IMG/VR virus record: IMGVR_UViG_3300033141_003544
Span: 1 to 64,000 of that record
DNA length: 64,000 bases
Direction: 5' to 3' (one strand)
Origin: a virus
Translations under genes and position numbers: made by a program
The notes under the pieces: model-generated
The model's input: the letters and a program-made list of their open reading frames with translations, nothing else
What the model was told of the DNA's origin: nothing
Database searches by the model: none
Part shown: in pieces, positions 1 to 64,000 of the stretch
How positions within the stretch are numbered: the first letter of the stretch is position 1
Layout: each line of letters starts with the position of its first letter

Positions 1-235
1 TTAACATATTTGGGTAACGGTATTGCATTGGCTGGCACTTATATTAACGGTAAAATACTTCGTTCTACTGATTATGGTGCAACATGGAGTGATTTAGGAC
101 AACAGTTCAGTCAAGAATATATATCCTCATTAACATATTTGGGTAACGGTATTGCATTGGCTGGCGCAGGTCCTGATGGTAAAATACTTCGTTCTACTGA
201 TTATGGTGCAACATGGAGTGATTTAGGGCAACAGT
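1..235 (+). repeat. 129-nt period coding direct repeat
   Basis: 1-36 identical to 130-165; 49-106 vs 178-235 match at 57/58; intervening segments diverge. Confidence 0.95.
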
Positions 236-288
236 ATGATCAAACAAGTATACCTTCATTAAGTAATTTGTTTCCCGTGCAATATTAG
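1..288 (+). CDS. C-terminal part of BNR/Asp-box repeat (beta-propeller) virion protein, 5'-truncated by window
   Basis: Frame open from base 1; two 43-aa repeats each with Asp-box RSTDYGATWSD. Confidence 0.75.
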   Translation, partial: LTYLGNGIALAGTYINGKILRSTDYGATWSDLGQQFSQEYISSLTYLGNGIALAGAGPDGKILRSTDYGATWSDLGQQYDQTSIPSLSNLFPVQY

Positions 289-346
289 GATTTTTAGTAT
301 AAACTGATATGGAACTTATAAATATAAAAGGATTTAAGGGGTATCA

Positions 347-763
347 ATGGGTGATATAATAAGAGGAAAGATTGAAGGAGATACTACTTGGAGTGTTTCA
401 TATAGACCTCCAGAGCTTCTTACTAATGTACCTAAAGAGATTTTTGATACAGACATGGAAGTTCCTGAGATTTTTTCTAATGCTATGTTTTTTAAAATAA
501 ATAGTTCTTATGATCCAGGTGATAATTTCAAGGAATACAGATGGTATACTAGAAGTAGATATGCAGGTAGTGTTCCTTCTTGGGATAGTACTTGGCCTTA
601 TACAGTTTATGTTGGAAAAGATAATAAGGAACATAGATTATCTGGTGGTTATCAAGAAAATGATAATGGTATTCCTGAAGTTTTTGATATTTGGGTTGTA
701 GCATTTAATACAAATAACGAATATAATACTACAGATTTTGACATATGGTTTACTTATCCATAA
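347..763 (+). CDS. hypothetical virion-associated protein
   Basis: 138-aa ORF, SD-like AAGGGG upstream, within structural cluster. Confidence 0.6.
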   Translation: MGDIIRGKIEGDTTWSVSYRPPELLTNVPKEIFDTDMEVPEIFSNAMFFKINSSYDPGDNFKEYRWYTRSRYAGSVPSWDSTWPYTVYVGKDNKEHRLSGGYQENDNGIPEVFDIWVVAFNTNNEYNTTDFDIWFTYP

Positions 764-782
764 GTTTATATAGGAGGAAGGT

Positions 783-1451
783 TTGGCTTTAACATGGGAT
801 CCTGATACTTTTTTGCATTGTCATTGGAATTATAATGATAGTAGTGTAACGGTTACATGGAGTAAAGCAATTACTGGTTCTGATTTTGACCATTATGAGA
901 TATGGTTGGACCAGTCTACCCAGAGTGATGCTACAAATAGGAATGTTGGAGGAGGTGCAGAGGGAATAGATAACAATGATATAGGCGCTCTTGGAAGCAA
1001 GACTACAACTACTGCTACAATAACAGAAGCAATGACTACTATGGTCTTGTCCACTCCAAGCACTGCAGTCTTATATTTCGCAGTATTTGGAGTGGATAAA
1101 GGAGACAATTATAGTACTGCATTGACTTTGCAAAATAGATTTTTGTTAGGTTGTGAGATTTATTCTGTAAGTCAATTGACTGAGGATGATTCACCTGGAT
1201 CTAAAGGTGATATAAAAGTTGTATTTGAATTAGACTCTTCAGGTGGTGTATTTGCTACTACTAATGACGGATGGTTGGAGTTTAAGGATTCTAACGGTTA
1301 TTGGCAAGTTTGTACAGCAGTTACTAGTGACGGTTTTAGTATGGCACGTATAAAAGAGGGAGTAACTAAAACTATCTATTGGCAGAATCCTAAAATGGAT
1401 TATGGTTCTGCTGAACTTTCGAATTTAGAACTAAGATTGGTGATAGTATAG
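783..1451 (+). CDS. putative virion protein with FN3-like domain
   Basis: AGGAGG SD before TTG; VTVTWSK...FDHYEIWL...YFAVFGVDKGDN FN3-type pattern, similar to repeats in the next ORF. Confidence 0.6.
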   Translation: MALTWDPDTFLHCHWNYNDSSVTVTWSKAITGSDFDHYEIWLDQSTQSDATNRNVGGGAEGIDNNDIGALGSKTTTTATITEAMTTMVLSTPSTAVLYFAVFGVDKGDNYSTALTLQNRFLLGCEIYSVSQLTEDDSPGSKGDIKVVFELDSSGGVFATTNDGWLEFKDSNGYWQVCTAVTSDGFSMARIKEGVTKTIYWQNPKMDYGSAELSNLELRLVIV

Positions 1452-1452
1452 T

Positions 1453-4400
1453 ATGAGTAGTTATAGGATACATACATTTGCTAGTGGAGAAGGTCAACCT
1501 ATACCCAGTTGTGATATGGGGGGTTTTAAGGACAACGGTGAAATGGTGGGAGCTATAGGTCTTTATGATAGTGATAGTCCAGGTGTATGGTTATGGAGTT
1601 CAGCTGATGAAGGTTGTCATGGTCATGCTGTTGATGTAAAAGAGTTTGTAGGTTATAATACTAATGACACAGTTGGTAAGTATGATACATTTAATACTGT
1701 ATCGGTTGTAGATTCAGAAAATTTTTTACATGTGTGTTGGCCGGATGGTGATGTTGACGGGAATATTCATTATTTTAATACATCAAACTTTACTAGAGAA
1801 GTGTTGTACAATTATAATACGGGTTATGGTATATCAATGACTATTGACTCGAGTGATAATCTCTATCTTGCATTTGCAGGTGAAAACCATGATGTATATT
1901 TTATGAAAAGGACTTCTGGCTCTTGGGGTTCGGTGGTAACTGTAGACACCACAGGTGATTTTTCTAAAACAATTGGAGACATAGTTATAAGATTAGACAG
2001 TAATGATATTCCACAGATTGCTTGGTCTGCTGAATGTGGCAATCAGTATGGAGTGGTTTATGCTAAAGCTACTAGTACTGCCGGAACCAGTTGGAATACT
2101 AGAGTTCAGCTCGATGGTGGAGCTAATAATTATATAACGTCTATAGTTATGTCGGTAAATCAATCTACTGATAAAGCTTATGTTGCTTGGGGGGAGAGAG
2201 ATGTGGGTTTTATGTGTGCTACTAATCAAAGTGGCTCGTGGACTGATCCTGTAACTATTGATACTGAAAACTATACAAGTGGTGATATTAGTATTGGTAG
2301 CGGAGGTAGGATCCATTTTATAGTTGATATAATATGTTCCTATATTTATACGGATAATGCTGACTTGTCTAATCTAACTAAAGACGAATGGATTTTTAGC
2401 CTTGGTTCCTACCCCAAATTTTTTGGTCCCACTGGTGGGACAGATGATTATGCCTTTATGTATTATAGCTATAGTGGAGGAATCGGTTTAAATATATACA
2501 AAGGAGCCAACTGGACAGGTGTATCTGATCCGGGAGTTAACTTTGGTGTGGGGGCTATTGATGAACAGGATATGGATACTCAGTATCCCACTATATCAGA
2601 CTTTACTGTAACTGGTCTTAATTTAACTACTGTAGAGGCTACATGGGACTGGGATGGAGATACTGCAAATGATCTAACTCCTACTTTCAAATATTATAGA
2701 TTATATACGTCTGAGGTTAACCAAGCAACTGCTAAAGCTAGAGGTTCGGCAGCGGCAGCTACTATAGATACAAGATCTGTTGAAAGTCAAGAGTTAAGTG
2801 TAAGTCCTGGTAGTACTTTATATGTTGCAATGTTTCCCTGTGATATTTATGGAAATGAACCTCCAGCTGGAACTTATGGAGATGATAGTAGAACACCTCC
2901 CGTTGTTAGTATAACAAGTTTGGAGCAAACAGATGAGGTTAATGGATATGTGACTATAACCTGTGTAATATCTGATGTTAATATAGATGAATGTAAAATA
3001 AGGGTTTATTATGGCACTACTCCAGGTACTCAAACAAATGATCCCACACTAGTTGGGACTGAAGTAGATTCAACTGACCCTGCTCAAGACCCATTACCTG
3101 ATGTATCTAATGATGAAACATATCAAATAGGTACCAATGAACCTATTGAGGGTTCAGCTACTGGCGTGACTGTTGCCTTTAAATGGGATTCTCATACGGA
3201 TTTAGGTGCTGTAAATGATATTTATTATATTAAGTTAGTGGGTAATGATGGATTAGTAGACAGTGCTGCAGTTATAGATGATATAGCTATTGATAGTAGA
3301 CCAGACCAACCCAGCCCGCCAACAATAGATAATTATACTTATAATAGTATAACTATAAGCCAAACTCCTACAACGGGGGAACCTACAAGTACTGAATATG
3401 CTATATATATTCAAGGTGGTACAGCTGACAATTGGCTTGGGTCTGATGGTTCTTTGACGGATACAGAGGTATGGCAAACTTCGGATGCATGGGCTAGTAC
3501 TGAAATAAGTAATCTTACTCCTTCAACAGTTTATATTTTGTATACTAAATCAAGGTATTCCTCTTCTGATGATTTAGAATCCGATAACAGCGATACAATC
3601 AGTCAACTATTACCAAGCAATCCTCCTACAGTTTCCAATTTTACTGTAAATACTCCCACTGATGGTTCGAAAAAATATACAATATGTTATGATATGTTAG
3701 ATGTGGATAGTAGTACTGTGACTGTAAGTTTTGAATATTACAATGGGACGGACTATGGGGCCATCCTAAATATTACGGGAGATGTAGGAGAAATAACGGG
3801 AATAACAGGAGTTGCTCAAACTTTTGTAGCTACTTGGGATGCTGGGGGGGATTATGATGATGTAACTTTAACTGATACACATTTGAAAATTTTAATGGAT
3901 GATACTACTCAGGTTATTACAGGTACTTCAGATACTTTTAACCTTGATACGGATAATCCAGTTATGCCTACTGACGCTTATTTAAGTTTTGCTAGCATAG
4001 GTACTGATCAAATGGATATAAGTTGGAACAGTAATGTTACAGAAGCGGAACAACATTTTGAAACGTATGAGATTTACTTGTCTACATTGTCCCAGGTTGA
4101 AGCTAATGGAAGGGTTACATCTGATACTTGTTTTCTTTGGGATTCAAATGATGATGCCAATCTTGCTTTAACAACTACTGATACAACTACAGTAACTGGA
4201 TTAACACACAATAGTACTTATTATTGTGCTTTCTTTGCAAAGGACACTTATGGGAATGTTTCTACTGTTATTGAGGGAAGTCAAACTACATTAAGAATAT
4301 ATGATATAACTGGTTCTGTTTTGGATCAGAATGGATATGGTGTACCCAATGCTAATGTATTTTTGTATACAAAAGAAGATGGAAATTTTATAAATTCAAC

Positions 4401-4524
4401 TACAACGGATAGTTTAGGGGCTTATTCATTTATGGTAACAAACGATAATGAACATTATATTATTGTAAAAAAGTCAAAATATGGTGGTGGAGTAACTGAT
4501 GGTATTTTTGGAGTAGGAAGATAA
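1453..4524 (+). CDS. large virion/tail accessory protein: propeller-like N-terminus, several FN3/Ig-like domains, C-terminal carboxypeptidase-regulatory-like domain
   Basis: 1023 aa, S/T/D-rich; NLTPSTVYILY, GLTHNSTYYCAFFAKD; ITGSVLDQNGYGVPNANV...TTTDSLGAYSF. Confidence 0.7.
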   Translation: MSSYRIHTFASGEGQPIPSCDMGGFKDNGEMVGAIGLYDSDSPGVWLWSSADEGCHGHAVDVKEFVGYNTNDTVGKYDTFNTVSVVDSENFLHVCWPDGDVDGNIHYFNTSNFTREVLYNYNTGYGISMTIDSSDNLYLAFAGENHDVYFMKRTSGSWGSVVTVDTTGDFSKTIGDIVIRLDSNDIPQIAWSAECGNQYGVVYAKATSTAGTSWNTRVQLDGGANNYITSIVMSVNQSTDKAYVAWGERDVGFMCATNQSGSWTDPVTIDTENYTSGDISIGSGGRIHFIVDIICSYIYTDNADLSNLTKDEWIFSLGSYPKFFGPTGGTDDYAFMYYSYSGGIGLNIYKGANWTGVSDPGVNFGVGAIDEQDMDTQYPTISDFTVTGLNLTTVEATWDWDGDTANDLTPTFKYYRLYTSEVNQATAKARGSAAAATIDTRSVESQELSVSPGSTLYVAMFPCDIYGNEPPAGTYGDDSRTPPVVSITSLEQTDEVNGYVTITCVISDVNIDECKIRVYYGTTPGTQTNDPTLVGTEVDSTDPAQDPLPDVSNDETYQIGTNEPIEGSATGVTVAFKWDSHTDLGAVNDIYYIKLVGNDGLVDSAAVIDDIAIDSRPDQPSPPTIDNYTYNSITISQTPTTGEPTSTEYAIYIQGGTADNWLGSDGSLTDTEVWQTSDAWASTEISNLTPSTVYILYTKSRYSSSDDLESDNSDTISQLLPSNPPTVSNFTVNTPTDGSKKYTICYDMLDVDSSTVTVSFEYYNGTDYGAILNITGDVGEITGITGVAQTFVATWDAGGDYDDVTLTDTHLKILMDDTTQVITGTSDTFNLDTDNPVMPTDAYLSFASIGTDQMDISWNSNVTEAEQHFETYEIYLSTLSQVEANGRVTSDTCFLWDSNDDANLALTTTDTTTVTGLTHNSTYYCAFFAKDTYGNVSTVIEGSQTTLRIYDITGSVLDQNGYGVPNANVFLYTKEDGNFINSTTTDSLGAYSFMVTNDNEHYIIVKKSKYGGGVTDGIFGVGR

Positions 4525-4525
4525 T

Positions 4526-4759
4526 ATGGCTGATGTAAATATAAACATAGACGCAGATTATGTAGCTCCAATTAGTACAGAGATGGATGTAAATATAAAT
4601 GAGGCTTGGGTTGATTCTTATATAAGTTCTACTCAAAGTTTAGGAACTATAACAAGTACACATAATATAACAAATATAACTACTTTGTATTCAATAGGTT
4701 ATATTGAATTGTCTTTTAGTGTAGGAAGCTTGGAAATGACAGTTTCAATACCTAATTAA
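4526..4759 (+). CDS. small hypothetical virion protein
   Basis: 77 aa, tightly coupled to upstream gene. Confidence 0.55.
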   Translation: MADVNINIDADYVAPISTEMDVNINEAWVDSYISSTQSLGTITSTHNITNITTLYSIGYIELSFSVGSLEMTVSIPN

Positions 4760-4775
4760 ATAAAGGAGATACCAT

Positions 4776-5699
4776 ATGGCCAGTGGGACAATTGTGAGGC
4801 GGAATTTGATTCCAATCCCAAAAATCACTATTACTGATTCAGATGGTTCTGTATATGATTTGACTAATCATACCATAAGATTTATTATGTGGTTTACAGA
4901 TACACTTCAAGTTGCTTTGGACACAGATGATACTTCTGTACATTTATCAGGGTCAAATGTAGATAGAATACAAACAAATGATGTTTTACTGGTGGACCAT
5001 GAAAGAATGTTAGTGACGGCAATTCCAACACAACCTCTTGATACAGATGATACTATAGTTACTGTAACTAGAGGTTATGATATACCTGCTACTGCTGGAT
5101 ATGTTTTAGGTTCAACTGATGTTGATGGAGCTGGAACAAATGATCCTTATGCATTAAGTACTGATTGTGAATTTGATATAGCAATAGACGGTGGAACAGC
5201 AACTACTATAACTATGACATTAGCTGCTACCGAAGGGAATACCACTATGAGTCACTTGGTTGCTGATATGAATACTGCTTTAACTGCGGCAGGAGTAACT
5301 TGTACTGCTTCTGCAGTATTTGATAAATTCAAATTTACCTCACCTACAGTTGGAACAGATTCTTCTGTTGTAATTAGCAGTCCAGACACAATATCGACAA
5401 ATGAGTTAGGTTTGATTGCAGCTACAGGTAACGGGACCGCAACTCAGTCTACAGATAATGTAGCTCATACAGTTAATAGTATGGTAAGGGTTATAAAAAT
5501 AGAGACAGATGCGGAGATTGATTCACTTACAACAGGTACTATAAAATATCAATGGATATCAGGTGATACAGATAAGACAGGGGAATATCAAATGCAATTT
5601 GATATTACTAATCCAAACGGTAAGAAATTTACAATACCTGTTGCATCTCCTTCAACATTTACTGTAAATATTATCGAAGACGCAAATGATTATATTTAA
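4776..5699 (+). CDS. BppU N-terminal-like (baseplate upper/Ig-fold) protein with large internal insertion
   Basis: ITITDSDGSVYDLTNHTIRFIM ... GTIKYQWISGDTDKTGEYQMQFDIT...KFTIP; AAGGAG SD. Confidence 0.6.
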   Translation: MASGTIVRRNLIPIPKITITDSDGSVYDLTNHTIRFIMWFTDTLQVALDTDDTSVHLSGSNVDRIQTNDVLLVDHERMLVTAIPTQPLDTDDTIVTVTRGYDIPATAGYVLGSTDVDGAGTNDPYALSTDCEFDIAIDGGTATTITMTLAATEGNTTMSHLVADMNTALTAAGVTCTASAVFDKFKFTSPTVGTDSSVVISSPDTISTNELGLIAATGNGTATQSTDNVAHTVNSMVRVIKIETDAEIDSLTTGTIKYQWISGDTDKTGEYQMQFDITNPNGKKFTIPVASPSTFTVNIIEDANDYI

Positions 5700-5710
5700 G
5701 GAGAAATTAA

Positions 5711-6523
5711 ATGAGTAAATCATTAAAAGCAGCCAAACCCCGTATGTATTCTACATATTATCAAGTAATAAATGTTTTAAAAGAGATCTCTACTGAAGTT
5801 ATTAATATTTCAAGTGACCCTAATAATATAGTTAAAATGGCTGGACAGATTGAATGTGAAATAGTGAAAGCAGATTCAATTATTACAGCCGCTTTAAATT
5901 CAATATACAGTATTAACAACTTAAGAACAACTCCGTGGACCACTCCTGTTGTACCGGATCCAAATAATGACGGAGATATGACTTTAGTGGGGATATCTAC
6001 TGGATCTGACATAGCAAATGCTTATACAGCTACTTGGATTGTTGAATTTACATCTACTGAAGACTTTACTTTGACAAGTAGTTTAGAGGGAGCTCAGGGG
6101 ACTTTTACTATTTCATCTGACGCAGCTTCTACTAATAATGATATTATTATAGGGTCTAATGCTTGGATTGCGGGTGATGCAAGTCCTGTTGATGGAGATA
6201 AATACTATTTTTCCGTAATTGATTCTCAACCATTAATCAACTATATAAGTGCTAGATTAGCTGCTGGATTTGTATTAGAGAGTATTTTTACTTCTGAGAC
6301 ACCTAATGAAAATGCCAGTAGTAAAACATTAAAAGACGAAGCAACACATTGGTTAGAAAAGTTACAAAGACCTAACGATGAAACGGGGGCTAGGTTAACA
6401 TCATATAGTGTGGAAGATATAGAAAGTTTACACGTAGATTATCATATCACGGATTATGGGGTAGATGATAGTAGTTATTCTGAAACAACCCCTTATAGAA
6501 GTGGGGTAGGAAGTGAGATTTAA
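5711..6523 (+). CDS. putative head-tail adaptor/connector protein with inserted domain
   Basis: YSTY.QV, IVKADSIITAAL, LINYISARLAA, EATHWLEKL helical pattern; position before terminator and tube genes. Confidence 0.5.
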   Translation: MSKSLKAAKPRMYSTYYQVINVLKEISTEVINISSDPNNIVKMAGQIECEIVKADSIITAALNSIYSINNLRTTPWTTPVVPDPNNDGDMTLVGISTGSDIANAYTATWIVEFTSTEDFTLTSSLEGAQGTFTISSDAASTNNDIIIGSNAWIAGDASPVDGDKYYFSVIDSQPLINYISARLAAGFVLESIFTSETPNENASSKTLKDEATHWLEKLQRPNDETGARLTSYSVEDIESLHVDYHITDYGVDDSSYSETTPYRSGVGSEI

Positions 6524-6533
6524 AGATAAATCC

Positions 6534-6562
6534 TTGACAGTATAGGATATAATGATTATATT
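6534..6562 (+). promoter_or_regulatory. sigma70-like promoter
   Basis: TTGACA-17 nt-TATATT in intergenic gap. Confidence 0.65.
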
Positions 6563-6631
6563 GTTTTATTATCCCTCTGAGATAGCGGGGGATGTATAGT
6601 ACAAATTTGTATCTTATTGAAATAGGATAAG

Positions 6632-7540
6632 ATGTCTGAAACTGTTACAACTAAAGAATTGCTTAATAAAATTAAAGAGACATTGTTAATATGTAGATCT
6701 CATACTGGATTAGACACTGTGAGGACATTCAAGAGAGGTATTCTACCTCCTATTCCAACTTTTCCAGCTATTGCTATTGTACCTATCAGAGAAATCCATG
6801 GGGGAGTTTGGTCTGGGGGTAAATATGAAGTTACTAGACAAATTAATTTGGAAGTATATAGCAAAAAATTAAGTGGAAAAGCTTCTTTGGACCAGTCTAA
6901 GAATATAGCAAAGGAGATTGTAAATATAGGAAAAAAAATATTTACGTGGGGTGATTTAGTATTAGAAACTGTTTTTGGGGGACCTAATGAAGAAGATCCT
7001 ATGGAATTTGGTTCCTCGATATTATCTGTTTGTACTGTCCCCATGTGGTTTATCTCTTATGAGAGGATACCTGATAAAAGAATTAAATCTGGTTTGAAAA
7101 ATATAACAGCAGTGGGTTTGTCTGAATTAATGGAAAGAATACTAGAACAACACAAGAAAACACCTTTACTTGATTTGTCTTTATCTAAAGTTGCACAATT
7201 GAGTAGAGGACCTATACCCTTATTAGGTAATTTTCCTGCTGTAACTATTAATGCTCCAACTATGGATATAGAAAAGACATATAGTTCAGCAGATACAGAA
7301 ATTAGGCATTTTAATATAGGAGTATGGACGAAACTATTAGATAAAGAAATAAATTTGGATCAAAATTTAGATATAATTGAGGTTTTAAAGGACCTATTAC
7401 AAATATATAGTGGTTGGAATGGTTATTGTATAAGTAGTGAAATAGTAGACATTGAATATGATATGACTACTATTCCAATTGGAAAGGTATATTCAAGTAC
7501 AATCAATTATGATTGTCATATTTTTAACACCCATGTTTAG
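6632..7540 (+). CDS. putative tail terminator/completion protein made of two tandem homologous domains
   Basis: Halves align: RGILPPIPTFPAI / RGPIPLLGNFPAV; RQINLEVYSK / RHFNIGVWTK; SLDQ / NLDQ; lies just upstream of tube gene. Confidence 0.6.
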   Translation: MSETVTTKELLNKIKETLLICRSHTGLDTVRTFKRGILPPIPTFPAIAIVPIREIHGGVWSGGKYEVTRQINLEVYSKKLSGKASLDQSKNIAKEIVNIGKKIFTWGDLVLETVFGGPNEEDPMEFGSSILSVCTVPMWFISYERIPDKRIKSGLKNITAVGLSELMERILEQHKKTPLLDLSLSKVAQLSRGPIPLLGNFPAVTINAPTMDIEKTYSSADTEIRHFNIGVWTKLLDKEINLDQNLDIIEVLKDLLQIYSGWNGYCISSEIVDIEYDMTTIPIGKVYSSTINYDCHIFNTHV

Positions 7541-7548
7541 GAGTTAAA

Positions 7549-7845
7549 ATGGAAGAATATGTAAAGATACAAAAAAGCGGACCTATGAATCTTCAATGTA
7601 GGAAATATTATGAAGGTTTAGGGATTTCTCCTCAAGAGTGGAATAAACTTAAAAGTGGAGGAGTCATAACAGTCCCCATGGCTTTAATTAAAGCACACCT
7701 TTTAAGAGGTATTAGTATTGTAACGGATTCAGTAATTAAAGAAAGAATAGTTGAAAAAGAGGGGACAATAGTCGAAACTGATCCTGAAGTTGTAGATAAT
7801 GAACCAAAAAAGAGAGCGTATAAGTCTAGGAAAAAAGATTTATAA
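7549..7845 (+). CDS. hypothetical protein
   Basis: 98 aa, AGGAG SD. Confidence 0.6.
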   Translation: MEEYVKIQKSGPMNLQCRKYYEGLGISPQEWNKLKSGGVITVPMALIKAHLLRGISIVTDSVIKERIVEKEGTIVETDPEVVDNEPKKRAYKSRKKDL

Positions 7846-7918
7846 ACAGTGAGATATACAAATATGAATTTTGAGTTGTGGTTTGCTTTCAAGAATAATA
7901 AATAATTAAGGAGGTCTT

Positions 7919-8998
7919 ATGGCTACAACACGCGTAGCATGGCAAGAGAGATATGCTACTGTATTGTCTTCTCTTTTAACAAGCGATGCCAGTTTCTTTC
8001 CAACTACTGATATAGGTATAGAGGGGACGGGATCTGGTGCTGCCAAATTTGTCATGCCTTTAACAGAACATCCACATTTAAACCCAGGAGCTTCTACACT
8101 AGAAACAGAAATGGCTACTGGTCAAGCTGAAAGACATCAACTTGAGTATACTAATGTTGCAGCTGAACCTGCAAGTGTTACTTTGACAATGCCTGCTAAT
8201 CAGTATACTTTGTCTTATTTTTTAGGTTTACTGTTTCAAGGTGGAGTTACTGAAGGTTCAAGTGATCCAGTTATACTTACTTGTGATCCTTATACTACAC
8301 CTGATGTTGATAAATATTGTTGTATTGTTAGACAGTTAACTGATGATGCTGCATTTCTTGTTAATGATGATAAATCCCATATACTCAACGGATGTATTTG
8401 CACATCATTAACTATTTCTGGTGAGGAAGGTGGATTAGTTATGTTGACTGCTGAAATGATGGGTGCTGAATGGACTAATGACACTATAACTTCTATACCT
8501 ACTATGACTTGGGATGGAATGAGTATGGCCGATACAGGGGCTTTCTACAAGTTTCAAGACATTAGCATGAAAATCAATCCTAATCAGCAAGGAGAGCAGG
8601 ACTTTGATACTCCAAATTTTTCTATTACCATTTCTAATAATGCTGTAGGTAATTATTATAATAATGATACAATTCAAAAATATGTTTTAGGAAGATTAAC
8701 CGGAGAAGGTACATTTAGGATTCCTTGGGGAGCTCATGCTACTGTGGGTGGAAATGTTCCTTTAAGTGATTTTACTTCTGGGAACAGAGCATTGTTAACT
8801 TTATACAAGGATGATGCTGCTCCTGATGCTGATGGGGAGTTTATGATACAACTTAACATACAATATACAGATGTTGGATTTGGTGGGGAAGTAGAAGTGG
8901 GATCGGATATTACTTTCTCTATGGTAACAGATTCGACTAATACAGCTATTAAGGCTGTAGTTGCATATGATCAATCTGTTGCTGATAGAGGTTGGTAA
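7919..8998 (+). CDS. major tail tube protein
   Basis: AAGGAGG SD; GCICTSLTISGEEGGLVMLTAEMMG and FSITISNN...GRLTGEGTF tube-type motifs; upstream of chaperone and tape measure genes. Confidence 0.8.
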   Translation: MATTRVAWQERYATVLSSLLTSDASFFPTTDIGIEGTGSGAAKFVMPLTEHPHLNPGASTLETEMATGQAERHQLEYTNVAAEPASVTLTMPANQYTLSYFLGLLFQGGVTEGSSDPVILTCDPYTTPDVDKYCCIVRQLTDDAAFLVNDDKSHILNGCICTSLTISGEEGGLVMLTAEMMGAEWTNDTITSIPTMTWDGMSMADTGAFYKFQDISMKINPNQQGEQDFDTPNFSITISNNAVGNYYNNDTIQKYVLGRLTGEGTFRIPWGAHATVGGNVPLSDFTSGNRALLTLYKDDAAPDADGEFMIQLNIQYTDVGFGGEVEVGSDITFSMVTDSTNTAIKAVVAYDQSVADRGW

Positions 8999-9240
8999 TA
9001 TTTAATTATAATATCTTAGTTTAATATCAAAAAGTTGACACTAATAAACCAAATCCCAAAAAGGTAGGGAACCAATGATAAGTAGTCAAAGGACAAAGGG
9101 AAACTATGGACATCCTAAGTGTGTAGAAATTGAAAGGATTAATAGAGCCAAAAACAATCACTCTCTGAAGAGTTTAAGACTACTTTTTATTAAAGGTTTA
9201 AACTGGTTAAACTACCTATAACAAAAGGAGTAACCAAATT

Positions 9241-9726
9241 ATGGCTATTAAAGGAGTACAAAGGGCAAAAGACGGTAGTTCGGATGTATTGGCTCAACCG
9301 TATATACCTGAACAGGAACGTGCTTTAACTGATGAACCGCAAACAGTTTTTTGGATTAAACCAAAAGATACTAGAGCATCAAATAGAACACTTCAAAGGT
9401 ATGCTGGTACTGGTAAAGATCGAAGGGGATATAGAGATTTAAATATAAGGAAATTAAATAATGCTGATGAAGCAGAATGGTTGGATCTTGTTGTAAAAAT
9501 TGAAAATTATACATTTTCGAATCAATATCCTGATTTAAATAAGATGGGAAATATTCCTGTAATTGATTCCCCAGAAATAATAAGACAAGCTTTATATGAT
9601 TTACCATCTGATGTTATTATTGAAGTATTTGATGCTTCAGCTGATAGTGAAATGTTGACGGCTGGTTTAAAAAACGTCTTGACCTCCTCGTCTACTACCT
9701 CCAGTGGAAAAACGAAAACAAAATAA
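9241..9726 (+). CDS. tail assembly chaperone (gpG-like)
   Basis: Between tube and tape measure; slippery site near 3' end; AAGGAG SD. Confidence 0.8.
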   Translation: MAIKGVQRAKDGSSDVLAQPYIPEQERALTDEPQTVFWIKPKDTRASNRTLQRYAGTGKDRRGYRDLNIRKLNNADEAEWLDLVVKIENYTFSNQYPDLNKMGNIPVIDSPEIIRQALYDLPSDVIIEVFDASADSEMLTAGLKNVLTSSSTTSSGKTKTK

Positions 9727-10253
9727 AGTCACGGGCTTATGACTGTGATTTATGTAGACGCAGGGGGGATAATAAATATAGGATATGCTATCTAGACAGA
9801 GATGAATATGATATAGAAGTTCCTATATTTGGGGAAATTCCCGAGGGTAAACCAAATGTACAAGATTTTATTGCTCCTGAGGATTATGAAATAAGAAGAC
9901 TGACTAGTGATGAATTTCTAGATTTTGTATTTGAATTTGCGGAATTAAACCCAGGGTTACATTCAGTAGAGGTGATTTTGCAGATTATTAATACAGCAAA
10001 AAACAATAATGAAGTCTGTATGACTGCATTTGTTGACCCTTTAAGTAACTTTCTTATTGAATTAGAAGCAGCAGCTAATTATTACAATGTATTGCCCTAT
10101 GAGGGAGGGCTTTTGGATCAACCTCAATATATTTTGGATGCCTTCAAAATTATTAGAAGATCAGATAACATATATCAAATAAAGAAGGCGGAAAAAGATA
10201 AGAAAGCAGCAGAATTGGAAGCTAGAAAAACAGCACAAAAAAGGAAATTATGA
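9241..10253 (+). CDS. tail assembly chaperone frameshift fusion (gpGT-like); includes annotated ORF 9972-10253
   Basis: -1 frame reads RLDLLVYYLQW...YDCDLCRRRG...LPYEGGLLDQP with no stop. Confidence 0.8.
9666..9675 (+). promoter_or_regulatory. programmed -1 ribosomal frameshift site
   Basis: T TTA AAA AAC holds two overlapping XXXYYYZ heptamers in the ORF frame; -1 frame open 9675-10253. Confidence 0.85.
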
Positions 10254-10831
10254 TATACAATGGTGAATATGTGGAACTTATAGTTCCAAAGATTAAATTT
10301 TATCAAATAAAAGATATTACTGGACTGAACAAATATATAAATGAATATGTTAGGTGTGTAAAAAAATTTAATAAAGCTCTTGCAGGTTTTGGTCTTTCGG
10401 TATTGGATAAACAAACAGAAAGTAGGTTTGAAGTTGGAGGGATAGAAACCGGTACTACCCCTATTATCAATGAACGTTGGAAACCTTTATCATTATATAC
10501 AATTAGAAAAAGAATGAAGAAGTTTGGTGAAACTTTGGAAGAAAATACAAGGAGTGGTCAATGGATGGGGGACGGTTTAATTGATAATCAACCAATATTA
10601 AGATTAACAGGAAGGGGTAGAAAATCTATAGGTAAAATTGCTTTATTTCGTACTCCAGAAGGTAATATGGAATTGGTTTATGGAGTAAGAGGTATGCCAA
10701 GAGCGTATATGGGGGAACATCAAGAAGGTTCTGGTAGAATACCTGCAAGACCTTTTTTAGGTATTAGTGCATATATAGCAAAAACTATTTCTAAATTTAT
10801 TGATACATGGGCTAAAAAGGTGTTTACATAA
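10250..10831 (+). CDS. phage virion morphogenesis (tail completion, Mu gpG/P2 gpS-like) protein
   Basis: WKPLSLYT, ILRLTG, HQEG...IPARPFLGIS. Confidence 0.75.
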   Translation: MIYNGEYVELIVPKIKFYQIKDITGLNKYINEYVRCVKKFNKALAGFGLSVLDKQTESRFEVGGIETGTTPIINERWKPLSLYTIRKRMKKFGETLEENTRSGQWMGDGLIDNQPILRLTGRGRKSIGKIALFRTPEGNMELVYGVRGMPRAYMGEHQEGSGRIPARPFLGISAYIAKTISKFIDTWAKKVFT

Positions 10832-13800
10832 TGGGAAGCAAACTTTCAAAGAGTTTACACGTAAAGATGGTTTTAAAGGTTACTGGTGAAAAACAAGCCA
10901 AGGAATTAGTAAGCGAATTAAAAAAGATAGCTGGTGCTGAAGGTAAAGTTGATATTGCTTCAGGTAAAATGGGCAGATCTCTTAAAGGTGCTGCAGAGGG
11001 GATGGATAAATTAAACAAGAAAACGGAAACTTATCGAAGGAAAGCAGGAAAGATAAGAGGACATACTGAAAGATGGCAGCATGAAGTGGGTAGGTTACGT
11101 AATATAATCTTGTTGGCAACATTTGCTTTGGGAGGTTTTGTAGCAGCTATGACTAAAGCTGTTCAAGCTTCAATTCAACAAGAGAATGCTTTATTAGGTT
11201 TGACTGCTGTTGCAAGTGCTGTTGGAGAGTCAATTGGGGGAGTAACAAAAGCAGCTATAGAATTAACTGAAACAGGTTTGTTGAGTATACATGAAGCAGC
11301 AGCAGGTTTGAAGAATTTATTGTCTAAAGGTTTTGGTATGAAAGAGGCAATGGATATAATGAAAGCTTTTACTGATGTTGCTGCATTCAATAGACAAGGT
11401 ATGTTGGGAATAGGTGAAGCGGTTGTTGGAGCTACTGAAGGATTAAAAAATGAGATGTCAATGAAGGTTGATAATGTTGGAATTACAAAAAATTTGTCTA
11501 TAATGAATAAAGAATACGCAGACACTATAGGTACAACAGCTTTAAAATTAAATCAAGCTCAAAAAAATCAAGCACAATATATTGGGGTTATGAAAGAATG
11601 GGCAATTTTTGCTGGTAATGCTGAAAAGTTAACTCAAACTTTCTCTGGAGCTCTTAGTAAATTAGGTGTGATGATGTTTAATCTTAGGGCTGAAATGGGT
11701 TTTAGACTTCAGCCTATATTGAAAGATGTTGTTAATATTTTGACAGAAAATGCAGCAGCTACTAGAAAATGGGTAATGGCCAATAAAGAAATGATTGAAC
11801 AGAAGATTGCAGCATTTTATGTACACGTTAAAGTTGCATTGGAGGGTATAGTTGCTCTGCTTAAAGTGTTATATACTGTAATAAAACCATTAGAGGGGGC
11901 ATTTGCAACTCTTGTATGGTCTTTAGCTAAAGGTTTTGTAGGTTTTAAAGCCCTTAGTCCCTTAATTAGGGTGGGTACAAAGAGTTTTACCGCTTTTAAA
12001 GAAGCCGCAGTAACAACAGCACCATCTGTTGGAATATTAACAAAATCTTTGAAAGGTTTGAAAGCTGCATTTATGAGTCTTAATCTTTGGTTTGTTGGTA
12101 TAACTGCTGCGTTGTTTGCTTTTGAATATATTTATAAAAAATTTAATAAAACTACAAAAGATGTCACTGAAACACAAAAAAGAAAAATACCCTATGATTA
12201 TCAAGAAATAGAATTAATCAGACAAAAATCGGTAGAACTCAATAAATTAATAAAAATAACAGAAAATATAAACAAAAAAACAAAAGAAAGAATAAGTCTA
12301 CTTTCTGGAGAAATTCGATCATTACAAGCTATTTCTATACAAAAATATATGGATTCTTATGGTGAAATGATTGATATTATGGGAGAAGAGGTTTCTGTTA
12401 CTAGTTTGCTTACAATGGACAAAAAGAAACTCGCTGAAGCACATAAAAGATTAACAGAACAAATCAAGATTCAAACTGAGTTTTATGAGAAGGCTCATAT
12501 AGCTAAAGTTAGGGATAAAGTGGCTAATGATAGATGGCTTAAACAAATGGATGATATAGTAATTCAAATGAATAGGATAAATAAAGCCGCTACAACCGCG
12601 ACAGGTCGAATAGTTCGTACCCCAGAACAAGAACGAGCTTTTCAAGAGTTACGTGCAGAGTGGAATAGGTTGAATGCTTTAGTTCTTGAATACGAAGCTA
12701 ATCTCAAAATAGCAGCTAAAGGGGGTAAAGCTTTAGCGGAAATGAAAGATCGTTTGAGATTGATTGGTGGGGCTATGTTAGGACTAACAAAGAAAAGTGA
12801 AGAGGCTATAAAACCTATTGGAGAACTATCTCAAAAGCTAAAAGATCTTCAATTCCGTTTAAATACGATGAGGGATGATATAAAGAATGCTTTTGAACCT
12901 TCTCCTATAACAACTTATGACAAACTATTGAAGGCTCATGATGATACTGTTACAAGATTGATTAAAGCTTATGACAGTTTAAAACATGCTATAGAGAAAT
13001 CAGGGGAAGAGGGATCAGAAAAATTGCTTGAGGATCTTTCTGTATTGAAAAAAGAAATATATAAAGGATGGATGGAAGAATACCCTGAATTTAAAATTGA
13101 ATTTGCATATGAAGATTTATCTCAAAGTCTTAGAACTGCAATGAAATATGCTAGAGCTGAAAAGGTTTTGGCTGAGTATCTGACTGGTCCTGCTGCATTA
13201 GAAGCATCAAAAAGAGGTGCTAAAAGATATGCTGAACGGGTTATGGAAGCAATTGAGAGAACAATAGAAGGGATTCCAACAGAAGAAGGGAAAATTGAGT
13301 TTAGAATGATGATACCTGAGAGTTTAGAAAACGATATAAAACTGGCTACAGCTCATAGTGATGCATTAATAAATGTAAAGAAATCCTATTATGATAAAGT
13401 TTCGGCAATGGATGAACGGTATTTAGAGTGGGAAAGAGAAAGAATTAAAACAAGAGAGAAAGTGGAAAGAGATCTCCTTGATGTATTACTTTATACTCAT
13501 CAAGCAGGTTATGTTAGTTTTAAAGCATATAAAGGTTTAGAAACAGGTGTTGCATTGGAAGCAGAGAAATTAGCTAAATCTTTATTTGATAAAGATATGA
13601 GAAGACAAATCACTCTTTCAAGGGTAGCTATGAATGTGGCTAATTCAGTAGCTGCTACAGCTGTTCAAGCTATAGCTGATGTAGCTAAAGTAAAAGCAGC
13701 AGATGCTTCTGTGGATGCCTTATATTGGTTTTCTCAAGGACTTATGGGACGTCCAGGAGCTTTTGCAGCAGCAGCAGGGGCGGCTAAAGCAGCAGTGGGT

Positions 13801-14151
13801 TATGGAGCTTTAGCTGGTGTTGCTTCGGGAGTAGCTTCAGGGTTTACTTCAAGAATTAATGAATACAAAGGTGTAGGTGGAGGAGAGGTTGCTGTTGAAG
13901 CTCCAGGAGCTGTTCCAACTGCACCTACTGGGATTATTATACCTCCAACTGGGGGTTTAGATTTAGCTTATAATCCTTATAAAAAACCTGAACTTGAAAA
14001 ACCTTCGGGTGTAAATGTTACTATTGATATGAGTGGTTCAACTTTTGTAGGTGCTGGGGACGCAGAAACTTTAGCTCCAATGATAGCAAATGCGGTCAAA
14101 GAAACAGTCAATGAGGGAATTGAAACGGGTGAAATAAACATTAAAGATTAA
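10831..14151 (+). CDS. tail tape measure protein
   Basis: 1106 aa, helical A/K/L/G-rich, hydrophobic central segments, follows chaperone genes. Confidence 0.9.
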   Translation: MGSKLSKSLHVKMVLKVTGEKQAKELVSELKKIAGAEGKVDIASGKMGRSLKGAAEGMDKLNKKTETYRRKAGKIRGHTERWQHEVGRLRNIILLATFALGGFVAAMTKAVQASIQQENALLGLTAVASAVGESIGGVTKAAIELTETGLLSIHEAAAGLKNLLSKGFGMKEAMDIMKAFTDVAAFNRQGMLGIGEAVVGATEGLKNEMSMKVDNVGITKNLSIMNKEYADTIGTTALKLNQAQKNQAQYIGVMKEWAIFAGNAEKLTQTFSGALSKLGVMMFNLRAEMGFRLQPILKDVVNILTENAAATRKWVMANKEMIEQKIAAFYVHVKVALEGIVALLKVLYTVIKPLEGAFATLVWSLAKGFVGFKALSPLIRVGTKSFTAFKEAAVTTAPSVGILTKSLKGLKAAFMSLNLWFVGITAALFAFEYIYKKFNKTTKDVTETQKRKIPYDYQEIELIRQKSVELNKLIKITENINKKTKERISLLSGEIRSLQAISIQKYMDSYGEMIDIMGEEVSVTSLLTMDKKKLAEAHKRLTEQIKIQTEFYEKAHIAKVRDKVANDRWLKQMDDIVIQMNRINKAATTATGRIVRTPEQERAFQELRAEWNRLNALVLEYEANLKIAAKGGKALAEMKDRLRLIGGAMLGLTKKSEEAIKPIGELSQKLKDLQFRLNTMRDDIKNAFEPSPITTYDKLLKAHDDTVTRLIKAYDSLKHAIEKSGEEGSEKLLEDLSVLKKEIYKGWMEEYPEFKIEFAYEDLSQSLRTAMKYARAEKVLAEYLTGPAALEASKRGAKRYAERVMEAIERTIEGIPTEEGKIEFRMMIPESLENDIKLATAHSDALINVKKSYYDKVSAMDERYLEWERERIKTREKVERDLLDVLLYTHQAGYVSFKAYKGLETGVALEAEKLAKSLFDKDMRRQITLSRVAMNVANSVAATAVQAIADVAKVKAADASVDALYWFSQGLMGRPGAFAAAAGAAKAAVGYGALAGVASGVASGFTSRINEYKGVGGGEVAVEAPGAVPTAPTGIIIPPTGGLDLAYNPYKKPELEKPSGVNVTIDMSGSTFVGAGDAETLAPMIANAVKETVNEGIETGEINIKD

Positions 14152-14273
14152 TGGCTTTTAATTAATTATGGTTTGTCTTTTAAGGGCTTATCATAATAAG
14201 AGGCAAAGCCTTGTAAGTTAAAACCCTTCCCCAATTTTTTGTTAGGGAACAATTATTATTTTGAGAAATAAAA

Positions 14274-15503
14274 ATGTCTTTTACAAACGAAACATTTTAC
14301 GCAATGGGGGTTGCTGCTCCCATACCAAACTATAGATTTATTCAAGGTTCTATTGTAGAAGGAACTTTGAATGGTAGTCATGAGAATATTAATACATTAA
14401 CTATCAATACAACTTCCCCTGATATAAGATTTTATGTTGTTGGATATGATGATTATCCTTTATTCCCGGATAAAGTAATAATAGGTCCAAGTAGTTATGA
14501 TGACGAACATCAACCTAAAGGTGCAACTGAAGAATGGATTATAAGAGATGCAACTTCTTCAACTAGCTTAACTTTATTAAGGAAAGAAAATGAAACAACT
14601 TTGAGGTATAAATATAAAGATGGTGATCCTTTTACTATTTATAGTCATAGATTTCCTCAAGGTTGGACTACTACTAATGATTACGGAAACATAATAACAT
14701 ACCCTTTAAATCAATTTGTTCCTGAAGAGAATATATTTTTTGGTGAAAGATCAATGTTTGATGATTTTTCATTTAATATGAAAATGACTTGTAATTGGAT
14801 TCCATTAATAAATGATGTTAATGTAAGTTTATCTTTAGGGGATATTTTAAAATCTAATACTGTTTATAGATTAGGAATAAGATATAAAGGTTATTGTGAA
14901 ATAAGCAAATATACTTATTTATATGTAGATGCGGAAGATAGTATAACAGAGGATCGGATACGGATATCTAAAACAAGTGGATGGGCTACTAATGTTGATG
15001 ATGCAGAATGGAATGAGGATACTGGATATGGACTTTTTTCTGGGACTGAGGATACTTCAGATTTGAATATTACTATAACTACACATTATGAGACTACTGA
15101 TGCTAGACCTCTTTATTTAAAATTTGACTATATTTTTTTAGAACATGCTGCTGAAACTTCTGGTGAAGATGAAGGAGTTTATACTTTTACAGAGCAACCT
15201 GCAATGGGTAGTACTGGTTATACTTTTAGAGAAACTGCTGATGAACATTCAGATATACAATATAAAAGTAAAAGATTTAACTGGTATGGTATGTTTGAAA
15301 ATGTCTCAACCTCTTTCTATAAAAATTTAATGGTATTAGATTATTATCAAAAATTGGGACACAAAATGTTCTTTCATACCAATGAAGAATTTGGAAGTAA
15401 TCTACCTCCATTATTAAAAGGGATATTTAAAATTTCAAATTTAACTCAAAAACATTGGGACCCTAAAAGGTTATCTTTTAGGTTTGATTTTTTAGAGGAG
15501 TAA
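14274..15503 (+). CDS. putative distal tail protein, paralogue A
   Basis: First gene after tape measure; shares termini and internal motifs with next ORF. Confidence 0.6.
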   Translation: MSFTNETFYAMGVAAPIPNYRFIQGSIVEGTLNGSHENINTLTINTTSPDIRFYVVGYDDYPLFPDKVIIGPSSYDDEHQPKGATEEWIIRDATSSTSLTLLRKENETTLRYKYKDGDPFTIYSHRFPQGWTTTNDYGNIITYPLNQFVPEENIFFGERSMFDDFSFNMKMTCNWIPLINDVNVSLSLGDILKSNTVYRLGIRYKGYCEISKYTYLYVDAEDSITEDRIRISKTSGWATNVDDAEWNEDTGYGLFSGTEDTSDLNITITTHYETTDARPLYLKFDYIFLEHAAETSGEDEGVYTFTEQPAMGSTGYTFRETADEHSDIQYKSKRFNWYGMFENVSTSFYKNLMVLDYYQKLGHKMFFHTNEEFGSNLPPLLKGIFKISNLTQKHWDPKRLSFRFDFLEE

Positions 15504-17140
15504 TGAGTATACCAATAATGGCATTAGGTGTTGCTGCACCTATAATTAACCCTAAATTTCAAGAAGGAACCCATTTTAGAGGAAAGGTTTCTGGTACTAT
15601 AAATGCTGATGCTACATCGGGAACATTTAACAATATTAATGTTCCTACAACTAACTATGGTGGAGTTGAACTAGACAAAATACTTTTACCAGGAGACATA
15701 GTAGAATTAGGTCCTAGCACAAATACTACTTATAAAGGTTTAAGTGAATTAGTTACTGTTAGAAATGTTGATGGAAATACTATAACTTTTATAAATAGTT
15801 TAAGGTATCCTTATGCGGATAGTGACTGCATAAAAGGTATAGGACGTGCTTTAGCAGGAGGTTGGGGACATTATGTATATCCATCTGTTCCTCCTGATAT
15901 TACAATGCTAGGAATTCATAATTATCCTCCAAGACCTTATAGTCCTCCTCATATATTAAAAGACTATCTTGGTCACATGAACTATCAGAAATTTGAGGCA
16001 ACTACGGAAGGTTTGACTTCTGGAAGTAGGTCATTCTATATATTTCAGTACTTCGTAAATGAGGAAGACAGAAAATATAGACCTCTTATGGAAAATACTA
16101 TATATAGGTTTGGTATGTATTATAAAGTTAGTTTTGAGGGAGGGTCAAATAGTAATAAAATAGGGTTCTGGTCAAATGATGGTGAAGGGGGTTTCTTTAC
16201 CCTTGGAAGGGATGTTTTAACATACGGTGATCTGTCTTCTCAAACTGTTATAGGAACTTTTTCTACTGGTGAGACAGGTGAAACTTTTGATGATTTCTAT
16301 GCTAGGGCACAACAGGAGTTGGATAATTTATCAATTGAAGGAAGTACTAAAGCCATTTGGGATATGTGGGATCAGATTTACACTATATACTTAGAACGGT
16401 ATAAGTCTACAGATTATCCAAGTTATGACTTGACTAGTTTTTCGAAAATGGCTAAATTAAGAGAAACATATATAGGGACAAGAGCTCTTTCACAGACTGA
16501 AGAAGAAGACAATTATGAGATAACTAAATGGCATTTTTACAACAATACAGCTAGTACTTCTGTCAGTTATTCAAGATATGGGGAACAGTCCTTGATTATA
16601 TTTTTGAGTCTGAATTATAGAACAGATTATACTGATACGGCTAAAGCTAGTATTAATTCAGTTTTTATGGAACATGCAAAAATGTCTGATGGAGAGGACA
16701 ATGGAGTTTATTATTTTACATCCGATGGTACATCTTCTGGAACTCCTATATTGCCAAATATTAATAGAAGATGGAGACGGATAGAAAGTAGAAAAGATAT
16801 TAGACTGGGAGAAGGTTATAGGGTTAGTTATGAAACTAAAGGTTATTCCTATAGAAGGTGGAGAATAGATTATAATTTTACTTGGGTGCCTGAAAGTTTT
16901 TTGAAGAATTTGGATGTATTTCTAACTTGGCAAAGAATGGGACATAAATTAATATTGCATACAGGAGAAGATCATTTGATTGATAGTGTTGAAGTAGAGG
17001 GAGAACAGATGGTAAACGATTCAGGACTCCCACCATTCTTAATAGGAAATTTGCAAGTAAATGGATCAAATCGGCCATTAAATGATATGACAATTAAAGA
17101 TTTGACAATAACATTTATAGAGAGTGAACATGGCTATTGA
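15503..17140 (+). CDS. putative distal tail protein, paralogue B
   Basis: GVAAPI.N..F..G, FLEHA/FMEHA, F.KNL...GHK...LPP shared with 14274-15503. Confidence 0.6.
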   Translation: MSIPIMALGVAAPIINPKFQEGTHFRGKVSGTINADATSGTFNNINVPTTNYGGVELDKILLPGDIVELGPSTNTTYKGLSELVTVRNVDGNTITFINSLRYPYADSDCIKGIGRALAGGWGHYVYPSVPPDITMLGIHNYPPRPYSPPHILKDYLGHMNYQKFEATTEGLTSGSRSFYIFQYFVNEEDRKYRPLMENTIYRFGMYYKVSFEGGSNSNKIGFWSNDGEGGFFTLGRDVLTYGDLSSQTVIGTFSTGETGETFDDFYARAQQELDNLSIEGSTKAIWDMWDQIYTIYLERYKSTDYPSYDLTSFSKMAKLRETYIGTRALSQTEEEDNYEITKWHFYNNTASTSVSYSRYGEQSLIIFLSLNYRTDYTDTAKASINSVFMEHAKMSDGEDNGVYYFTSDGTSSGTPILPNINRRWRRIESRKDIRLGEGYRVSYETKGYSYRRWRIDYNFTWVPESFLKNLDVFLTWQRMGHKLILHTGEDHLIDSVEVEGEQMVNDSGLPPFLIGNLQVNGSNRPLNDMTIKDLTITFIESEHGY

Positions 17141-20100
17141 TACTAATATTATTGATATATTTGACCAACCTAATTTAAGTTTTGAAATTAGGTTATATAT
17201 TGAAGATAGTGGAAATGAAGATAGAGACCCTGAATATGTAGATTTTACAAATAGATTAGCTTATAAAGGAAAAGACCTTCTTAAACGGTTGGGATCAATT
17301 ACTCAGTCTGCTGAAGGTAAATCAGGAACTGCTTCATTTACTTGTTCTATTAACAATATCGAAGTAGACAATAGTGACGGTTTTTGGAATAAACCCATAG
17401 AAAGAGGCCCTGGGGGACTTATTAGAAGGAACTATCCTACTATTTTAACAACAGTCAATGGTAATGTTGCTTATTTTACTTTGACTAAAAATTATACTCA
17501 AAATGTATGGCATAAACATAAAGTGAAACTAGTGATTTTTGCTATGGGAAATAACGGGATGGTTTATGAGGATGATTTAATTGTTGCTGTAATTAATGAT
17601 ATTACTAGATCGGACAACAGGGATAGAGCTAGTATTTCTTTATGGAGTATGTCTATGCCTTTGAAAAAACTAGATGTTAGTACAGTTAGGGATGGTTTGA
17701 GTTGGTGGAATAATAAACCGATTAGTTTTCTTGTAAGAAAACTGCTTGAAAAAGAATATGGAACCATTCCAGATAACTTTGTTTTACCTGATTTAATTAG
17801 TATACCCACTTCTAAAAGACTGGATAGAAGGTATGGAGAAGCAAGGGTATTAAGCCAATACGGTAGGCCTCCTGAATATAATTTAGAAAGTGAAGTATGG
17901 GAAAATTTGGGATTGACTTGTAGAGCAATAGAAAAATGGCAATGGAATGAAGAAGGACCTAATGGTAATATAACTTCTGGTAAGGTATTAATTGAATCTA
18001 ATAATGCTACTGAAATAAAATGTGAAATGGGTGTAAAATCTGGAGCAAGTGGACTGTTACCACGAGCTGGAGATGTTTTAACTATTCTACAAGATGATAC
18101 TTATGGGAATACTGGTAGTTATACAATAAGAAGTATTACCGAAGGGTCTGCAGTTGGATTAGATACTGTTGAATTGGAAACCCCTCTTACTGGACTAGCA
18201 AACGATAATAATAAATTACCGTTTGTGATAAATAGGATATATACGGGATGTGATAACCAGTTATGGGAATACCTACCTGACAGAGATGTTTACAATAAAA
18301 TAGCGGATGTTTTTACAGATGATAGTTTTTATATAAGGAGGTTATGGTATAACCCGAATGATAACTGTATATGGGGGGCAGCTTGGCAGGATCCATCGGA
18401 CTATGGTTATGTAGACACTGATAATAATATTATTCCAGACAGTAGAAAAGATATTAGACTAAAAATATTCTATTATGATGGTTCTTCTACAACTATTACA
18501 AATACTATTGATGATGTATTTATAGGTGATTTTTTATATAGGGATAGTAGGAGTCATATTCATTATAAATACCCAGTGTGGGCTTGTACAATTGGGAATT
18601 ATGAGGATTCAGCCGGAACCTTTGCTGATACAGCAGAGAACGTGGTGCTCCCCTTTAGACAGGGGATTGTTCCTTGTAATATAGCTGGTTCTGACAAAGA
18701 TGTAGAAGACGGTGGTAAAATTGGAGGAGTAGGCTATGCATATGGTCCAGAACCTCATCAATGGAATGAAGGAGGTTGGGGACAAATACATGTGCATGGT
18801 TTGAATACTACTGCAGCTAATGCAAAACCACACACAATCAATGGTTTTGCTGGAGGAATGGGTGTCATAGAAGAAATTCATGCACTTTGGAATGATACAG
18901 AATATACTACTCCACGACAAGATAATACAGATTTACCGGCAGATTATTACACTGTAAAGGAATATTATAATCTACTTGATTTTAACGCTCCTGGTCAAGC
19001 AGAACCAGAACCTGAAAGTATATGGTGTAGAACTACTTTAGGTCAAACTGGTTTTTGTGTATTTAACAAAAACGGTGGATCGGTGGACAGTAATGGGGTT
19101 ATTTGGATATTCAAATTAATTTACGATGATAATCACGTTGACGGAATGTTAAAATTATACACAATAGGTTTGACTTCTCCTTATACTGTTACACAACAAA
19201 CTGGAACTATTACTGGTAGTGGAAACCTTGTAAATAAAGACGATGGTACTGGTGAAACACATATATACTATGACGAGGATACAAATGGTTGGGAGTATTC
19301 TGATATGCAGAGCATTCAACCTTTATGTGGATGCCCACCTCCAAATGATGAAGAAGGTTGTGTATTTAGTTATATTTCTTGGAGTGGGGTTGATACCCAC
19401 CCAAACCCAGTGGGGAATCCTACTCCAACAGGGGTCACTGGTATAATTCAATTTCAAGTAGATAGTAATAGAATAACTTTATTTGAATCCCCACACAATA
19501 CAAGTAGGGATGGTTTTTATACCCCTTTAGAAATGGTTCCAGTCCATTCCAGTAGTAATACATATATCTCAGTTTCCGGTTTTATTAGGTCAAAATTAGG
19601 TACAAACGAAGCTTATGCTTTAAGTAAATTTTTATGGGATTCATATAATAGTACAGCTCCTTCAAAAGTGTATAGGACTAGACCTCCTATGAGATTAGTT
19701 GGAAATCATGAGACCAGGTTAAAAGATGTAGACTCTTCTAATGCTACTGAAATCGTTTATTTTGTTGAAGGAGGTTCTGGGGCTTTATGTACTTATAATG
19801 TTACCGATTATTCAATTTCAGTAAAAGATTATGGAGCTCCTATTGTAGATGGTGAAGTATACTGTGGATCTAATATAATTGTAGATAAAATAACTAGAAC
19901 TAGAGATGAAAATGACGATAGTGCAGATGACAGAAAAATTTATTTTAATGAAACTGTATGGGGAGTATCATCTAGTACTCCAATGCAAGAGGCTATGGTA
20001 GAACCTCCTTCTGGTAAATTTTATCTTTGGAAATTTGATTGTTATATGAGTGGAAGAATTGAATTGGCTAATTTTGAAGGAATGAATGCATGGGAGGGTT

Positions 20101-21368
20101 TATCAAAATTAGCTCAAATAAGTGATCATGTAATGGGTTTTGATGGGGATGTGTTCTATTTTATACCAAAAGAATTCACAGGACCCACTCAATTCGATTT
20201 TGTTAATGACAGTGAAAGTCAAAGAAATATAAGTATAACTGTAAAAGAGAATAGATCCGAAATATATAACAAGGTTGAAATTGTACCTTATACAGTTAGT
20301 TTAAAACCTCCTACCTATAAAATGGAACTGGTAACAAGATATGGGGATACCCCAAATATTGATATTACATTAGACCAAAGAGATAATAGAAGAAAAACTA
20401 TTCAAATGGTTTGTGTTTTAGGAGGTAGAATTAGTCAAGGAAATACTAATTCAGTCTACCAAGGGGGAATATCAACTGGTATAGTATGGAAGTATGTTAT
20501 ATATGATAGGATAATTGAAACCTCATTAAAAGCTGCTCTTACGGCCCCAGAGGCTACTGATACAACCACTTTGACTATAAATGAGGGTTTACTTGATATA
20601 GGAACAAGTGATACCTTAGAAGTATATACTGTCCATAGTGGGATGCAAACAAAAGCTGTATATTTTGTTACTAGACCTCCTACAGATGCTGAAATTGTTG
20701 CAGGTACAGTTCAAATAAATAATGGGGATGGTATAACAGGGGGTTATAATGAAGCATTATCTACTGCAGGAACATATCAACCTGCAAGTTATCCTATAAA
20801 CAGTCTGGTTAAGATTATAAAAATAAGAGATTGGAGTGATGTATCAGATAATACAGATTTATTCATTGTTTCCACCCATGATATTTATTATGAAATCGGG
20901 AATACAAACATATATATAAAATTTAAGGATGAGAATGCTTTAACTGTTGACGAAACTGAATTTTTCTCTGGTGATTTATTAACAATTGAAGCTCCTGGAT
21001 TAGTTGCTGAAAAGAATGAATCTGCTAGACAAATAGCAGTTAACATGTTAAGTGTTGACCAATATCGAAAAAACCCATTCCCAAGTATAGAAAATAGATT
21101 TATTAATTATAAAATAGCTAGGGAACTGTGTGAGAAGATTTTGAGTGAATATGCTTGGCCAAAATACGATATTGAACTTAGAACAAGAATTTATCCTTTT
21201 ATAAAATTTATAAGTGATGGAAAGTATCTTAGTTTATTTAGTATAGTTAGTCCTTTTTTGTTTCCGTTAAGTCAAGGAAATAGAAGAAAAGGTTACCTCA
21301 AAAGGATCACACATAATTTACTTGCTGGGGAGTCAGAATTTACATTCAGGGATGCAGATCATTATTAA
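17124..21368 (+). CDS. baseplate hub/central tail protein
   Basis: 1414 aa, last tail gene; WEGLSKLAQ..MGFDGDVFYF, EIYNKVEI, ENRFI...ARELCEKIL hub-type motifs. Confidence 0.7.
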   Translation: MNMAIDTNIIDIFDQPNLSFEIRLYIEDSGNEDRDPEYVDFTNRLAYKGKDLLKRLGSITQSAEGKSGTASFTCSINNIEVDNSDGFWNKPIERGPGGLIRRNYPTILTTVNGNVAYFTLTKNYTQNVWHKHKVKLVIFAMGNNGMVYEDDLIVAVINDITRSDNRDRASISLWSMSMPLKKLDVSTVRDGLSWWNNKPISFLVRKLLEKEYGTIPDNFVLPDLISIPTSKRLDRRYGEARVLSQYGRPPEYNLESEVWENLGLTCRAIEKWQWNEEGPNGNITSGKVLIESNNATEIKCEMGVKSGASGLLPRAGDVLTILQDDTYGNTGSYTIRSITEGSAVGLDTVELETPLTGLANDNNKLPFVINRIYTGCDNQLWEYLPDRDVYNKIADVFTDDSFYIRRLWYNPNDNCIWGAAWQDPSDYGYVDTDNNIIPDSRKDIRLKIFYYDGSSTTITNTIDDVFIGDFLYRDSRSHIHYKYPVWACTIGNYEDSAGTFADTAENVVLPFRQGIVPCNIAGSDKDVEDGGKIGGVGYAYGPEPHQWNEGGWGQIHVHGLNTTAANAKPHTINGFAGGMGVIEEIHALWNDTEYTTPRQDNTDLPADYYTVKEYYNLLDFNAPGQAEPEPESIWCRTTLGQTGFCVFNKNGGSVDSNGVIWIFKLIYDDNHVDGMLKLYTIGLTSPYTVTQQTGTITGSGNLVNKDDGTGETHIYYDEDTNGWEYSDMQSIQPLCGCPPPNDEEGCVFSYISWSGVDTHPNPVGNPTPTGVTGIIQFQVDSNRITLFESPHNTSRDGFYTPLEMVPVHSSSNTYISVSGFIRSKLGTNEAYALSKFLWDSYNSTAPSKVYRTRPPMRLVGNHETRLKDVDSSNATEIVYFVEGGSGALCTYNVTDYSISVKDYGAPIVDGEVYCGSNIIVDKITRTRDENDDSADDRKIYFNETVWGVSSSTPMQEAMVEPPSGKFYLWKFDCYMSGRIELANFEGMNAWEGLSKLAQISDHVMGFDGDVFYFIPKEFTGPTQFDFVNDSESQRNISITVKENRSEIYNKVEIVPYTVSLKPPTYKMELVTRYGDTPNIDITLDQRDNRRKTIQMVCVLGGRISQGNTNSVYQGGISTGIVWKYVIYDRIIETSLKAALTAPEATDTTTLTINEGLLDIGTSDTLEVYTVHSGMQTKAVYFVTRPPTDAEIVAGTVQINNGDGITGGYNEALSTAGTYQPASYPINSLVKIIKIRDWSDVSDNTDLFIVSTHDIYYEIGNTNIYIKFKDENALTVDETEFFSGDLLTIEAPGLVAEKNESARQIAVNMLSVDQYRKNPFPSIENRFINYKIARELCEKILSEYAWPKYDIELRTRIYPFIKFISDGKYLSLFSIVSPFLFPLSQGNRRKGYLKRITHNLLAGESEFTFRDADHY

Positions 21369-21373
21369 TTTGG

Positions 21374-21402
21374 TTTACTTTAGTTTTGTATGGAGATATA
21401 TT
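21374..21402 (+). promoter_or_regulatory. sigma70-like promoter
   Basis: TTTACT-17 nt-TATATT followed by AATAATATAA. Confidence 0.55.
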
Positions 21403-21418
21403 AATAATATAAAAAAGG

Positions 21419-22747
21419 GTGATTATGTCTATTGTATTTTCAAAATTGTGGAAAGAGCAAGGGCCTTTTGCTATAGATTTATTTGAAAAAGGCTATAACT
21501 GTTTAAATATAACAAAAATATTAAATGAAAAAAGAGAAACAGAATCCACTATTACCTATGGTCAGGTTAAGGGTTTTATCGGTCGTTATAAGAAAAACAA
21601 AGAAAGAATACTATTAGCTCTCGAAATTCCCCTGTCAAAATATAATATTGAGCCTAAGGTTGATGATATATCAACTCCAGAAATTGAACGTTTAAAAGAA
21701 TCTAATCAAAGATTAATACTTGCCAATGCGAACTTAACAAAAAAATTATTAAATAAACAAGCGGGTATTGATACTCTTGTACAGGCTATGCTTATTCAAA
21801 TTGATAAAATGAAATTCTACCCTCTTTCCAGAAATGAACTATCCAAACCTATAAAATCAAAAAGAAATTTAACTATGGAACAGTTACTTTCTGACATACA
21901 TTGGGGAGAGAAAGTTGATTCCATAGAGACTATGGGTTTGGGTCATTATGACGCTGCTGAAGCTGAACGTAGGATGAATAAACTTAGAGATAAAGTAATT
22001 CAATTTAAAAGAGAAGACGAAGAAAGCCATGGGCTTAATCATTTAGTACTCTATATGGTTGGGGATATCGTTGAAGGTACAGGGACCTTTGCTAAACAGA
22101 TTTGGAATGTGGATTTAAATGAATTAGAGCAAATTTTTTCTGCAGCGGACTATTTAGGAAGCATGATTAGATACTATAGAACTATATTTCAAAGTGTAAC
22201 GGTCTATTGTATACCTGGTAACCATAGAAATAATCCAAAAAACGATCAAAGCCATTGGTCTTGGGTTCCCGACTACCTTGTTTATGAAACCCTCAAACGT
22301 TCTGTTTCTAATCTTCAAAATGTTGATGTTTTTATTTCTTCTTCTCCAAAAATGGTGGTACAAAGAGGTAGTAAAATTGTAGTATTAGGTCACGGAAATG
22401 ATGCTATTAGATATCAAGGTGTACCTTACTATGGGATTGATAGAGTATTTAGAAGATTACCTAATCTTTTCGGTATTATTCCAGATTATTTTCTTATAGG
22501 TCACTTTCATGAGGCTTCTGATTTGAGAGGGGAAGTTATTATCAACGGGTGTGTACCTGGAGGTAGTGATTTAGCAATTACAAAATTGAATATAACTTCA
22601 AGAGCGGAACAAAAAGTCTGGTATTTTGACGATGAACATGGTATTAATAGAATGATAAACGTTTATTTGTCCGACAAAGTTGTATTAGAAAAAGATGAAC
22701 ACAATATATATACTCCACACGATCGTTTATTAAAGGACTATAAATGA
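21419..22747 (+). CDS. calcineurin-like metallophosphoesterase/nuclease with N-terminal HTH/coiled coil
   Basis: SDIHWG, GDIVEG, GNH, GHG, GHFH motifs. Confidence 0.85.
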   Translation: MIMSIVFSKLWKEQGPFAIDLFEKGYNCLNITKILNEKRETESTITYGQVKGFIGRYKKNKERILLALEIPLSKYNIEPKVDDISTPEIERLKESNQRLILANANLTKKLLNKQAGIDTLVQAMLIQIDKMKFYPLSRNELSKPIKSKRNLTMEQLLSDIHWGEKVDSIETMGLGHYDAAEAERRMNKLRDKVIQFKREDEESHGLNHLVLYMVGDIVEGTGTFAKQIWNVDLNELEQIFSAADYLGSMIRYYRTIFQSVTVYCIPGNHRNNPKNDQSHWSWVPDYLVYETLKRSVSNLQNVDVFISSSPKMVVQRGSKIVVLGHGNDAIRYQGVPYYGIDRVFRRLPNLFGIIPDYFLIGHFHEASDLRGEVIINGCVPGGSDLAITKLNITSRAEQKVWYFDDEHGINRMINVYLSDKVVLEKDEHNIYTPHDRLLKDYK

Positions 22748-23109
22748 AAAACCTGTATTATAAATCTGTATATTTAAGTTATCCTTATAGAAGGGATCCT
22801 GAGGGTAATCGAGAAAGAATAATTAAAGTTTCTCAAATTATACATAATAAATATCCAGATTTGATATTAGTTATCCCACATTTGTTTTTATATTATTTTA
22901 CTAATGATGGTTCAGGCGATGCGATGAATCAATGTTTAGGACTAGTTAGCCTCTGTGATGAATTATGGATATGTAATAATAAGTTAACTAGTGGAATGAT
23001 TCAAGAGTATGAGTTGGCTAATAAATTAAATAAAGTTATATCCACTTATACAGATTTAATTAACATTAAAGGATTATACCAGTTGGAGGGTTTACAATCA
23101 CAGGCTTGA
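22744..23109 (+). CDS. DUF4406/DUF1937-like protein (nucleoside 2-deoxyribosyltransferase-like fold)
   Basis: VYLSYPY, IPHL, CDELWI, SGMIQEYELA. Confidence 0.7.
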   Translation: MKNLYYKSVYLSYPYRRDPEGNRERIIKVSQIIHNKYPDLILVIPHLFLYYFTNDGSGDAMNQCLGLVSLCDELWICNNKLTSGMIQEYELANKLNKVISTYTDLINIKGLYQLEGLQSQA

Positions 23110-23831
23110 TAAGATTCCGCAATGAGAGTTTAATATTAGAGAGTACCTTAAAGCATATGTTAAGTTTCTGTGATAGGGTGGTGGGTTTTGATGATGCTTC
23201 CACAGACAACTCCCTTGAGATAGCACAATCTTTTTATAATGTAACAATGATTGGAGAAGCCAATTGGAACCCCAATCAAACCTATGTTCAGTCAATCCAA
23301 CGAACTAGACTTTTTAATTATGCTAGAGATTTAACAAAGGACGATTATTATATATACATGGATGCAGATGAAATTATAGACTTAACTACAATAGATTGGG
23401 AATTACTTGATGAATCTTTTGGTAATGGTAGACTCCGTTTATTTGATGCTTATTTAACTGCAGATGATTGTAAAGAATATAAAAAAGGTTCTTTATTTAA
23501 CTTAAGAAAAAATTTTGGACCTGAATATAGAGATATTTTATTCTTTTTTAATAGGAACGCTATTTGGAGTCCAAATATTCCTACACTAAGACAACCATAT
23601 CCAGATACAATACCCAATATTATAGGGTTTGTACAACACTATGGAAAAGCTTTGTCTATCGAACATTGGGAAAAAACATGTGACTATTATATAAAATATT
23701 TACCTGTTTATAAGGAAAAATGGTTAAAAAGAAAAGGTAAAGCTATCCATATTTTAAGCGATTTTGATAATAAATTATATACTTGGAATGAACTAATAAA
23801 CAATAAGTCACTACAAATAGCAATTAACTAA
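23106..23831 (+). CDS. glycosyltransferase family 2 (GT-A)
   Basis: RNE, FDDASTDNS, YMDADE (DxD), QHYG. Confidence 0.85.
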   Translation: MIRFRNESLILESTLKHMLSFCDRVVGFDDASTDNSLEIAQSFYNVTMIGEANWNPNQTYVQSIQRTRLFNYARDLTKDDYYIYMDADEIIDLTTIDWELLDESFGNGRLRLFDAYLTADDCKEYKKGSLFNLRKNFGPEYRDILFFFNRNAIWSPNIPTLRQPYPDTIPNIIGFVQHYGKALSIEHWEKTCDYYIKYLPVYKEKWLKRKGKAIHILSDFDNKLYTWNELINNKSLQIAIN

Positions 23832-24644
23832 CTCCTTTAATTGTTTCCACCTATTTGTATAAGTTTCATTAGGGTATACTAATTTATACCCATTCTTCCC
23901 TATCTCAAGAGCTTCGTTATAATTATTTAAATAATAGTATATTTTATCTCTCAACTCTTTTTTACTGTCATACATAATACAATTTTCACCATCTATATAT
24001 GAGTAACCTTCTATTTTTGAAGTTACCAACGGCATACCCATACCCAAAACTTCTACGTTCCTCATATTCATCCAATTTCTTTTAACATTATGATTAAAAG
24101 CTAATTTACCTTTTTGAATTTCTAACCAAGCTTTAGATAGATATGAATTCTTCGCTATATGAGTTTTAAAATTTGTTAATAAAAAAAGAATATATTCTTT
24201 CCGTTCTTTGTACATTTCTTTCCCGTATTTTCCTATAAATGAAATATCATAAGGGGTTTCTCTATTGATAAGAATTGGTTTAAATATCCTATGATCATAA
24301 GCGTGTTCAAAAAGGTGTGTATTTTTATTTATTTTTTTAAATGTTTTTAAAGTTCTTTTTTGGGACACTAAAACCATATCAAAATTTTTGCAATATTCCA
24401 AATGGTGTTTAAGTTGAGTATTTATATTAGTAGCCCAATATATTTTTGGAGTTTTGGTTTTAGAGATATCAGGGTAAAAACCAGTAGTTGGAACTAATAT
24501 AAAATCTATTCCAAATTCTTTTATAGTTTTTTGATTTGAATAAAAAGTTATAAGTTTATCATTTGTTTTTTCTATAACTTCTTTTAATCTTATACAGGGG
24601 GTATAATCTTTAGTGTCTGATTTTATAGTCATTAATACCTTCAT
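23811..24644 (-). CDS. glycosyltransferase (GT-B, CgeB/Glyco_trans_1_2-like)
   Basis: DISFIG, NMRNVEVLGMG, KIYYYLNN..EALEIGKNGY..TYTNR. Confidence 0.8.
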   Translation of the reverse strand: MKVLMTIKSDTKDYTPCIRLKEVIEKTNDKLITFYSNQKTIKEFGIDFILVPTTGFYPDISKTKTPKIYWATNINTQLKHHLEYCKNFDMVLVSQKRTLKTFKKINKNTHLFEHAYDHRIFKPILINRETPYDISFIGKYGKEMYKERKEYILFLLTNFKTHIAKNSYLSKAWLEIQKGKLAFNHNVKRNWMNMRNVEVLGMGMPLVTSKIEGYSYIDGENCIMYDSKKELRDKIYYYLNNYNEALEIGKNGYKLVYPNETYTNRWKQLKELVNCYL

Positions 24645-25348
24645 AGTACCCTTGATATGTCTTTAAAAGTAACAAATTCTATATTATTATGAGATTTGAT
24701 ATATTTTACTATTGTTTCTAAATTTCTTATTAATATCTTAGATTGACTAATATGTAATAAAAAACCTATAATTGAAGATGGATAATAGAGTTTATCAAAT
24801 GTATAACATAACTCATCTATGGGAGTAAATTTTAGTGGTTTATATCTTTCAAGAAAATTAATTTGAGGTGATATATCTATAAAATTATAAGAATTATAAT
24901 AGGTTATCTGTTCTTGCGAGAAAACCTCAAAATTTAATTCTTCACAAACTTTTAATGTATTTCCATTGAATGAATTAAATGGAGGACTAAAAGCTTTAAA
25001 AAAATGCTCTTTAAATCTTGATTTCATTATTTGAAACCCTGTATAAATATCATTATACTGTTCCTGATATGATCGTCCCTTCCCAAACTCATATGTGTCA
25101 TAGGGTGCACCTGAATAATTATTATGATTATAGCCATGCTGACATATACAAATTAAATTATTAAACTCTGGATTATTTTTTAGGGTGTTTATATAATCTA
25201 CTAGTATAGAGTTAATAGATGCAGGAATTATTTGAAGACATATAGGCAGTCTATTTTCTAAAAAATAAGATATAATGTTTTTTATATCTTGATTTGAATT
25301 AGCTACATCATCAAGTCTAAAATATACTTTTATTGTTTCTTTTTCCAT
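24641..25348 (-). CDS. polysaccharide deacetylase-family protein (CE4/DUF2334-like)
   Basis: FRLDD, QHGYNH, FSPPFN, LLH. Confidence 0.8.
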   Translation of the reverse strand: MEKETIKVYFRLDDVANSNQDIKNIISYFLENRLPICLQIIPASINSILVDYINTLKNNPEFNNLICICQHGYNHNNYSGAPYDTYEFGKGRSYQEQYNDIYTGFQIMKSRFKEHFFKAFSPPFNSFNGNTLKVCEELNFEVFSQEQITYYNSYNFIDISPQINFLERYKPLKFTPIDELCYTFDKLYYPSSIIGFLLHISQSKILIRNLETIVKYIKSHNNIEFVTFKDISRVL

Positions 25349-26367
25349 TTTATAATCTCTTTGTAGAAATTAATCAATTTATCTATTTCATCTTCGATTG
25401 TTGAAACCTTTTTAATTATTTGGATCTTCTTTAGTTTATCTATACTATTTACAATATCCTCTACACTATTATACAGTATTCCCACATTATTAGTACTAAT
25501 GTAATTATTTAATTCTTGTAAATCTACGGATATTATTGGTAGTTTAGCTGCAAGATATTCAAAAAGTTTATGTGGCATCATACTATCGAGATGTCTTATA
25601 TTAAATTGATTACGTCTAAAAGGTATAATTCCAAAATCATATTGACTAATCTCATGTATAAGACTATCTGGATGGACAGGATTATAGCAATGGACTTTAG
25701 GATTCGATTTAAATTTATTTTTATAAGGTTGAATACATTTTAAACTCACTGGATAAATGTGTATATGAAATTCTTTCTTGCTTAATTCTTCAAAAATGGA
25801 TAAGAAATTCCTATGAGTTTTCCCATGACTAAGACTGCCAATATAAACAATGTGTATTTTTCCATCAACATTAGATAGTTTTGGTTTGAAAGTTTTAGGT
25901 ATTGCATCTTTTAAGATGTAATTAGGGAATATAAGAGATCTTCTAATATCAATATTATATAACCTAATTGCCTCTTCCATTTGTAAAGTTGATACATATA
26001 TTCTACCATCTGCGTATATATTGGCTCTTTTTTCAAGATAAGATCGAATTTTAATTTGTGATTTAAAACCCCGTAATGAAACTAAATCGTGACAGTCATG
26101 TATAACTGGTACTTTTTCATTGAAACATTTTGTAGTAATTAAATCAGGTTCATTATGACAATGAATGATATCATAATCTCTTAATAAACTTTGTAATTGT
26201 TGAACTGAATCAATATGGATAATTTGATGATATATATTACTATCAAGAGCTTCAGTATTTTCCATGGAATGACAAGCTAATGATACCTTTATGTCTTTTT
26301 CTTTTAAGGCTTTTGCTAACTTGTAATTACGGATGCATGGAACTTCTTGTGTAAATAATATTTTCAT
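25330..26367 (-). CDS. glycosyltransferase (GT-B, GT4-like)
   Basis: IIHCHNEPD, VIHDCHD, VYIGSL, PHKLFEYLAAKLPII. Confidence 0.85.
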   Translation of the reverse strand: MKILFTQEVPCIRNYKLAKALKEKDIKVSLACHSMENTEALDSNIYHQIIHIDSVQQLQSLLRDYDIIHCHNEPDLITTKCFNEKVPVIHDCHDLVSLRGFKSQIKIRSYLEKRANIYADGRIYVSTLQMEEAIRLYNIDIRRSLIFPNYILKDAIPKTFKPKLSNVDGKIHIVYIGSLSHGKTHRNFLSIFEELSKKEFHIHIYPVSLKCIQPYKNKFKSNPKVHCYNPVHPDSLIHEISQYDFGIIPFRRNQFNIRHLDSMMPHKLFEYLAAKLPIISVDLQELNNYISTNNVGILYNSVEDIVNSIDKLKKIQIIKKVSTIEDEIDKLINFYKEIIKWKKKQ

Positions 26368-27191
26368 AAGTCTTTTATAAAATCTTCTAATTTTTCTTTC
26401 ATTTTTTCGATAGTAAAATTTTTTTGATAATATTTAGATGCTTTGTAGTAAGGGTCCGTTATTGTTATTAATTTAGAAAGGTTTTCTTTTAGTTCTTCAT
26501 AATTTCGTATTATAATACAATAAGGATGTGGAATAGTATGGATAACCCTTCTACCACATTGAATCATCTCCATCATAGACTGAGAAAAAGCATCATGTTT
26601 TGGGAGTCTGAGGTAAATAGAAGTATTCAAATATAATCTTAACTTTTCAATACCACTCACCCATCCGTGATTATAAATATTTGGTGGTACTTCTCCGGGC
26701 AATGTGTCTTTTCTCCCATAAATATGAAACGGTAAATTTGGGAAATCTTTAGCTAATTGAACAATCCAAGAATACCTAAAAAAGTCTTCACGTCTATCTG
26801 GGATATAAGATAGTATTGCAGGATAATAAGGTAAAGGGAAAATAGGATAAGAGTCGGGGGCTATTGTAATAATTTTTGCATCAATATTATAGTTTTCTTT
26901 TAATTCTTGTCTTAACAATTCTGATTCACATATATGTTTAATATTTTTAGGGATATTAACCCCTTTACAACTTAAAACATCTGTACCTATCCACCAAAAA
27001 ATTATATTTGTATCTTTTAACTTTTCAAGTTTTTTTATCCAACCCTTCGTTACTCCCAATAATATAAAACACTTCCCACTTCGCAATTTAGTTTTCTTGT
27101 TAATAATATATTTTAAATTTAATTTTTTTGCTAACCCTATAGTATGATATATTGTACCACCTCCTATTAAGGTAACATTATTAAATATCAT
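26364..27191 (-). CDS. glycosyltransferase (GT-B)
   Basis: WWIGTDV, NHGWV, LRLPKHDAFSQSMMEMIQCGRRVI. Confidence 0.75.
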   Translation of the reverse strand: MIFNNVTLIGGGTIYHTIGLAKKLNLKYIINKKTKLRSGKCFILLGVTKGWIKKLEKLKDTNIIFWWIGTDVLSCKGVNIPKNIKHICESELLRQELKENYNIDAKIITIAPDSYPIFPLPYYPAILSYIPDRREDFFRYSWIVQLAKDFPNLPFHIYGRKDTLPGEVPPNIYNHGWVSGIEKLRLYLNTSIYLRLPKHDAFSQSMMEMIQCGRRVIHTIPHPYCIIIRNYEELKENLSKLITITDPYYKASKYYQKNFTIEKMKEKLEDFIKDL

Positions 27192-27206
27192 CTTTAATCC
27201 GCCATT

Positions 27207-27821
27207 TTATTTTACAATCCTGAGTTTAAAAAAACCAATACCTTTCAATAGAAGATTTTCAAAAATTTGATATTTCTCTATTATAAAATTATACTTAACT
27301 GCTAAAAAGTTTATTTTTTCTACATCAATTGCATGTGTATGCGAACTAACAACTCTGTCGTTTAACATTGTAATAATTAATAATATACCATTACTCTCTA
27401 AAACTCTATAGATTTCACTAAAAGTCTTATTTAAATCCAAAACATTGTCAAGTACAGCATAAGCTAATACAATATTAAAAAAGTTATCTATAAAAGGTAT
27501 ACTTTCTGCAGTTGCTTTTAAACGTAGTCCGGTATTTCTTTTTAATAGTGGGTCAATACCCCAGTAAGTTATACCTTTTAATGTTATACCCATTTCTCTT
27601 AGATTTGTAATAGTGTTATATTTTTTGTCAGTCCCACAACCGATATCTAAGATTCTGGGTTTTGAAAAAGAATTTATTGCGTCTATAGTTACTTTTTTAT
27701 AAAGTTGGACGACTTTCTTATAACATCTGTCTTTGTTTGGAGTTTTTTGCCATTCGACAAAACTATCCAACGCTTCCTTCCATTGTTTTTTTGTAACTTT
27801 CAATTCACTGTCAGTATACAT
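27207..27821 (-). CDS. class I SAM-dependent methyltransferase
   Basis: ILDIGCG, GID, AESIPF.DN.F, EIYRVL..NG. Confidence 0.85.
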   Translation of the reverse strand: MYTDSELKVTKKQWKEALDSFVEWQKTPNKDRCYKKVVQLYKKVTIDAINSFSKPRILDIGCGTDKKYNTITNLREMGITLKGITYWGIDPLLKRNTGLRLKATAESIPFIDNFFNIVLAYAVLDNVLDLNKTFSEIYRVLESNGILLIITMLNDRVVSSHTHAIDVEKINFLAVKYNFIIEKYQIFENLLLKGIGFFKLRIVK

Positions 27822-28803
27822 CTGTCTTTCTCAAATTCCGACAATAATGTCTTTTAATATAATCTATATTACTATATTTTGATTTTGATGGATTTACCAT
27901 CTTATTTTTGATAGCTCTTTCTATTTCAACAATACCTTGAAAGTAACTTGCTTTATAACTAGAATGATGACCATTGTAAAATTTTTTAGAGGATACTCGA
28001 TAATCCCTTTGATCTATCTTTTCTATATTAGTCTCTATTTCAGTTGGATCTGATAAACTGTCTTGTATTGATAAAGCTAATTCACTAATACTACTATTTA
28101 ATCCAGCTATGTTATATAATCTTTTTTTAAAATCTCCTCTTGTTAATATTAATAAAATGGCATTAACAACATCAGATATGTGGATAAATGGTCTATATTG
28201 TTGTCCACCAAAGATTGACATTTTTTGATTTAATACTGCTTGTGATACTAACTTATTGAAAATAGTATCAAAACGGGGACGATATGAGATCCCATATACA
28301 GTTCCCAATCTCAAAATTATAATATTCTCTAAAAACTGATTTATATATTTTTCTACTTCATACCTTGATTTAGCATAAACGGAGATTGGGTTTACCGGAC
28401 TGTCTTCATCTACAATAGACTCACTATAACCATAAAGTGAACATGAACTAATAAAAATATGTTTAACTTTGAGAGGTGACATATTTATTATCTCTAATAC
28501 AGAAACAGTATTAATTTCATTTACTATATTTTTATTTATATATTCACATACAGGATCTCCAACTAATGCGGCAAGATGTATTATTATATCACACTCTTCG
28601 ATATAAGGACGTAATTTATCATAATCCAATATATCACCTTTTACAAAAGTAAACCTATTTCTGGGTAAACTAAGAAAATGTAATATATTTTGATTATACA
28701 GCAATGAATCATAAACTGTAACATTATAATCTTCTTTTACAAGTTTATGGGTTAACATTGAACCTATATAACCGGCCCCTCCTGTAATTAAGATTTTATA
28801 CAT
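27811..28803 (-). CDS. NAD-dependent epimerase/dehydratase (extended SDR)
   Basis: TGGAGYIG, HLAALVG, SSCSLYG, YAKSR (YxxxK variant), RPFIHISD. Confidence 0.9.
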   Translation of the reverse strand: MYKILITGGAGYIGSMLTHKLVKEDYNVTVYDSLLYNQNILHFLSLPRNRFTFVKGDILDYDKLRPYIEECDIIIHLAALVGDPVCEYINKNIVNEINTVSVLEIINMSPLKVKHIFISSCSLYGYSESIVDEDSPVNPISVYAKSRYEVEKYINQFLENIIILRLGTVYGISYRPRFDTIFNKLVSQAVLNQKMSIFGGQQYRPFIHISDVVNAILLILTRGDFKKRLYNIAGLNSSISELALSIQDSLSDPTEIETNIEKIDQRDYRVSSKKFYNGHHSSYKASYFQGIVEIERAIKNKMVNPSKSKYSNIDYIKRHYCRNLRKTDVY

Positions 28804-28950
28804 TTTATTCCTTTGAAAAATTGTTATTGAATTATATAAAAATTTTTTGTTTTTAGATACCTATGGGCAATTTTAGGACAATATATAATATCAATTGATT
28901 GTTTATATATAATCAATTTTTAGTGTTTTCTAAAAATTATCTCTAACAGT

Positions 28951-30105
28951 TTATGATAAACCCCTAAGAGGCAAATCATAATCATCTATACAAGTTTTAA
29001 CATTCTCAATTATATATTCAATTTGATCATCAATTAAGTCAGGATATAAAGGTAAACTAAAAATTCTCTTCCCTACTTCATTTGCAATTGGAAAATCGGT
29101 ATCTTCATACTCTTTGAAATAAGGGTGAGTATGTAGAGGTTTATAGTGTATACTAGTATTAATTCCTTTTTCTAATAAATATTTGAGGAATTTATCTCTA
29201 TCCAGTCCTTCATCCAATATTAAAGTATATAAGTGATAAGAACTATTCCCCATAAGTGAACTCGGTGGAATTATTAACCCTGGAATACCAATAAACCCTT
29301 CATTGTATTTATTAGCAATGGTTTTTCTTTTTTGTCTGAGTGTTTCTGCTTTTGATAATTGGACAAGTCCCATTGCCGCTTGAATATCCGTCATTACTAG
29401 TTTAAAACCTGTTTTAACTATTTCACCATACTTATAAGAAGACCGATTTAGACCATTGGTAGATAAAAGACGAACTTCTTCTGCAATAGACTGATTATTT
29501 GTAGTTATCATTCCTCCTTCACCTGTAGTTATGGGTTTTGAAGGGAAGAAGCTGAAACAAGCAATATCATCTGTTTCTCCTATCCTTTTTCCTGAATAAG
29601 TAGTACCTAAAGCATGTGCAGCATCTTCTATAATTATTTTAGGATAATCTGTTTTTGCTATTTTGTTGATATAGTTTAAATTACAAGGTACTCCCCTAAA
29701 GTGGACCGGAATAATAGCACGAGTAGAAGAATTTATTTTTTTCTCAATCAATTTGTGATCTATATTCAAAGTATAAGGATCTATATCAACAAAAATTGTT
29801 TCAGCTCCTGTAGCTTCGATAGCATTAACTGTAGCAGCGTATGTCATGGGAGTTGTTATAACTTCATCTCCTTCTCCTATTCCATAGGCTTTTAAACTCA
29901 AAAATAAAGCAGATCCACATGAATTTAAACTAACTGCATATTTTGAGCCCACATAAGCGGCAAATACTTCCTCAAACTCTCTGCGGCGAGAATCTTTGAT
30001 TGAAGGATCCGCTCCTGATGTTAAATAGCCAGATCTTAATACTTTGATTATTGCTTCCTCTTCCTCTTTACCTATAGAAGGTTTATGGAATGGTATAGGT
30101 ATCAT
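28951..30105 (-). CDS. DegT/DnrJ/EryC1/StrS family sugar aminotransferase
   Basis: IIEDAAHA, FSFFPSKPITTGEGG (PLP lysine), SLPLYP. Confidence 0.92.
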   Translation of the reverse strand: MIPIPFHKPSIGKEEEEAIIKVLRSGYLTSGADPSIKDSRRREFEEVFAAYVGSKYAVSLNSCGSALFLSLKAYGIGEGDEVITTPMTYAATVNAIEATGAETIFVDIDPYTLNIDHKLIEKKINSSTRAIIPVHFRGVPCNLNYINKIAKTDYPKIIIEDAAHALGTTYSGKRIGETDDIACFSFFPSKPITTGEGGMITTNNQSIAEEVRLLSTNGLNRSSYKYGEIVKTGFKLVMTDIQAAMGLVQLSKAETLRQKRKTIANKYNEGFIGIPGLIIPPSSLMGNSSYHLYTLILDEGLDRDKFLKYLLEKGINTSIHYKPLHTHPYFKEYEDTDFPIANEVGKRIFSLPLYPDLIDDQIEYIIENVKTCIDDYDLPLRGLS

Positions 30106-30446
30106 TTCCTCCCCATTTTAGATCTTTCTTCTTGTTTTTGGACGGCCATTGTTTGCATCATTTTTTCAGACTCTCTAATTAGTTGTTTTCGAACTTCCTC
30201 AATCATTATCTTGCTTTCTAAATGTCTAACTAGTTCCCTCATAATTGCAACAGCCTGACTTTCACCTATCTGGTTTAATTTCATGTCAACTTGGTTTTTG
30301 GTATTAGTAAAAATCATTATTACTAGTTTACCTTCCTCCGTAGGAGCTTTTAATTTGTCTAATAACTCTTGTTGTTGTTTTTCTTCAAGTATTTTTTTCT
30401 TTTTCTCTAATGGGGTTAACTGTGGTCTTTTTTTATTTTTTTTCAT
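30102..30446 (-). CDS. hypothetical protein
   Basis: 114 aa, stop overlaps next start. Confidence 0.6.
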   Translation of the reverse strand: MKKNKKRPQLTPLEKKKKILEEKQQQELLDKLKAPTEEGKLVIMIFTNTKNQVDMKLNQIGESQAVAIMRELVRHLESKIMIEEVRKQLIRESEKMMQTMAVQKQEERSKMGRK

Positions 30447-30775
30447 TATACTTTACCTATTTTAATGTCCTCAAAAACCTGTGGGATTGTTTTTTTCATT
30501 GTTCTTAATAATATTGCTCGATAGACAGTGATAGTTCTTGGTTCTAGTATACACCAAATATTGTCTCTTATTCCTTGATAAACATATAGACGGTTATTTG
30601 TTTCGATAACGGAGAGATGAAGAAATTCAGCTTCTTTAGATTCTATGAATTTTTTTATAAAGTAAACTCTATCTTCAAAAGATAATTTATCTGGTGATTC
30701 TTTTTTTCTTTCAATAGTACCTAATTTTTTCATTTTTTCCCCTTTTATTGACTTTGATTTTAAATGGTATTTCAT
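30446..30775 (-). CDS. hypothetical protein
   Basis: 109 aa; ATGA overlap with sbcC remnant. Confidence 0.55.
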   Translation of the reverse strand: MKYHLKSKSIKGEKMKKLGTIERKKESPDKLSFEDRVYFIKKFIESKEAEFLHLSVIETNNRLYVYQGIRDNIWCILEPRTITVYRAILLRTMKKTIPQVFEDIKIGKV

Positions 30776-30957
30776 ACAAAACTTATACCGTTTTCTCTTT
30801 TTACTATTATAGTTTCTTTAAACCTATCTTTTAACTCATTTGAATGAGAGATAACAAACTTTAACCCACTTACTTCTTTTAAGATTCTAAAAAACAATTC
30901 TGTTCCTGTTGCATCTAATGTGTCTACAACCTCATAACTTGTTTTAGTTACTCTCAT
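30772..30957 (-). pseudogene. displaced 3' end of sbcC (53 codons from Walker B Glu to stop)
   Basis: EVVDTLDATG...KRENGISFV is 36/53 identical, ungapped, to the SbcC C-terminus. Confidence 0.9.
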
Positions 30958-31675
30958 ATTTTTTAATCAACCCTTTAGCAAAAAGTAATAGGTCTTTTTC
31001 TGGATAATTACTTTTTAAACTATTTTCCCATTTACAAAGTAGTTGAATATTATTTTTATTATAACCTAATGAACTATCTACTCTATCTAAAGACATTTTA
31101 TTTTTAGTATTATTAATTAATGACATCTTTAATCCTGATATAGTACTGGAACCTTTTTGATTCTTATATAAATCAAATAAATCTTCTTTAGTTATTGAAA
31201 ATTCCATATTTCTTTTCTTAGCTCTAGATTTAGCACTTGACCATAATTGTCTTAATTGTCTTAAAAGATCTCCATTTCTGGCTTCCCGATAAATTTTCTG
31301 TTTTAATAAAATTTTTGAGCGTTCAACATCATTAAAATTGCTGCGTCTTTCTTTTGCCCTTTTATGACGTTTTTCTATATAGATAGGATCTTTACCTCTT
31401 TCTTTCCTATAACTATTACTTTTATCTAATCGCTCTCTATGTTTTACAGGTTCTTCTAATTTTTGTTTTTTATGTCTTTCTCTTCTTAATTTCTTTTGCC
31501 TGTTTTGATGTTCATTCCATTTTTCTGTATCCAGTTTTCTTTCTTTGTATATTTTATGTCTACATTCTTTACACCGAGTTTGTAATCCATTTTTAGACCT
31601 CTTACTAATACCAAACTTTGATCTTTCTTTTAATTCTCCGCATTTACTGCATTTAACTTTTTCATTACTAGACAA
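30944..31675 (-). mobile_element. free-standing HNH-like homing endonuclease
   Basis: CSKC...CKEC N-terminus; AKSRAKKRNMEFSIT, SLDRVDSSLGYNKNNIQLLC..N..K. Confidence 0.85.
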
Positions 31676-33848
31676 AACTTACACCATTTTCCCTTTTAAC
31701 TATTATTTTATTTTTAAATTTCGAAGCCAATTCGTTATTATGACTTACTATTAACTTTAATCCACTTATTTCCTTTAAAATCTTAAAGAATAATTCAACC
31801 CCAATCGCGTCCAAATTATCAGCTATTTCGTCAAGCATCAAGAACCTAAACATACTATAACCTCGGTTTAATGTTAATTGTCTCAAAGCAAATCCTATAC
31901 AAACTGCTATTCTTTTTTGACCTCCAGCAGAAAATGTTTCAAGGGGAGCTTTTACTCCCATTTCATCAATAACAGAGAGATTAAATTTTGGCTTGTATTC
32001 ATCTTCACTAGTTTTTGGACGTTTCTTTCTTGTTAAAGTATCTAATTGAATTTTAATGCCCACTTCAAATAAATCTAAATATAAATTAACTTGTTTTTCA
32101 AATGCAGGTAGAAAATCCTCTATCATCCATCTTCTAATAGTTTTGAAATGTTTTTCCCAGAAATAAAAAACATCAAACTCTTTTTGAATACCCTCTAATT
32201 CCTTTCTCATCTCTTCTAATCTACTTAACTCTTTTCTTCTTTGACTTATTAGAACTTTTAAACGGGATAAATGAAGTTTTAATTGGTCAACTTTTAATTT
32301 CTTTTCTTTAATCTTTTCTTGTAAATCTTCAAAACCTTCAACAGATAGACGTTCTAACCCTTTCAGTCTTAAAGTTAATTGGAATTTTTTTTCTTTGTAT
32401 TCTTTTTTAGTTTTTATTGTTGAAATTTCTTTTTCTTTTATTTTGTCTTGAGCTTCTTTAATCTTGTCCGACAAACTTTCTTTATCTGACATACTTTCTT
32501 GAACTGTTTCTAATCTTTCCTGTATAGTTCTTATATTAGTTTCATCATTTGAAAGAGTTCTAATATTATTTTCTATTGTAAATATTTGATTATCTATATT
32601 TCTAAGTTTCTTATTTTCATTTTTGATTTTTAGTTCAAGTTCGTGTTTTTTACTAATTAATTCTTCTTTATTTAATGTGTCCAAAATTCCTTTATTTCTA
32701 TTCCACATTAATTGTATTTTACAGTTAGGGCATTTCCAATTTTTATCACCTTTTAACATTCCTTCTATATCAGATAAGTCCCTTTCTAAATAGTTTATTT
32801 GTTCTTTTATATCAAATTTCCTATTTCCAAGAGTTTGCATATCTTTTTCAAGAGTTTTGGTTTGCTCTAATATTTCAGATAAACTAGGTAAACTATACAG
32901 TGTCTCTTTGCATTTTTTGATTGTTTTTTCTGATGCTTTAATATTTTCTATTCTTTTTGTAAATACTTCTATATGTGATTGAGTAAACTCAATAAATTCT
33001 TTTAAATTAAAGTCAGCTTTTTCATCTAAAATATCTATTTCTTTTATACTTTCAATCAGTTGTAGTTTTTCGTTTATCTTTTCATATTTACTTTCTAATT
33101 CATGGATCTCCGTTCTTAATTCGTTTAAATTTGCAATTTTTATTTCGTATTCTTCTTGAAAAGAAATCTCTCTTTCTGAATCTTCCGATTTTAATTTTTG
33201 TTCTAAATATTCTATCTGTCCCCTAGTATTATCTAAATTACTTTTTATATTATTTTTATATCCGTTAGCTCTATTACTACATTTATCAAGAATATCCAAA
33301 TTTAAAAACCTGGATATAAGTGCCATTCTATCCTCAGAAGTGGCAGCTTTTCCTGCAAAGGCTTCGATTGCATCTATTGAAAAATAGACTGTATTTAGAA
33401 AATCATTAAAAAACTCTTTATTGTCTTCTTGAATACCAAGGAAATTCATTAGACTTCTTTGGGTTTGAGTATCAGTTAATTTAGTATGTTCATTGTCATT
33501 TACCCAAAACCTTAATTTAGTCTCTTTACCTCTTTTTCTTATTATTTTTAAACTATTTTCTTCGTCTTTTAATACAAGTTCAACGGAACATTGTTTTGTA
33601 CCTCTTCTTATTAAATCATCTAAGGCCACTCTACTATCTGGAACTCTATTAAATATGGCCCAACTTATAGCATCAAATATGGAAGTTTTACCACTCATAT
33701 TTGAGTCAGCACCACTAGAATCAAAATTTAAACCTAATACAAGAATACTCTCTTCATCTTTGTATTGGTCAAAATTGATTTCTACACTCTCTCCAAACCC
33801 TTTAAAATTTGAACATCTTATTTTACTTGGTCTCATTTGGGTTCTCAA
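31668..33848 (-). CDS. sbcC: SbcC/Rad50-like SMC ATPase
   Basis: NFKGF, Walker A NMSGKTS, coiled coils, CPNC hook, FSAGGQ signature, MLDE Walker B, VSH. Confidence 0.92.
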   Translation of the reverse strand: MRTQMRPSKIRCSNFKGFGESVEINFDQYKDEESILVLGLNFDSSGADSNMSGKTSIFDAISWAIFNRVPDSRVALDDLIRRGTKQCSVELVLKDEENSLKIIRKRGKETKLRFWVNDNEHTKLTDTQTQRSLMNFLGIQEDNKEFFNDFLNTVYFSIDAIEAFAGKAATSEDRMALISRFLNLDILDKCSNRANGYKNNIKSNLDNTRGQIEYLEQKLKSEDSEREISFQEEYEIKIANLNELRTEIHELESKYEKINEKLQLIESIKEIDILDEKADFNLKEFIEFTQSHIEVFTKRIENIKASEKTIKKCKETLYSLPSLSEILEQTKTLEKDMQTLGNRKFDIKEQINYLERDLSDIEGMLKGDKNWKCPNCKIQLMWNRNKGILDTLNKEELISKKHELELKIKNENKKLRNIDNQIFTIENNIRTLSNDETNIRTIQERLETVQESMSDKESLSDKIKEAQDKIKEKEISTIKTKKEYKEKKFQLTLRLKGLERLSVEGFEDLQEKIKEKKLKVDQLKLHLSRLKVLISQRRKELSRLEEMRKELEGIQKEFDVFYFWEKHFKTIRRWMIEDFLPAFEKQVNLYLDLFEVGIKIQLDTLTRKKRPKTSEDEYKPKFNLSVIDEMGVKAPLETFSAGGQKRIAVCIGFALRQLTLNRGYSMFRFLMLDEIADNLDAIGVELFFKILKEISGLKLIVSHNNELASKFKNKIIVKRENGVSFV

Positions 33849-33851
33849 TAA

Positions 33852-34964
33852 CTATAGTTCTTGTATTTCTTTCAATATTTTTAAACCTGTTGATAGATAC
33901 TCAGGGTCATCTTCTTTTTTTTCTTTTTTTATAACATGTTTTATAGCATCTTCAAACTTACTATCCAATTTAACTTCTGGAACTCTTAATGTTACTTTGT
34001 CAGAATTAATAAAATCAAAAAATATTTTTAATGCATTATTCTCTACCATACTGTCTGTAATCCTCTTTTTGTCATAACTATGATACCACGCGTTACTCCC
34101 AATAAAAATAACTTTAATTATTGCACCTTTCAAATCCCCTTCTTTTTCTATTCTGTCAAAAATATCTATGCCACCTTCTCTTATTTCCCATTGTAAAAAA
34201 GGTCTATCATTTACTGGTATAAATTCATCAATTATTTCTCCATTATCTTTTAAACATGAATACATAAAACCTTTTGTTTCCATCCGCTCACCCATGTCTT
34301 TTTTAGCAATGGAACCTGTATAGTAAATATTAGAACCAACTTTTTGATGTTTGTGGTAATGCCCTAAATAAACCCTCTTTTGATTTTTAAAAACTAAAGG
34401 ATCTATTACATCATCTTCTACAAATTCGTGAGCTCCTAATTTAGCTCCACTGACTGCTAAATGTCCAAATACAATATAACCCTTATAATCTTTTATTGTT
34501 TTTTCTATTGAGTTTGGGGAGGGGTCCCATGGGAGCATTAGAATTTTGAAGTTTTCTCTTTTATATTCCCAAGGTTTATCAACGATTATAATGTTATCTC
34601 CTTTCATAATCTCTAGTAATTCTGATTCACCTGATAGATTGTAAGCTTTACCGTCTGTATCATGATTGCCTATAATAATAAATACCTTTATTTTTGCCTC
34701 AACTAACGGTTTGATAGTTTTTACAAATAAGGATTTTAGTTTTTCTGGAGCATTTACTTTATCAAAAATATCTCCCGCTATTACAAAAAAATCTACTTTC
34801 TTTTTGATTGCATAATCCATGGCTTCCCATAGATTATCTAATCTATCGATTAATCTTACATCCCATAAATCCTCAAGACCAAAAATGACAGTTGGAATCA
34901 TTTTTGAATGTGTATAATTACGTTTAAGTTCTAAATCACTACAAACCGCCCAACTTGCTATCAT
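33852..34964 (-). CDS. sbcD: SbcD/Mre11-like nuclease
   Basis: AGDIFD, IGNHD, GH, LGHYH, YTGSI; motif I is SDLE rather than SDxH; adjacent to sbcC. Confidence 0.88.
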   Translation of the reverse strand: MIASWAVCSDLELKRNYTHSKMIPTVIFGLEDLWDVRLIDRLDNLWEAMDYAIKKKVDFFVIAGDIFDKVNAPEKLKSLFVKTIKPLVEAKIKVFIIIGNHDTDGKAYNLSGESELLEIMKGDNIIIVDKPWEYKRENFKILMLPWDPSPNSIEKTIKDYKGYIVFGHLAVSGAKLGAHEFVEDDVIDPLVFKNQKRVYLGHYHKHQKVGSNIYYTGSIAKKDMGERMETKGFMYSCLKDNGEIIDEFIPVNDRPFLQWEIREGGIDIFDRIEKEGDLKGAIIKVIFIGSNAWYHSYDKKRITDSMVENNALKIFFDFINSDKVTLRVPEVKLDSKFEDAIKHVIKKEKKEDDPEYLSTGLKILKEIQEL

Positions 34965-34970
34965 ATATAT

Positions 34971-35525
34971 TTACCTTTCCAATATTTTTTTTATTTTTTC
35001 ATCTATATTGCAAAACTCTTTTGTAAAGTCACTTAGTTTACAAATACAATAATCTTTCCATTGTATCATATTCAATTTCAGTGAATCTAACTCTATATTT
35101 AAAACCTTACTATATATAATATATTCCGGTAGATACTTTTTTGTAAAAATTATTACAGGGTATTTTATTATACCCGTTTTATTGTATAGTTCTTCAGCCT
35201 CATTTCTTATTTCTTCAAACCACTTTAGCAAAGGGCTTGTACTGTCTTTGTTTTTATTCCCTAATAGTTGATTAAAATCCCATATCTCAGTATTCTTACA
35301 AGAAACAACAAAAGGGAAGTCATTAGGACCTACAATATCCCCAACAGTAATAGCTTTTTTTGTTTTCCAATTAAGTCCTCCAGAACATGGAACAACATGA
35401 AACTCCCCCTTACCTCCAGTCCACCACTCATCTAAGATTTTAGCAACAACCCTTTCAAAATTTCTTCCCTTACGTTTGCTCTTTTTTCCCACTGCTACTT
35501 TAATAGGGTTTTTAATTTTTGTCAT
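34971..35525 (-). CDS. putative Holliday junction resolvase (PD-(D/E)xK)
   Basis: SKRKGRNFERVVA, SGG, GDI, VSCKN. Confidence 0.75.
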   Translation of the reverse strand: MTKIKNPIKVAVGKKSKRKGRNFERVVAKILDEWWTGGKGEFHVVPCSGGLNWKTKKAITVGDIVGPNDFPFVVSCKNTEIWDFNQLLGNKNKDSTSPLLKWFEEIRNEAEELYNKTGIIKYPVIIFTKKYLPEYIIYSKVLNIELDSLKLNMIQWKDYCICKLSDFTKEFCNIDEKIKKILER

Positions 35526-35748
35526 TTATTCTCGCCAAGTTTATAGAATTAATAATTGATGCCTTTATATTAACTAAACAAGAGTCAATTATTTTTTGTT
35601 CATTTAATTTTGGATTTAATGAGTGAATCAATTCAATATGTTGAACGAAAATGTTATGAATCAAAATATAATGATCTTCGTTTAGTTTGAAGGGCTTAAA
35701 CTCTTTAATTATTAGACTTAATATTTCTAATCTAGTCATTTTCACCAA
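35512..35748 (-). CDS. hypothetical protein
   Basis: 78 aa, overlaps both neighbours. Confidence 0.5.
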   Translation of the reverse strand: MVKMTRLEILSLIIKEFKPFKLNEDHYILIHNIFVQHIELIHSLNPKLNEQKIIDSCLVNIKASIINSINLARINDKN

Positions 35749-36700
35749 CTTTCAATCCGTGTGGTTCGCTATCTGTATACTCTGCAACTTCTAAACCTTC
35801 TACCCGTCCATCAGGGTACATTAACAATCTACAGCTCCTATAAGGGACACCTACTTTATTCTTTCCTGTTTTGATTGTAACTATTTTGTATTTTAATTCT
35901 CCATTACTTTTCTTTTTATTTTGAGCACTTATAGTTAACTTCAAGGCAAAGGCAAAATCTTTTCTATCTCCTCCACTAGTCCTTGTTGTTGTACCAAATG
36001 AAATTCCAGGTTTAATCCTTCTGTGATTAATCATAATCAAACATGTTTTCTTTTGTCCCATCTTATGCTTGTAATAATCAACAAAAGGTTTACCTTTTTT
36101 AAAAGTCTTTATAGGTTCATTACTTTTTATTTTTGATTTTTTTTCACTAAGTGGGTCTATTACAGAGTAACCCCCTTCCAAATCGTTCCAAAAATCTGCC
36201 CACATTTTTGAAGAAGACAATCTTGTGAACATTGTTGACTCATCCGCTATACTTTCTTCATGTTCTTTTGCAATGGTGGCTCCTATACTATCTACCACCA
36301 TTATATCAAATATATTTAGTGCTAAAGCCAATTTTGTTTTATATAAAACATCTTCCCCCGAACCTAATTCGGGCATAACAAGTTTTTCCAAATCGATCCC
36401 TGAACTTTGAGCATATTCACTTGTCATAGCCCGTTCTACATCAGCCCACCAAGCTAAACCACCCTGTTTTTGAATTAATCCAACTAACCATTGACAAAAA
36501 GTAGATTTTCCACTAGAGAACTCACCTGATATTTCCACAATTTTTCCCCGAGGGAAACCACCAATACCCAATACATGTTTATCCAGTACATCAATACCTG
36601 TGGGTATAACTTCTATTTTCTTTAATCTTTTTTTAGCGGTATTGGCGGTTTCTCCTAAAGCAGCCAAAATTTGACGTATATCATTCTTCTCATTTACCAT
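35732..36700 (-). CDS. recA: RecA/UvsX-like recombinase
   Basis: IPTG..VLD..LGIGGFPRGKIVEISGEFSSGKST, DVE, VVDS, KNKVGVPYR. Confidence 0.92.
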   Translation of the reverse strand: MVNEKNDIRQILAALGETANTAKKRLKKIEVIPTGIDVLDKHVLGIGGFPRGKIVEISGEFSSGKSTFCQWLVGLIQKQGGLAWWADVERAMTSEYAQSSGIDLEKLVMPELGSGEDVLYKTKLALALNIFDIMVVDSIGATIAKEHEESIADESTMFTRLSSSKMWADFWNDLEGGYSVIDPLSEKKSKIKSNEPIKTFKKGKPFVDYYKHKMGQKKTCLIMINHRRIKPGISFGTTTRTSGGDRKDFAFALKLTISAQNKKKSNGELKYKIVTIKTGKNKVGVPYRSCRLLMYPDGRVEGLEVAEYTDSEPHGLKVGEND

Positions 36701-37788
36701 AATTTTTTCTTCTCAGTCGGAGTAGTTTTTGTTTTTTCTTCCGTTGGAGTTGTTTCTTCCTTATCTGTCTCCTCTTCTGGTTCTTGAAATAATCCCTCTT
36801 CAACCTCTTCATCTAATTCCCATTTTGTATCTGAAGTTTTTTCTGTAGGAGGTGGAGATGTTTCAATTTGTACTGTTTCCGTAGGACTTTCTAAGTCAAC
36901 TTCAGTCGGGGATACACTTTTAGGAGCGGGAGGTAATGCGGCTTGGTTCCCTTCCCTCAAAGTTTTCAAACCTAACTCTATAATAGCTGCATTGAAACTC
37001 TCTCTAGAGGGGAAAATGTAATTATCCCCATCTTTTGCGTCTAAGAAGATTGGACTATCAATTAACATGTTAACAATTTGATCTGGTGTATGAGGTTTCA
37101 ATTCTTTTTCTAGTTCAATATTACAATTGTTCATAGCTTCCCATTCAGCCTCAGTAAAAATACTTTTAATATGATCGCCATATATTGCCATTAACTCTTC
37201 TGGACTCTGACCTAATGCCGCAACTGGAACTTTACCTACGAACGGAGCAACACTCTTTGGATCTGGTTCTGCTGAATAAGTAACCCCATAACGTCTTTGT
37301 TTAGAAGGGTCAATAGATTTTTTAATAATCCATTTAAACATAAAAATCAAACCATATCGCAATTTGGTAGGATCATCCGTATCTACTTCTTCTTCTTTTG
37401 TAATCAAATCATTGAAAACTTGATAAGGATATCTTGCAATCTCAACTAAAGGTTCTGCTCTATTTTGATCCATTATTAGATAAAAATACCTTGTAACAGG
37501 TCTAAGACTGCTTTGAGGTTGGTCCTCCCCTAAATCCATTCTGATCTTTTTTTCAATCGCAGCTATTTCATCTAATATACAACCTTCATCAGGTCTTATT
37601 ACCATTTTCTTTTTTAATTGTAATTCTCCGTCTACATTACGTAATGTAGGATACCAAATAAAAGAACGTCTAACAGGTCCATATAAAATCCTATGTACGT
37701 TTTCACCATCTTTTAGATCTACAAAATCGGTATGACCTTTTCTAGCCTCATCTTTATTCTTTTGCGGTTGACCTAAAATTATACCCAT
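36694..37788 (-). CDS. putative single-stranded DNA-binding protein (gp32-like)
   Basis: FVDLKDGENVHRIL N-terminal motif, long acidic low-complexity tail, next to recA. Confidence 0.6.
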   Translation of the reverse strand: MGIILGQPQKNKDEARKGHTDFVDLKDGENVHRILYGPVRRSFIWYPTLRNVDGELQLKKKMVIRPDEGCILDEIAAIEKKIRMDLGEDQPQSSLRPVTRYFYLIMDQNRAEPLVEIARYPYQVFNDLITKEEEVDTDDPTKLRYGLIFMFKWIIKKSIDPSKQRRYGVTYSAEPDPKSVAPFVGKVPVAALGQSPEELMAIYGDHIKSIFTEAEWEAMNNCNIELEKELKPHTPDQIVNMLIDSPIFLDAKDGDNYIFPSRESFNAAIIELGLKTLREGNQAALPPAPKSVSPTEVDLESPTETVQIETSPPPTEKTSDTKWELDEEVEEGLFQEPEEETDKEETTPTEEKTKTTPTEKKKLW

Positions 37789-37797
37789 GTTTTCCTC

Positions 37798-38088
37798 CTA
37801 AAATAGTTTTTGTGTTTCTTGTGATTTGTTTTCTTGACTTACAAGAGCAATCTCATTTACTCTTTTTAAAAACGAATTTAAAATATCAGTATTACCTCCT
37901 TTTATAGATCTAATTTTTTTAGCTCTTTCAAGATGTTGTTTAAAACACTCTCCCCACTCTGTTGCTAATGTTTTATAATGGTTTTTTACATCTTCATTAT
38001 CTGTATCAAATTCCATAGACACTTCTGGTTTAATACTTTCATAATCTCCAATATTAATGGTATGTGAAATACCGATTGTAATTTTCAT
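37798..38088 (-). CDS. conserved phage hypothetical protein
   Basis: TINIGDYESIK motif; AGGA SD. Confidence 0.6.
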   Translation of the reverse strand: MKITIGISHTINIGDYESIKPEVSMEFDTDNEDVKNHYKTLATEWGECFKQHLERAKKIRSIKGGNTDILNSFLKRVNEIALVSQENKSQETQKLF

Positions 38089-38101
38089 TTGTTTGTCTTC
38101 C

Positions 38102-38326
38102 TCAAAACCTATTATTGTTGGTTCTGCATAATGTTCTATAACAATGTGTGAACTTCTTCACAGCCTCATCAATACTCGTTTGTCGTTGTTTTAATAAGTT
38201 AATAAACCATTTGTGTTCTTGTTTTTGGATAAATAATACACGGTCATTGGACTCACATGGTAATGCTTTTGCTAATTTCTCACACTCTTTAGTCCGTTGC
38301 TCGACTAATTTAATTAAGTCTTTCAT
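38102..38326 (-). CDS. hypothetical protein
   Basis: 74 aa, ATGA overlap. Confidence 0.55.
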   Translation of the reverse strand: MKDLIKLVEQRTKECEKLAKALPCESNDRVLFIQKQEHKWFINLLKQRQTSIDEAVKKFTHCYRTLCRTNNNRF

Positions 38327-38910
38327 TTTGTATAGCTCCCCGCTCTCCTAATTTCAAGTCTATCATCAATTAATTTTTTTAAGTCTGACGCTCTTTGAAC
38401 TATAGTATCTTTCATATCTATCAAACGGTCTCTTTTTATTTTTAAATCTTCTATCTCTAATTTATATTCTTTATAGACTTTATTATGTTTTGGGTTTAAT
38501 AGTATCCAATCTTCAATTTCTTGTTTAGTTATAGATCCCAACCAACTACCTATAATTCCACTTTCTTTCTTTTGCTTCCTCCATTCTAATAATGCATCTC
38601 TAGACTCATTAGTTATGTGAGCATACCACTCTTGAAAATCTAATGTTTTTTGTGAAATAGTTGACATTAATTCAGCAATAGCAGAAGCAAAAGTAGTTCT
38701 CCAAAATGAACACTGTTCAAGGTGAATGGACATATCAGCATCACTCCAATCAGAGTAATCTTTTTTAAATGAAACTATTTCATCAACTATTAAATCATAA
38801 ATCTTATCTTGAATAGTAAAAGATAAATTAAATAAACCAGAAGAAGATATATGTTCTTTAGTTAGCGGAACCCGTAAACTTTCTTTTTTTCTTATACTTC
38901 CTATTTTCAT
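38323..38910 (-). CDS. helical protein, possible UvsY-like recombination mediator
   Basis: All-helical coiled pattern in recombination cluster; function inferred from context. Confidence 0.4.
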   Translation of the reverse strand: MKIGSIRKKESLRVPLTKEHISSSGLFNLSFTIQDKIYDLIVDEIVSFKKDYSDWSDADMSIHLEQCSFWRTTFASAIAELMSTISQKTLDFQEWYAHITNESRDALLEWRKQKKESGIIGSWLGSITKQEIEDWILLNPKHNKVYKEYKLEIEDLKIKRDRLIDMKDTIVQRASDLKKLIDDRLEIRRAGSYTK

Positions 38911-38950
38911 TCTACCTTTCCCTATTAGGCTTACAGTTGATTTTTATAAC

Positions 38951-39805
38951 TTAATTCCATTTTTCTATTCTTTTAGATATTTCAATGATTTTTTCTGTTA
39001 AACTATTAGTACAACCTGTTTCCTCTAATATTTTATAAACAAGGTCTTGATTTTGTTTTGGTTCACCTATTAAATTAACTATGTTGTCAAGATTTGTACA
39101 TCTTAAATTTATCAAAGATTCCCATAATTCTAATTCTTTGCAGTTATCTATTTTTGACATTATCTTCTTTGATGCTGTACCCAATATAACCTTCTTCGCA
39201 CTAATAGGCCCAATACCGGGAACACCTGGAATATTGTCTGATTTGTCTCCTGTCAATGCAAAAAAATAAGGAAGCTGACTTGGCATAAATCCGTACTCGT
39301 CCATTATCTTTTGAGTATTAAAGACCGTCATTTTGCCTGATTTCTCAACTCCTACATGAACCCAACCGTCTGATCGATCTTCTATCAACTGTCTTAAATC
39401 TTTATCTCCCGAAATTATAAGAATATTAAAATTCTCTTTTTGTTTATTAACAATATGTCCAATTAAATCATCTGCTTCTTGCGTAGCAACTTTTAACTGG
39501 ATAACTCCTATGTTTTCTAATATAGAAGTGATCCAATTCCATTGTTCATTAAAGTTTATCTCTAGTGGGGTTCTTTTTCCTTTATATTCGGGGAACTTTT
39601 TAACTCTCCATAAGTTTTTTCTTTTGTCACCCCAACAGATTACCATCTCATCTACTTCATATTCATCCAACATTTTATTTAGAGAATTAATAAAACCATA
39701 AAAACCACCAGTTCCCTTGCCATTATAAGAAAAATCGATTAAAGCATGAAGACTCCGATAAAAAAGATGGTCCCCATCAATTAGAAATAAAATAGGTTTT
39801 TTCAT
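38951..39805 (-). CDS. 5'-3' exonuclease / flap endonuclease
   Basis: LIDGD, PEYKGKR, EADD, SGDKDLRQL, GDKSDNIPGVPGIGP. Confidence 0.92.
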   Translation of the reverse strand: MKKPILFLIDGDHLFYRSLHALIDFSYNGKGTGGFYGFINSLNKMLDEYEVDEMVICWGDKRKNLWRVKKFPEYKGKRTPLEINFNEQWNWITSILENIGVIQLKVATQEADDLIGHIVNKQKENFNILIISGDKDLRQLIEDRSDGWVHVGVEKSGKMTVFNTQKIMDEYGFMPSQLPYFFALTGDKSDNIPGVPGIGPISAKKVILGTASKKIMSKIDNCKELELWESLINLRCTNLDNIVNLIGEPKQNQDLVYKILEETGCTNSLTEKIIEISKRIEKWN

Positions 39806-40893
39806 TTATTATCCTTCTCTAAACAATCTAATTCAAATATTTCTCCCCCAACCTTTTCAAGTTTTTGACGTGTTTCTAAATTAAACTCTTTTGCACGTGA
39901 AGTAATTTTATTATAAGTGTCGTAAACAGTTCCACCAAAAGGTTGATCACTAATATCAATATTATTAGCTCTAAATGTACCCCTTTTAAGACTCATATCT
40001 CTTGCTCTGATTGTTGATTTTAATAAAACTCTTTGATCTTCATCTATGTTTAAACATGAATCTGCAAGATCTAGATTTTGAGTATATTTATTTATTTTTT
40101 TCCATATATTAAAAGCTTCTCTATCAGTTAACTTTATTTTTGTCATACTGATAAGTCTATTTGAAATCTCTTCCATTCGTAATTCCATAGAGTCTAATTG
40201 ATTAAAAAAAGTATTAACACGATTAATATAATCTTCAACTCCCCTAAATCGAATTTTAATATATCCAAAATCTTGACCCATTATTACACCATTAGAGCAA
40301 ATCATTCTATACAAACCTGTTCTTGCTGTAAGAGGTTTTGAAGTTGTGTCAGTTCCGTTAATTACAAAACCTATTTTGCTCGGATCTCCTTTATCTGCCA
40401 TAATCTCTCCAAACTTTGGGTCAGTTGTGGCTATAGCTATTTTGTCATAGTCGGCGTGGATAAAAACGGGTTCTAAGTCTGTTTCTACAAACCTGTCTAT
40501 TATACTTTCAATAGGTTGACGTACAAATGGAGCTTTATTAATCCCTATAACGTTTCCATCTTTATCATGGACTAAAGTTATCTCTTCACCACTGTTAAAT
40601 GTTTCAAGCCTGTTAATATTAGTTGATAACAAGTCTACCGGGATTTTCCTGGCAAAAGGATCTGGTATACCCAATATACGACAAAAGTTTTTGAAAGCGT
40701 TTTGAGTCATAAGCATGGGTTCTCCATTCCATTGAATAGTGCCTTCTTCAGGTCCTTCAACATTAATTTTAATCTGTTCAATAGGATGAGTAGTTAACTC
40801 AAACTGTCTTTCGGATATAATATGTTCTTTCAACTGACCTAAAGACTCAAAACTTAGTTCAGGGTTATTTAAAAAAGTCCAATCTTTATACAT
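39802..40893 (-). CDS. DUF932-like protein
   Basis: GFVING...GLYRMICSNG; TVYDTYN.IT. Confidence 0.65.
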   Translation of the reverse strand: MYKDWTFLNNPELSFESLGQLKEHIISERQFELTTHPIEQIKINVEGPEEGTIQWNGEPMLMTQNAFKNFCRILGIPDPFARKIPVDLLSTNINRLETFNSGEEITLVHDKDGNVIGINKAPFVRQPIESIIDRFVETDLEPVFIHADYDKIAIATTDPKFGEIMADKGDPSKIGFVINGTDTTSKPLTARTGLYRMICSNGVIMGQDFGYIKIRFRGVEDYINRVNTFFNQLDSMELRMEEISNRLISMTKIKLTDREAFNIWKKINKYTQNLDLADSCLNIDEDQRVLLKSTIRARDMSLKRGTFRANNIDISDQPFGGTVYDTYNKITSRAKEFNLETRQKLEKVGGEIFELDCLEKDNK

Positions 40894-40907
40894 TTCAACT
40901 CTCCTTA

Positions 40908-40956
40908 TATTATTAATATAGAGTAATTATTATTAATATAGAGTAATCATTATTAA
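40908..40956. repeat. 20-bp tandem repeat (about 2.4 copies) duplicating a -10 element
   Basis: TATTATTAATATAGAGTAAT at period 20. Confidence 0.85.
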
Positions 40957-40963
40957 CAATAAA
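40935..40963 (-). promoter_or_regulatory. sigma70-like promoter
   Basis: TTTATT-17 nt-TATATT on minus strand. Confidence 0.5.
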
Positions 40964-40991
40964 CCTATTTATTATTAATTTTTTTGATGTA

Positions 40992-41258
40992 TTATGACCA
41001 TTTTATTTTCTTTATTAAATACCTAAGATCTTCTAATTTTCTTTCTTGTGTTGACCTTTTTAACAATTTTTCCATTTCTTTGTAATTACTGCAACAACTA
41101 ATAATTATTTGGTTTTTTCTCCCGTATATTTCTTTAGCTAATGGATGAAGACATCTTGGACATCCTGATTTTTTACTAAAAGCAAGATAAGGACATGCTA
41201 TATTATATTCAGTATTTGCTGAGATAACAATCCCTTCATGAAATTTTAATTTATACAT
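40992..41258 (-). CDS. small Cys-rich hypothetical protein
   Basis: 88 aa; CPYL, C..C.HP, CC. Confidence 0.55.
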   Translation of the reverse strand: MYKLKFHEGIVISANTEYNIACPYLAFSKKSGCPRCLHPLAKEIYGRKNQIIISCCSNYKEMEKLLKRSTQERKLEDLRYLIKKIKWS

Positions 41259-41304
41259 AATTACTCTCTAAATAGTATTCTTTACTATGATAAACAATAA
41301 AATT

Positions 41305-44300
41305 TCAAGATATAAGCTGTGGTTCATCCTTCCATCTATTACTTACAATACCTTCTACTGGTGTATATAAACCTGGTACTATTTCTTTTTCCATCTCTTC
41401 TTTTATAATTGCCATAAGCTCTTCTAGTTCCTCTTTGACTGCATTATGATAAATTGCATCATGCACCGAAAATAAAAATCTTGACTTAAAGTTTTTTTCT
41501 TTTATTCTTTTGTTAATTCTAATATTAGCTAGTTGTAATAAATCACTTCCCAATCCCTGAACTAATGAGTTAACAGCTTCTCTTTCTGCTTCCTTTATTA
41601 ATTTATTCCCGTCTTTTGTCAAAGGGTCAGCGTAAATATTAGGCAATCTTCTAATTCTACCCAATGGACTTACAACATATCCATTTTTATGAACAAAAGC
41701 TTTAACCATCTTTACCCATTTAGCTACACCTTTATAAGTGTTCCAAAAAGTATTTATACAGTGCTGAACTAATTCTTCATCTACTTTCTCATCTTCTGGG
41801 TCCAGTTTTTCATTTATACTTTTAGTTAATTCAGTAGCGCCTCCCAAATAGGTTGTCCCAAAATTAGTTGAATTATGTATTAATATACCGTTTGCTATAA
41901 AATGATGAAATTCATTATTAACCATTAAATCCCAAACTTCCTCTTCTTCTTTTATTTCTAATTTCTTTATTCTTTCTATTTTTGAACTCAGGTCAAAAAT
42001 ATTATTGACATTCCAGTCTCTAACTGATTGAAATTCTTTATTTATATTCATTATCTTCAGCATCTTATTAATTGAACTTAGAGAAATTATTAATCTCCAT
42101 TTTGTTTCTTTAACTTTTCTTAAATTTGAAAATACCCCCACAGATAATAATAGTTGTTGTAAACCTTTACAAAGGTTCTCTGAGCTAGAGCTGTAAACTA
42201 TACTTATTGTCTTATTACTAGTTTTCCGTTTTGTTGTGTGAATTGAACCATCTCCTTTAAACAGAGATCTAATAAACTTTATTTTATTATTATAACTACT
42301 TCTCATAATTATTTTAGGGATATCTTTTTTATTTGATTTAAGTTTAAAATCTAAAATTTCGGCAATCCATGTAGTAAACTGTTTGCTAAAAATGGAAGCT
42401 TTTTTGTAAACATGAGTAGGATAACTTTTATTTTTTACTCTTCCTATTTTTACTTCACCAAATTTTTCCAATAAAAGAACAATATCATCAAAATCTTTTG
42501 AAGAGTCGTCCACCCTTTGTCCTATAGTAATTCCATAAGGATTGGGTGTTATTTTTATTTGGCCTTCTGAAATAATCCAACCTAATAAACTAGATAGATC
42601 TCCAGTTAAATACTTGGGATAAGTTAATTTTTTATAACCGATGTCTTTTGGTTTTGGTAATTTTATTTTAGTAATAGATGTGTCATACCCTTCAATAGGT
42701 ACAAATAATCTATCTCCAATTTTAAGATCAGAAACTTTTTTTTCAATTATTTTATAATCCCTTTTTCTCGTAAACGGGGTTGTGGGGAGTTTATGATTCT
42801 CAGATAGTTTTAACTCTATACCGTTCTTCAAAACTATATTTATTATTTTTTTCTTTTCTTTTTGTTTTATTAAATAAACTTCAGGATTATCCCATAAGCC
42901 TAAATGATCTCCTGGTTTTATCTCTTCTATAGGTATTAATCCTTTTTCTAAAATAGGGATTAATTGTCCTCTTGGTAAGCATTTTGCAATTTTGCGTTGT
43001 CTCACTGTAACCATTTCAGGTTTAATTCTAAAAACCTCACAAGCCATTTTTATATGAAGGTCTTCGTTATCTTTGTAAGCCTTTAACATAACTGGGTCTT
43101 GAGAATACCAAGCAATGATCCTCAATTCTATCTGAGAATAATCATGTTCTAAAAAATAATTTCCAGAGTCTGCAATATATTGATGTCTTATTTCTTTTTC
43201 TCTGGGAATTGTATGGACAGGTACACCTCCTTCACGAACGGAAGGGGAGGCTAAACGGCCACTTACAGCCCCTGTCAGTTTCATATTGTAATGGATTCTC
43301 CCATCATCGTCTACAAAAGTTAATACAGGATTCAAATAAGTAGATATCATTTTTAATTTGTTTTTATACCTAACCGCATCTGCACATATTGGATATTTTG
43401 TAGCTAATAAATTTAATGTCTCTTTATCAGTTTTATATTGATTTGTTTTGGTTTTCCCTTTATGTGGAATACCCATTTTATCGAACAAAGCCTCACCCAA
43501 TTGTTTCCCAGAACCTATGTTAAATTCATAACCTACTTGTTTATAAATTTCTTGTGCTAACTCTTCTGCATCTTTTTCGTATTGTTTTATAACTTTTTTT
43601 GTTTGTTTTAGGTCTACACTTATGCCTTTTTGTTCTGCTTCTTTATAAATATTGTGCATGGGTAAATACAGGTCAATATATAAGTCCAACAGTTTTGGTT
43701 TTTTGTTTATCTCTTCCCATAGATCTCCAGCTAACCTAAAAGTTACATCTACATCACTACATCCATACTCTTTTAATAATGCTATAGGAGCTTTATAAAG
43801 TTGACCTTCTTCATCCTCTTTTTCAGACAAATGTTGCTTTATCTTATGACTATAGCCCCTTTTATCCTCATACCTTCTATCGGCTTGATTTTTAATTGAG
43901 TGTAGTCTATTTTCATCCAACAGATAATCTAACATGACTACATCCATAGTCAAATTTTCTATTTTACAATCCCAGTGGTATTCCATAAACTTAGAATCAA
44001 ATTTATAATTAGCACCTGCGACTTTTTTATTTGGATCAGATACTATTTCTCGTAAACTTCCTATAATATCTTCTTGATGTTCCCCCCAAAATTTATACAT
44101 AAAAAACTCTCCAATAATATAATCTTTCTTTTTCTTTATTACTCTTTCGATTTTCACATTATATTTCTCTAAATCTCTTTCTTTAAATAAATCTTCATCT
44201 ATATCTTTATTTATAAGCAATGGAATATAAATACCTTGTTTTTCTTCCCATGAAAAACTAATACCTATAATTTGATCTGTTCTATAATTCAAACCAGTAG

Positions 44301-44982
44301 TTTCAATATCTATTGCTAATTTCTCTTTTTTCTTTAAAATTTGAAATATTTCATCAAATTCTTCAATGGTTTTAATCAATCTATAGTCATATACTGTCTC
44401 ATTTGCAGCAATTGGAGTACCATCCATTATTCTTTTGACTTCTTTTAAATCAGATAGCCAAACAGTCTCTTCAGCTGGGTTTCTTAAAATATACGCAGGA
44501 TGGTATGTAGGAAGTATTGGAATTTTATAACCTTCACGAGTATATATATGACCTCTGATATTAGTAATTTTAGTTTTTCCTATTAAAACTTTCGAAGCTA
44601 CGTTTCCCAGAGGTATTATACATTTGAGGGAGTTAAGTGATATTAAATAATTTAAGATAGTATCAAAATTAGATTTGCAAGTTTTAATCTCTGTATTACC
44701 AGGAGTCGTATTACCAGGGAGTCTACAGCAACATACATTAAAAAATACACAATCCTGATCATCATCAATACCGATAGTCCTTAATTCTTTTCTTAGCCGT
44801 TGTCCCGACCTACCTTGAAAAACTTTACCTGTTCTCTCTTCTTCACCACCAGGAGCTTCTCCTATAAAGGCCAGTTTGGGTTTATCAAAATTTCCAGTAG
44901 CATTATAAGGATTATAGTGAGAGGGATCATACAAAGGACAAGATTTGCATTTGTCAAGAGGTAGTATTAGGTGGTTTTTCAC
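41305..44982 (-). CDS. polA: family A DNA polymerase with N-terminal family-4 uracil-DNA glycosylase domain, 3'-5' exonuclease and an intein
   Basis: CKSC, GEAPG, CCCR, TYHPA (UDG4); DIETTG, YGCSD (exo); DYSQIELR, AK|STNFG, VHD (pol motifs A,B,C). Confidence 0.93.
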   Translation of the reverse strand: MKNHLILPLDKCKSCPLYDPSHYNPYNATGNFDKPKLAFIGEAPGGEEERTGKVFQGRSGQRLRKELRTIGIDDDQDCVFFNVCCCRLPGNTTPGNTEIKTCKSNFDTILNYLISLNSLKCIIPLGNVASKVLIGKTKITNIRGHIYTREGYKIPILPTYHPAYILRNPAEETVWLSDLKEVKRIMDGTPIAANETVYDYRLIKTIEEFDEIFQILKKKEKLAIDIETTGLNYRTDQIIGISFSWEEKQGIYIPLLINKDIDEDLFKERDLEKYNVKIERVIKKKKDYIIGEFFMYKFWGEHQEDIIGSLREIVSDPNKKVAGANYKFDSKFMEYHWDCKIENLTMDVVMLDYLLDENRLHSIKNQADRRYEDKRGYSHKIKQHLSEKEDEEGQLYKAPIALLKEYGCSDVDVTFRLAGDLWEEINKKPKLLDLYIDLYLPMHNIYKEAEQKGISVDLKQTKKVIKQYEKDAEELAQEIYKQVGYEFNIGSGKQLGEALFDKMGIPHKGKTKTNQYKTDKETLNLLATKYPICADAVRYKNKLKMISTYLNPVLTFVDDDGRIHYNMKLTGAVSGRLASPSVREGGVPVHTIPREKEIRHQYIADSGNYFLEHDYSQIELRIIAWYSQDPVMLKAYKDNEDLHIKMACEVFRIKPEMVTVRQRKIAKCLPRGQLIPILEKGLIPIEEIKPGDHLGLWDNPEVYLIKQKEKKKIINIVLKNGIELKLSENHKLPTTPFTRKRDYKIIEKKVSDLKIGDRLFVPIEGYDTSITKIKLPKPKDIGYKKLTYPKYLTGDLSSLLGWIISEGQIKITPNPYGITIGQRVDDSSKDFDDIVLLLEKFGEVKIGRVKNKSYPTHVYKKASIFSKQFTTWIAEILDFKLKSNKKDIPKIIMRSSYNNKIKFIRSLFKGDGSIHTTKRKTSNKTISIVYSSSSENLCKGLQQLLLSVGVFSNLRKVKETKWRLIISLSSINKMLKIMNINKEFQSVRDWNVNNIFDLSSKIERIKKLEIKEEEEVWDLMVNNEFHHFIANGILIHNSTNFGTTYLGGATELTKSINEKLDPEDEKVDEELVQHCINTFWNTYKGVAKWVKMVKAFVHKNGYVVSPLGRIRRLPNIYADPLTKDGNKLIKEAEREAVNSLVQGLGSDLLQLANIRINKRIKEKNFKSRFLFSVHDAIYHNAVKEELEELMAIIKEEMEKEIVPGLYTPVEGIVSNRWKDEPQLIS
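41872..42981 (-). mobile_element. intein (370 aa) with LAGLIDADG endonuclease in polymerase motif B
   Basis: Starts CLPRGQLI, LSENH, LLGWIISEG, FIRSLFKGDG, ends FIANGILIHN followed by Ser. Confidence 0.93.
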
Positions 44983-45241
44983 TTTTTAGTTTCTCCGATA
45001 CTATTTTATTTTTTGTTTTTAGTTGAAAATCGGTCTCTACAGATTGAGCAATTAAACTATCTATATATTTTGACAAAGATGTTACTCTCGATTTTAATAA
45101 TCTCTTCAGTATCCTTAGTTTTATTCTATATTCTTTATTACCCACCAATGTGTTTATTTTGAGTTTTTGTAAAGACAACATTGGAAGATAATTTCTTATT
45201 TCTTCAACCCAATCATCAAGTTCTCTATGTAATCTATTCAT
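44954..45241 (-). CDS. hypothetical protein
   Basis: 95 aa between deaminase and polymerase. Confidence 0.5.
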   Translation of the reverse strand: MNRLHRELDDWVEEIRNYLPMLSLQKLKINTLVGNKEYRIKLRILKRLLKSRVTSLSKYIDSLIAQSVETDFQLKTKNKIVSEKLKSEKPPNTTS

Positions 45242-45281
45242 TTTTTGTATATAATCTATTTAATGGGTTTATGCTCTTACA

Positions 45282-45707
45282 TTATACTTTTTCTATTTTA
45301 ATATCTTTTAATGTTTTTACAAATAAATCTCTATCCCTTGATATATAATCTAATTTATAATAAATTTTCTTTACATTGGCTGCTATAAGTATTTTATAAC
45401 AATTGATACAAGGATTATGTGTAACATAACAAATTAATGTTTTATACCTTTTAGGTAAGTTTGCAACTGCTCCCGCTTCACTATGGATAGTCCTAATACA
45501 ATGGTTTGCATTGTGTTCTTCACTAAGTAAACAACCTACATCTTCACAATGTGGACTGCCTGATGGAGCTGAATTATAACCTACTGAAACGACTCGATTA
45601 TCTTCAGTAGTTAAAACACACCCTACTTTTAGTTTCCCACACGTACCACGTTCTTTTACTATTTCAGCCATTTTCATAAAATATTCTATTCTAGTTAAGC
45701 GGCCCAT
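45282..45707 (-). CDS. dCMP deaminase (intact copy)
   Basis: VGCVL, GYN, HSE and PCINC zinc motifs; GGAGG SD before ATG at 45707. Confidence 0.9.
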   Translation of the reverse strand: MGRLTRIEYFMKMAEIVKERGTCGKLKVGCVLTTEDNRVVSVGYNSAPSGSPHCEDVGCLLSEEHNANHCIRTIHSEAGAVANLPKRYKTLICYVTHNPCINCYKILIAANVKKIYYKLDYISRDRDLFVKTLKDIKIEKV

Positions 45708-46500
45708 AGACCCCTCCAAAAATTTTTCTTTTCCTATCCAATGAAATTGTTGAACCCTTATATAAATACACCATAAATTTCTCTACCTCGTTCATTGAAT
45801 TAACCCTATAACTATATAAAGGGTTTTTTCTTCCTTTTATTGAACAATTAACCCATCCAAAACCTACTATTTCTTTAATGAAATTCATAACTGATTCAGT
45901 TCCTGCAATAGATACTATCCCTCTTTTGTATTTATTAAGATGAATACAACCATCACCGTCGAAATACCCTCTTATCCAATGTCTAATCAAATCCATTGAA
46001 ACATTTTTTGGGGGCTCTAATACCAAAGACTTTCTTTCTAAAATACCTTTATTGATTAAATCATAATACATTTTATTTGAGCTTAACAGATATCTGTATC
46101 GATAGAAGACTTTACCGTTTAATTTTCTTGATCTCTTACGAGGTTCAAAATTGGCTTCAATTGCTTTTCCAAATTTCTTCAAATGTTTTAAATCTTTTTC
46201 AGCTAAACTTAAATTTATTCTCTTCCTTTTATATCTTGGAGGTGGTGTATATAAACTCCCATCTGCTGCAATCATTCCCAACCAATAAGCTTTTTCTTCA
46301 TTATCAATTGTTTCAAAATAATTTTCATTAAAGGATTTCCATTTACCTTTAGTAGGTAAATGAGATAAGTTATATTCTTTTATTCTTTTTGCAATAGCTT
46401 GTCGTTTCTTTAACCCAAATACCTTTGCTATTTCTTTTTGAGAATGTTTACCGTCTAATAGTTTTTTAAGTTCTTCTGAATTAACTTCTACTTTCTTCAT
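45691..46500 (-). mobile_element. free-standing LAGLIDADG homing endonuclease with N-terminal HTH
   Basis: AYWLGMIAADGS and WIRGYFDGDG; LDRK near C-terminus. Confidence 0.9.
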
Positions 46501-46865
46501 TCATCTCTTTCCTCTGGAATCAAAGTCATGCTATGGGCTTGATCTTCACCGTTAACTTTTAATCCTTTAATTAATTTTAATTTTACTAATATTTTTTTGA
46601 ATTTAGCTTTTTCAATACAGTGTACAGTTCTTATACAATGACCTTTATACAACAAACAACCTTTATCAAGACAGTGGTCTTGTCCTGGAGGGGCCCCGTT
46701 GTAACCAATTGCCGTTATTCTGTTATTTCTAGTTATCACACACCCTGCTTTTATATGACATGTTGACCTTTCTGCAGCTAAGTCTGCTATTTTTAGATAG
46801 TAAGTGATTCTATTCATTCTAGTTCTGTTGATAGCTGGTTTTGTCCTGTCCACAAGATTCCTCAA
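46497..46865 (-). pseudogene. truncated 5' copy of dCMP deaminase
   Basis: AERSTC, AGCVI, GYNGAP, HCIRTVH then unrelated sequence; no HxE Glu, no PCxxC. Confidence 0.85.
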
Positions 46866-46880
46866 AAATTTTTATATTTT

Positions 46881-46908
46881 AATATAGAAATTTTATATTG
46901 AAATTCAA
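46881..46908 (-). promoter_or_regulatory. sigma70-like promoter
   Basis: TTGAAT-16 nt-TATATT followed by AAAATATAA. Confidence 0.5.
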
Positions 46909-46910
46909 CA

Positions 46911-47912
46911 TTAAGGATTGTCTTTTAATACATCATTCCAGTCTTTGTAAGGGTTTTGTGGAGAATGTATTTCAACTAATATTTTTTTGTCAAGGAATTT
47001 CTTTTTCAATTCTATAGATGCTCTTAAACCAGGATCATCATTGTCGAAAGCTACAACAACAGTTTCAAAATCTCTAAATTTATCAACCCACTCTTTTTTA
47101 AAATGTTGTACTCCTGGAATACCTATTGCGTATTTCCCCATTAACTCCAACGAAATACAATCAATAACAGACTCAGTTATACATATTTCTTTAACATCAG
47201 GGTTGTTCATAATTTCACAATTATAAGGAAAAAGCAATGGACTTCTTATATTTCTATAAGGAGGTACTATATCTTTTTCAAGTGTTCTAGCTTGTATCCA
47301 ATATACTTCATCATCTTTTATAAAAGGAAATAATAATTTGTGTTTTAAAAATACAAAATAACCATTATCATTAAACAAACCTACTTTTTTTAACTCTTCT
47401 AAACTCCAGGTACTCAATAAATAAATTGAAGCTCTATTGTAGTTTTTTATATCTGTAATTCTCTTATTCTTAATTATTTCTAATGGTATACCTCTATTTA
47501 ATAAATACTGTTTTGACTCCTCCGAAATCGGTCCACATTTTTTAATGAAATCTGTTAATATTTTTTGTGGTGGAGTAGGGATATAAGGGGTATTACGGTC
47601 TACATTTTTTGCCATATCAATCGGATTAAATTTCTTTCTTATTGTTCGTCTTCCAACGTTACCATTTTCAAACCATTTTACTGCTTCTTGAAAATTTTTC
47701 TCCAATACTATCATTACGAAGTCTATATTGGAACCGTGTAAACCACAACTAAAACATTTAAAGCAATTTTCGGGCCCATTAATAGAGCAACTGGGATTGA
47801 AATCCAAATGATTTGGATTAATACAATGAATAAATCCATTTTCGTTTACTGGAATAGCTAAGGTGTCACAGATATCATATAAACTAATTTTTTTAATTTC
47901 TTTTAAGTCCAT
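46911..47912 (-). CDS. dnaG: DNA primase (CHC2 zinc finger + TOPRIM)
   Basis: CINPNH...NPS...CFSC; ITESVID; AFDND. Confidence 0.9.
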   Translation of the reverse strand: MDLKEIKKISLYDICDTLAIPVNENGFIHCINPNHLDFNPSCSINGPENCFKCFSCGLHGSNIDFVMIVLEKNFQEAVKWFENGNVGRRTIRKKFNPIDMAKNVDRNTPYIPTPPQKILTDFIKKCGPISEESKQYLLNRGIPLEIIKNKRITDIKNYNRASIYLLSTWSLEELKKVGLFNDNGYFVFLKHKLLFPFIKDDEVYWIQARTLEKDIVPPYRNIRSPLLFPYNCEIMNNPDVKEICITESVIDCISLELMGKYAIGIPGVQHFKKEWVDKFRDFETVVVAFDNDDPGLRASIELKKKFLDKKILVEIHSPQNPYKDWNDVLKDNP

Positions 47913-48286
47913 TTTTGTGCTTTCTGTAACAGTTAAAATTTGATAAATTTAACCGGTACTTTTATCATATATTCCGTATTTCCAATCCATATAGGAACAA
48001 CTTGAACTTGTTCATTTCGTTTTAAAGGTTTTCCAGTTATTGGACTTTCATTTTTTATAGAACGTTCTACTATTAATTTTTCAATTTTGTTCATTTTTCC
48101 TCCTTTGATTTTTCAAATTCGCCTAAGGCATCATTGATTTCTTTTTCATATTCTTTTCTAATTAAAATATCCAACCTGTCTTTATGAATCTTTGTAGGTC
48201 GGTGTCTAATCCTACGTTTAGGTAATATACGGTTCAATTTGATTATCTCCTTTTTCATTTCTAACTTTTACTCTTTTTTGAACTTT

Positions 48287-49237
48287 TTATCTGATATTTG
48301 ATAATTCTTTTATAGAATCTTCATGTCTTAAAATCTGTTTGCAGATGTCCTCTATTATCTGAGGAACAATACTTGACCCCGCTTGATCATATTGTAAGGT
48401 TTTAGGCCCATAAAATATAAAATCATCAGGAAAGCCCTGACAACGAGCAACTTCTCTAACGGTTAAAACTCTTGACTCCCATGGGTGAACATATTGTGTC
48501 CTGTGACTTGTCATTGTAGGAGCGGGTTTATCAGGGTCCAATCTCCTATTATTTTGAGTCCCATAATAGGACTCGCCAATTTTTAGTTTTCTAAAACCCT
48601 CTGCCCTTTTTTGTGAATGTTTAGAAGGTATATGATTTGGTGTATTATCTAAATCTTTCAAAATATCTTTTAAATTTTTAAAATTTTTTATTTTTGGATT
48701 AGGAAACCAATATTTAAAATAACCTAAATCTCCTATTATAAAAAGTCTTTCCCTATTTTGTGGTACATTATAATATTTAGCATTTAAAAAATGTTTCTGA
48801 ATATTATAACCTTTTAACTCTATAAATAATTTTTCATTAGTAGTATAGTTGATTAAGGATACACCATATTCGTTGATCCATATACTATTAGCAACTGAAG
48901 TTAAATTCTCTAAAATAAAATATTTGGGTCTTCTTTTTTGTATTACTTTTAAAAACTTGTAAATTTCCCAATCTTCTATTTTAAAATCTAATCTATTTTT
49001 CTTTCTAACGGCTAAATTACTAAAAGCTTTACAAGGAGGTTGGCCTATAATAATATCTACTTCACGATCATCAAACCAACTTATCTCCTTTGAAATACAA
49101 ATATCATTAAAATTTTTAAAAATGGTTTCTGATATCGACCAATCTCTATTGTCCTCTAAATAAACGGGTTTCATTCCACACCATTTTGCCCCTAATAATC
49201 CGGAACCGATACCACCATAAACACTACCTATTCTCAT
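48287..49237 (-). CDS. C5 cytosine DNA methyltransferase (divergent)
   Basis: YGGIGS, GQPPCKAFS, LEN, PQNRER, RVLTVREVARCQGFPD. Confidence 0.88.
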   Translation of the reverse strand: MRIGSVYGGIGSGLLGAKWCGMKPVYLEDNRDWSISETIFKNFNDICISKEISWFDDREVDIIIGQPPCKAFSNLAVRKKNRLDFKIEDWEIYKFLKVIQKRRPKYFILENLTSVANSIWINEYGVSLINYTTNEKLFIELKGYNIQKHFLNAKYYNVPQNRERLFIIGDLGYFKYWFPNPKIKNFKNLKDILKDLDNTPNHIPSKHSQKRAEGFRKLKIGESYYGTQNNRRLDPDKPAPTMTSHRTQYVHPWESRVLTVREVARCQGFPDDFIFYGPKTLQYDQAGSSIVPQIIEDICKQILRHEDSIKELSNIR

Positions 49238-49419
49238 ATTTTCCTTTCTATTATACTAAAATCTATATCTTCAAAATCTCCCATAATATTATTAACTATT
49301 TCAATTTCTTTATAGGGTATATCTGAATCTTTTACCATTTTCGACCATAATTCTTCTAGAGCAGTTTCTAATTCATTTCTGGCGTTTATAACTTTTCTGT
49401 AAGAAATGGGAGTTATCAT
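49234..49419 (-). CDS. hypothetical protein
   Basis: 61 aa, abutting both neighbours. Confidence 0.55.
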   Translation of the reverse strand: MITPISYRKVINARNELETALEELWSKMVKDSDIPYKEIEIVNNIMGDFEDIDFSIIERKI

Positions 49420-51366
49420 CTAATATATTTCCTTATTCTTATAATCCTTTTTATATATATGTAAACTATTGCAAAAATAAGTTAAATCTCCAACTGTCAC
49501 TCCTATTTGTTTAGTTATATATTGTTGAAGTTTTATTGCTAATGCAATATCATTAGGAAAATGAGTAACAAAATCACAAGATCTCATTATATAGGACATG
49601 TGAAGTTTGTTCTCCCTTCTGAGAAACATATACCCCGTTGAACAGTTATGAACTGAAGCTCCTAATAAAGAATAACTTTCATCTTCTTCTACTTCTAAAT
49701 TATAAACCTTTATTGATTGAATATATTTTTTTACTTCTATTCCTTTTACTTTATAATAAGCTTTACCTTTATTAAAACTTACTGTATTAATATTATTGTT
49801 TTTCCAATTGCCTTTTATATGAGGAAGACCAGGATAACATAGTTCTTTTAAAGATCTATTGGATGTGGAGATACTATATGAAGAATGATAAAAATGTCTC
49901 CCCTCAATTGCATGTCCGGATCTAATAGGTATGAACTGTATACTATAACTCACATTATTTCTTAGCAGTATTAGGCCTAATTGCAAAATTAGATCTTTAG
50001 AACAAGAAGTAAAAGTTAAACGACCTGTTTTTCCTGTGGATTTTTTATTTTTTGTTACATACCCATCTCCTCTTGTATATCCTACAACAATTTGGAGTTG
50101 CTTTTTAGGAGGTAAATACATAAATGATTTTGGAATAGTTTTTGTGTGAGAGTGTGAACCTCCAAACAAATTCCAAAAAAGATGACCTACTATTTTAGAA
50201 GCATAAGTTATTCTATAATTATTACCATCCTCTTTCCAATTAAATTTAGGTTTTTTTAATCCAAACTTTTCTAACATTATTTTTGCTACATCTTCACCAT
50301 ATTTTTCTTCTCCTTTTGCAAAATAAAATTTTATTTGTGATTTCCCATCTCTACCTCCCGTTGCACAACCGTCTGCTAAAAAGTAACCTACTAACCGTAA
50401 AAAATCTTCATCTACTTGGATTATTTTAGGAATACTATGACAGTTCTTTTTATCAGCAGCTTTAATAGTTTTTGAACTTATCTCAATAAAATCTTCAGTG
50501 TTAATATAATCTGTTATATTTAAATATTTTATATCTTTTCTACTATTATTAAAGTTAAATTCTATATAATCTCCTTCTTTAATTTCAGAAGCACTTAACC
50601 ATTTTGATTTAACTTCACGAATATTCTTAGAGGTTATTTTTTCTTTAGAGGAATAAGTTAAAATAGGGTGGTCTTTTGTACAAATTATATCTTCCCCGCC
50701 ATATCTTTTTATTTTTATAAGTTCATTCGTTTCATTCTCAAAAATTTTATTGACTCTTTTAAATCTACCTTTATGTGTTAAAACTTTATCTCCTTCTTTA
50801 ATATTTTCAATATTTGTCCATTTAAAATCCCTTGTAATAATTTTTGTTTTAACTGGAAAGCATGGGATACGTTTTTTACCACCCATATTTTCTAAATCAA
50901 ATACATTATTGTGTATTTCTATTATTGCTTGTCTTGTATTTGGTCGATCATGTAATTCTTGTATAACTTTTGATAACTGGGGTTTTATTCTTTCATTGTA
51001 GGTATAACTGAATTTATTTTGACCTTTTTCATCTTGATGTAAAAACTCTTGCCAAACGTCCTTTCTTAAAGTCCAAGCCATACCTGGATTTACAAAATGT
51101 TGACTAACCCTTTCTTTGGCTTCAGCTTCTATCCATTCCATTGACAGACCTGCATTATATTCTTTATTAATATAATCTATCATTTCCTTGATTCTCTCTC
51201 CTGTTTTTAATATAAAACAAGTCCCTCTAATTTCTTTTGTATAATAATCCTCATCCCCTTCAATAATTTTATCTTGCATAGAATAACCTTTTACTTCAGT
51301 ACCCATTTCAATAAGGTTTCTTTCTTCCTCTTTTATCATTTGAAGAGTATCACTATATATTCTCAT
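49420..51366 (-). CDS. thymidylate-synthase-family enzyme 1 (dCMP-hydroxymethylase-like specificity residue), intein-containing; about 242 aa after splicing
   Basis: YTYNER, TRQA, RIP|CST, MRSCDFVTHFPND, SLHIY. Confidence 0.88.
   Translation of the reverse strand: MRIYSDTLQMIKEEERNLIEMGTEVKGYSMQDKIIEGDEDYYTKEIRGTCFILKTGERIKEMIDYINKEYNAGLSMEWIEAEAKERVSQHFVNPGMAWTLRKDVWQEFLHQDEKGQNKFSYTYNERIKPQLSKVIQELHDRPNTRQAIIEIHNNVFDLENMGGKKRIPCFPVKTKIITRDFKWTNIENIKEGDKVLTHKGRFKRVNKIFENETNELIKIKRYGGEDIICTKDHPILTYSSKEKITSKNIREVKSKWLSASEIKEGDYIEFNFNNSRKDIKYLNITDYINTEDFIEISSKTIKAADKKNCHSIPKIIQVDEDFLRLVGYFLADGCATGGRDGKSQIKFYFAKGEEKYGEDVAKIMLEKFGLKKPKFNWKEDGNNYRITYASKIVGHLFWNLFGGSHSHTKTIPKSFMYLPPKKQLQIVVGYTRGDGYVTKNKKSTGKTGRLTFTSCSKDLILQLGLILLRNNVSYSIQFIPIRSGHAIEGRHFYHSSYSISTSNRSLKELCYPGLPHIKGNWKNNNINTVSFNKGKAYYKVKGIEVKKYIQSIKVYNLEVEEDESYSLLGASVHNCSTGYMFLRRENKLHMSYIMRSCDFVTHFPNDIALAIKLQQYITKQIGVTVGDLTYFCNSLHIYKKDYKNKEIY
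49645..50862 (-). mobile_element. intein (406 aa) with LAGLIDADG endonuclease at the catalytic Cys
   Basis: Starts CFPVKTKI, CTKDHP, LVGYFLADG, GYTRGDG, ends VYNLEVEEDESY...VHN followed by Cys. Confidence 0.93.
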
Positions 51367-51404
51367 TTCTTATTATTCCTTTTGCAATTTTCATAAATAC
51401 GCAT

Positions 51405-51785
51405 TTATATTACTTCTTCTTCAGTTAATATATTCTTATCTGGATCTCCAATAAAAACTATATTGTTTGGATATGCATGTTTCATAAATAAATTTCTTAT
51501 TTCTTTAACTGAATAACCTGCCAATCCAGTTCCTATAGCTGTTAAAAGAAATATTTTATCTTTATTTAATCTAGCAAAATTTATGAAATCAGATATATAA
51601 TTATCTATTATATTTAATGGGAGTGTTTTCAAATTTTCATCTTTTGTTGGAATAGCATAAGAGTTACCTTGTATACCTTCTCCAATACCTTTAATTGCTC
51701 CATAATACTTATAAGCATATAGGGCTGCACCCCTACCATGTTTTCCTGCTTTGTTAGAACCAAAAACAAAAATATTAGATTTCAT
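51405..51785 (-). CDS. A1S_2505-like (macro-domain-related) phage protein
   Basis: IFVFGSNKAGKHGRGAA, QGNSYAIPT, TAIGTGLAGY. Confidence 0.75.
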   Translation of the reverse strand: MKSNIFVFGSNKAGKHGRGAALYAYKYYGAIKGIGEGIQGNSYAIPTKDENLKTLPLNIIDNYISDFINFARLNKDKIFLLTAIGTGLAGYSVKEIRNLFMKHAYPNNIVFIGDPDKNILTEEEVI

Positions 51786-51896
51786 AAATTCTCATTTCTT
51801 GATATTTTTCTTTTTCTTCTTTTTCTTTTTGATTAATTTATCTCTTTGTATAGGAAAAGCTTGTGATGTTACAGCCATAATTCCCTCCTTTAAATA

Positions 51897-52148
51897 TTAT
51901 CCCACTCTTTTTAACTCGTTAATGATTTCTTTAACTAAATTCTCCATAAATTCTCTTGTCCACCAATCTTTGAATTGTCTTATAAATTCTTTTGCTCCGT
52001 CTTTTGCTACAATCTTATCATTAAATGTTTCCATATCACAATCAAGAGAATCAAGAATATCTTGATCTACTTTATATATGGAAATCAAGGCAACAGTTTG
52101 GCGATTTATAAGTATTGGTCTACGAGATTCTTCATTTATTATACCCAT
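51897..52148 (-). CDS. hypothetical protein
   Basis: 83 aa, GAGG SD. Confidence 0.55.
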   Translation of the reverse strand: MGIINEESRRPILINRQTVALISIYKVDQDILDSLDCDMETFNDKIVAKDGAKEFIRQFKDWWTREFMENLVKEIINELKRVG

Positions 52149-52167
52149 AATTTCCTCATTTGATACT

Positions 52168-52201
52168 ATTCAGCGTTGGGTTTAATTACCCAACGCTGAA
52201 T
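52168..52201. other. perfect 14-bp stem-loop
   Basis: ATTCAGCGTTGGGT-TTAATT-ACCCAACGCTGAAT. Confidence 0.8.
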
Positions 52202-52241
52202 CCCAGTTATACATGCGCCTGTGAATAGTTGTCGCAAATCC

Positions 52242-52346
52242 TTATTTCTTTTTATTTGGTTTACAATTACCCCTTTTTAAACCTCCCCTTGGTTTACTTG
52301 GTCTTGGTGACTGTTTTCTTGGTCCCCGTCCGTCTCGGTCTGGCAT
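52242..52346 (-). CDS. 34-aa basic peptide, DUF5320-like N-terminus (not in ORF track)
   Basis: AAGGAGG SD; MPDRDGRGPRKQSPRPSKPRGGLKRGNCKPNKKK. Confidence 0.6.
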   Translation of the reverse strand: MPDRDGRGPRKQSPRPSKPRGGLKRGNCKPNKKK

Positions 52347-52430
52347 ATTAGACCTCCTTTACTCAAGATATGTTCCACATTTACTACAATATTGATTAGC
52401 TGAAGATGATTCTTATAAATAATTTATTAT

Positions 52431-52459
52431 AATATACAACAAAGAAAAAACAATGTCAA
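52431..52459 (-). promoter_or_regulatory. sigma70-like promoter
   Basis: TTGACA-17 nt-TATATT on minus strand. Confidence 0.7.
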
Positions 52460-52493
52460 CCTATTTCAATTGAATTTTCATTTTTATTTATTA

Positions 52494-53426
52494 CTAAGTA
52501 CTCGTTGTAATTGTATATTCACCATATTGTTTTTTCCAAAGACTTCGTAAAAAGTTACTTAAAAACAAAATAGGTTGAGTTTTATAGGAATAATTTATCT
52601 CCCAAGGGAATATATGTTTTTCTTCATAATGCCATGCCATATCGTATTCAATATCTTTTCTATTAGTACCTAAAGATTGTGTAAAATCCTCAAAATTATA
52701 CTCATTATTTTCCGGATAGTTCTGTTTTGCATTATTTAATTCGAATACTGTATTTTCTATATAACTTCTTTCTTTCCTTTTTCCTTTTCCTTTTTTAATT
52801 ATCCTTTTTTTATGACAGTAATAGTGAGAAGCTTTAAGATAAAAATTACCAGGTTCAAGTTCTAACATCGATGCGATATACCGTTGTAAGAAAGTGTGGT
52901 GTAAGACATCGTAAGGGAGAAGGTTGATAACATCCGAGCTCCTCATGTTGACAAACAATAACACTTTGTTTTCTCTTATCAAGAAATGAAGATTTAATGT
53001 GCAAGGAGTTCTGGGTCTTGGATGTATTATATCTAAATGTTCTGGTTGCCATATACTTATTATTGCTTCCCGTTCTTGCCTGGCTTTTAGCTTTTTCAAC
53101 ACTTTGGGAATAGCTGGGACTAAGTACTCGCTGTAATTGTATATCCACTTTCCACCTTCCTTCTCAAGTTTACGTTTCCAGTTTGGACGAAATAAATAAG
53201 AAGTTCCTGGATTTCGATAATAAGGGTCTAGTCTATCTGACAATTCTGCAAATCCCCATTTCCAATTTTTATTCAAAGAAATAAGACAGTTGTTTGGATT
53301 AGTTAAGCAAAAATCTAAATTTACTTTATCTATAGTCTTACCTAATTCCTTACCATTATGAAGAATATCTTCTAAAATCTCAATATATATGCTCTGAAAG
53401 TTATCATTTATTGGATACATATTCAT
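52494..53426 (-). CDS. thymidylate-synthase-family enzyme 2 (dCMP-hydroxymethylase-like)
   Basis: REAIISIW, TPCTLNLHF, MRSSDVINLLPYD, SHYY. Confidence 0.85.
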   Translation of the reverse strand: MNMYPINDNFQSIYIEILEDILHNGKELGKTIDKVNLDFCLTNPNNCLISLNKNWKWGFAELSDRLDPYYRNPGTSYLFRPNWKRKLEKEGGKWIYNYSEYLVPAIPKVLKKLKARQEREAIISIWQPEHLDIIHPRPRTPCTLNLHFLIRENKVLLFVNMRSSDVINLLPYDVLHHTFLQRYIASMLELEPGNFYLKASHYYCHKKRIIKKGKGKRKERSYIENTVFELNNAKQNYPENNEYNFEDFTQSLGTNRKDIEYDMAWHYEEKHIFPWEINYSYKTQPILFLSNFLRSLWKKQYGEYTITTST

Positions 53427-53586
53427 TCTTTTTCATATTCATTTAGTTTATCTAATATTTTTGTTAATAAACCATTAGTACTAAAAACTCCTATGCATAT
53501 TATAATTAAAACTAATAATTCCCAATTCATTTTTTATTCTCCTCTTTTTTAAAAAATTCTTTGAATTGTTCAAGTTCAGTCATTTT

Positions 53587-56226
53587 TTACCTCTCGTTAT
53601 AGAGTTTTACTAATTTTTTAACCATTATTTCTAGACTCATATTTTCTTGAATATAATTTGATAAGTCAAAGTTTGAATTGTATTTTTCCATCTCATTTTC
53701 CAAAGTTTCGACAGTTATATTTTTATTGTTTGTTCTTCCCGAACAATTTTTATTTAAATATTTTTTAAATATATTTTTTGAAGATACTATACCATCCATT
53801 CTATTAGGGTTAGCGACAATAACATTTTTACCCATAGCTAACCCTTCATAAACGGACCTACCAACTCCTATAACAACATCTGCTTCATTCAATATATGAT
53901 GAACATCCCATGTATATTTACCTCCCAAACCTATTATAGTTAAATTAAGGTTCAGTTTTTCTGCAAAATGTTCAAATACATTCTTTTCTATTTTACCTTC
54001 TGAAGATCTGACATGATTGTTGAGAACAATCAAGTTTCTAGGATTTAAGAAATTCCGTCTTATTTTTTTAAATTTATAAATATCAATTCCATTATGTATA
54101 ATAGGTATTTCTTTTTTATAATTTGATAAATTTTGTAAGTTAGACCTCACCTCTTTTGAAACTCCAACTAATTTATTAATATAAGGATAAGTATTAGATT
54201 CTGGGGTTTCTATATCCTCTAAAACTCCATGAGATACATATAATATTTTATTTTGTACTTTTAAGTCTTGTGATACGGATAAAATATCTCTTAAACAACT
54301 CCGATGATGGCAATGGATTATATCTAAATTGTGGTTTTGAATTACATATCTTAAACTTCCTATATCTGGTACGATATTAACTCCCAAATATTTCAATCTT
54401 TCTGAAACGTCTCCATGGTGTTGAGAGTAAACAAAAACCTCCGAACCATTATCTTTTAAAACCTTAGCTAAATCGTACACATATCTTTCTGTTCCTCCAT
54501 AGTATTTTAAACTCACATTTGTTATAAGAATTTTATCTGGAACTCCTTCTATTTTTATTTTCTTCTCCCCATACCATTTGTTTATCAGTTTATTATAGTT
54601 ATCTTTTTGAATTTTAGCCCATGTAGAATTTCTTTCTCTCTTCCAAGTATGATATACTACTACATCATTAGCTACCAATAAATGATAACCTGCTTTAGTT
54701 AATTTCATTGATAAGTCGTCATCATCACAGCCCCCAGAATTACCAAATAAACTGTTATCCATACCTCCAACTAGTTCCCATGCATCTTTTCTAATCGCTA
54801 TACAAAAACCAATCAACAAATCCGTTTCAATATAATTACCCTTATTCAAGTCTGCATTCTTTTTTGAAAACTCTACTATACCATCAATATCTAAATCTTT
54901 TGGCATTTCTATGTATTGGAGTCTATGGTGATTAACGTTGTCAGATACAGGACCCACCGCTCCAACTTTTCTATCCACCCTAAAATACTTTATTAATTCC
55001 TCCTTCCAATTATAAGTAAAAATAAGATCATAATTACCAAAAATCAATATATTGTTTTTAGCTAATTTCGCCCCTTGATTACAAGCAGCAGTCCAACCTA
55101 TATTAGTATCATTTATCACGGAGTGGATATATGGACTCTGTTGGGAATATTGACTAATTAACTCTTTTAAATCATCTGATGGTTCATTTGCAATTATAAT
55201 AAGTTCATCCTTGTAATTCAACCATTCAATAGCAGTTTCTATAGTTATTTCTGTATCTTCTATCTTATTCCCATAAGTTACAATTATAAGTGAAACCTCA
55301 TCAAAACTCATCTCTTCTTTTCCCCTACCCGCCTCTTCATCCAATCTGTCAAAAAGATCGGTATCAAAAGTTAAACCTTTTGCTTTGTATGACCTTTCTA
55401 AAGCCATTCTAACATTAAATATAAAATCATGACGTGTTTTATCATCTCTTTTTACCCATGCCTCTTCTAATAATTCAATACATTGGTCATGTTTCTTTAA
55501 ATTTTGACATAATATCCCTGTCTCATATAAAGTGTTAAAGTTTCTGGTTGTTTTTAATTTTTCCATCCCATAATTGTAATACTTTAATTGTTTTTTTAAT
55601 AGGTCTTCTTCTTCATGTTGAATATGGTGAACAGTTATTTCAGGTCCAACATCAACAGGAACTATATGTTTACAATCGGGGTCTATTTTCATAATAGACT
55701 CCCTGACTTGTTCATGTATTTTCCCGGTCCAATATAGTTGAGGAATATTCTGAAATAAACGTAGTTTATATGAAAAATTAAACCATTTAAATTTATACTT
55801 CTCTGCAAATATCCCCTTCGCCAATCTATTGGTACCGTAAATTCTGTTAGTATAATTGATGGTTGCAACCATATAAGCTAAGTTTTGGGGCTGTTTAGTT
55901 GCCCATTTGATCTTATAGTGTTCCCAATCTGGTAATATTTCATCAGCGTCAATAGAAAAGATCCACCCACAAGTAGCTTTTGAATCCGCGTAATTTCTAG
56001 CAGCTGCATAATCATCTATCCATTCAAAAGAATATACCTTATGAGTATATTCTTTTGCTATTTCTAGTGTTTTATCTTTAGAACCAGTATCAACTATAAC
56101 TATTTCATCAGCTATAGGAACAATACTGTCTAGACACCTTGCCAAATCAGCCTCCTCATCCCTTACAATTAAATCAAAGGAAACTGTTGAAGGAACATTG
56201 AATTTTTTGTATAGACTATTGGCCAT
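53587..56226 (-). CDS. multidomain glycosyltransferase (GT2 + TPR-like + GT2 + GT4-like)
   Basis: IVRDEE..LARCL, VDTGSKD, IDADE, IHE; NIGWTAACNQG, GFCIAI, DDDDL; GGTE, VSHG, IHNGID. Confidence 0.88.
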   Translation of the reverse strand: MANSLYKKFNVPSTVSFDLIVRDEEADLARCLDSIVPIADEIVIVDTGSKDKTLEIAKEYTHKVYSFEWIDDYAAARNYADSKATCGWIFSIDADEILPDWEHYKIKWATKQPQNLAYMVATINYTNRIYGTNRLAKGIFAEKYKFKWFNFSYKLRLFQNIPQLYWTGKIHEQVRESIMKIDPDCKHIVPVDVGPEITVHHIQHEEEDLLKKQLKYYNYGMEKLKTTRNFNTLYETGILCQNLKKHDQCIELLEEAWVKRDDKTRHDFIFNVRMALERSYKAKGLTFDTDLFDRLDEEAGRGKEEMSFDEVSLIIVTYGNKIEDTEITIETAIEWLNYKDELIIIANEPSDDLKELISQYSQQSPYIHSVINDTNIGWTAACNQGAKLAKNNILIFGNYDLIFTYNWKEELIKYFRVDRKVGAVGPVSDNVNHHRLQYIEMPKDLDIDGIVEFSKKNADLNKGNYIETDLLIGFCIAIRKDAWELVGGMDNSLFGNSGGCDDDDLSMKLTKAGYHLLVANDVVVYHTWKRERNSTWAKIQKDNYNKLINKWYGEKKIKIEGVPDKILITNVSLKYYGGTERYVYDLAKVLKDNGSEVFVYSQHHGDVSERLKYLGVNIVPDIGSLRYVIQNHNLDIIHCHHRSCLRDILSVSQDLKVQNKILYVSHGVLEDIETPESNTYPYINKLVGVSKEVRSNLQNLSNYKKEIPIIHNGIDIYKFKKIRRNFLNPRNLIVLNNHVRSSEGKIEKNVFEHFAEKLNLNLTIIGLGGKYTWDVHHILNEADVVIGVGRSVYEGLAMGKNVIVANPNRMDGIVSSKNIFKKYLNKNCSGRTNNKNITVETLENEMEKYNSNFDLSNYIQENMSLEIMVKKLVKLYNER

Positions 56227-56228
56227 AG

Positions 56229-57008
56229 TTATAGATCCTTTATTGACAAACCTGATTCCTTTAATAGGTCATGAAATCTAAGTAACGTCCTTTTGATACT
56301 TTGCATTTTAATTTCCTTAACAACATTAATATCTGAATATTTCTCCTTAAATAATTCCAGCATATGTTTAAATTGTGGATTCCAAGCTGTTATCCCATAC
56401 TGTCTGAGAAATAAAGCAATAGTTCCTGCCCAACCTATAGTTATAAAACTATTCATTATAATACAGTTTAATTCAAAACACCTACATTTTGAGGTTTTTT
56501 CAACTTCTTTGATAATCTTTCTAATTAATAAAAAATCCATAAATAATTTTGGTAAAACTTCAGTATTTCTAAAAACTAATTGAGCTGAGAAATCACTCAT
56601 AGTGGTCTTTAAAAAATAAAGACTGTCCAAGCATTTCAATTTTGCCGTTTTATCATAAGGATCTCTTGAAAAGTATACAACCCCTCTTGCTTGTTTTGGG
56701 TGGAAATCCTTTAAATTAGTTTTTAATATACCTAGTTGTGCCTGCACTCTGTCGTCAAAATAGTCATGTTCTAATTTTGACATTTTCATTTTATAACTAT
56801 ACTTACTGTAGTGAAAAAAATCTCTTACAATACAACCATCTTGACTAACCAACTTTATTTTTTCCGCACTTCCATATGTCAATCTTTTAAAAATATAAGG
56901 ATAGTTATATTGAACTCCATCACCACAACATATATCATTAACAAGATTAAACCATAAAATATCTAAACCTTCTCCTTCTACTATATTGATTTGCTTCATA
57001 TTCTTCAA
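56229..57008 (-). CDS. highly divergent thymidylate-synthase-fold protein 3
   Basis: KCLDSLYF...VFRNTEVLPKLFMD aligns with the PC...RSxD....P.D core. Confidence 0.55.
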   Translation of the reverse strand: MKNMKQINIVEGEGLDILWFNLVNDICCGDGVQYNYPYIFKRLTYGSAEKIKLVSQDGCIVRDFFHYSKYSYKMKMSKLEHDYFDDRVQAQLGILKTNLKDFHPKQARGVVYFSRDPYDKTAKLKCLDSLYFLKTTMSDFSAQLVFRNTEVLPKLFMDFLLIRKIIKEVEKTSKCRCFELNCIIMNSFITIGWAGTIALFLRQYGITAWNPQFKHMLELFKEKYSDINVVKEIKMQSIKRTLLRFHDLLKESGLSIKDL

Positions 57009-57020
57009 AAATAAAGGTCT

Positions 57021-57842
57021 TTATTCCTCTTTCCTTATCTTTTTGTTAAACTTATCAACACTTTTTAGTATATCCATATCTAAACCTATTTCTCCCATTT
57101 CTCCAATAAGTGCCTCAACATCTTTTGGAAGACAATTTCCACCATATCCCAATTTTCCATCATGACCTGGAACATCCATATGACTGTTTCCTATTCTCAT
57201 ATCTGCTTGGACTAACTTCTTAACTTCATTATAATCAACACCTAGTTTATTACATATCAAATTTATCTCATTAAAAAATGAGATCTTTGTAGCGAAAAAA
57301 GCGTTACAAGCATATTTTACTAACTCAGCAGTAGTAAAGTCTGTAATAAAAATTGGAGTATAATCAAACCTTAATCTAAATAAGTCTATCACTTTTTTAA
57401 CTATTATATCTGTTGAACCTGTAGAGTTGGCCAATATTATCCTTGTTGAGTTTATAAAGTCTAATTTAGCAGTTCTAGCTGTTAAAAATTCTGGACTGTA
57501 GATTAGATTAAAACAAGGATATGTTTTTTGCAAATAATCCATAGTTTTTGGAATTACTGTACTTTTAACGATAAATATTTTATTTACATGGTCTTCTGGG
57601 TCTATTGTTATTTTTCGGAAAACATCTTCTAACTCATAGGGGTAGAATAAATAATGCTGAGTAGGAGTGGATACACATATAAAAATAAAATCCCCATGGT
57701 CTATTACATCATCAAAGTTATCAAAACCTTCTTTATATTTATCATAAATTTTAATATCCGCATGCAAAGAAAAACCATGTGCAATAGCTGACCCTACATA
57801 ACCAAAACCTATTATAGAAACTTTTGGTAATCTGTTCTTCAC
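57021..57842 (-). CDS. ugd: UDP-glucose/GDP-mannose 6-dehydrogenase family (short, lacks C-terminal domain)
   Basis: IIGFGYVG, CVSTP, KSTV, SPEFL, AELVKY..N, GYGGNCLPKD. Confidence 0.88.
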   Translation of the reverse strand: MKNRLPKVSIIGFGYVGSAIAHGFSLHADIKIYDKYKEGFDNFDDVIDHGDFIFICVSTPTQHYLFYPYELEDVFRKITIDPEDHVNKIFIVKSTVIPKTMDYLQKTYPCFNLIYSPEFLTARTAKLDFINSTRIILANSTGSTDIIVKKVIDLFRLRFDYTPIFITDFTTAELVKYACNAFFATKISFFNEINLICNKLGVDYNEVKKLVQADMRIGNSHMDVPGHDGKLGYGGNCLPKDVEALIGEMGEIGLDMDILKSVDKFNKKIRKEE

Positions 57843-57869
57843 AAAAATACCTCCATATCTTTCTATTGT

Positions 57870-58172
57870 TTACGTCTTTTTAAAATTTGTAATATCTTTT
57901 GCTTCTATTATTTCTAAATCACTTACATAACGATATAGGTCATAAGTCTTGTATCCACTTGTTCCTGTTACGGGTACATCAAACCTAATAAAATAATATA
58001 AAGGAGGGTCTAATTTATTACCAAATATTGAAACAGTTTCCCTTAAAAGTCCATGATCAATATTATCTTTAGCAAATGACTTGTGTAATTCTTTAAAAAG
58101 TGAGTCATTCCTCCTTAATGGATTAGTTACTAAAAATACTCTTGTTAAACCTTCTTCATTGATTTCTCTCAT
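57870..58172 (-). CDS. hypothetical protein
   Basis: 100 aa, coupled to upstream gene. Confidence 0.55.
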   Translation of the reverse strand: MREINEEGLTRVFLVTNPLRRNDSLFKELHKSFAKDNIDHGLLRETVSIFGNKLDPPLYYFIRFDVPVTGTSGYKTYDLYRYVSDLEIIEAKDITNFKKT

Positions 58173-58684
58173 TACATCCTCGGTAAATGTTTTTTAAGGT
58201 TGACATCTAACAGGTTGACTGTGACAAATAGATTATTGCAAGCGTCTGTCACATTGTCTCCTATTGCGTCATATCTCTTTCCTCTATTACTTGTTATTTT
58301 TGCAATTATTTTCCCATCTTTATTTGAATTTAAAATTATTTTAATAGTTTGTCCATGTCTATTAATCATTTCATCATACAAAGGGTCTAAGATTTTTTTC
58401 CCGGTTTTTTGTTCAATAAAATAAGCACTATTTTTTATAGCTTGAAAAGGGATCGGTCCTGCATTAGGGACTACTCTAGTTTCAATTGTTTTTAACATAT
58501 TTGTAATTGCCCAAATTAATTTACGACTATAACCCCACAACCATTGTCCTCTGGATTTTATACAAGCTATAAAGACCCCAGGAGACCTATGTTCCAAAAA
58601 CAGTTCAATATCTGAATAAGAGTTGTTCTTTAATTCTCTTGTCAGTTGATCGTTTACAGCATAACCTCTTTTATCGAAAATCAA
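58172..58684 (-). CDS. hypothetical protein
   Basis: 170 aa, coupled to neighbours. Confidence 0.55.
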   Translation of the reverse strand: MIFDKRGYAVNDQLTRELKNNSYSDIELFLEHRSPGVFIACIKSRGQWLWGYSRKLIWAITNMLKTIETRVVPNAGPIPFQAIKNSAYFIEQKTGKKILDPLYDEMINRHGQTIKIILNSNKDGKIIAKITSNRGKRYDAIGDNVTDACNNLFVTVNLLDVNLKKHLPRM

Positions 58685-58686
58685 TA

Positions 58687-59202
58687 CTATTTCACTCCTA
58701 TTTTGTCAATAATCCCATAAGTTATTGCTTCTTCTGCAGACATATATTTCGTATTTTTCATGTCTTTTTTTACTTTTCTTCTGGTATAATTTGAATGTTT
58801 AATAATAGCATTTGTTATAAATTCATCTTGTATTATTGTGTCTTTTATATGTCTTTGGACTACTCCGATATCACCACTCGTTTCGGCCCAAACGGAATGT
58901 ATCATTATCCTGGAATTTGGAGTAGCATACCTCTCTCCTTGAGTTCCTCCTGCCAACAATACTGTTGCCATACTCCAAGTATAACCTATACAAATAGTTC
59001 TTATTTTTACAGTTGATTCTTGCATTACATCATAGATACTTATTCCAGCTGGGACGGAACCTCCTGATGAACTGATAAATAAAGTAATAGGTTCATCAGA
59101 TTGATCTTGGAGATACAATATCTTCTCAATAATGTCTACAGACACTATTGGATTTATTTCTCATACTAAAAAAAGCCTTCGTGGGTTTAAAGAACTTAAC
59201 AT
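58687..59202 (-). CDS. clpP: ClpP-like protease, interrupted by in-frame TGA at codon 14
   Basis: GGAG SD + ATG 59202, RRLFLV*EIN, ISSSGGSV, IYDVM, SM, RIMIH, YMSAEEA..YGIID. Confidence 0.8.
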
Positions 59203-59214
59203 GTATCTCCCTAT

Positions 59215-59787
59215 TTAATATTTTGATCTTTGTCTAAACTCGTTAATTATGCTTTTTCTTATATACAGATTATAAATATCGTCTGCTGTTAAATCTAATC
59301 TTAGACATAGGTCTAAAAAAGCAACTAATACTTTATTCAAGCATAAATAGAATTTGTTTTTGTCTGTAAGTATTTGAGATTGTTTCCACGGTTTATTTTT
59401 TAATACGTTTCCCACTAAACCTAATCTGTAATGGATTTCATGATAGTACTCTTTCACATCTCTCCGATCTCCTATAAAAGGATGTCTTGTATTAAAATAT
59501 TCCTCTAAACTTGGAATTTTCTTTTTATCTATTTCAGTTCCAGTTAGTTTAAATATTTCTACTATAAAATGGAGAGCATCACTTAACTCTTCTAAGTAGT
59601 GAAGTGGATCTTTGTGTATTATTCTAGCTTCCCAACTTTCAGACAATTCTTCCGCAACTCTCCAGAGAAAATCTTTGATAATAGTTTGATTTTCTTTTAT
59701 ATCTATATCGAAAGGCCAGTCAGGTAACCCTTCAATAGTTTTGTATTCCTTCATTAGTTCTTCCTGCCTTTGGAATATAAGTTCCAA
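59215..59787 (-). CDS. dimeric (all-alpha) dUTPase/dNTP pyrophosphatase; true start probably further upstream
   Basis: EELSE, EELSDALHF, KNKPWK, YIRKS.IN..RQRSKY. Confidence 0.85.
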   Translation of the reverse strand: MELIFQRQEELMKEYKTIEGLPDWPFDIDIKENQTIIKDFLWRVAEELSESWEARIIHKDPLHYLEELSDALHFIVEIFKLTGTEIDKKKIPSLEEYFNTRHPFIGDRRDVKEYYHEIHYRLGLVGNVLKNKPWKQSQILTDKNKFYLCLNKVLVAFLDLCLRLDLTADDIYNLYIRKSIINEFRQRSKY

Positions 59788-59859
59788 TCTATTGTTTTTC
59801 TTTGGGGCAGGAATTTCATTTTTATTAACGTCTTTTATATTGATAATAACCTCCTATCT

Positions 59860-60366
59860 TTATTGTAGATTTCCTTTTTTAAATTCTTTTAATATTTTAG
59901 GACTTAAAGGTAATCCCCATTTTTTGCGCAAAATAATAATAGACATTGTAGCATAGTTTATCATGTCAATAAAAGCGTCTTCTACTCCTTCAAAATATAG
60001 TCTTGCTAAATCCACTGTTTTTATTACTTTTCCACTTGATTTCTCTATCATTTCAATTTCGGAGTTTATTTGTACATTATTGCTATAAAAATCTACCTCA
60101 CTTTCATCATACAATTCACCTTCAAGAAATTTTTCAATCCTTGAGATTTTCATTTTAATTTTTTCCATAACTTTCCCTACAGCAGCTTTTTGGTCTAAAT
60201 CCCCATAACTTCTCTTTCCATAACTGATATGTTTAGGAATCATAACCCTAAAAGCTTCTTTTAGTATATCTTTAAATATATCATCATAATACTCTGATCT
60301 TTCAACTCTACAGTCCTTTTTCATTTTCTCTATCTCTTCTTTAGAAAAATCTAGTTCGTTATCCAT
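59860..60366 (-). CDS. DUF1599 / nucleotide-modification-associated domain protein
   Basis: KH.SYG, KISRI, EGVEDAFIDMINYA. Confidence 0.7.
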   Translation of the reverse strand: MDNELDFSKEEIEKMKKDCRVERSEYYDDIFKDILKEAFRVMIPKHISYGKRSYGDLDQKAAVGKVMEKIKMKISRIEKFLEGELYDESEVDFYSNNVQINSEIEMIEKSSGKVIKTVDLARLYFEGVEDAFIDMINYATMSIIILRKKWGLPLSPKILKEFKKGNLQ

Positions 60367-60405
60367 CTTATACCTCCTACAAATAGTTTTAATATCTAAA
60401 TAATT

Positions 60406-60840
60406 TTAAATACCTTCTATCCATTCTAAAGTTCTATCATCATTCATTTTTACTTTACCCTCTGCTTTTAGCAGATCTACTACTTTATTTACTCTTCTTC
60501 TAGCCTTAACTTTATTAATTTCATTTTTGTTAAAAACTTCGTGAACTTCATTGACTATTTCAGTTTTTTGGTAACCTCCTTCTTTTATTAGTAATTCAAT
60601 AAAACCTCTCCTATTCATTTTTGGGTCTAATTCTCTCGGTTTTGACCTTGTAATAATAGCAGGTTCATCTTTCTTAGATACATAGTGGTCCCATGCAAGA
60701 TCTACAAGCTGATCTTTTGTAACATTAGAGGGGATATCAATATCCAATTCCTCTTTTATTATTGATCTTGCATTTTCAATACTTAATTCCTCATCTAATA
60801 TTAGATGAGCTAAGTCTTGTTTTGTTATTTCAGTTGACAT
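60406..60840 (-). CDS. hypothetical protein, possible winged-helix C-terminus
   Basis: 144 aa, GAGG SD. Confidence 0.55.
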   Translation of the reverse strand: MSTEITKQDLAHLILDEELSIENARSIIKEELDIDIPSNVTKDQLVDLAWDHYVSKKDEPAIITRSKPRELDPKMNRRGFIELLIKEGGYQKTEIVNEVHEVFNKNEINKVKARRRVNKVVDLLKAEGKVKMNDDRTLEWIEGI

Positions 60841-60862
60841 TGTTTTCCTCTTCTGTTTTTAT

Positions 60863-61645
60863 TTATTTAGACGGATATAAAGGCTTTATTGCCTTTTTTA
60901 ATTCACGCTTTGTTAATTTCCGCAATACCTTGAATTTCTTAACCCGAAATTTACCATCTGATAATATTGGAATAGCCACAATGTCTTTTGCCGTAAACTC
61001 AACTTCAATATACATCCGATTTTCTATATCCAAATTAGAATTTTGTAAACACCGTTCAAGTGTGGCAACATTTAATCCTTTCCCACAGTTTTCTCGTTCA
61101 TCTGCATTACAATCTAGTTCTCTATATATTTTGCCAATCTCATAACGCTTGTTTTGATATAGAGAGATGCCACATTTATTCAAACATTTGTATGCAATTA
61201 ATTTGCCTGGCTGAGATTTGAGAATATTAAGTGGAGAACGAATATGAAAAGGAATATTTTTTGCGCCAGTAAGGTCTGCATACCTAAGATCTGCGTCATT
61301 GAAATCTACGTCACTAAAATTTGCACCCCTAAAGTTTGCACCTCTAAGATTTGTATAACTAAGATCTGTTTTATTAAAGTTTGTTTCATTAAGTTTTGCA
61401 TAATTAAGATTTGCAACACTAAGATTTGCATAGCTAAGGTCTGTTTTATTAAGATTTGCATAACTAAGATTTGCATAACTAAGGTTTGCGCCACTAAGGT
61501 CTGCGTTACTAAGGTCTGCGTTACTAAGGTTTAATTTCTCACAAGAATAACCATCATACCCACTTACGCTTTCTTTATTTGCAACACGCTCCAGAAATTC
61601 TTTTTTGGTTAGCTTTTTTATTTTAGTTGGCTGTTTTTTTGCCAT
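60863..61645 (-). CDS. pentapeptide-repeat protein
   Basis: Consecutive A(D/N)Lxx repeats, then YK...CGKGLNVA...GKFRV domain. Confidence 0.9.
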   Translation of the reverse strand: MAKKQPTKIKKLTKKEFLERVANKESVSGYDGYSCEKLNLSNADLSNADLSGANLSYANLSYANLNKTDLSYANLSVANLNYAKLNETNFNKTDLSYTNLRGANFRGANFSDVDFNDADLRYADLTGAKNIPFHIRSPLNILKSQPGKLIAYKCLNKCGISLYQNKRYEIGKIYRELDCNADERENCGKGLNVATLERCLQNSNLDIENRMYIEVEFTAKDIVAIPILSDGKFRVKKFKVLRKLTKRELKKAIKPLYPSK

Positions 61646-61660
61646 TATATTCCCTTGTCT

Positions 61661-61771
61661 TCAATAACCTAAATATGGTCTAAGTATGCAAAAATATACA
61701 AATCCAAATAGTAACAGACATATTATTAATCCATACCAGAATTCATGTAGTTCACGTTTTAGACGGCTCAT
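61661..61771 (-). CDS. 36-aa putative single-TM protein (not in ORF track)
   Basis: GGAG SD; MSRLKRELHEFWYGLIICLLLFGFVYFCILRPYLGY. Confidence 0.5.
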   Translation of the reverse strand: MSRLKRELHEFWYGLIICLLLFGFVYFCILRPYLGY

Positions 61772-62057
61772 TTATCTCCCCAAAACAGTTTAATACACCG
61801 TTTGCAGTTTACTTTGGCAATAGTGAATTTCCAATCATGGCTTAATGACCTATACCATCCACCAAGAGCATTATAATATGTAGAAGTTCCAAAAAGAAAA
61901 CCACATCTCGTGTAAATAAAATCACGGTTTTTTGTCATATTCCTGTGTTTAAAATAATGCACCTTACCACCTATTTTACGCACGTTGTTGCGGCTCATGG
62001 TTTCTCCTTATACCATTTCACATATTATTCACGTAGTTCACGTTTTAGACGGGTCAT
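61741..62057. repeat. 31-bp direct repeats (61741-61771 and 62027-62057) flanking one small gene
   Basis: ATTCA(T/C)GTAGTTCACGTTTTAGACGG(C/G)TCAT, 29/31 identical. Confidence 0.9.
61768..61998 (-). CDS. small putative Zn-binding protein
   Basis: AAGGAG SD; VH...TRCG...VNCKRC. Confidence 0.6.
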   Translation of the reverse strand: MSRNNVRKIGGKVHYFKHRNMTKNRDFIYTRCGFLFGTSTYYNALGGWYRSLSHDWKFTIAKVNCKRCIKLFWGDK

Positions 62058-62226
62058 TGGATTGCTCCTTTATTTTATTTTCAAGCCACATATCACCATG
62101 ATAATGGCAATATGGGCAATAATAAAAACCGCCCGTTGTTGGTTCAACTTCACCACCACAACGTTTGCAATATACTTTTATGGGGATATATATCATTTCC
62201 CTTGCTCCTTTCTGTTTCAAAGTCAA
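62038..62226 (-). CDS. small zinc-ribbon protein
   Basis: CKRCGG...YYCPYC. Confidence 0.6.
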   Translation of the reverse strand: MTLKQKGAREMIYIPIKVYCKRCGGEVEPTTGGFYYCPYCHYHGDMWLENKIKEQSNDPSKT

Positions 62227-62375
62227 GTTCGCTCATAGCATTACCAACCCATCAGGCAACAATTTCCCGTCCTGCCACACAAAAGAAAATTCAATACCAT
62301 CGCATGTTGCAATTCCGACACAAGACGGGAATAATCCTGTTCTTTTGAGTCCAATAACCACATCTTTTACCATAC

Positions 62376-62519
62376 TTATCTCTTTTTTCTCATTTTGTCT
62401 TTTCTATATGTCTTTACAACAGTATTTAAATCTAGTTTAGTTCCACATTTTATACATAAATCCTTCATCGGTGGATAGATTAAATTGTGAGCTCCACAAT
62501 GTGGACATATAATAACCAT
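62376..62519 (-). CDS. 47-aa zinc-ribbon protein (not in ORF track)
   Basis: AAGGA SD; MVIICPHCGAHN...CIKCGTKL. Confidence 0.6.
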   Translation of the reverse strand: MVIICPHCGAHNLIYPPMKDLCIKCGTKLDLNTVVKTYRKDKMRKKR

Positions 62520-62543
62520 TTGATTTTTCCTTTCAATTATTGT

Positions 62544-62572
62544 AATATAAGACTTTCTTATTGAATATTCAA
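62544..62572 (-). promoter_or_regulatory. sigma70-like promoter
   Basis: TTGAAT-17 nt-TATATT followed by ACAATAA. Confidence 0.55.
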
Positions 62573-62601
62573 CTTTTTAATAAAAATTTTAAAAAAATAT
62601 A

Positions 62602-62919
62602 TTAATTATAAAATTTATCTAAAACTTTTTCCACGTCTTCTGGAAATCGAGTTTTCCTCAGTTTTTGGATTTGATATACTGCTTCGTTGTATAATTCTTT
62701 CTCATGCTTTAATAAACCAGTTGTAATAAAATGTTTAATGGCTTCCATTATAAAAACAGACAAGGGCATATTAGCGTAACTCTTTCCAGTAGCAAACAAT
62801 ATACAAGCCATCATAAACTCTCTTTCATCTACTTTTGGGGAAAAAGTAATTGGTCTTCTTCTACAGTTTAACCTATCTTCTTCAAGCATTACTTTTAGTA
62901 CACGTGGTATGTTACTCAT
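62602..62919 (-). CDS. hypothetical protein, possible ribbon-helix-helix
   Basis: PITFSP..., LSVFIMEAIKHF. Confidence 0.45.
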   Translation of the reverse strand: MSNIPRVLKVMLEEDRLNCRRRPITFSPKVDEREFMMACILFATGKSYANMPLSVFIMEAIKHFITTGLLKHEKELYNEAVYQIQKLRKTRFPEDVEKVLDKFYN

Positions 62920-63340
62920 CTTTCATTTCCTCTTTAGAGTTAATTATTTTATTTTGTTTTTCAGTATCTTTTTTCCAAAACTCTGCTTTATCTAATTGTT
63001 CTTGTATAGTATTAATAAAATCCCGTACATGTGCACCGTGACGAAAAATAAACTCTTCCTCATATGTTATTTCACCTTTGAATAGTACTATAAATGCATT
63101 TTTTATACGTCTCCATATGTCAACCCAACAATTGCTGTTCCCCCAAGGAGCAGGTCCTCTTACTTTAGTAAAGAATTCTAATGAATAATAGGGTTCTTCA
63201 ATTTTTATATCTTTTCCACTCCACCCACTATAATCTACCGAAAAAATTATACTATGATTATCACTTCCACACCTACAAGTAGTTTTAAATGTGGGAATAT
63301 CTTCATCATAATAAGCCATATTTTCAATATTTGTATTCAT
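62912..63340 (-). CDS. conserved phage hypothetical protein
   Basis: CRCGSDNH, IWRRIKNAF..LF.G. Confidence 0.6.
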   Translation of the reverse strand: MNTNIENMAYYDEDIPTFKTTCRCGSDNHSIIFSVDYSGWSGKDIKIEEPYYSLEFFTKVRGPAPWGNSNCWVDIWRRIKNAFIVLFKGEITYEEEFIFRHGAHVRDFINTIQEQLDKAEFWKKDTEKQNKIINSKEEMKDE

Positions 63341-64000
63341 TTTATTCCTCCAATTTTTTTTCCCTTCAAGAAACTTTTTAAATTATTTTCTGACTGATTA
63401 TCAATTATTTCTATATCAAAATTTAATCTTTCATATTCTTTTAATCTTTTTTTGCTCCATTTCTCTAATAGACCTCCGTCTATATCATAAAAGTCATATA
63501 TTATAGCTTCTTTTTTTCCTTTACATATTGTTAATACTCTTCCTGCTATTTGGATTGTTTTTTTGTCTTTTGCTTGACCAGAAGCATTGAACACACAATC
63601 CATAGCTGGTAAATCAACTCCCTCGTTCAAAAGTGTAGATATAAGGACTGGATTTTCTTTCGAACTAAAACTATCTAATATCCTTTTTCTTTCTTCTGAA
63701 TCTTTTGTATTTCCATATAGTGTAATAGCTTCTGGTATTAATTCTTCTAATACATTTCCTTGCTCCACAATCTCTGTGCAAGCAATTAAGATAGATTGCC
63801 CCCTTTTTAAAACATTTTGTATTGTACCCCGTAATATGGAATTCCTACGGGTGTTTCTAAAGATACCTTCAACCTTTGCTTGTCTTACATTTTTATAAGC
63901 TTTCGGATGATTCAGTTTATACATATACACTTTACCTTGAACAAGATAACCATCTTTAGTTAAATCTTCGACTGAAACAAAATCTATAACTCTTCCTGTA
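63337..64000 (-). CDS. superfamily 2 helicase (UvsW-like), C-terminal part; start beyond window
   Basis: Frame open to window end; RN..L, STLLNEGVDLP, QIAGRVL, IYDFYD. Confidence 0.85.
   Translation of the reverse strand, partial: TGRVIDFVSVEDLTKDGYLVQGKVYMYKLNHPKAYKNVRQAKVEGIFRNTRRNSILRGTIQNVLKRGQSILIACTEIVEQGNVLEELIPEAITLYGNTKDSEERKRILDSFSSKENPVLISTLLNEGVDLPAMDCVFNASGQAKDKKTIQIAGRVLTICKGKKEAIIYDFYDIDGGLLEKWSKKRLKEYERLNFDIEIIDNQSENNLKSFLKGKKIGGIK

Follow-up and report, generated by a model that had tools for sequence, protein, structure and literature searches.

How does an endonuclease gene come to lie at the catalytic codons of a phage gene, with neither an intron nor an intein around it, and leave that gene working? 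The window that we analysed, a 64,000-nucleotide stretch of viral DNA (positions 1 to 64,000 of the IMG/VR record IMGVR_UViG_3300033141_003544), poses this question twice, once at sbcC and once at a dCMP deaminase gene. A sequence-only reading of the window had proposed that at each locus a free-standing endonuclease lies between an intact gene and a diverged fragment of the same gene, that the fragments break at catalytic motifs and that all of the junctions are translationally coupled. This much of the description held: the six ORFs are where they had been placed, all on the minus strand (as are all features of the two loci given below); an endonuclease ORF stands between the intact gene and a partial copy at both loci (repeats of 68% for sbcC and 49% for the deaminase); the sbcC fragment breaks at the Walker B Glu and the deaminase fragment right before the Glu of its H-C-E motif; and coupling overlaps are present at all five junctions. 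We think it likely that the two loci record two separate endonuclease-associated insertions, each with foreign coding DNA that kept the host function. In other words, an uncultured phage of ~105–115 kb would have been struck twice in its replication module.

What did these genes look like before the insertions? The answer comes from a sister phage, a 114,568-bp JGI contig that we compared at the protein level with the window genes, and on which all of the sister proteins appear to reside. Flanking genes of the sister are 97–100% identical to those of the window; for example, the primase agrees with sister P0182 at 330 of 333 residues, SbcD with its sister counterpart at 369 of 370, and a 114-aa protein at 111 of 114. 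In this near-identical phage, both sbcC and the dCMP deaminase gene are uninterrupted. The comparison of empty with filled alleles that the sequence-only reading had proposed as a check is thereby available for proteins: sister P0028 (SbcC) and P0026 (deaminase) are uninterrupted and match the window's two remnants at 53 of 53 and 78 of 79 residues. Window proteins of 95, 109, 88 and 322 aa occur with exactly the same sequence on three contigs; records of both remnants, of the foreign deaminase and of the LAGLIDADG gene exist for two contigs only, and no cluster member of any of these four is recorded on the 114,568-bp sister contig. This comparison shows that the inserted parts are foreign, that the stub boundaries are exact to the codon, that the change was a gain and that the working genes are intact.

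At the first locus, sbcC is a full ORF of 726 aa (31668–33848), full length against homologues of 702–724 aa. Its resident part, codons 1–673 (31830–33848), ends at the Walker B Asp and matches the SbcC-like family PHROG 77 (E = 3e-63). The remaining 53 codons and the stop (31668–31829), which complete the expressed gene in frame, are foreign: they agree with both the sister protein and the downstream remnant at only 36 of 53 positions. That remnant, the displaced native 3′ end, is a 61-aa ORF (30772–30957) made up of eight junction codons, 53 native codons (30775–30933) and a stop, and its similarity to the last 53 residues of the window sbcC (36/53, 68%, ungapped, E = 3e-24) begins at the Glu of the Walker B motif FLMLDE. 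Over residues 1–669, sister P0028 is 97.8% identical to the window protein (15 differences), whereas its last 53 residues equal the remnant at every position and the in-gene C-terminus at 68%; the junction thus separates a stretch with 15 differences in 669 residues from one with 17 in 53 (Fisher p = 9e-13). Because the tail of P0028 is that of the remnant and not that of the in-gene end, we conclude that a cassette of foreign 3′ end plus endonuclease entered at the Walker B Asp-Glu codons. The left crossover is bracketed, by protein comparison, between codons 609 and 671 of P0028, and the right boundary of the event is the downstream 109-aa gene (30446–30775), one of those with an exact sequence on three contigs, whose ATG overlaps the TGA of the remnant (ATGA). 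On present records, the remnant is confined to the window's contig and a 115,171-bp contig.

More distant relatives were less informative. The remnant and the in-gene end share 35 and 31 of 53 residues, respectively, with P0008 (a 49% relative) and 33 and 29 with P0009 (44%), a weak lean toward the remnant being native that these sequence counts may suggest and that the sister protein has superseded. Some 70 other sbcC relatives, at ≤37% identity, each have one uninterrupted gene, and neither a second C-terminal sbcC copy nor the HNH-like ORF occurs at any of these ~70 loci. One of them, L075, had seemed to be truncated at Walker B; we rejected it as a candidate, for it is a complete divergent sbcC. 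A search with both 53-residue ends found no closer donor lineage for either, and the sbcC region had no blastn match in the phage collection.

Is the ORF beside sbcC really an endonuclease? The sequence-only reading had named two endonucleases, and this is the one of the pair for which the name is less secure. P0002 (243 aa, 30944–31675) is free-standing and matches PHROG 1035, 3322 and 3118, which are endonuclease VII/HNH families (E = 7e-21, 5e-20 and 1e-13), with zero matches in Pfam, NCBIfam or the PDB; since the PHROG families are its only matches, "HNH-like" is to be taken as a label and not as verified membership. Its TTG start, the only one that gives the full length, overlaps the sbcC stop by 8 nt. 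By tblastn it has relatives in 41 phage records, a further scan with P0002 returned one partial relative, and its Atlas neighbours with HNH families reach scores of ≤0.90 and a TM of ~0.5. The motif reads LDRVD...NN...EN, with an Arg at the position where HNH_3-type enzymes presumably carry the catalytic His, and a single-sequence AF2 model is poor (pLDDT 62, pTM 0.25). Judged from its sequence, P0002 might be inactive, or might not be a nuclease.

The ORF at the second locus stands on firmer ground. P0005 (269 aa, 45691–46500) is a free-standing LAGLIDADG homing endonuclease that exceeds the Pfam cut-offs of both PF14528 (34.5 bits against 22.5) and PF00961 (28.1 bits against 23.1), matches PHROG 4645 (E = 3.9e-51) and carries an N-terminal HTH followed by two LAGLIDADG motifs, ...GMIAADGS and ...GYFDGDGC. 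A paralogue at 37.6% identity lies at genome positions 64232–64984. The 56 other relatives of P0005 are 30–39% identical, apart from one at 45% over a short stretch, and at none of these 56 loci does a deaminase stand beside the LAGLIDADG gene. Relatives of both P0002 and P0005 are scattered over many unrelated phages.

The deaminase locus is bounded on the left by the primase (46911–47912), the gene compared above with P0182. Next comes a 122-aa ORF (46497–46865) that resembles residues 7–79 of the intact deaminase (49%, E = 1e-23), the similarity stopping after HCIRTVH. The sister protein explains its composition: P0026 is an uninterrupted deaminase of 153 aa whose residues 1–79 match the ORF, up to HC/E, at 78 positions. 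The ORF is therefore a native 5′ remnant of 79 codons ending in ...HCIRTVHC (46617–46853), fused in frame to a linker of 39 codons and a stop (46497–46616), and the stop overlaps the ATG of the LAGLIDADG gene (ATGA). Nothing similar to the linker turned up among the deaminases, elsewhere in the genome or at the loci that were fetched. As the native motif is H-C-E, the Cys next to the His belongs to the resident gene, and the breakpoint lies directly before the catalytic Glu codon. The complete deaminase (PF00383, E = 4.8e-19) has 141 aa from its ATG (45282–45707; ORF 45282–45719), and its start, with a GGAGG ribosome-binding sequence, lies within the LAGLIDADG gene, at the 3′ end. To the right, the event is placed, by protein comparison, between the stop of the foreign deaminase and the beginning of the 95-aa gene that bounds it (44954–45241; exact sequence on three contigs).

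Which part of this second arrangement is foreign? The sequence-only reading had seen two mirror-image cases, in which the mobile unit at each locus is an endonuclease plus a recoded half of the gene and the intact genes are chimeras of resident and incoming halves. This proposal holds at sbcC, where the remnant is native at 53 of 53 residues and the in-gene end is foreign, and it accommodates the fact that both stubs end exactly at catalytic-motif codons. Applied to the deaminase, it predicts that the C-terminal half of the intact protein should be ~98% identical to the sister; we found 44%, and 52% for the N-terminal half, so neither half is native. Both halves instead resemble the nearest relative, P0029 (65% for the N half and 56% for the C half), with which the intact protein has a 4-aa insertion in common, and the window genome no longer contains the native C-terminal half. 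To judge from these identities, the intact deaminase is one coherent gene, foreign in both halves, and not a chimera. Since it is foreign throughout and the native 3′ half is gone, the unit here was the endonuclease plus a complete foreign deaminase. The idea of an endonuclease with a replacement gene half thus survives for sbcC and falls for the deaminase, and with it the mirror image; as an account of both loci together, we regard it as very unlikely. A scan for the genomic surroundings of P0029 came back empty. Neither stubs nor endonuclease genes occur at any of eight deaminase loci, and when the deaminase region was compared with the phage collection by blastn, the matches were limited to short LAGLIDADG stretches.

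How old is the divergence between the copies? For the two sbcC ends, third codon positions are identical at 20 of 54, with pS 0.92 and pN 0.20; for the two deaminase copies, pS is 0.70 and pN 0.32. At both loci these values point to old divergence under purifying selection, and the copies are therefore xenologues and not products of a recent duplication in place. If parts of each gene had first been duplicated in tandem and had then diverged, and the endonuclease genes had inserted between the copies afterwards, this would account for duplicated segments on either side of each endonuclease gene. Synonymous sites between the copies are saturated, however, and yet the stubs are near-identical to the sister, so the in-gene copies must have diverged long before the two phages separated; moreover, the sister has single, uninterrupted genes. 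We accordingly give a tandem origin virtually no weight.

Could the stubs be working parts, that is, exons, pieces of a gene fractured by a split intein, or products that assemble? This genome gives some reason to ask. As the sequence-only reading had reported, inteins occupy two other catalytic motifs: one in motif B of PolA (RKIAK/C...HN/STNFG, slashes at the intein boundaries) and a split intein at the DExH motif of a helicase, which extends beyond the window end. The helicase is a true fractured gene, with the split intein and an out-of-frame LAGLIDADG gene, and the linker after the deaminase stub seems to start with a Cys. That Cys, however, is the native residue of H-C-E. The region 30000–47500 gave no Rfam match for an intron RNA at gathering score or even at E ≤ 1, no intein blocks were found at the sbcC or deaminase locus, no C-intein precedes a C-terminal extein, and the deaminase stub has neither the Glu nor PCxxC. 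Both working genes are complete without splicing and without their stubs. A role for the stubs as gene pieces is thus extremely improbable, in agreement with the earlier proposal of a splicing-independent strategy. At both loci, promoter-like and terminator-like sites are no more numerous than expected from shuffled sequence.

We therefore return to two endonuclease-associated insertions and ask how each may have come about. At sbcC, the cassette would have combined the terminal 53 codons and the stop of a distantly related sbcC with the HNH/EndoVII-like ORF coupled to that stop; it would have entered at the Walker B Asp-Glu codons, so that the resident 5′ part now reads on into the foreign end, and the resident end, shifted ~0.9 kb downstream, would persist as a dead stub that still has its stop/start overlap with the next gene. 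At the deaminase, the resident gene from the catalytic Glu codon onward would have been replaced by a 117-nt leader, the LAGLIDADG gene and a complete foreign deaminase, leaving only the 5′ half of the resident gene as a stub. Each endonuclease may cut in or close to the motif-coding DNA of the uninterrupted allele, as the ending of both stubs at catalytic-motif codons suggests; a co-infecting donor, whose diverged replacement would no longer be cut, would then be the template for repair. On the side where no other homology is available from the donor, the stub may serve as the homology arm.

An alternative would make the endonuclease genes passengers. Both mosaics would then stem from ordinary recombination, illegitimate or at short homologies, when diverged phages infected the same cell, and the junctions would lie at the motifs only because the alleles are most conserved there. 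Diverged alleles do share identity at conserved motif DNA, the catalytic competence of P0002 is doubtful, and no second phage with either cassette was found; the motif breakpoints could indeed stem from recombination at locally conserved DNA and not from endonuclease targeting. Nevertheless, in both of two independent events an endonuclease ORF sits precisely at the new junction and overlaps the foreign coding piece; two further LAGLIDADG elements sit at catalytic motifs in the same genome; simple homologous exchange would not leave a duplicated stub starting at the same codon; and the fungal equivalents of the sbcC arrangement are mobilised by their own endonuclease (PMC3630166). On balance, we judge passenger status for both endonucleases unlikely.

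If insertion with functional cargo is what happened here, is it common? We tentatively propose that phage homing endonucleases commonly invade catalytic-motif codons of essential genes without an intron or intein by carrying a cleavage-resistant spare gene end or gene, and that the stub acts as a homology arm for the next homing and keeps downstream coupling; we hold this generalisation possible, with the odds somewhat against it. If true, it would give phages a general means, so far unformalised, of making mosaics of their core replication genes even across genus-level distances. The two loci have more immediate uses. They provide a natural before-and-after pair: for each of two events in one phage lineage, the filled and the empty allele can be compared as proteins, and the stubs are resolved to the codon. 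The stub boundaries are candidate target sites for two uncharacterised endonucleases. Additionally, stubs and chimeric gene ends of this kind distort phage gene calling, pangenomes and single-gene phylogenies.

How new is all this? A high rank for novelty is not warranted: at sbcC, the arrangement is that of the mobile endonuclease ORFs (mORFs) known from fungal mitochondria (PMC3630166). Hybrid-gene mORFs have been described in atp6 of Allomyces macrogynus, in atp6, atp9, cox2 and nad3 of Glomus sp., in atp9 of Rhizopus and in cox2 of Mortierella (PMC3630166), and in Endoconidiophora C-terminal duplications of cob and atp6 adjoin LAGLIDADG or GIY-YIG ORFs (PMC6279837). The likeness is close: at sbcC, too, the endonuclease ORF follows a foreign C-terminal segment that is in frame with the gene, the native C-terminus has been moved downstream and is identical to that of a close relative without the ORF, and the two ends are strongly diverged, mainly at synonymous sites. 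The differences are that our host is a dsDNA phage and the gene a DNA-repair ATPase, whereas the fungal mORFs lie in mitochondrial respiratory genes; that the sbcC ORF is HNH/EndoVII-like and has no Pfam match, whereas the fungal ORFs are LAGLIDADG or GIY-YIG; and that the deaminase cargo is a whole gene downstream of the endonuclease, with the native 3′ half deleted and not displaced. Our two loci are thus a well-documented case of a known phenomenon and reveal no new principle; they indicate that the mitochondrial route of an endonuclease with a replacement gene end also operates in phages, alongside a related route in which a whole foreign gene is swapped in and a 5′ stub is left behind.

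Among phages, the closest systems are intronless homing by the free-standing T4-type endonucleases SegF, SegB, SegG and MobE (PMC2988022, PMC2330249, PMC2790892) and, in ICP1-like phages, the "HEG islands" of homing endonuclease genes, which mark where exchanged alleles of core genes begin or end (PMC10448857). These systems also place a free-standing endonuclease gene beside a diverged, presumably resistant core-gene allele with which it is co-inherited, and close relatives are polymorphic for the endonuclease gene, just as P0005 is found on two contigs with flanks that are 99–100% identical. To that extent, the deaminase locus fits an "endonuclease plus cargo allele" of the T4/ICP1 type. Those cases replace flanking sequence by clean homologous co-conversion and are not known to leave a stub of the old gene, whereas each of our loci has a stub and one non-homologous junction; cleavage has been demonstrated there by experiment and is here inferred from sequence.

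A last set of systems has an endonuclease gene inside an essential replication gene. MobA of T4 is associated with the gene 60 bypass element, and in phage Aeh1 insertion of an endonuclease gene, mobE, has left nrdA as a gene in pieces. The "fractured genes" that carry split inteins form a further example (PMC2677866). All of these share with our loci a device that preserves the function of the interrupted gene; what differs is the device, which in those cases is translational bypass, assembly of separate polypeptides or protein trans-splicing, and at sbcC and the deaminase is a spare coding copy that yields one ordinary polypeptide.

The window covers the first 64 kb of one contig of 105,577 bp (~30% G+C). 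Its genes beyond ~26 kb lie on the minus strand and constitute a phage module for replication and recombination, comprising primase, dCMP deaminase, an intein-bearing UDG-PolA fusion, exonuclease, a RecA/UvsX-like protein, RusA, SbcD and SbcC. Every ORF named in the sequence-only reading is present in it. The comparison of empty and filled alleles that this reading proposed was run at the protein level, with a sister phage on a 114,568-bp JGI contig whose SbcC and deaminase are both uninterrupted. Sister and window are nearly identical in primase (330/333), SbcD (369/370) and a 114-aa protein (111/114), and the 95-, 109-, 88- and 322-aa proteins occur as exact sequences on three contigs. Both stubs, the LAGLIDADG gene and the foreign deaminase described below have records on just two contigs, the window's and one of 115,171 bp; thus filled and empty forms both exist in JGI-derived protein records.

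At the sbcC locus, three minus-strand ORFs follow one another in transcription order. The sbcC gene itself (31668-33848) encodes 726 aa and is full length compared with relatives of 702-724 aa; next comes P0002, a 243-aa HNH/EndoVII-like ORF (30944-31675) whose sole full-length start is a TTG overlapping the sbcC stop; third is a 61-aa ORF (30772-30957), the last 53 residues of which align without gaps to the last 53 of SbcC, 36 being identical. Within the Walker B motif FLMLDE, the Glu is the first repeated residue. Which of the two ends is the resident one? An SbcC cluster look-up gave P0028, the uninterrupted 722-aa SbcC of the sister phage, recorded on a contig that is likewise 114,568 bp long. 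It has 15 differences from the window's SbcC within residues 1-669 and 17 within the last 53 (Fisher p = 9e-13), and those last 53 residues match the 61-aa stub at 53/53. The stub is therefore the resident sbcC end, and the end in current use is foreign, having come in with P0002, whose start overlaps its stop, as the sequence-only reading supposed in pairing an endonuclease with a replacement gene half. Could the sister instead have lost the insert secondarily? This is unlikely: with no more than 65% DNA identity between the two ends, recombination should yield a chimera rather than an end that equals the stub exactly. Because the sister is known from proteins, the left crossover is narrowed to the stretch from codon 609 to codon 671, and about 9 differences between foreign and resident sequence, counted by eye on the alignment, fall in the 21 nt after the junction. 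The stub still supplies the ATGA stop/start overlap with the 109-aa gene, and a new ATG at the junction keeps the stub translated; together these may be the reason that the downstream genes are undisturbed.

The deaminase locus, also on the minus strand, begins with a 122-aa ORF (46497-46865) that is 49% identical to residues 7-79 of the intact deaminase. Similarity ends after HCIRTVH, and the ORF continues for 40 codons (a native Cys and 39 unrelated residues) to an ATGA overlap with the gene for P0005, a 269-aa LAGLIDADG protein (45691-46500). The complete deaminase (45282-45707; PF00383, E = 4.8e-19) follows, its GGAGG and ATG lying within the 3' end of the LAGLIDADG gene, and this start/end overlap suggests that foreign deaminase and endonuclease gene lived together in the donor. 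A stub-seeded search recovered P0026, the uninterrupted 153-aa deaminase on the 114,568-bp contig, which is 99% identical to the stub: the two agree at 78/79 positions up to ...HCIRTVHC, after which P0026 goes on EINCLTYMEPKRPG... The native motif is thus His-Cys-Glu and the break lies just ahead of the catalytic Glu codon. P0026 also shows the Cys to be native, and we rejected it as the opening residue of the linker. For the 39-codon linker (46497-46616, minus strand), which continues the reading frame of the stub, no relative was detected in this genome or among the fetched loci, and it may represent the final part of the gene that stood before the LAGLIDADG gene in the donor.

Both halves of the intact deaminase are foreign. 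Identity to P0026 is 52% (36/69) in the N-terminal half and 44% (28/64) in the C-terminal half, whereas P0029, its nearest relative in a library of 1.8 billion proteins, reaches 65% and 56%, respectively, and shares with it a 4-aa insertion that the native gene does not have. The C-terminal half of the native deaminase is absent from the whole genome, and the 95-aa gene directly downstream is one of those with exact sequence on three contigs. Taken together, these observations indicate that everything from the Glu codon through the gene end was replaced, by a 117-nt leader, the LAGLIDADG gene and a foreign deaminase in full, with a right junction placed in the final codons or in the spacer of 40 nt. 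The mirror-image symmetry proposed earlier fails here, as a half-gene unit predicts ~98% C-terminal identity to P0026 and not the 44% observed.

The gene copies derive from different phage lineages and not from recent local duplication, judging from their codons. The two sbcC ends agree at 43, 42 and 20 of 54 first, second and third codon positions, with Nei-Gojobori proportions of pS 0.92 and pN 0.20; the deaminase pair gives 0.70 and 0.32, respectively. Since synonymous sites have reached saturation but the proteins remain conserved, each copy nearly always resided in a working gene during divergence. The inserts are not distinguishable by G+C content.

P0005 is a bona fide LAGLIDADG protein, with PF14528 and PF00961 above cut-offs and relatives that include intron-encoded enzymes of Staphylococcus phages. 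P0002 is less certain as an endonuclease: its family matches are confined to PHROGs called endonuclease VII or HNH, it has no match in Pfam, NCBIfam or PDB and only weak Atlas neighbours, and it reads LDRVD, with Arg at what we take to be the place of the HNH_3-type catalytic His. It belongs to a viral family without a Pfam model, the biochemistry of which looks uncharacterised, and its C-terminal domain also matches PHROGs named after T4 Srd and 'decoy of host sigma70'. We infer that these enzymes would cut the empty alleles at the two motifs. In a less likely reading, the endonuclease genes are passengers and the junctions were made by recombination at conserved DNA; this would explain poorly why an endonuclease ORF sits at both novel junctions and why a stub starts at the same codon as the foreign piece.

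Splicing might also account for such an arrangement, yet both working genes are complete without it, and Rfam gives no family in the window at gathering score and none in 30000-47500 at E <= 1. No intein blocks occur at the sbcC or deaminase locus. Inteins found in this genome are, for example, the ~370-aa LAGLIDADG-type intein in motif B (RQRKIAK/CLPRG...LIHN/STNFGTTYLG) of the 1225-aa UDG / 3'-5' exonuclease / PolA fusion (41305-44982, minus strand), and the split intein that fractures an SF2 helicase at its DExH motif (...LIDE/C; 63337-64000 and on to genome position 65892). The helicase layout, namely an N-intein ORF (genome 64912-65892), an out-of-frame LAGLIDADG ORF (genome 64232-64981) that is a 37.6% identical paralogue of P0005, and the C-intein with the remaining helicase (63337-64266; junction ...VLVSN/SHH), is that of the 'fractured gene' of PMC2677866.

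Other repeats were seen in this genome. Short coding-like repeats in the right arm (genome 81099-81222, 84844-85030 and 87379-87640) are spaced ~2.5-3.7 kb apart and 62-90% identical over 19-30 codons, and at the contig start (1-226) a ~90-nt segment recurs ~130 nt apart with 90% identity over 30 codons. Outside the window, a 67-aa ORF (genome 93523-93726, minus strand) duplicates, with 65% identity across 54 residues, the C-terminal zinc-ribbon part of the 189-aa protein next to it (92964-93533), and the two are not separated by an endonuclease gene; the short ORF might be a further stub or else a domain paralogue.

How might the two cassettes have arrived? A likely course is that, in a mixed infection, the endonuclease of a distant relative would cut the DNA that encodes the motif in the resident gene. 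At sbcC, the donor gene end and endonuclease ORF would be copied in during repair, and the far side of the break would be closed almost without loss, by illegitimate joining or through a stub already present in the donor as homology arm; the resident end would thus survive just past the cassette. At the deaminase, resection of the downstream-facing break end would reach the next shared gene and remove the resident 3' half, and the donor's complete gene would enter behind its endonuclease. The many differences near the junctions between replacement and resident sequence would shield the replacements from re-cutting.

Neither cassette was found in another phage among the loci compared (~70 with sbcC, 8 with a deaminase gene and 56 with a LAGLIDADG gene), and the literature searched yielded no paper on a stub-leaving form in phages, which is weak evidence of absence. 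In fungal mitochondria, a foreign C-terminal segment with an endonuclease ORF enters atp6, atp9, cox2 or nad3 (PMC3630166), and the native end persists on its downstream side, where it equals the gene end of a close relative (PMC3630166; see also PMC6279837). The sbcC locus matches these mobile endonuclease ORFs point for point (PMC3630166), whereas the deaminase locus is nearer to the phage 'endonuclease plus cargo allele' pattern, from which it differs in the 5' stub left behind (PMC10448857). The whole case is a well-documented instance of an already known kind of event.

Follow-up and report, generated by a model that had tools for sequence, protein, structure and literature searches.

In a viral window of 64,000 nucleotides (the whole stretch of DNA that was analyzed, positions 1 to 64,000 of IMG/VR record IMGVR_UViG_3300033141_003544), the 3' end of the sbcC gene occurs twice, once on each side of a free-standing endonuclease gene. 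We consider it probable that an 896-bp intron-less homing cassette was inserted at the Walker B Asp-Glu codons of sbcC and displaced the resident tail of the gene. The homing activity, the target site, and the identity of the resident tail are putative. The minus strand is the coding strand of all genes at the locus, and the features are as follows.

33852..34964, minus strand: SbcD-like nuclease subunit, directly upstream of sbcC (Pfam Metallophos, E 3e-12; phrog_100, SbcD-like, E 2.5e-45)
31668..33848, minus strand: sbcC, intact, SbcC/Rad50-like ATPase of 726 aa (phrog_77, E 1.7e-63; Pfam AAA_23 and SMC_N)
31668..31829, minus strand: attached tail, Glu674 to stop, 53 codons plus TAG, in frame and contiguous with sbcC
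30944..31675, minus strand: free-standing endonuclease gene, 243 aa, TTG start (phrog_1035, phrog_3322, phrog_3118)
30934..31829, minus strand: putative inserted cassette, 896 bp, the span from the last codon of the sbcC body to the point where the homology of the remnant begins
30772..30933, minus strand: remnant tail, 53 codons plus TGA, homologous to SbcC residues 674-726 (BLASTP E 5e-28; phrog_77, E 1.9e-8)
30772..30957, minus strand: remnant open reading frame (ORF) of 61 codons with its own ATG, the open frame around the remnant tail
30446..30775, minus strand: downstream ORF, 109 codons from an ATG that overlaps the remnant TGA

The putative cassette is composed of the replacement tail, the endonuclease gene, and the 10 nt that follow the endonuclease stop. 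The sbcC stop overlaps the TTG start of the endonuclease gene by 8 nt. The earlier note had observed that the remnant ATG overlaps the endonuclease end and that its TGA overlaps the next gene start, and both overlaps were found, the former of 14 nt and the latter as ATGA. The first 8 codons of the remnant ORF overlap the endonuclease 3' end and have no relation to SbcC. The downstream ORF had no match in Pfam or PHROG, and its homologue was absent from 70 related loci. A scan of the locus for promoters and terminators returned chance level only, with no terminator-like site on the coding strand.

The sbcC product is an SbcC/Rad50-type ATPase, with the Walker A motif (GKT, residues 53-55), the CxxC zinc hook (CPNC, residues 373-376), the signature motif (around S640-G643), Walker B (D673-E674), and the H-loop (H703) in one chain, and with SbcD adjoining. 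The form predicted by the gene caller begins at Met5 and has 722 aa. A search at E<=1e-3 returned 4619 relatives, the nearest being P0002 (50% identical) and P0006 (44% identical). The 726-aa SbcC aligns with its relatives from end to end, and D673, E674, D677, D680, G683, H703, and G722 are kept. Among cultured phages, we found no DNA match, and the protein matches to SbcC were only 22-31% identical.

BLASTP and the coordinates confirmed the duplication described in the earlier note. From Glu to stop, each copy measures exactly 162 nt. They stand 896 nt apart, on either side of the endonuclease gene, and the encoded tails are identical at 36 and positive at 44 of 53 residues without gaps (E 5e-28). 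When the whole 105.6-kb genome was compared with itself by tblastx, this pair had the second-highest bit score (93.6 bits) among the non-self pairs. The 45-nt flanks of the two tails are unrelated (12/45 and 15/45 identical). The similarity starts at Glu674, and opposite Asp673 (GAC, 31830-31832) the remnant has TAT, which places the break at the Asp-Glu boundary of Walker B. The narrower claim that the breakpoint lies inside the Asp codon depends on one shared A and cannot be shown.

The two tails differ much more in nucleotides than in protein. The copies are identical at 105 of 162 nt (65%), with 43, 42, and 20 of 54 identical at codon positions 1, 2, and 3, respectively; the longest identical run is 10 nt, and 10 of the 21 nt right after the junction differ. 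The same codon is used at 17 of the 36 conserved residues, compared with 18.6 +/- 2.8 expected at random. Because the synonymous sites are fully randomized, the pair does not represent a recent local duplication, and one of the tails must derive from a lineage that split off long ago. The remnant scored 84.5 bits and the attached tail 83.9 bits when matched to the family tail profile, and both scores rank within the highest quarter for genuine family members. The remnant has neither stop nor frameshift in its 53 codons, and every family-invariant position is retained. The protein identity of 68%, the scores of about 84 bits each, and the random synonymous sites together suggested that the tails diverged under selection in separate lineages before they were joined. 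The synonymous saturation thus makes a chimeric SbcC, as previously proposed, the best reading, and the equal profile scores fit the recent insertion that had also been suggested. An assembly artefact was ruled out: at 65% identity, the copies are too different to be strain variants, the ORFs fit together cleanly, and identical SbcC and endonuclease proteins are on record from two contigs.

It was proposed in the earlier note that the remnant is the original end of sbcC. On the other hand, the attached tail may be the resident one, and the endonuclease gene may have been imported together with the downstream tail fragment, either from a donor in which sbcC was split at Walker B by the endonuclease or through a long co-conversion tract from a donor with the whole structure. 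We consider this reverse order unlikely. When both tails were compared with the relatives, the attached tail was not the better matched: the remnant is identical to P0002 at 35 of 53 residues versus 31 for the attached tail, and to P0006 at 33 versus 29, both relatives being known as proteins alone, without DNA context. The remnant was also nearer to P0007, P0009, P0010, P0011, and P0012, and among the top 20 relatives it was nearer in 14 and the attached tail in 5. The lead of 3-4 of 53 residues (informative sites 8 versus 4 against each of P0002 and P0006) is statistically not firm, and the relatives compared are not independent. In the tail tree, the branch of the attached tail is longer (0.23 versus 0.13), and the two copies are sisters (85/81) within a clade with P0002 and P0006. 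The gene body falls with P0002 and P0006 in the same narrow clade as both tails (support 100/99).

Because the two copies are sisters, the tail tree cannot decide the polarity, and to this extent it leaves room for the reverse order. Codon usage is ordinary for the genome in both tails (percentiles 0.26 and 0.52), and neither usage nor GC separates the copies. The reverse order would also be in keeping with the remnant's own ATG, like that of a C-terminal piece of a split gene, and with fractured genes elsewhere in the genome, where a helicase fragment ends at LIDE followed by Cys. However, the remnant ATG is without a well-placed Shine-Dalgarno motif, the copy fused to the endonuclease start is the attached tail, and the closeness to relatives and the shorter branch favor the remnant as the native copy. 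Taken together, the sequence comparisons weakly suggested that the remnant is the resident tail and that the attached tail was borne by the cassette. With so small a lead, relatives that are not independent, and sister copies, the remnant is likely, but not shown, to be the original end.

Scans of IMG/VR, JGI metagenomes, and GTDB genomes with SbcC, P0002, P0006, and two small alignments returned no close relative. A wider alignment search yielded 70 IMG/VR loci, all at most 37% identical. No second tail was found in the 49 of these sbcC loci where the tail probe matched, and none of the 70 had an endonuclease of this kind downstream of sbcC. A search for longer proteins matching the 61-aa remnant returned none.

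We then analyzed the endonuclease. Its N terminus contains a zinc ribbon (C9, C12, C35, and C38) followed by a long basic helical region of roughly 90 residues, and its C terminus (about residues 140-243) contains a nuclease domain with the key residues R151, D197, R198, G204, Y205, N209, N218, and K221. D197-R198, G204-Y205, N209, and N218 do not vary among 20 family members and line up with the DR...GY...N...N of PacI. Pfam returned no nuclease domain for the protein; the nuclease-domain profile matched PacI (3ldy) with E 1e-4. The AF2 model of the domain had a pLDDT of 94; that of the full-length protein was poor (pLDDT 58), and the domain model alone was usable. With the domain model, PacI was the top match in Foldseek (probability 0.98, E 0.037) and in VIA (Z 7.8, rmsd 3.6 A, 102 residues aligned), where other HNH nucleases followed with Z of 4-5.5. 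A Z below 8 is weak alone, but the profile match agrees with it, and a PacI-like fold was therefore accepted. From the profile and the model, the enzyme is predicted to be a PacI-like group-20 His-Me finger nuclease of the HNH superfamily with all family-invariant residues kept, so that the HNH-like assignment of the earlier note holds in a wide sense.

Both PacI (group 20; PDB 3ldy and 3m7k; PMC5714182) and the endonuclease at the sbcC locus have Asp-Arg where canonical HNH enzymes have Asp-His, and both keep the loop Gly-Tyr and the two Asn residues. In PacI, the loop Tyr substitutes for the catalytic His (PMC5714182). In this alignment, the sbcC-locus enzyme likewise lacks the catalytic His and keeps the metal-binding Asn residues, and its invariant loop Tyr probably takes over from the His. 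The two proteins share 21% identity, and the zinc ribbon and the basic helical region of about 90 residues set the sbcC-locus enzyme apart from PacI. PacI is itself a restriction enzyme, and its site is an 8-bp palindrome. The sbcC-locus enzyme is a putative homing nuclease and a candidate for a site-specific nuclease of the PacI type whose target can be predicted. PacI-like HNH enzymes of lactococcal Skunavirus phages have been treated as homing endonucleases (PMC12724721). Flanking duplications were absent at 31 loci with relatives of the nuclease domain, which indicates that the layout is no general trait of the enzyme family in that sample. In the sbcC-locus endonuclease, a near-invariant Cys of the family is replaced by Ser; this speaks against a homing cassette, as does the finding that the only homologue above 45% identity is the enzyme itself.

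As we picture it, the cassette would consist of a divergent, fully functional-looking copy of the last 53 sbcC codons and the PacI-like endonuclease gene. In a mixed infection, the endonuclease would cleave sbcC alleles free of its gene, in or close to the sequence that encodes Walker B, and repair of the cut would copy the cassette over from the donor. Joined in frame to the resident gene body, the new tail would leave SbcC whole, and the split site and the differing tail nucleotides would make the filled allele uncuttable. With an identical run of at most 10 nt, the cassette may also be protected from loss by repeat recombination. The resident tail would be pushed downstream and survive as the 53-codon remnant, which is undecayed most likely because the insertion is recent.

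Several results argue for this insertion. The duplication is exact in register and limited to the segment from Glu674 to the stop, with unrelated flanks; both tails belong to the clade of the gene body, as expected for homing between related co-infecting phages; and the attached tail is joined to the endonuclease by the overlapping stop and start, while the remnant has retained the link to the downstream gene. The PacI-like nature of the nuclease and the random synonymous sites also speak for it. The closest relatives resemble the remnant more, and its branch is the shorter of the two; the loci of relatives are single-tailed (49/49 matched) and endonuclease-free downstream (70/70). The same genome holds a mirror-image case in a dCMP deaminase gene as well as an intein, and the layout matches the mORF gene hybrids of fungal mitochondria (PMC3630166).

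The sister relationship of the tails (85/81) is also expected from an old in-place duplication, both copies of which diverged within this lineage. We regard such an origin as hardly credible. A detached fragment of 53 codons would have had to stay under purifying selection long enough for synonymous sites to become saturated, such an origin gives no mechanism for a 162-nt target duplication around the endonuclease gene, and a second tail was found in 0 of the 49 tail-matched loci.

It is also conceivable, though quite improbable, that the remnant is held open by selection, either as a relay that hands ribosomes of the endonuclease gene on to the downstream gene or operon, or because it encodes a small protein, an SbcC tail with its own role; if so, the cassette would now be part of the gene expression of the phage. 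The unbroken chain of stop/start overlaps (8 nt, 14 nt, and ATGA), the intact 53 codons with all family-invariant residues, and the lack of a terminator-like site on the coding strand agree with such selection. However, the downstream ORF has an in-frame ATG at 30733 (codon 15), giving 95 codons, with the Shine-Dalgarno-like AAAGGGG 6 nt upstream, so it may do without coupling. This internal start, together with the absence of a well-placed Shine-Dalgarno motif at the remnant ATG, weakened the earlier suggestion that the remnant relays translation. Furthermore, a recent insertion equally predicts an intact remnant, an ATG ahead of the first upstream stop is not rare in DNA of 31% GC, and it is not obvious what 53 residues from an ATPase lobe would do by themselves.

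The duplicated-gene-end layout is already known from fungal mitochondria, and we found it described for those alone; we found no description for phages in the literature, which does not prove absence. The mORF gene hybrids were reported in atp6 of Allomyces macrogynus, in atp6, atp9, cox2, and nad3 of Glomus sp., in atp9 of Rhizopus, and in cox2 of Mortierella (PMC3630166), and C-terminal duplications also occur in Endoconidiophora (PMC6279837). As at the sbcC locus, the inserted end is divergent and in frame, and a free-standing endonuclease ORF separates it from the native end that was displaced; the nucleotide identity between the ends is low (63.5% in Glomus atp6 and 65% in sbcC) with the protein conserved, and the gene is functional without splicing, which for sbcC is predicted from sequence. 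In contrast to the fungal cases, the host of the sbcC cassette is a tailed phage, the target is a DNA-repair ATPase, and the enzyme is a PacI-like His-Me nuclease rather than a LAGLIDADG or GIY-YIG enzyme. In Glomus and Allomyces, the native and inserted ends were told apart by an endonuclease-free sister genome, while the sbcC ends are not so distinguished.

Intron-less homing in T4-like phages by the free-standing enzymes SegB, SegF, SegG, and MobE is described in the available portions of three reports (PMC2988022, PMC2330249, and PMC2790892). In these portions, as in our reading of sbcC, a free-standing endonuclease gene adjoins a conserved gene of DNA metabolism, the presumed target of its product in rival phages, and it spreads with flanking sequence by double-strand-break repair. 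While the T4 cases, as described there, involve co-conversion of homologous flanks, the displaced end of sbcC would persist beside the cassette. To our knowledge, no duplicated gene end has been described as left behind by the free-standing endonucleases of T4.

If our reading is correct, neither an intron nor an intein is needed for a homing endonuclease to invade an essential-type phage gene at a catalytic motif; a cassette that brings a recoded substitute for the displaced part of the gene is enough. Such cassettes would produce chimeric genes, small spurious ORFs, and local phylogenetic conflict, which annotation and phage phylogenies should expect. The sbcC and dCMP deaminase cases suggest that this strategy is perhaps common in phages. 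The mirror-image case in the dCMP deaminase gene lies in the same window and involves a LAGLIDADG gene, and the intein of this genome is in PolA.

The whole virus record in IMG/VR (105,577 bp, 31% GC, completeness estimate 92%), of which the window covers the first 64 kb, contains sbcC in a tightly packed operon on the minus strand, with the following gene order:

34971-35525, minus strand: PDDEXK nuclease, first in this order
33852-34964, minus strand: SbcD, between the PDDEXK nuclease and SbcC
31668-33848, minus strand: SbcC, 726 aa
30944-31675, minus strand: endonuclease ORF, 243 aa
30772-30957, minus strand: remnant ORF, 61 codons
after the 61-codon ORF, minus strand: two unknown ORFs, then a DegT aminotransferase

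We found that the final 53 codons and the stop of sbcC (31668-31829, the attached tail) were present again at 30772-30933 (the remnant), confirming the claim of an earlier note that the 3' end of sbcC occurs twice around the endonuclease gene. The two tails were identical at 36/53 residues without gaps (E 5e-28) and at 105/162 nucleotides (43, 42 and 20 of 54 at the three codon positions), with a longest identical run of 10 nt and unrelated sequence on both sides of the repeat. When the whole genome was compared with itself, this pair had the second-highest bit score among all non-self pairs. The similarity began at Glu674, which follows Asp in the Walker B Asp-Glu pair. Since the codon before it reads GAC in sbcC but TAT in the remnant, we place the break at the Asp|Glu boundary; its earlier placement inside the Asp codon depends on one shared base. 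The previously claimed gene overlaps were also present: the TTG start of the endonuclease gene overlaps the sbcC stop, the remnant ATG lies 14 nt before the endonuclease stop, and the remnant TGA overlaps the ATG of the next ORF.

We then analyzed the divergence of the two tails. Of the 36 conserved residues having more than one codon, 17 used the same codon in both tails, while a random draw of synonymous codons, weighted by the codon usage of this genome, would give 18.6 +/- 2.8, indicating that synonymous sites are saturated. Nevertheless, the protein identity between the tails was 68%. The tails of 132 family members were used to build a profile, against which the remnant and the attached tail reached similar scores (84.5 and 83.9 bits); each score ranks within the top quartile of those of genuine members. 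The remnant was unchanged at all invariant positions, among them the Asp residues of the D-loop and the His of the H-loop. A fragment cut off from its gene would have decayed during synonymous randomisation unless it was itself under selection. The simple reading of these sequences is that each tail evolved as a functional gene end in its own phage lineage before a recent event brought the two together. The earlier proposal that the present SbcC is chimeric was thus well supported by synonymous saturation together with 68% protein conservation.

To determine which tail is the original, we compared both with relatives of SbcC. An exhaustive HMMER search recovered 4619 relatives, with P0002, P0006 and P0007 closest (50%, 44% and 38% identity); nothing close was found in cultured phages. 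In trees, the gene body fell in a 100/99 clade with P0002 and P0006, and both tails fell inside this clade as sisters with moderate support (85/81), on branches of 0.23 (attached tail) and 0.13 (remnant). The residue counts leaned the same way: P0002 was identical to the remnant at 35/53 positions and to the attached tail at 31/53, P0006 at 33/53 and 29/53, and P0010, another relative, at 26/53 and 19/53. Among the 20 best relatives, the remnant was nearer in 14 and the attached tail in 5, so that the relatives did not match the upstream tail better, although the margin is small and these relatives do not count as independent cases. The view of the earlier note that the remnant represents the original sbcC end is therefore no more than probable from these comparisons. 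Scans of sequence collections did not recover P0002 or P0006. Of 70 fetched IMG/VR loci containing more distant relatives of sbcC, 49 were matched by the tail probe and had one tail each, and in none of the 70 did this endonuclease lie downstream of sbcC.

It was proposed that the still-open remnant relays translation or, on the other hand, reflects a recent insertion. The overlapping stop/start chain across sbcC, the endonuclease gene, the remnant and the next ORF does exist, and the strand carries no terminator-like site that would break it. However, the relay is weakened because an in-frame ATG at codon 15 of the downstream ORF (30733; ORF 30446-30775, minus strand) is preceded by AAAGGGG at a distance of 6 nt, and because the only purine-rich motif near the remnant's own ATG is 14-19 nt away. 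The true start of the downstream ORF may be at 30733 rather than at the ATG overlapping the remnant stop. A relay through the remnant is thus possible but not needed and found no support here. The open frame is accounted for just as well by a recent insertion.

In the 243-aa endonuclease, Pfam detected only a weak zinc ribbon, while PHROGs assigned it to "endonuclease VII / HNH endonuclease" families. Among 5.8 billion proteins, the only homologue with more than 45% identity was the protein itself; uncultured phages commonly encode relatives of its C-terminal domain. An alignment of 20 domain relatives had seven invariant residues (R151, D197, R198, G204, Y205, N209 and N218, in full-length numbering), all of which are kept here, and a near-invariant Cys that is Ser177 in this protein. 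The endonuclease looks intact. Three lines tied the nuclease domain to the restriction endonuclease PacI: the domain profile matched PacI (E 1e-4), Foldseek gave PacI as the best structural match (prob 0.98) of a confident domain model (pLDDT 94), and an independent aligner also placed PacI best (Z 7.8, rmsd 3.6 A, 102 residues), ahead of numerous HNH nucleases. The mostly viral group 20 of the His-Me finger superfamily, of which PacI is the defining member, uses a loop Tyr in place of the missing catalytic His (PMC5714182). The invariant Gly-Tyr of the present domain aligned with that of PacI. PacI-like enzymes of lactococcal phages are regarded as homing endonucleases (PMC12724721). In L055, another viral contig, an sbcC relative starts at 5950, and immediately upstream of it is a homologue of the PacI-like domain (5680-5904; 30% over 89 aa), so that the family adjoins sbcC there too, but at the opposite gene end.

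We infer that the 896 bp at 30934-31829, containing a replacement tail and the endonuclease gene, constitute a homing cassette. In co-infecting relatives, the enzyme would cleave sbcC alleles that lack the endonuclease gene, at or close to the stretch encoding Walker B. Highly conserved stretches are the usual kind of homing site, and the Walker B coding sequence is highly conserved. Repair from the donor would then copy the cassette into the cut allele, with the incoming tail completing SbcC and the resident tail being displaced. The filled allele would be immune to cutting, its site being split and the sequence after the junction altered (10 of the first 21 positions differ between the tails). 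Identical runs of at most 10 nt would hinder loss of the cassette by repeat recombination.

The same layout is found in mobile-ORF gene hybrids of fungal mitochondria, such as Allomyces atp6 and Glomus atp6, atp9, cox2 and nad3, in which a foreign C-terminal end has been inserted together with an endonuclease ORF, which separates it from the displaced native end (PMC3630166; see also PMC6279837). The two ends of the fungal hybrids have about 63% nucleotide identity (PMC3630166). The proposed sbcC cassette clearly belongs to this known kind of element, for which sbcC is a new target gene and the endonuclease family is less usual. A full-text literature search did not find the layout described in phages.

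The genome self-comparison also revealed a mirror-image case in the dCMP deaminase region (45282-46865, minus strand), and further homing elements were found (G000:C1 denotes the whole record):

45282-45719, minus strand: intact dCMP deaminase
45691-46500, minus strand: LAGLIDADG endonuclease gene, preceding the deaminase
46497-46865, minus strand: deaminase fragment, 122-codon ORF, upstream of the LAGLIDADG gene
41305-44982, minus strand: PolA, 1225-aa fusion with an intein (Pfam Intein_splicing and LAGLIDADG_3)
G000:C1 64232-65397, minus strand, just past the window end: second LAGLIDADG gene and a neighbouring ORF

The first ~82 residues of the 122-codon ORF match the deaminase N-terminus, over the first 79 residues of the deaminase (36/73 identical). 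The match runs as far as HCIRT(V/I)H and stops short of the catalytic SE/HxE residues; the break is at the zinc-ligand and catalytic HxE motif. The PolA fusion combines a uracil-DNA-glycosylase-like domain, a 3'-5' exonuclease and a family A DNA polymerase, and its intein carries a LAGLIDADG domain. The second LAGLIDADG gene is paralogous to the one at 45691-46500 (36% over 106 aa), and its adjoining ORF is an ATPase/helicase fragment ending in LIDE, followed by Cys and intein-like sequence. Taken together, the deaminase, PolA and helicase-fragment cases indicated that the phage is heavily colonised by homing elements sitting at catalytic motifs.

Other repeats were also observed. Outside the window, a 67-aa zinc-ribbon ORF (G000:C1 93523-93726) adjoins a 189-aa ORF (92964-93533; together 92964-93726, minus strand) and is ~66% identical to the C-terminal 53 residues of this neighbour, with no endonuclease between them. 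A ~75-80-nt element occurs three times outside the window (G000:C1 81131-81212, 84948-85031 and 87492-87576) on the same strand, with 2.5-3.8 kb spacing and 80-100% identity in translation. At the very start of the record, a 129-bp unit is repeated in tandem (window 1-262; ~2 copies, 86-91% matches), probably as a protein module that recurs within a coding region. A tandem array at 61260-61532 of the window combines nested periods of 15, 60 and 75 nt (74-84% matches) and resembles a gene-internal repeat of the pentapeptide type.
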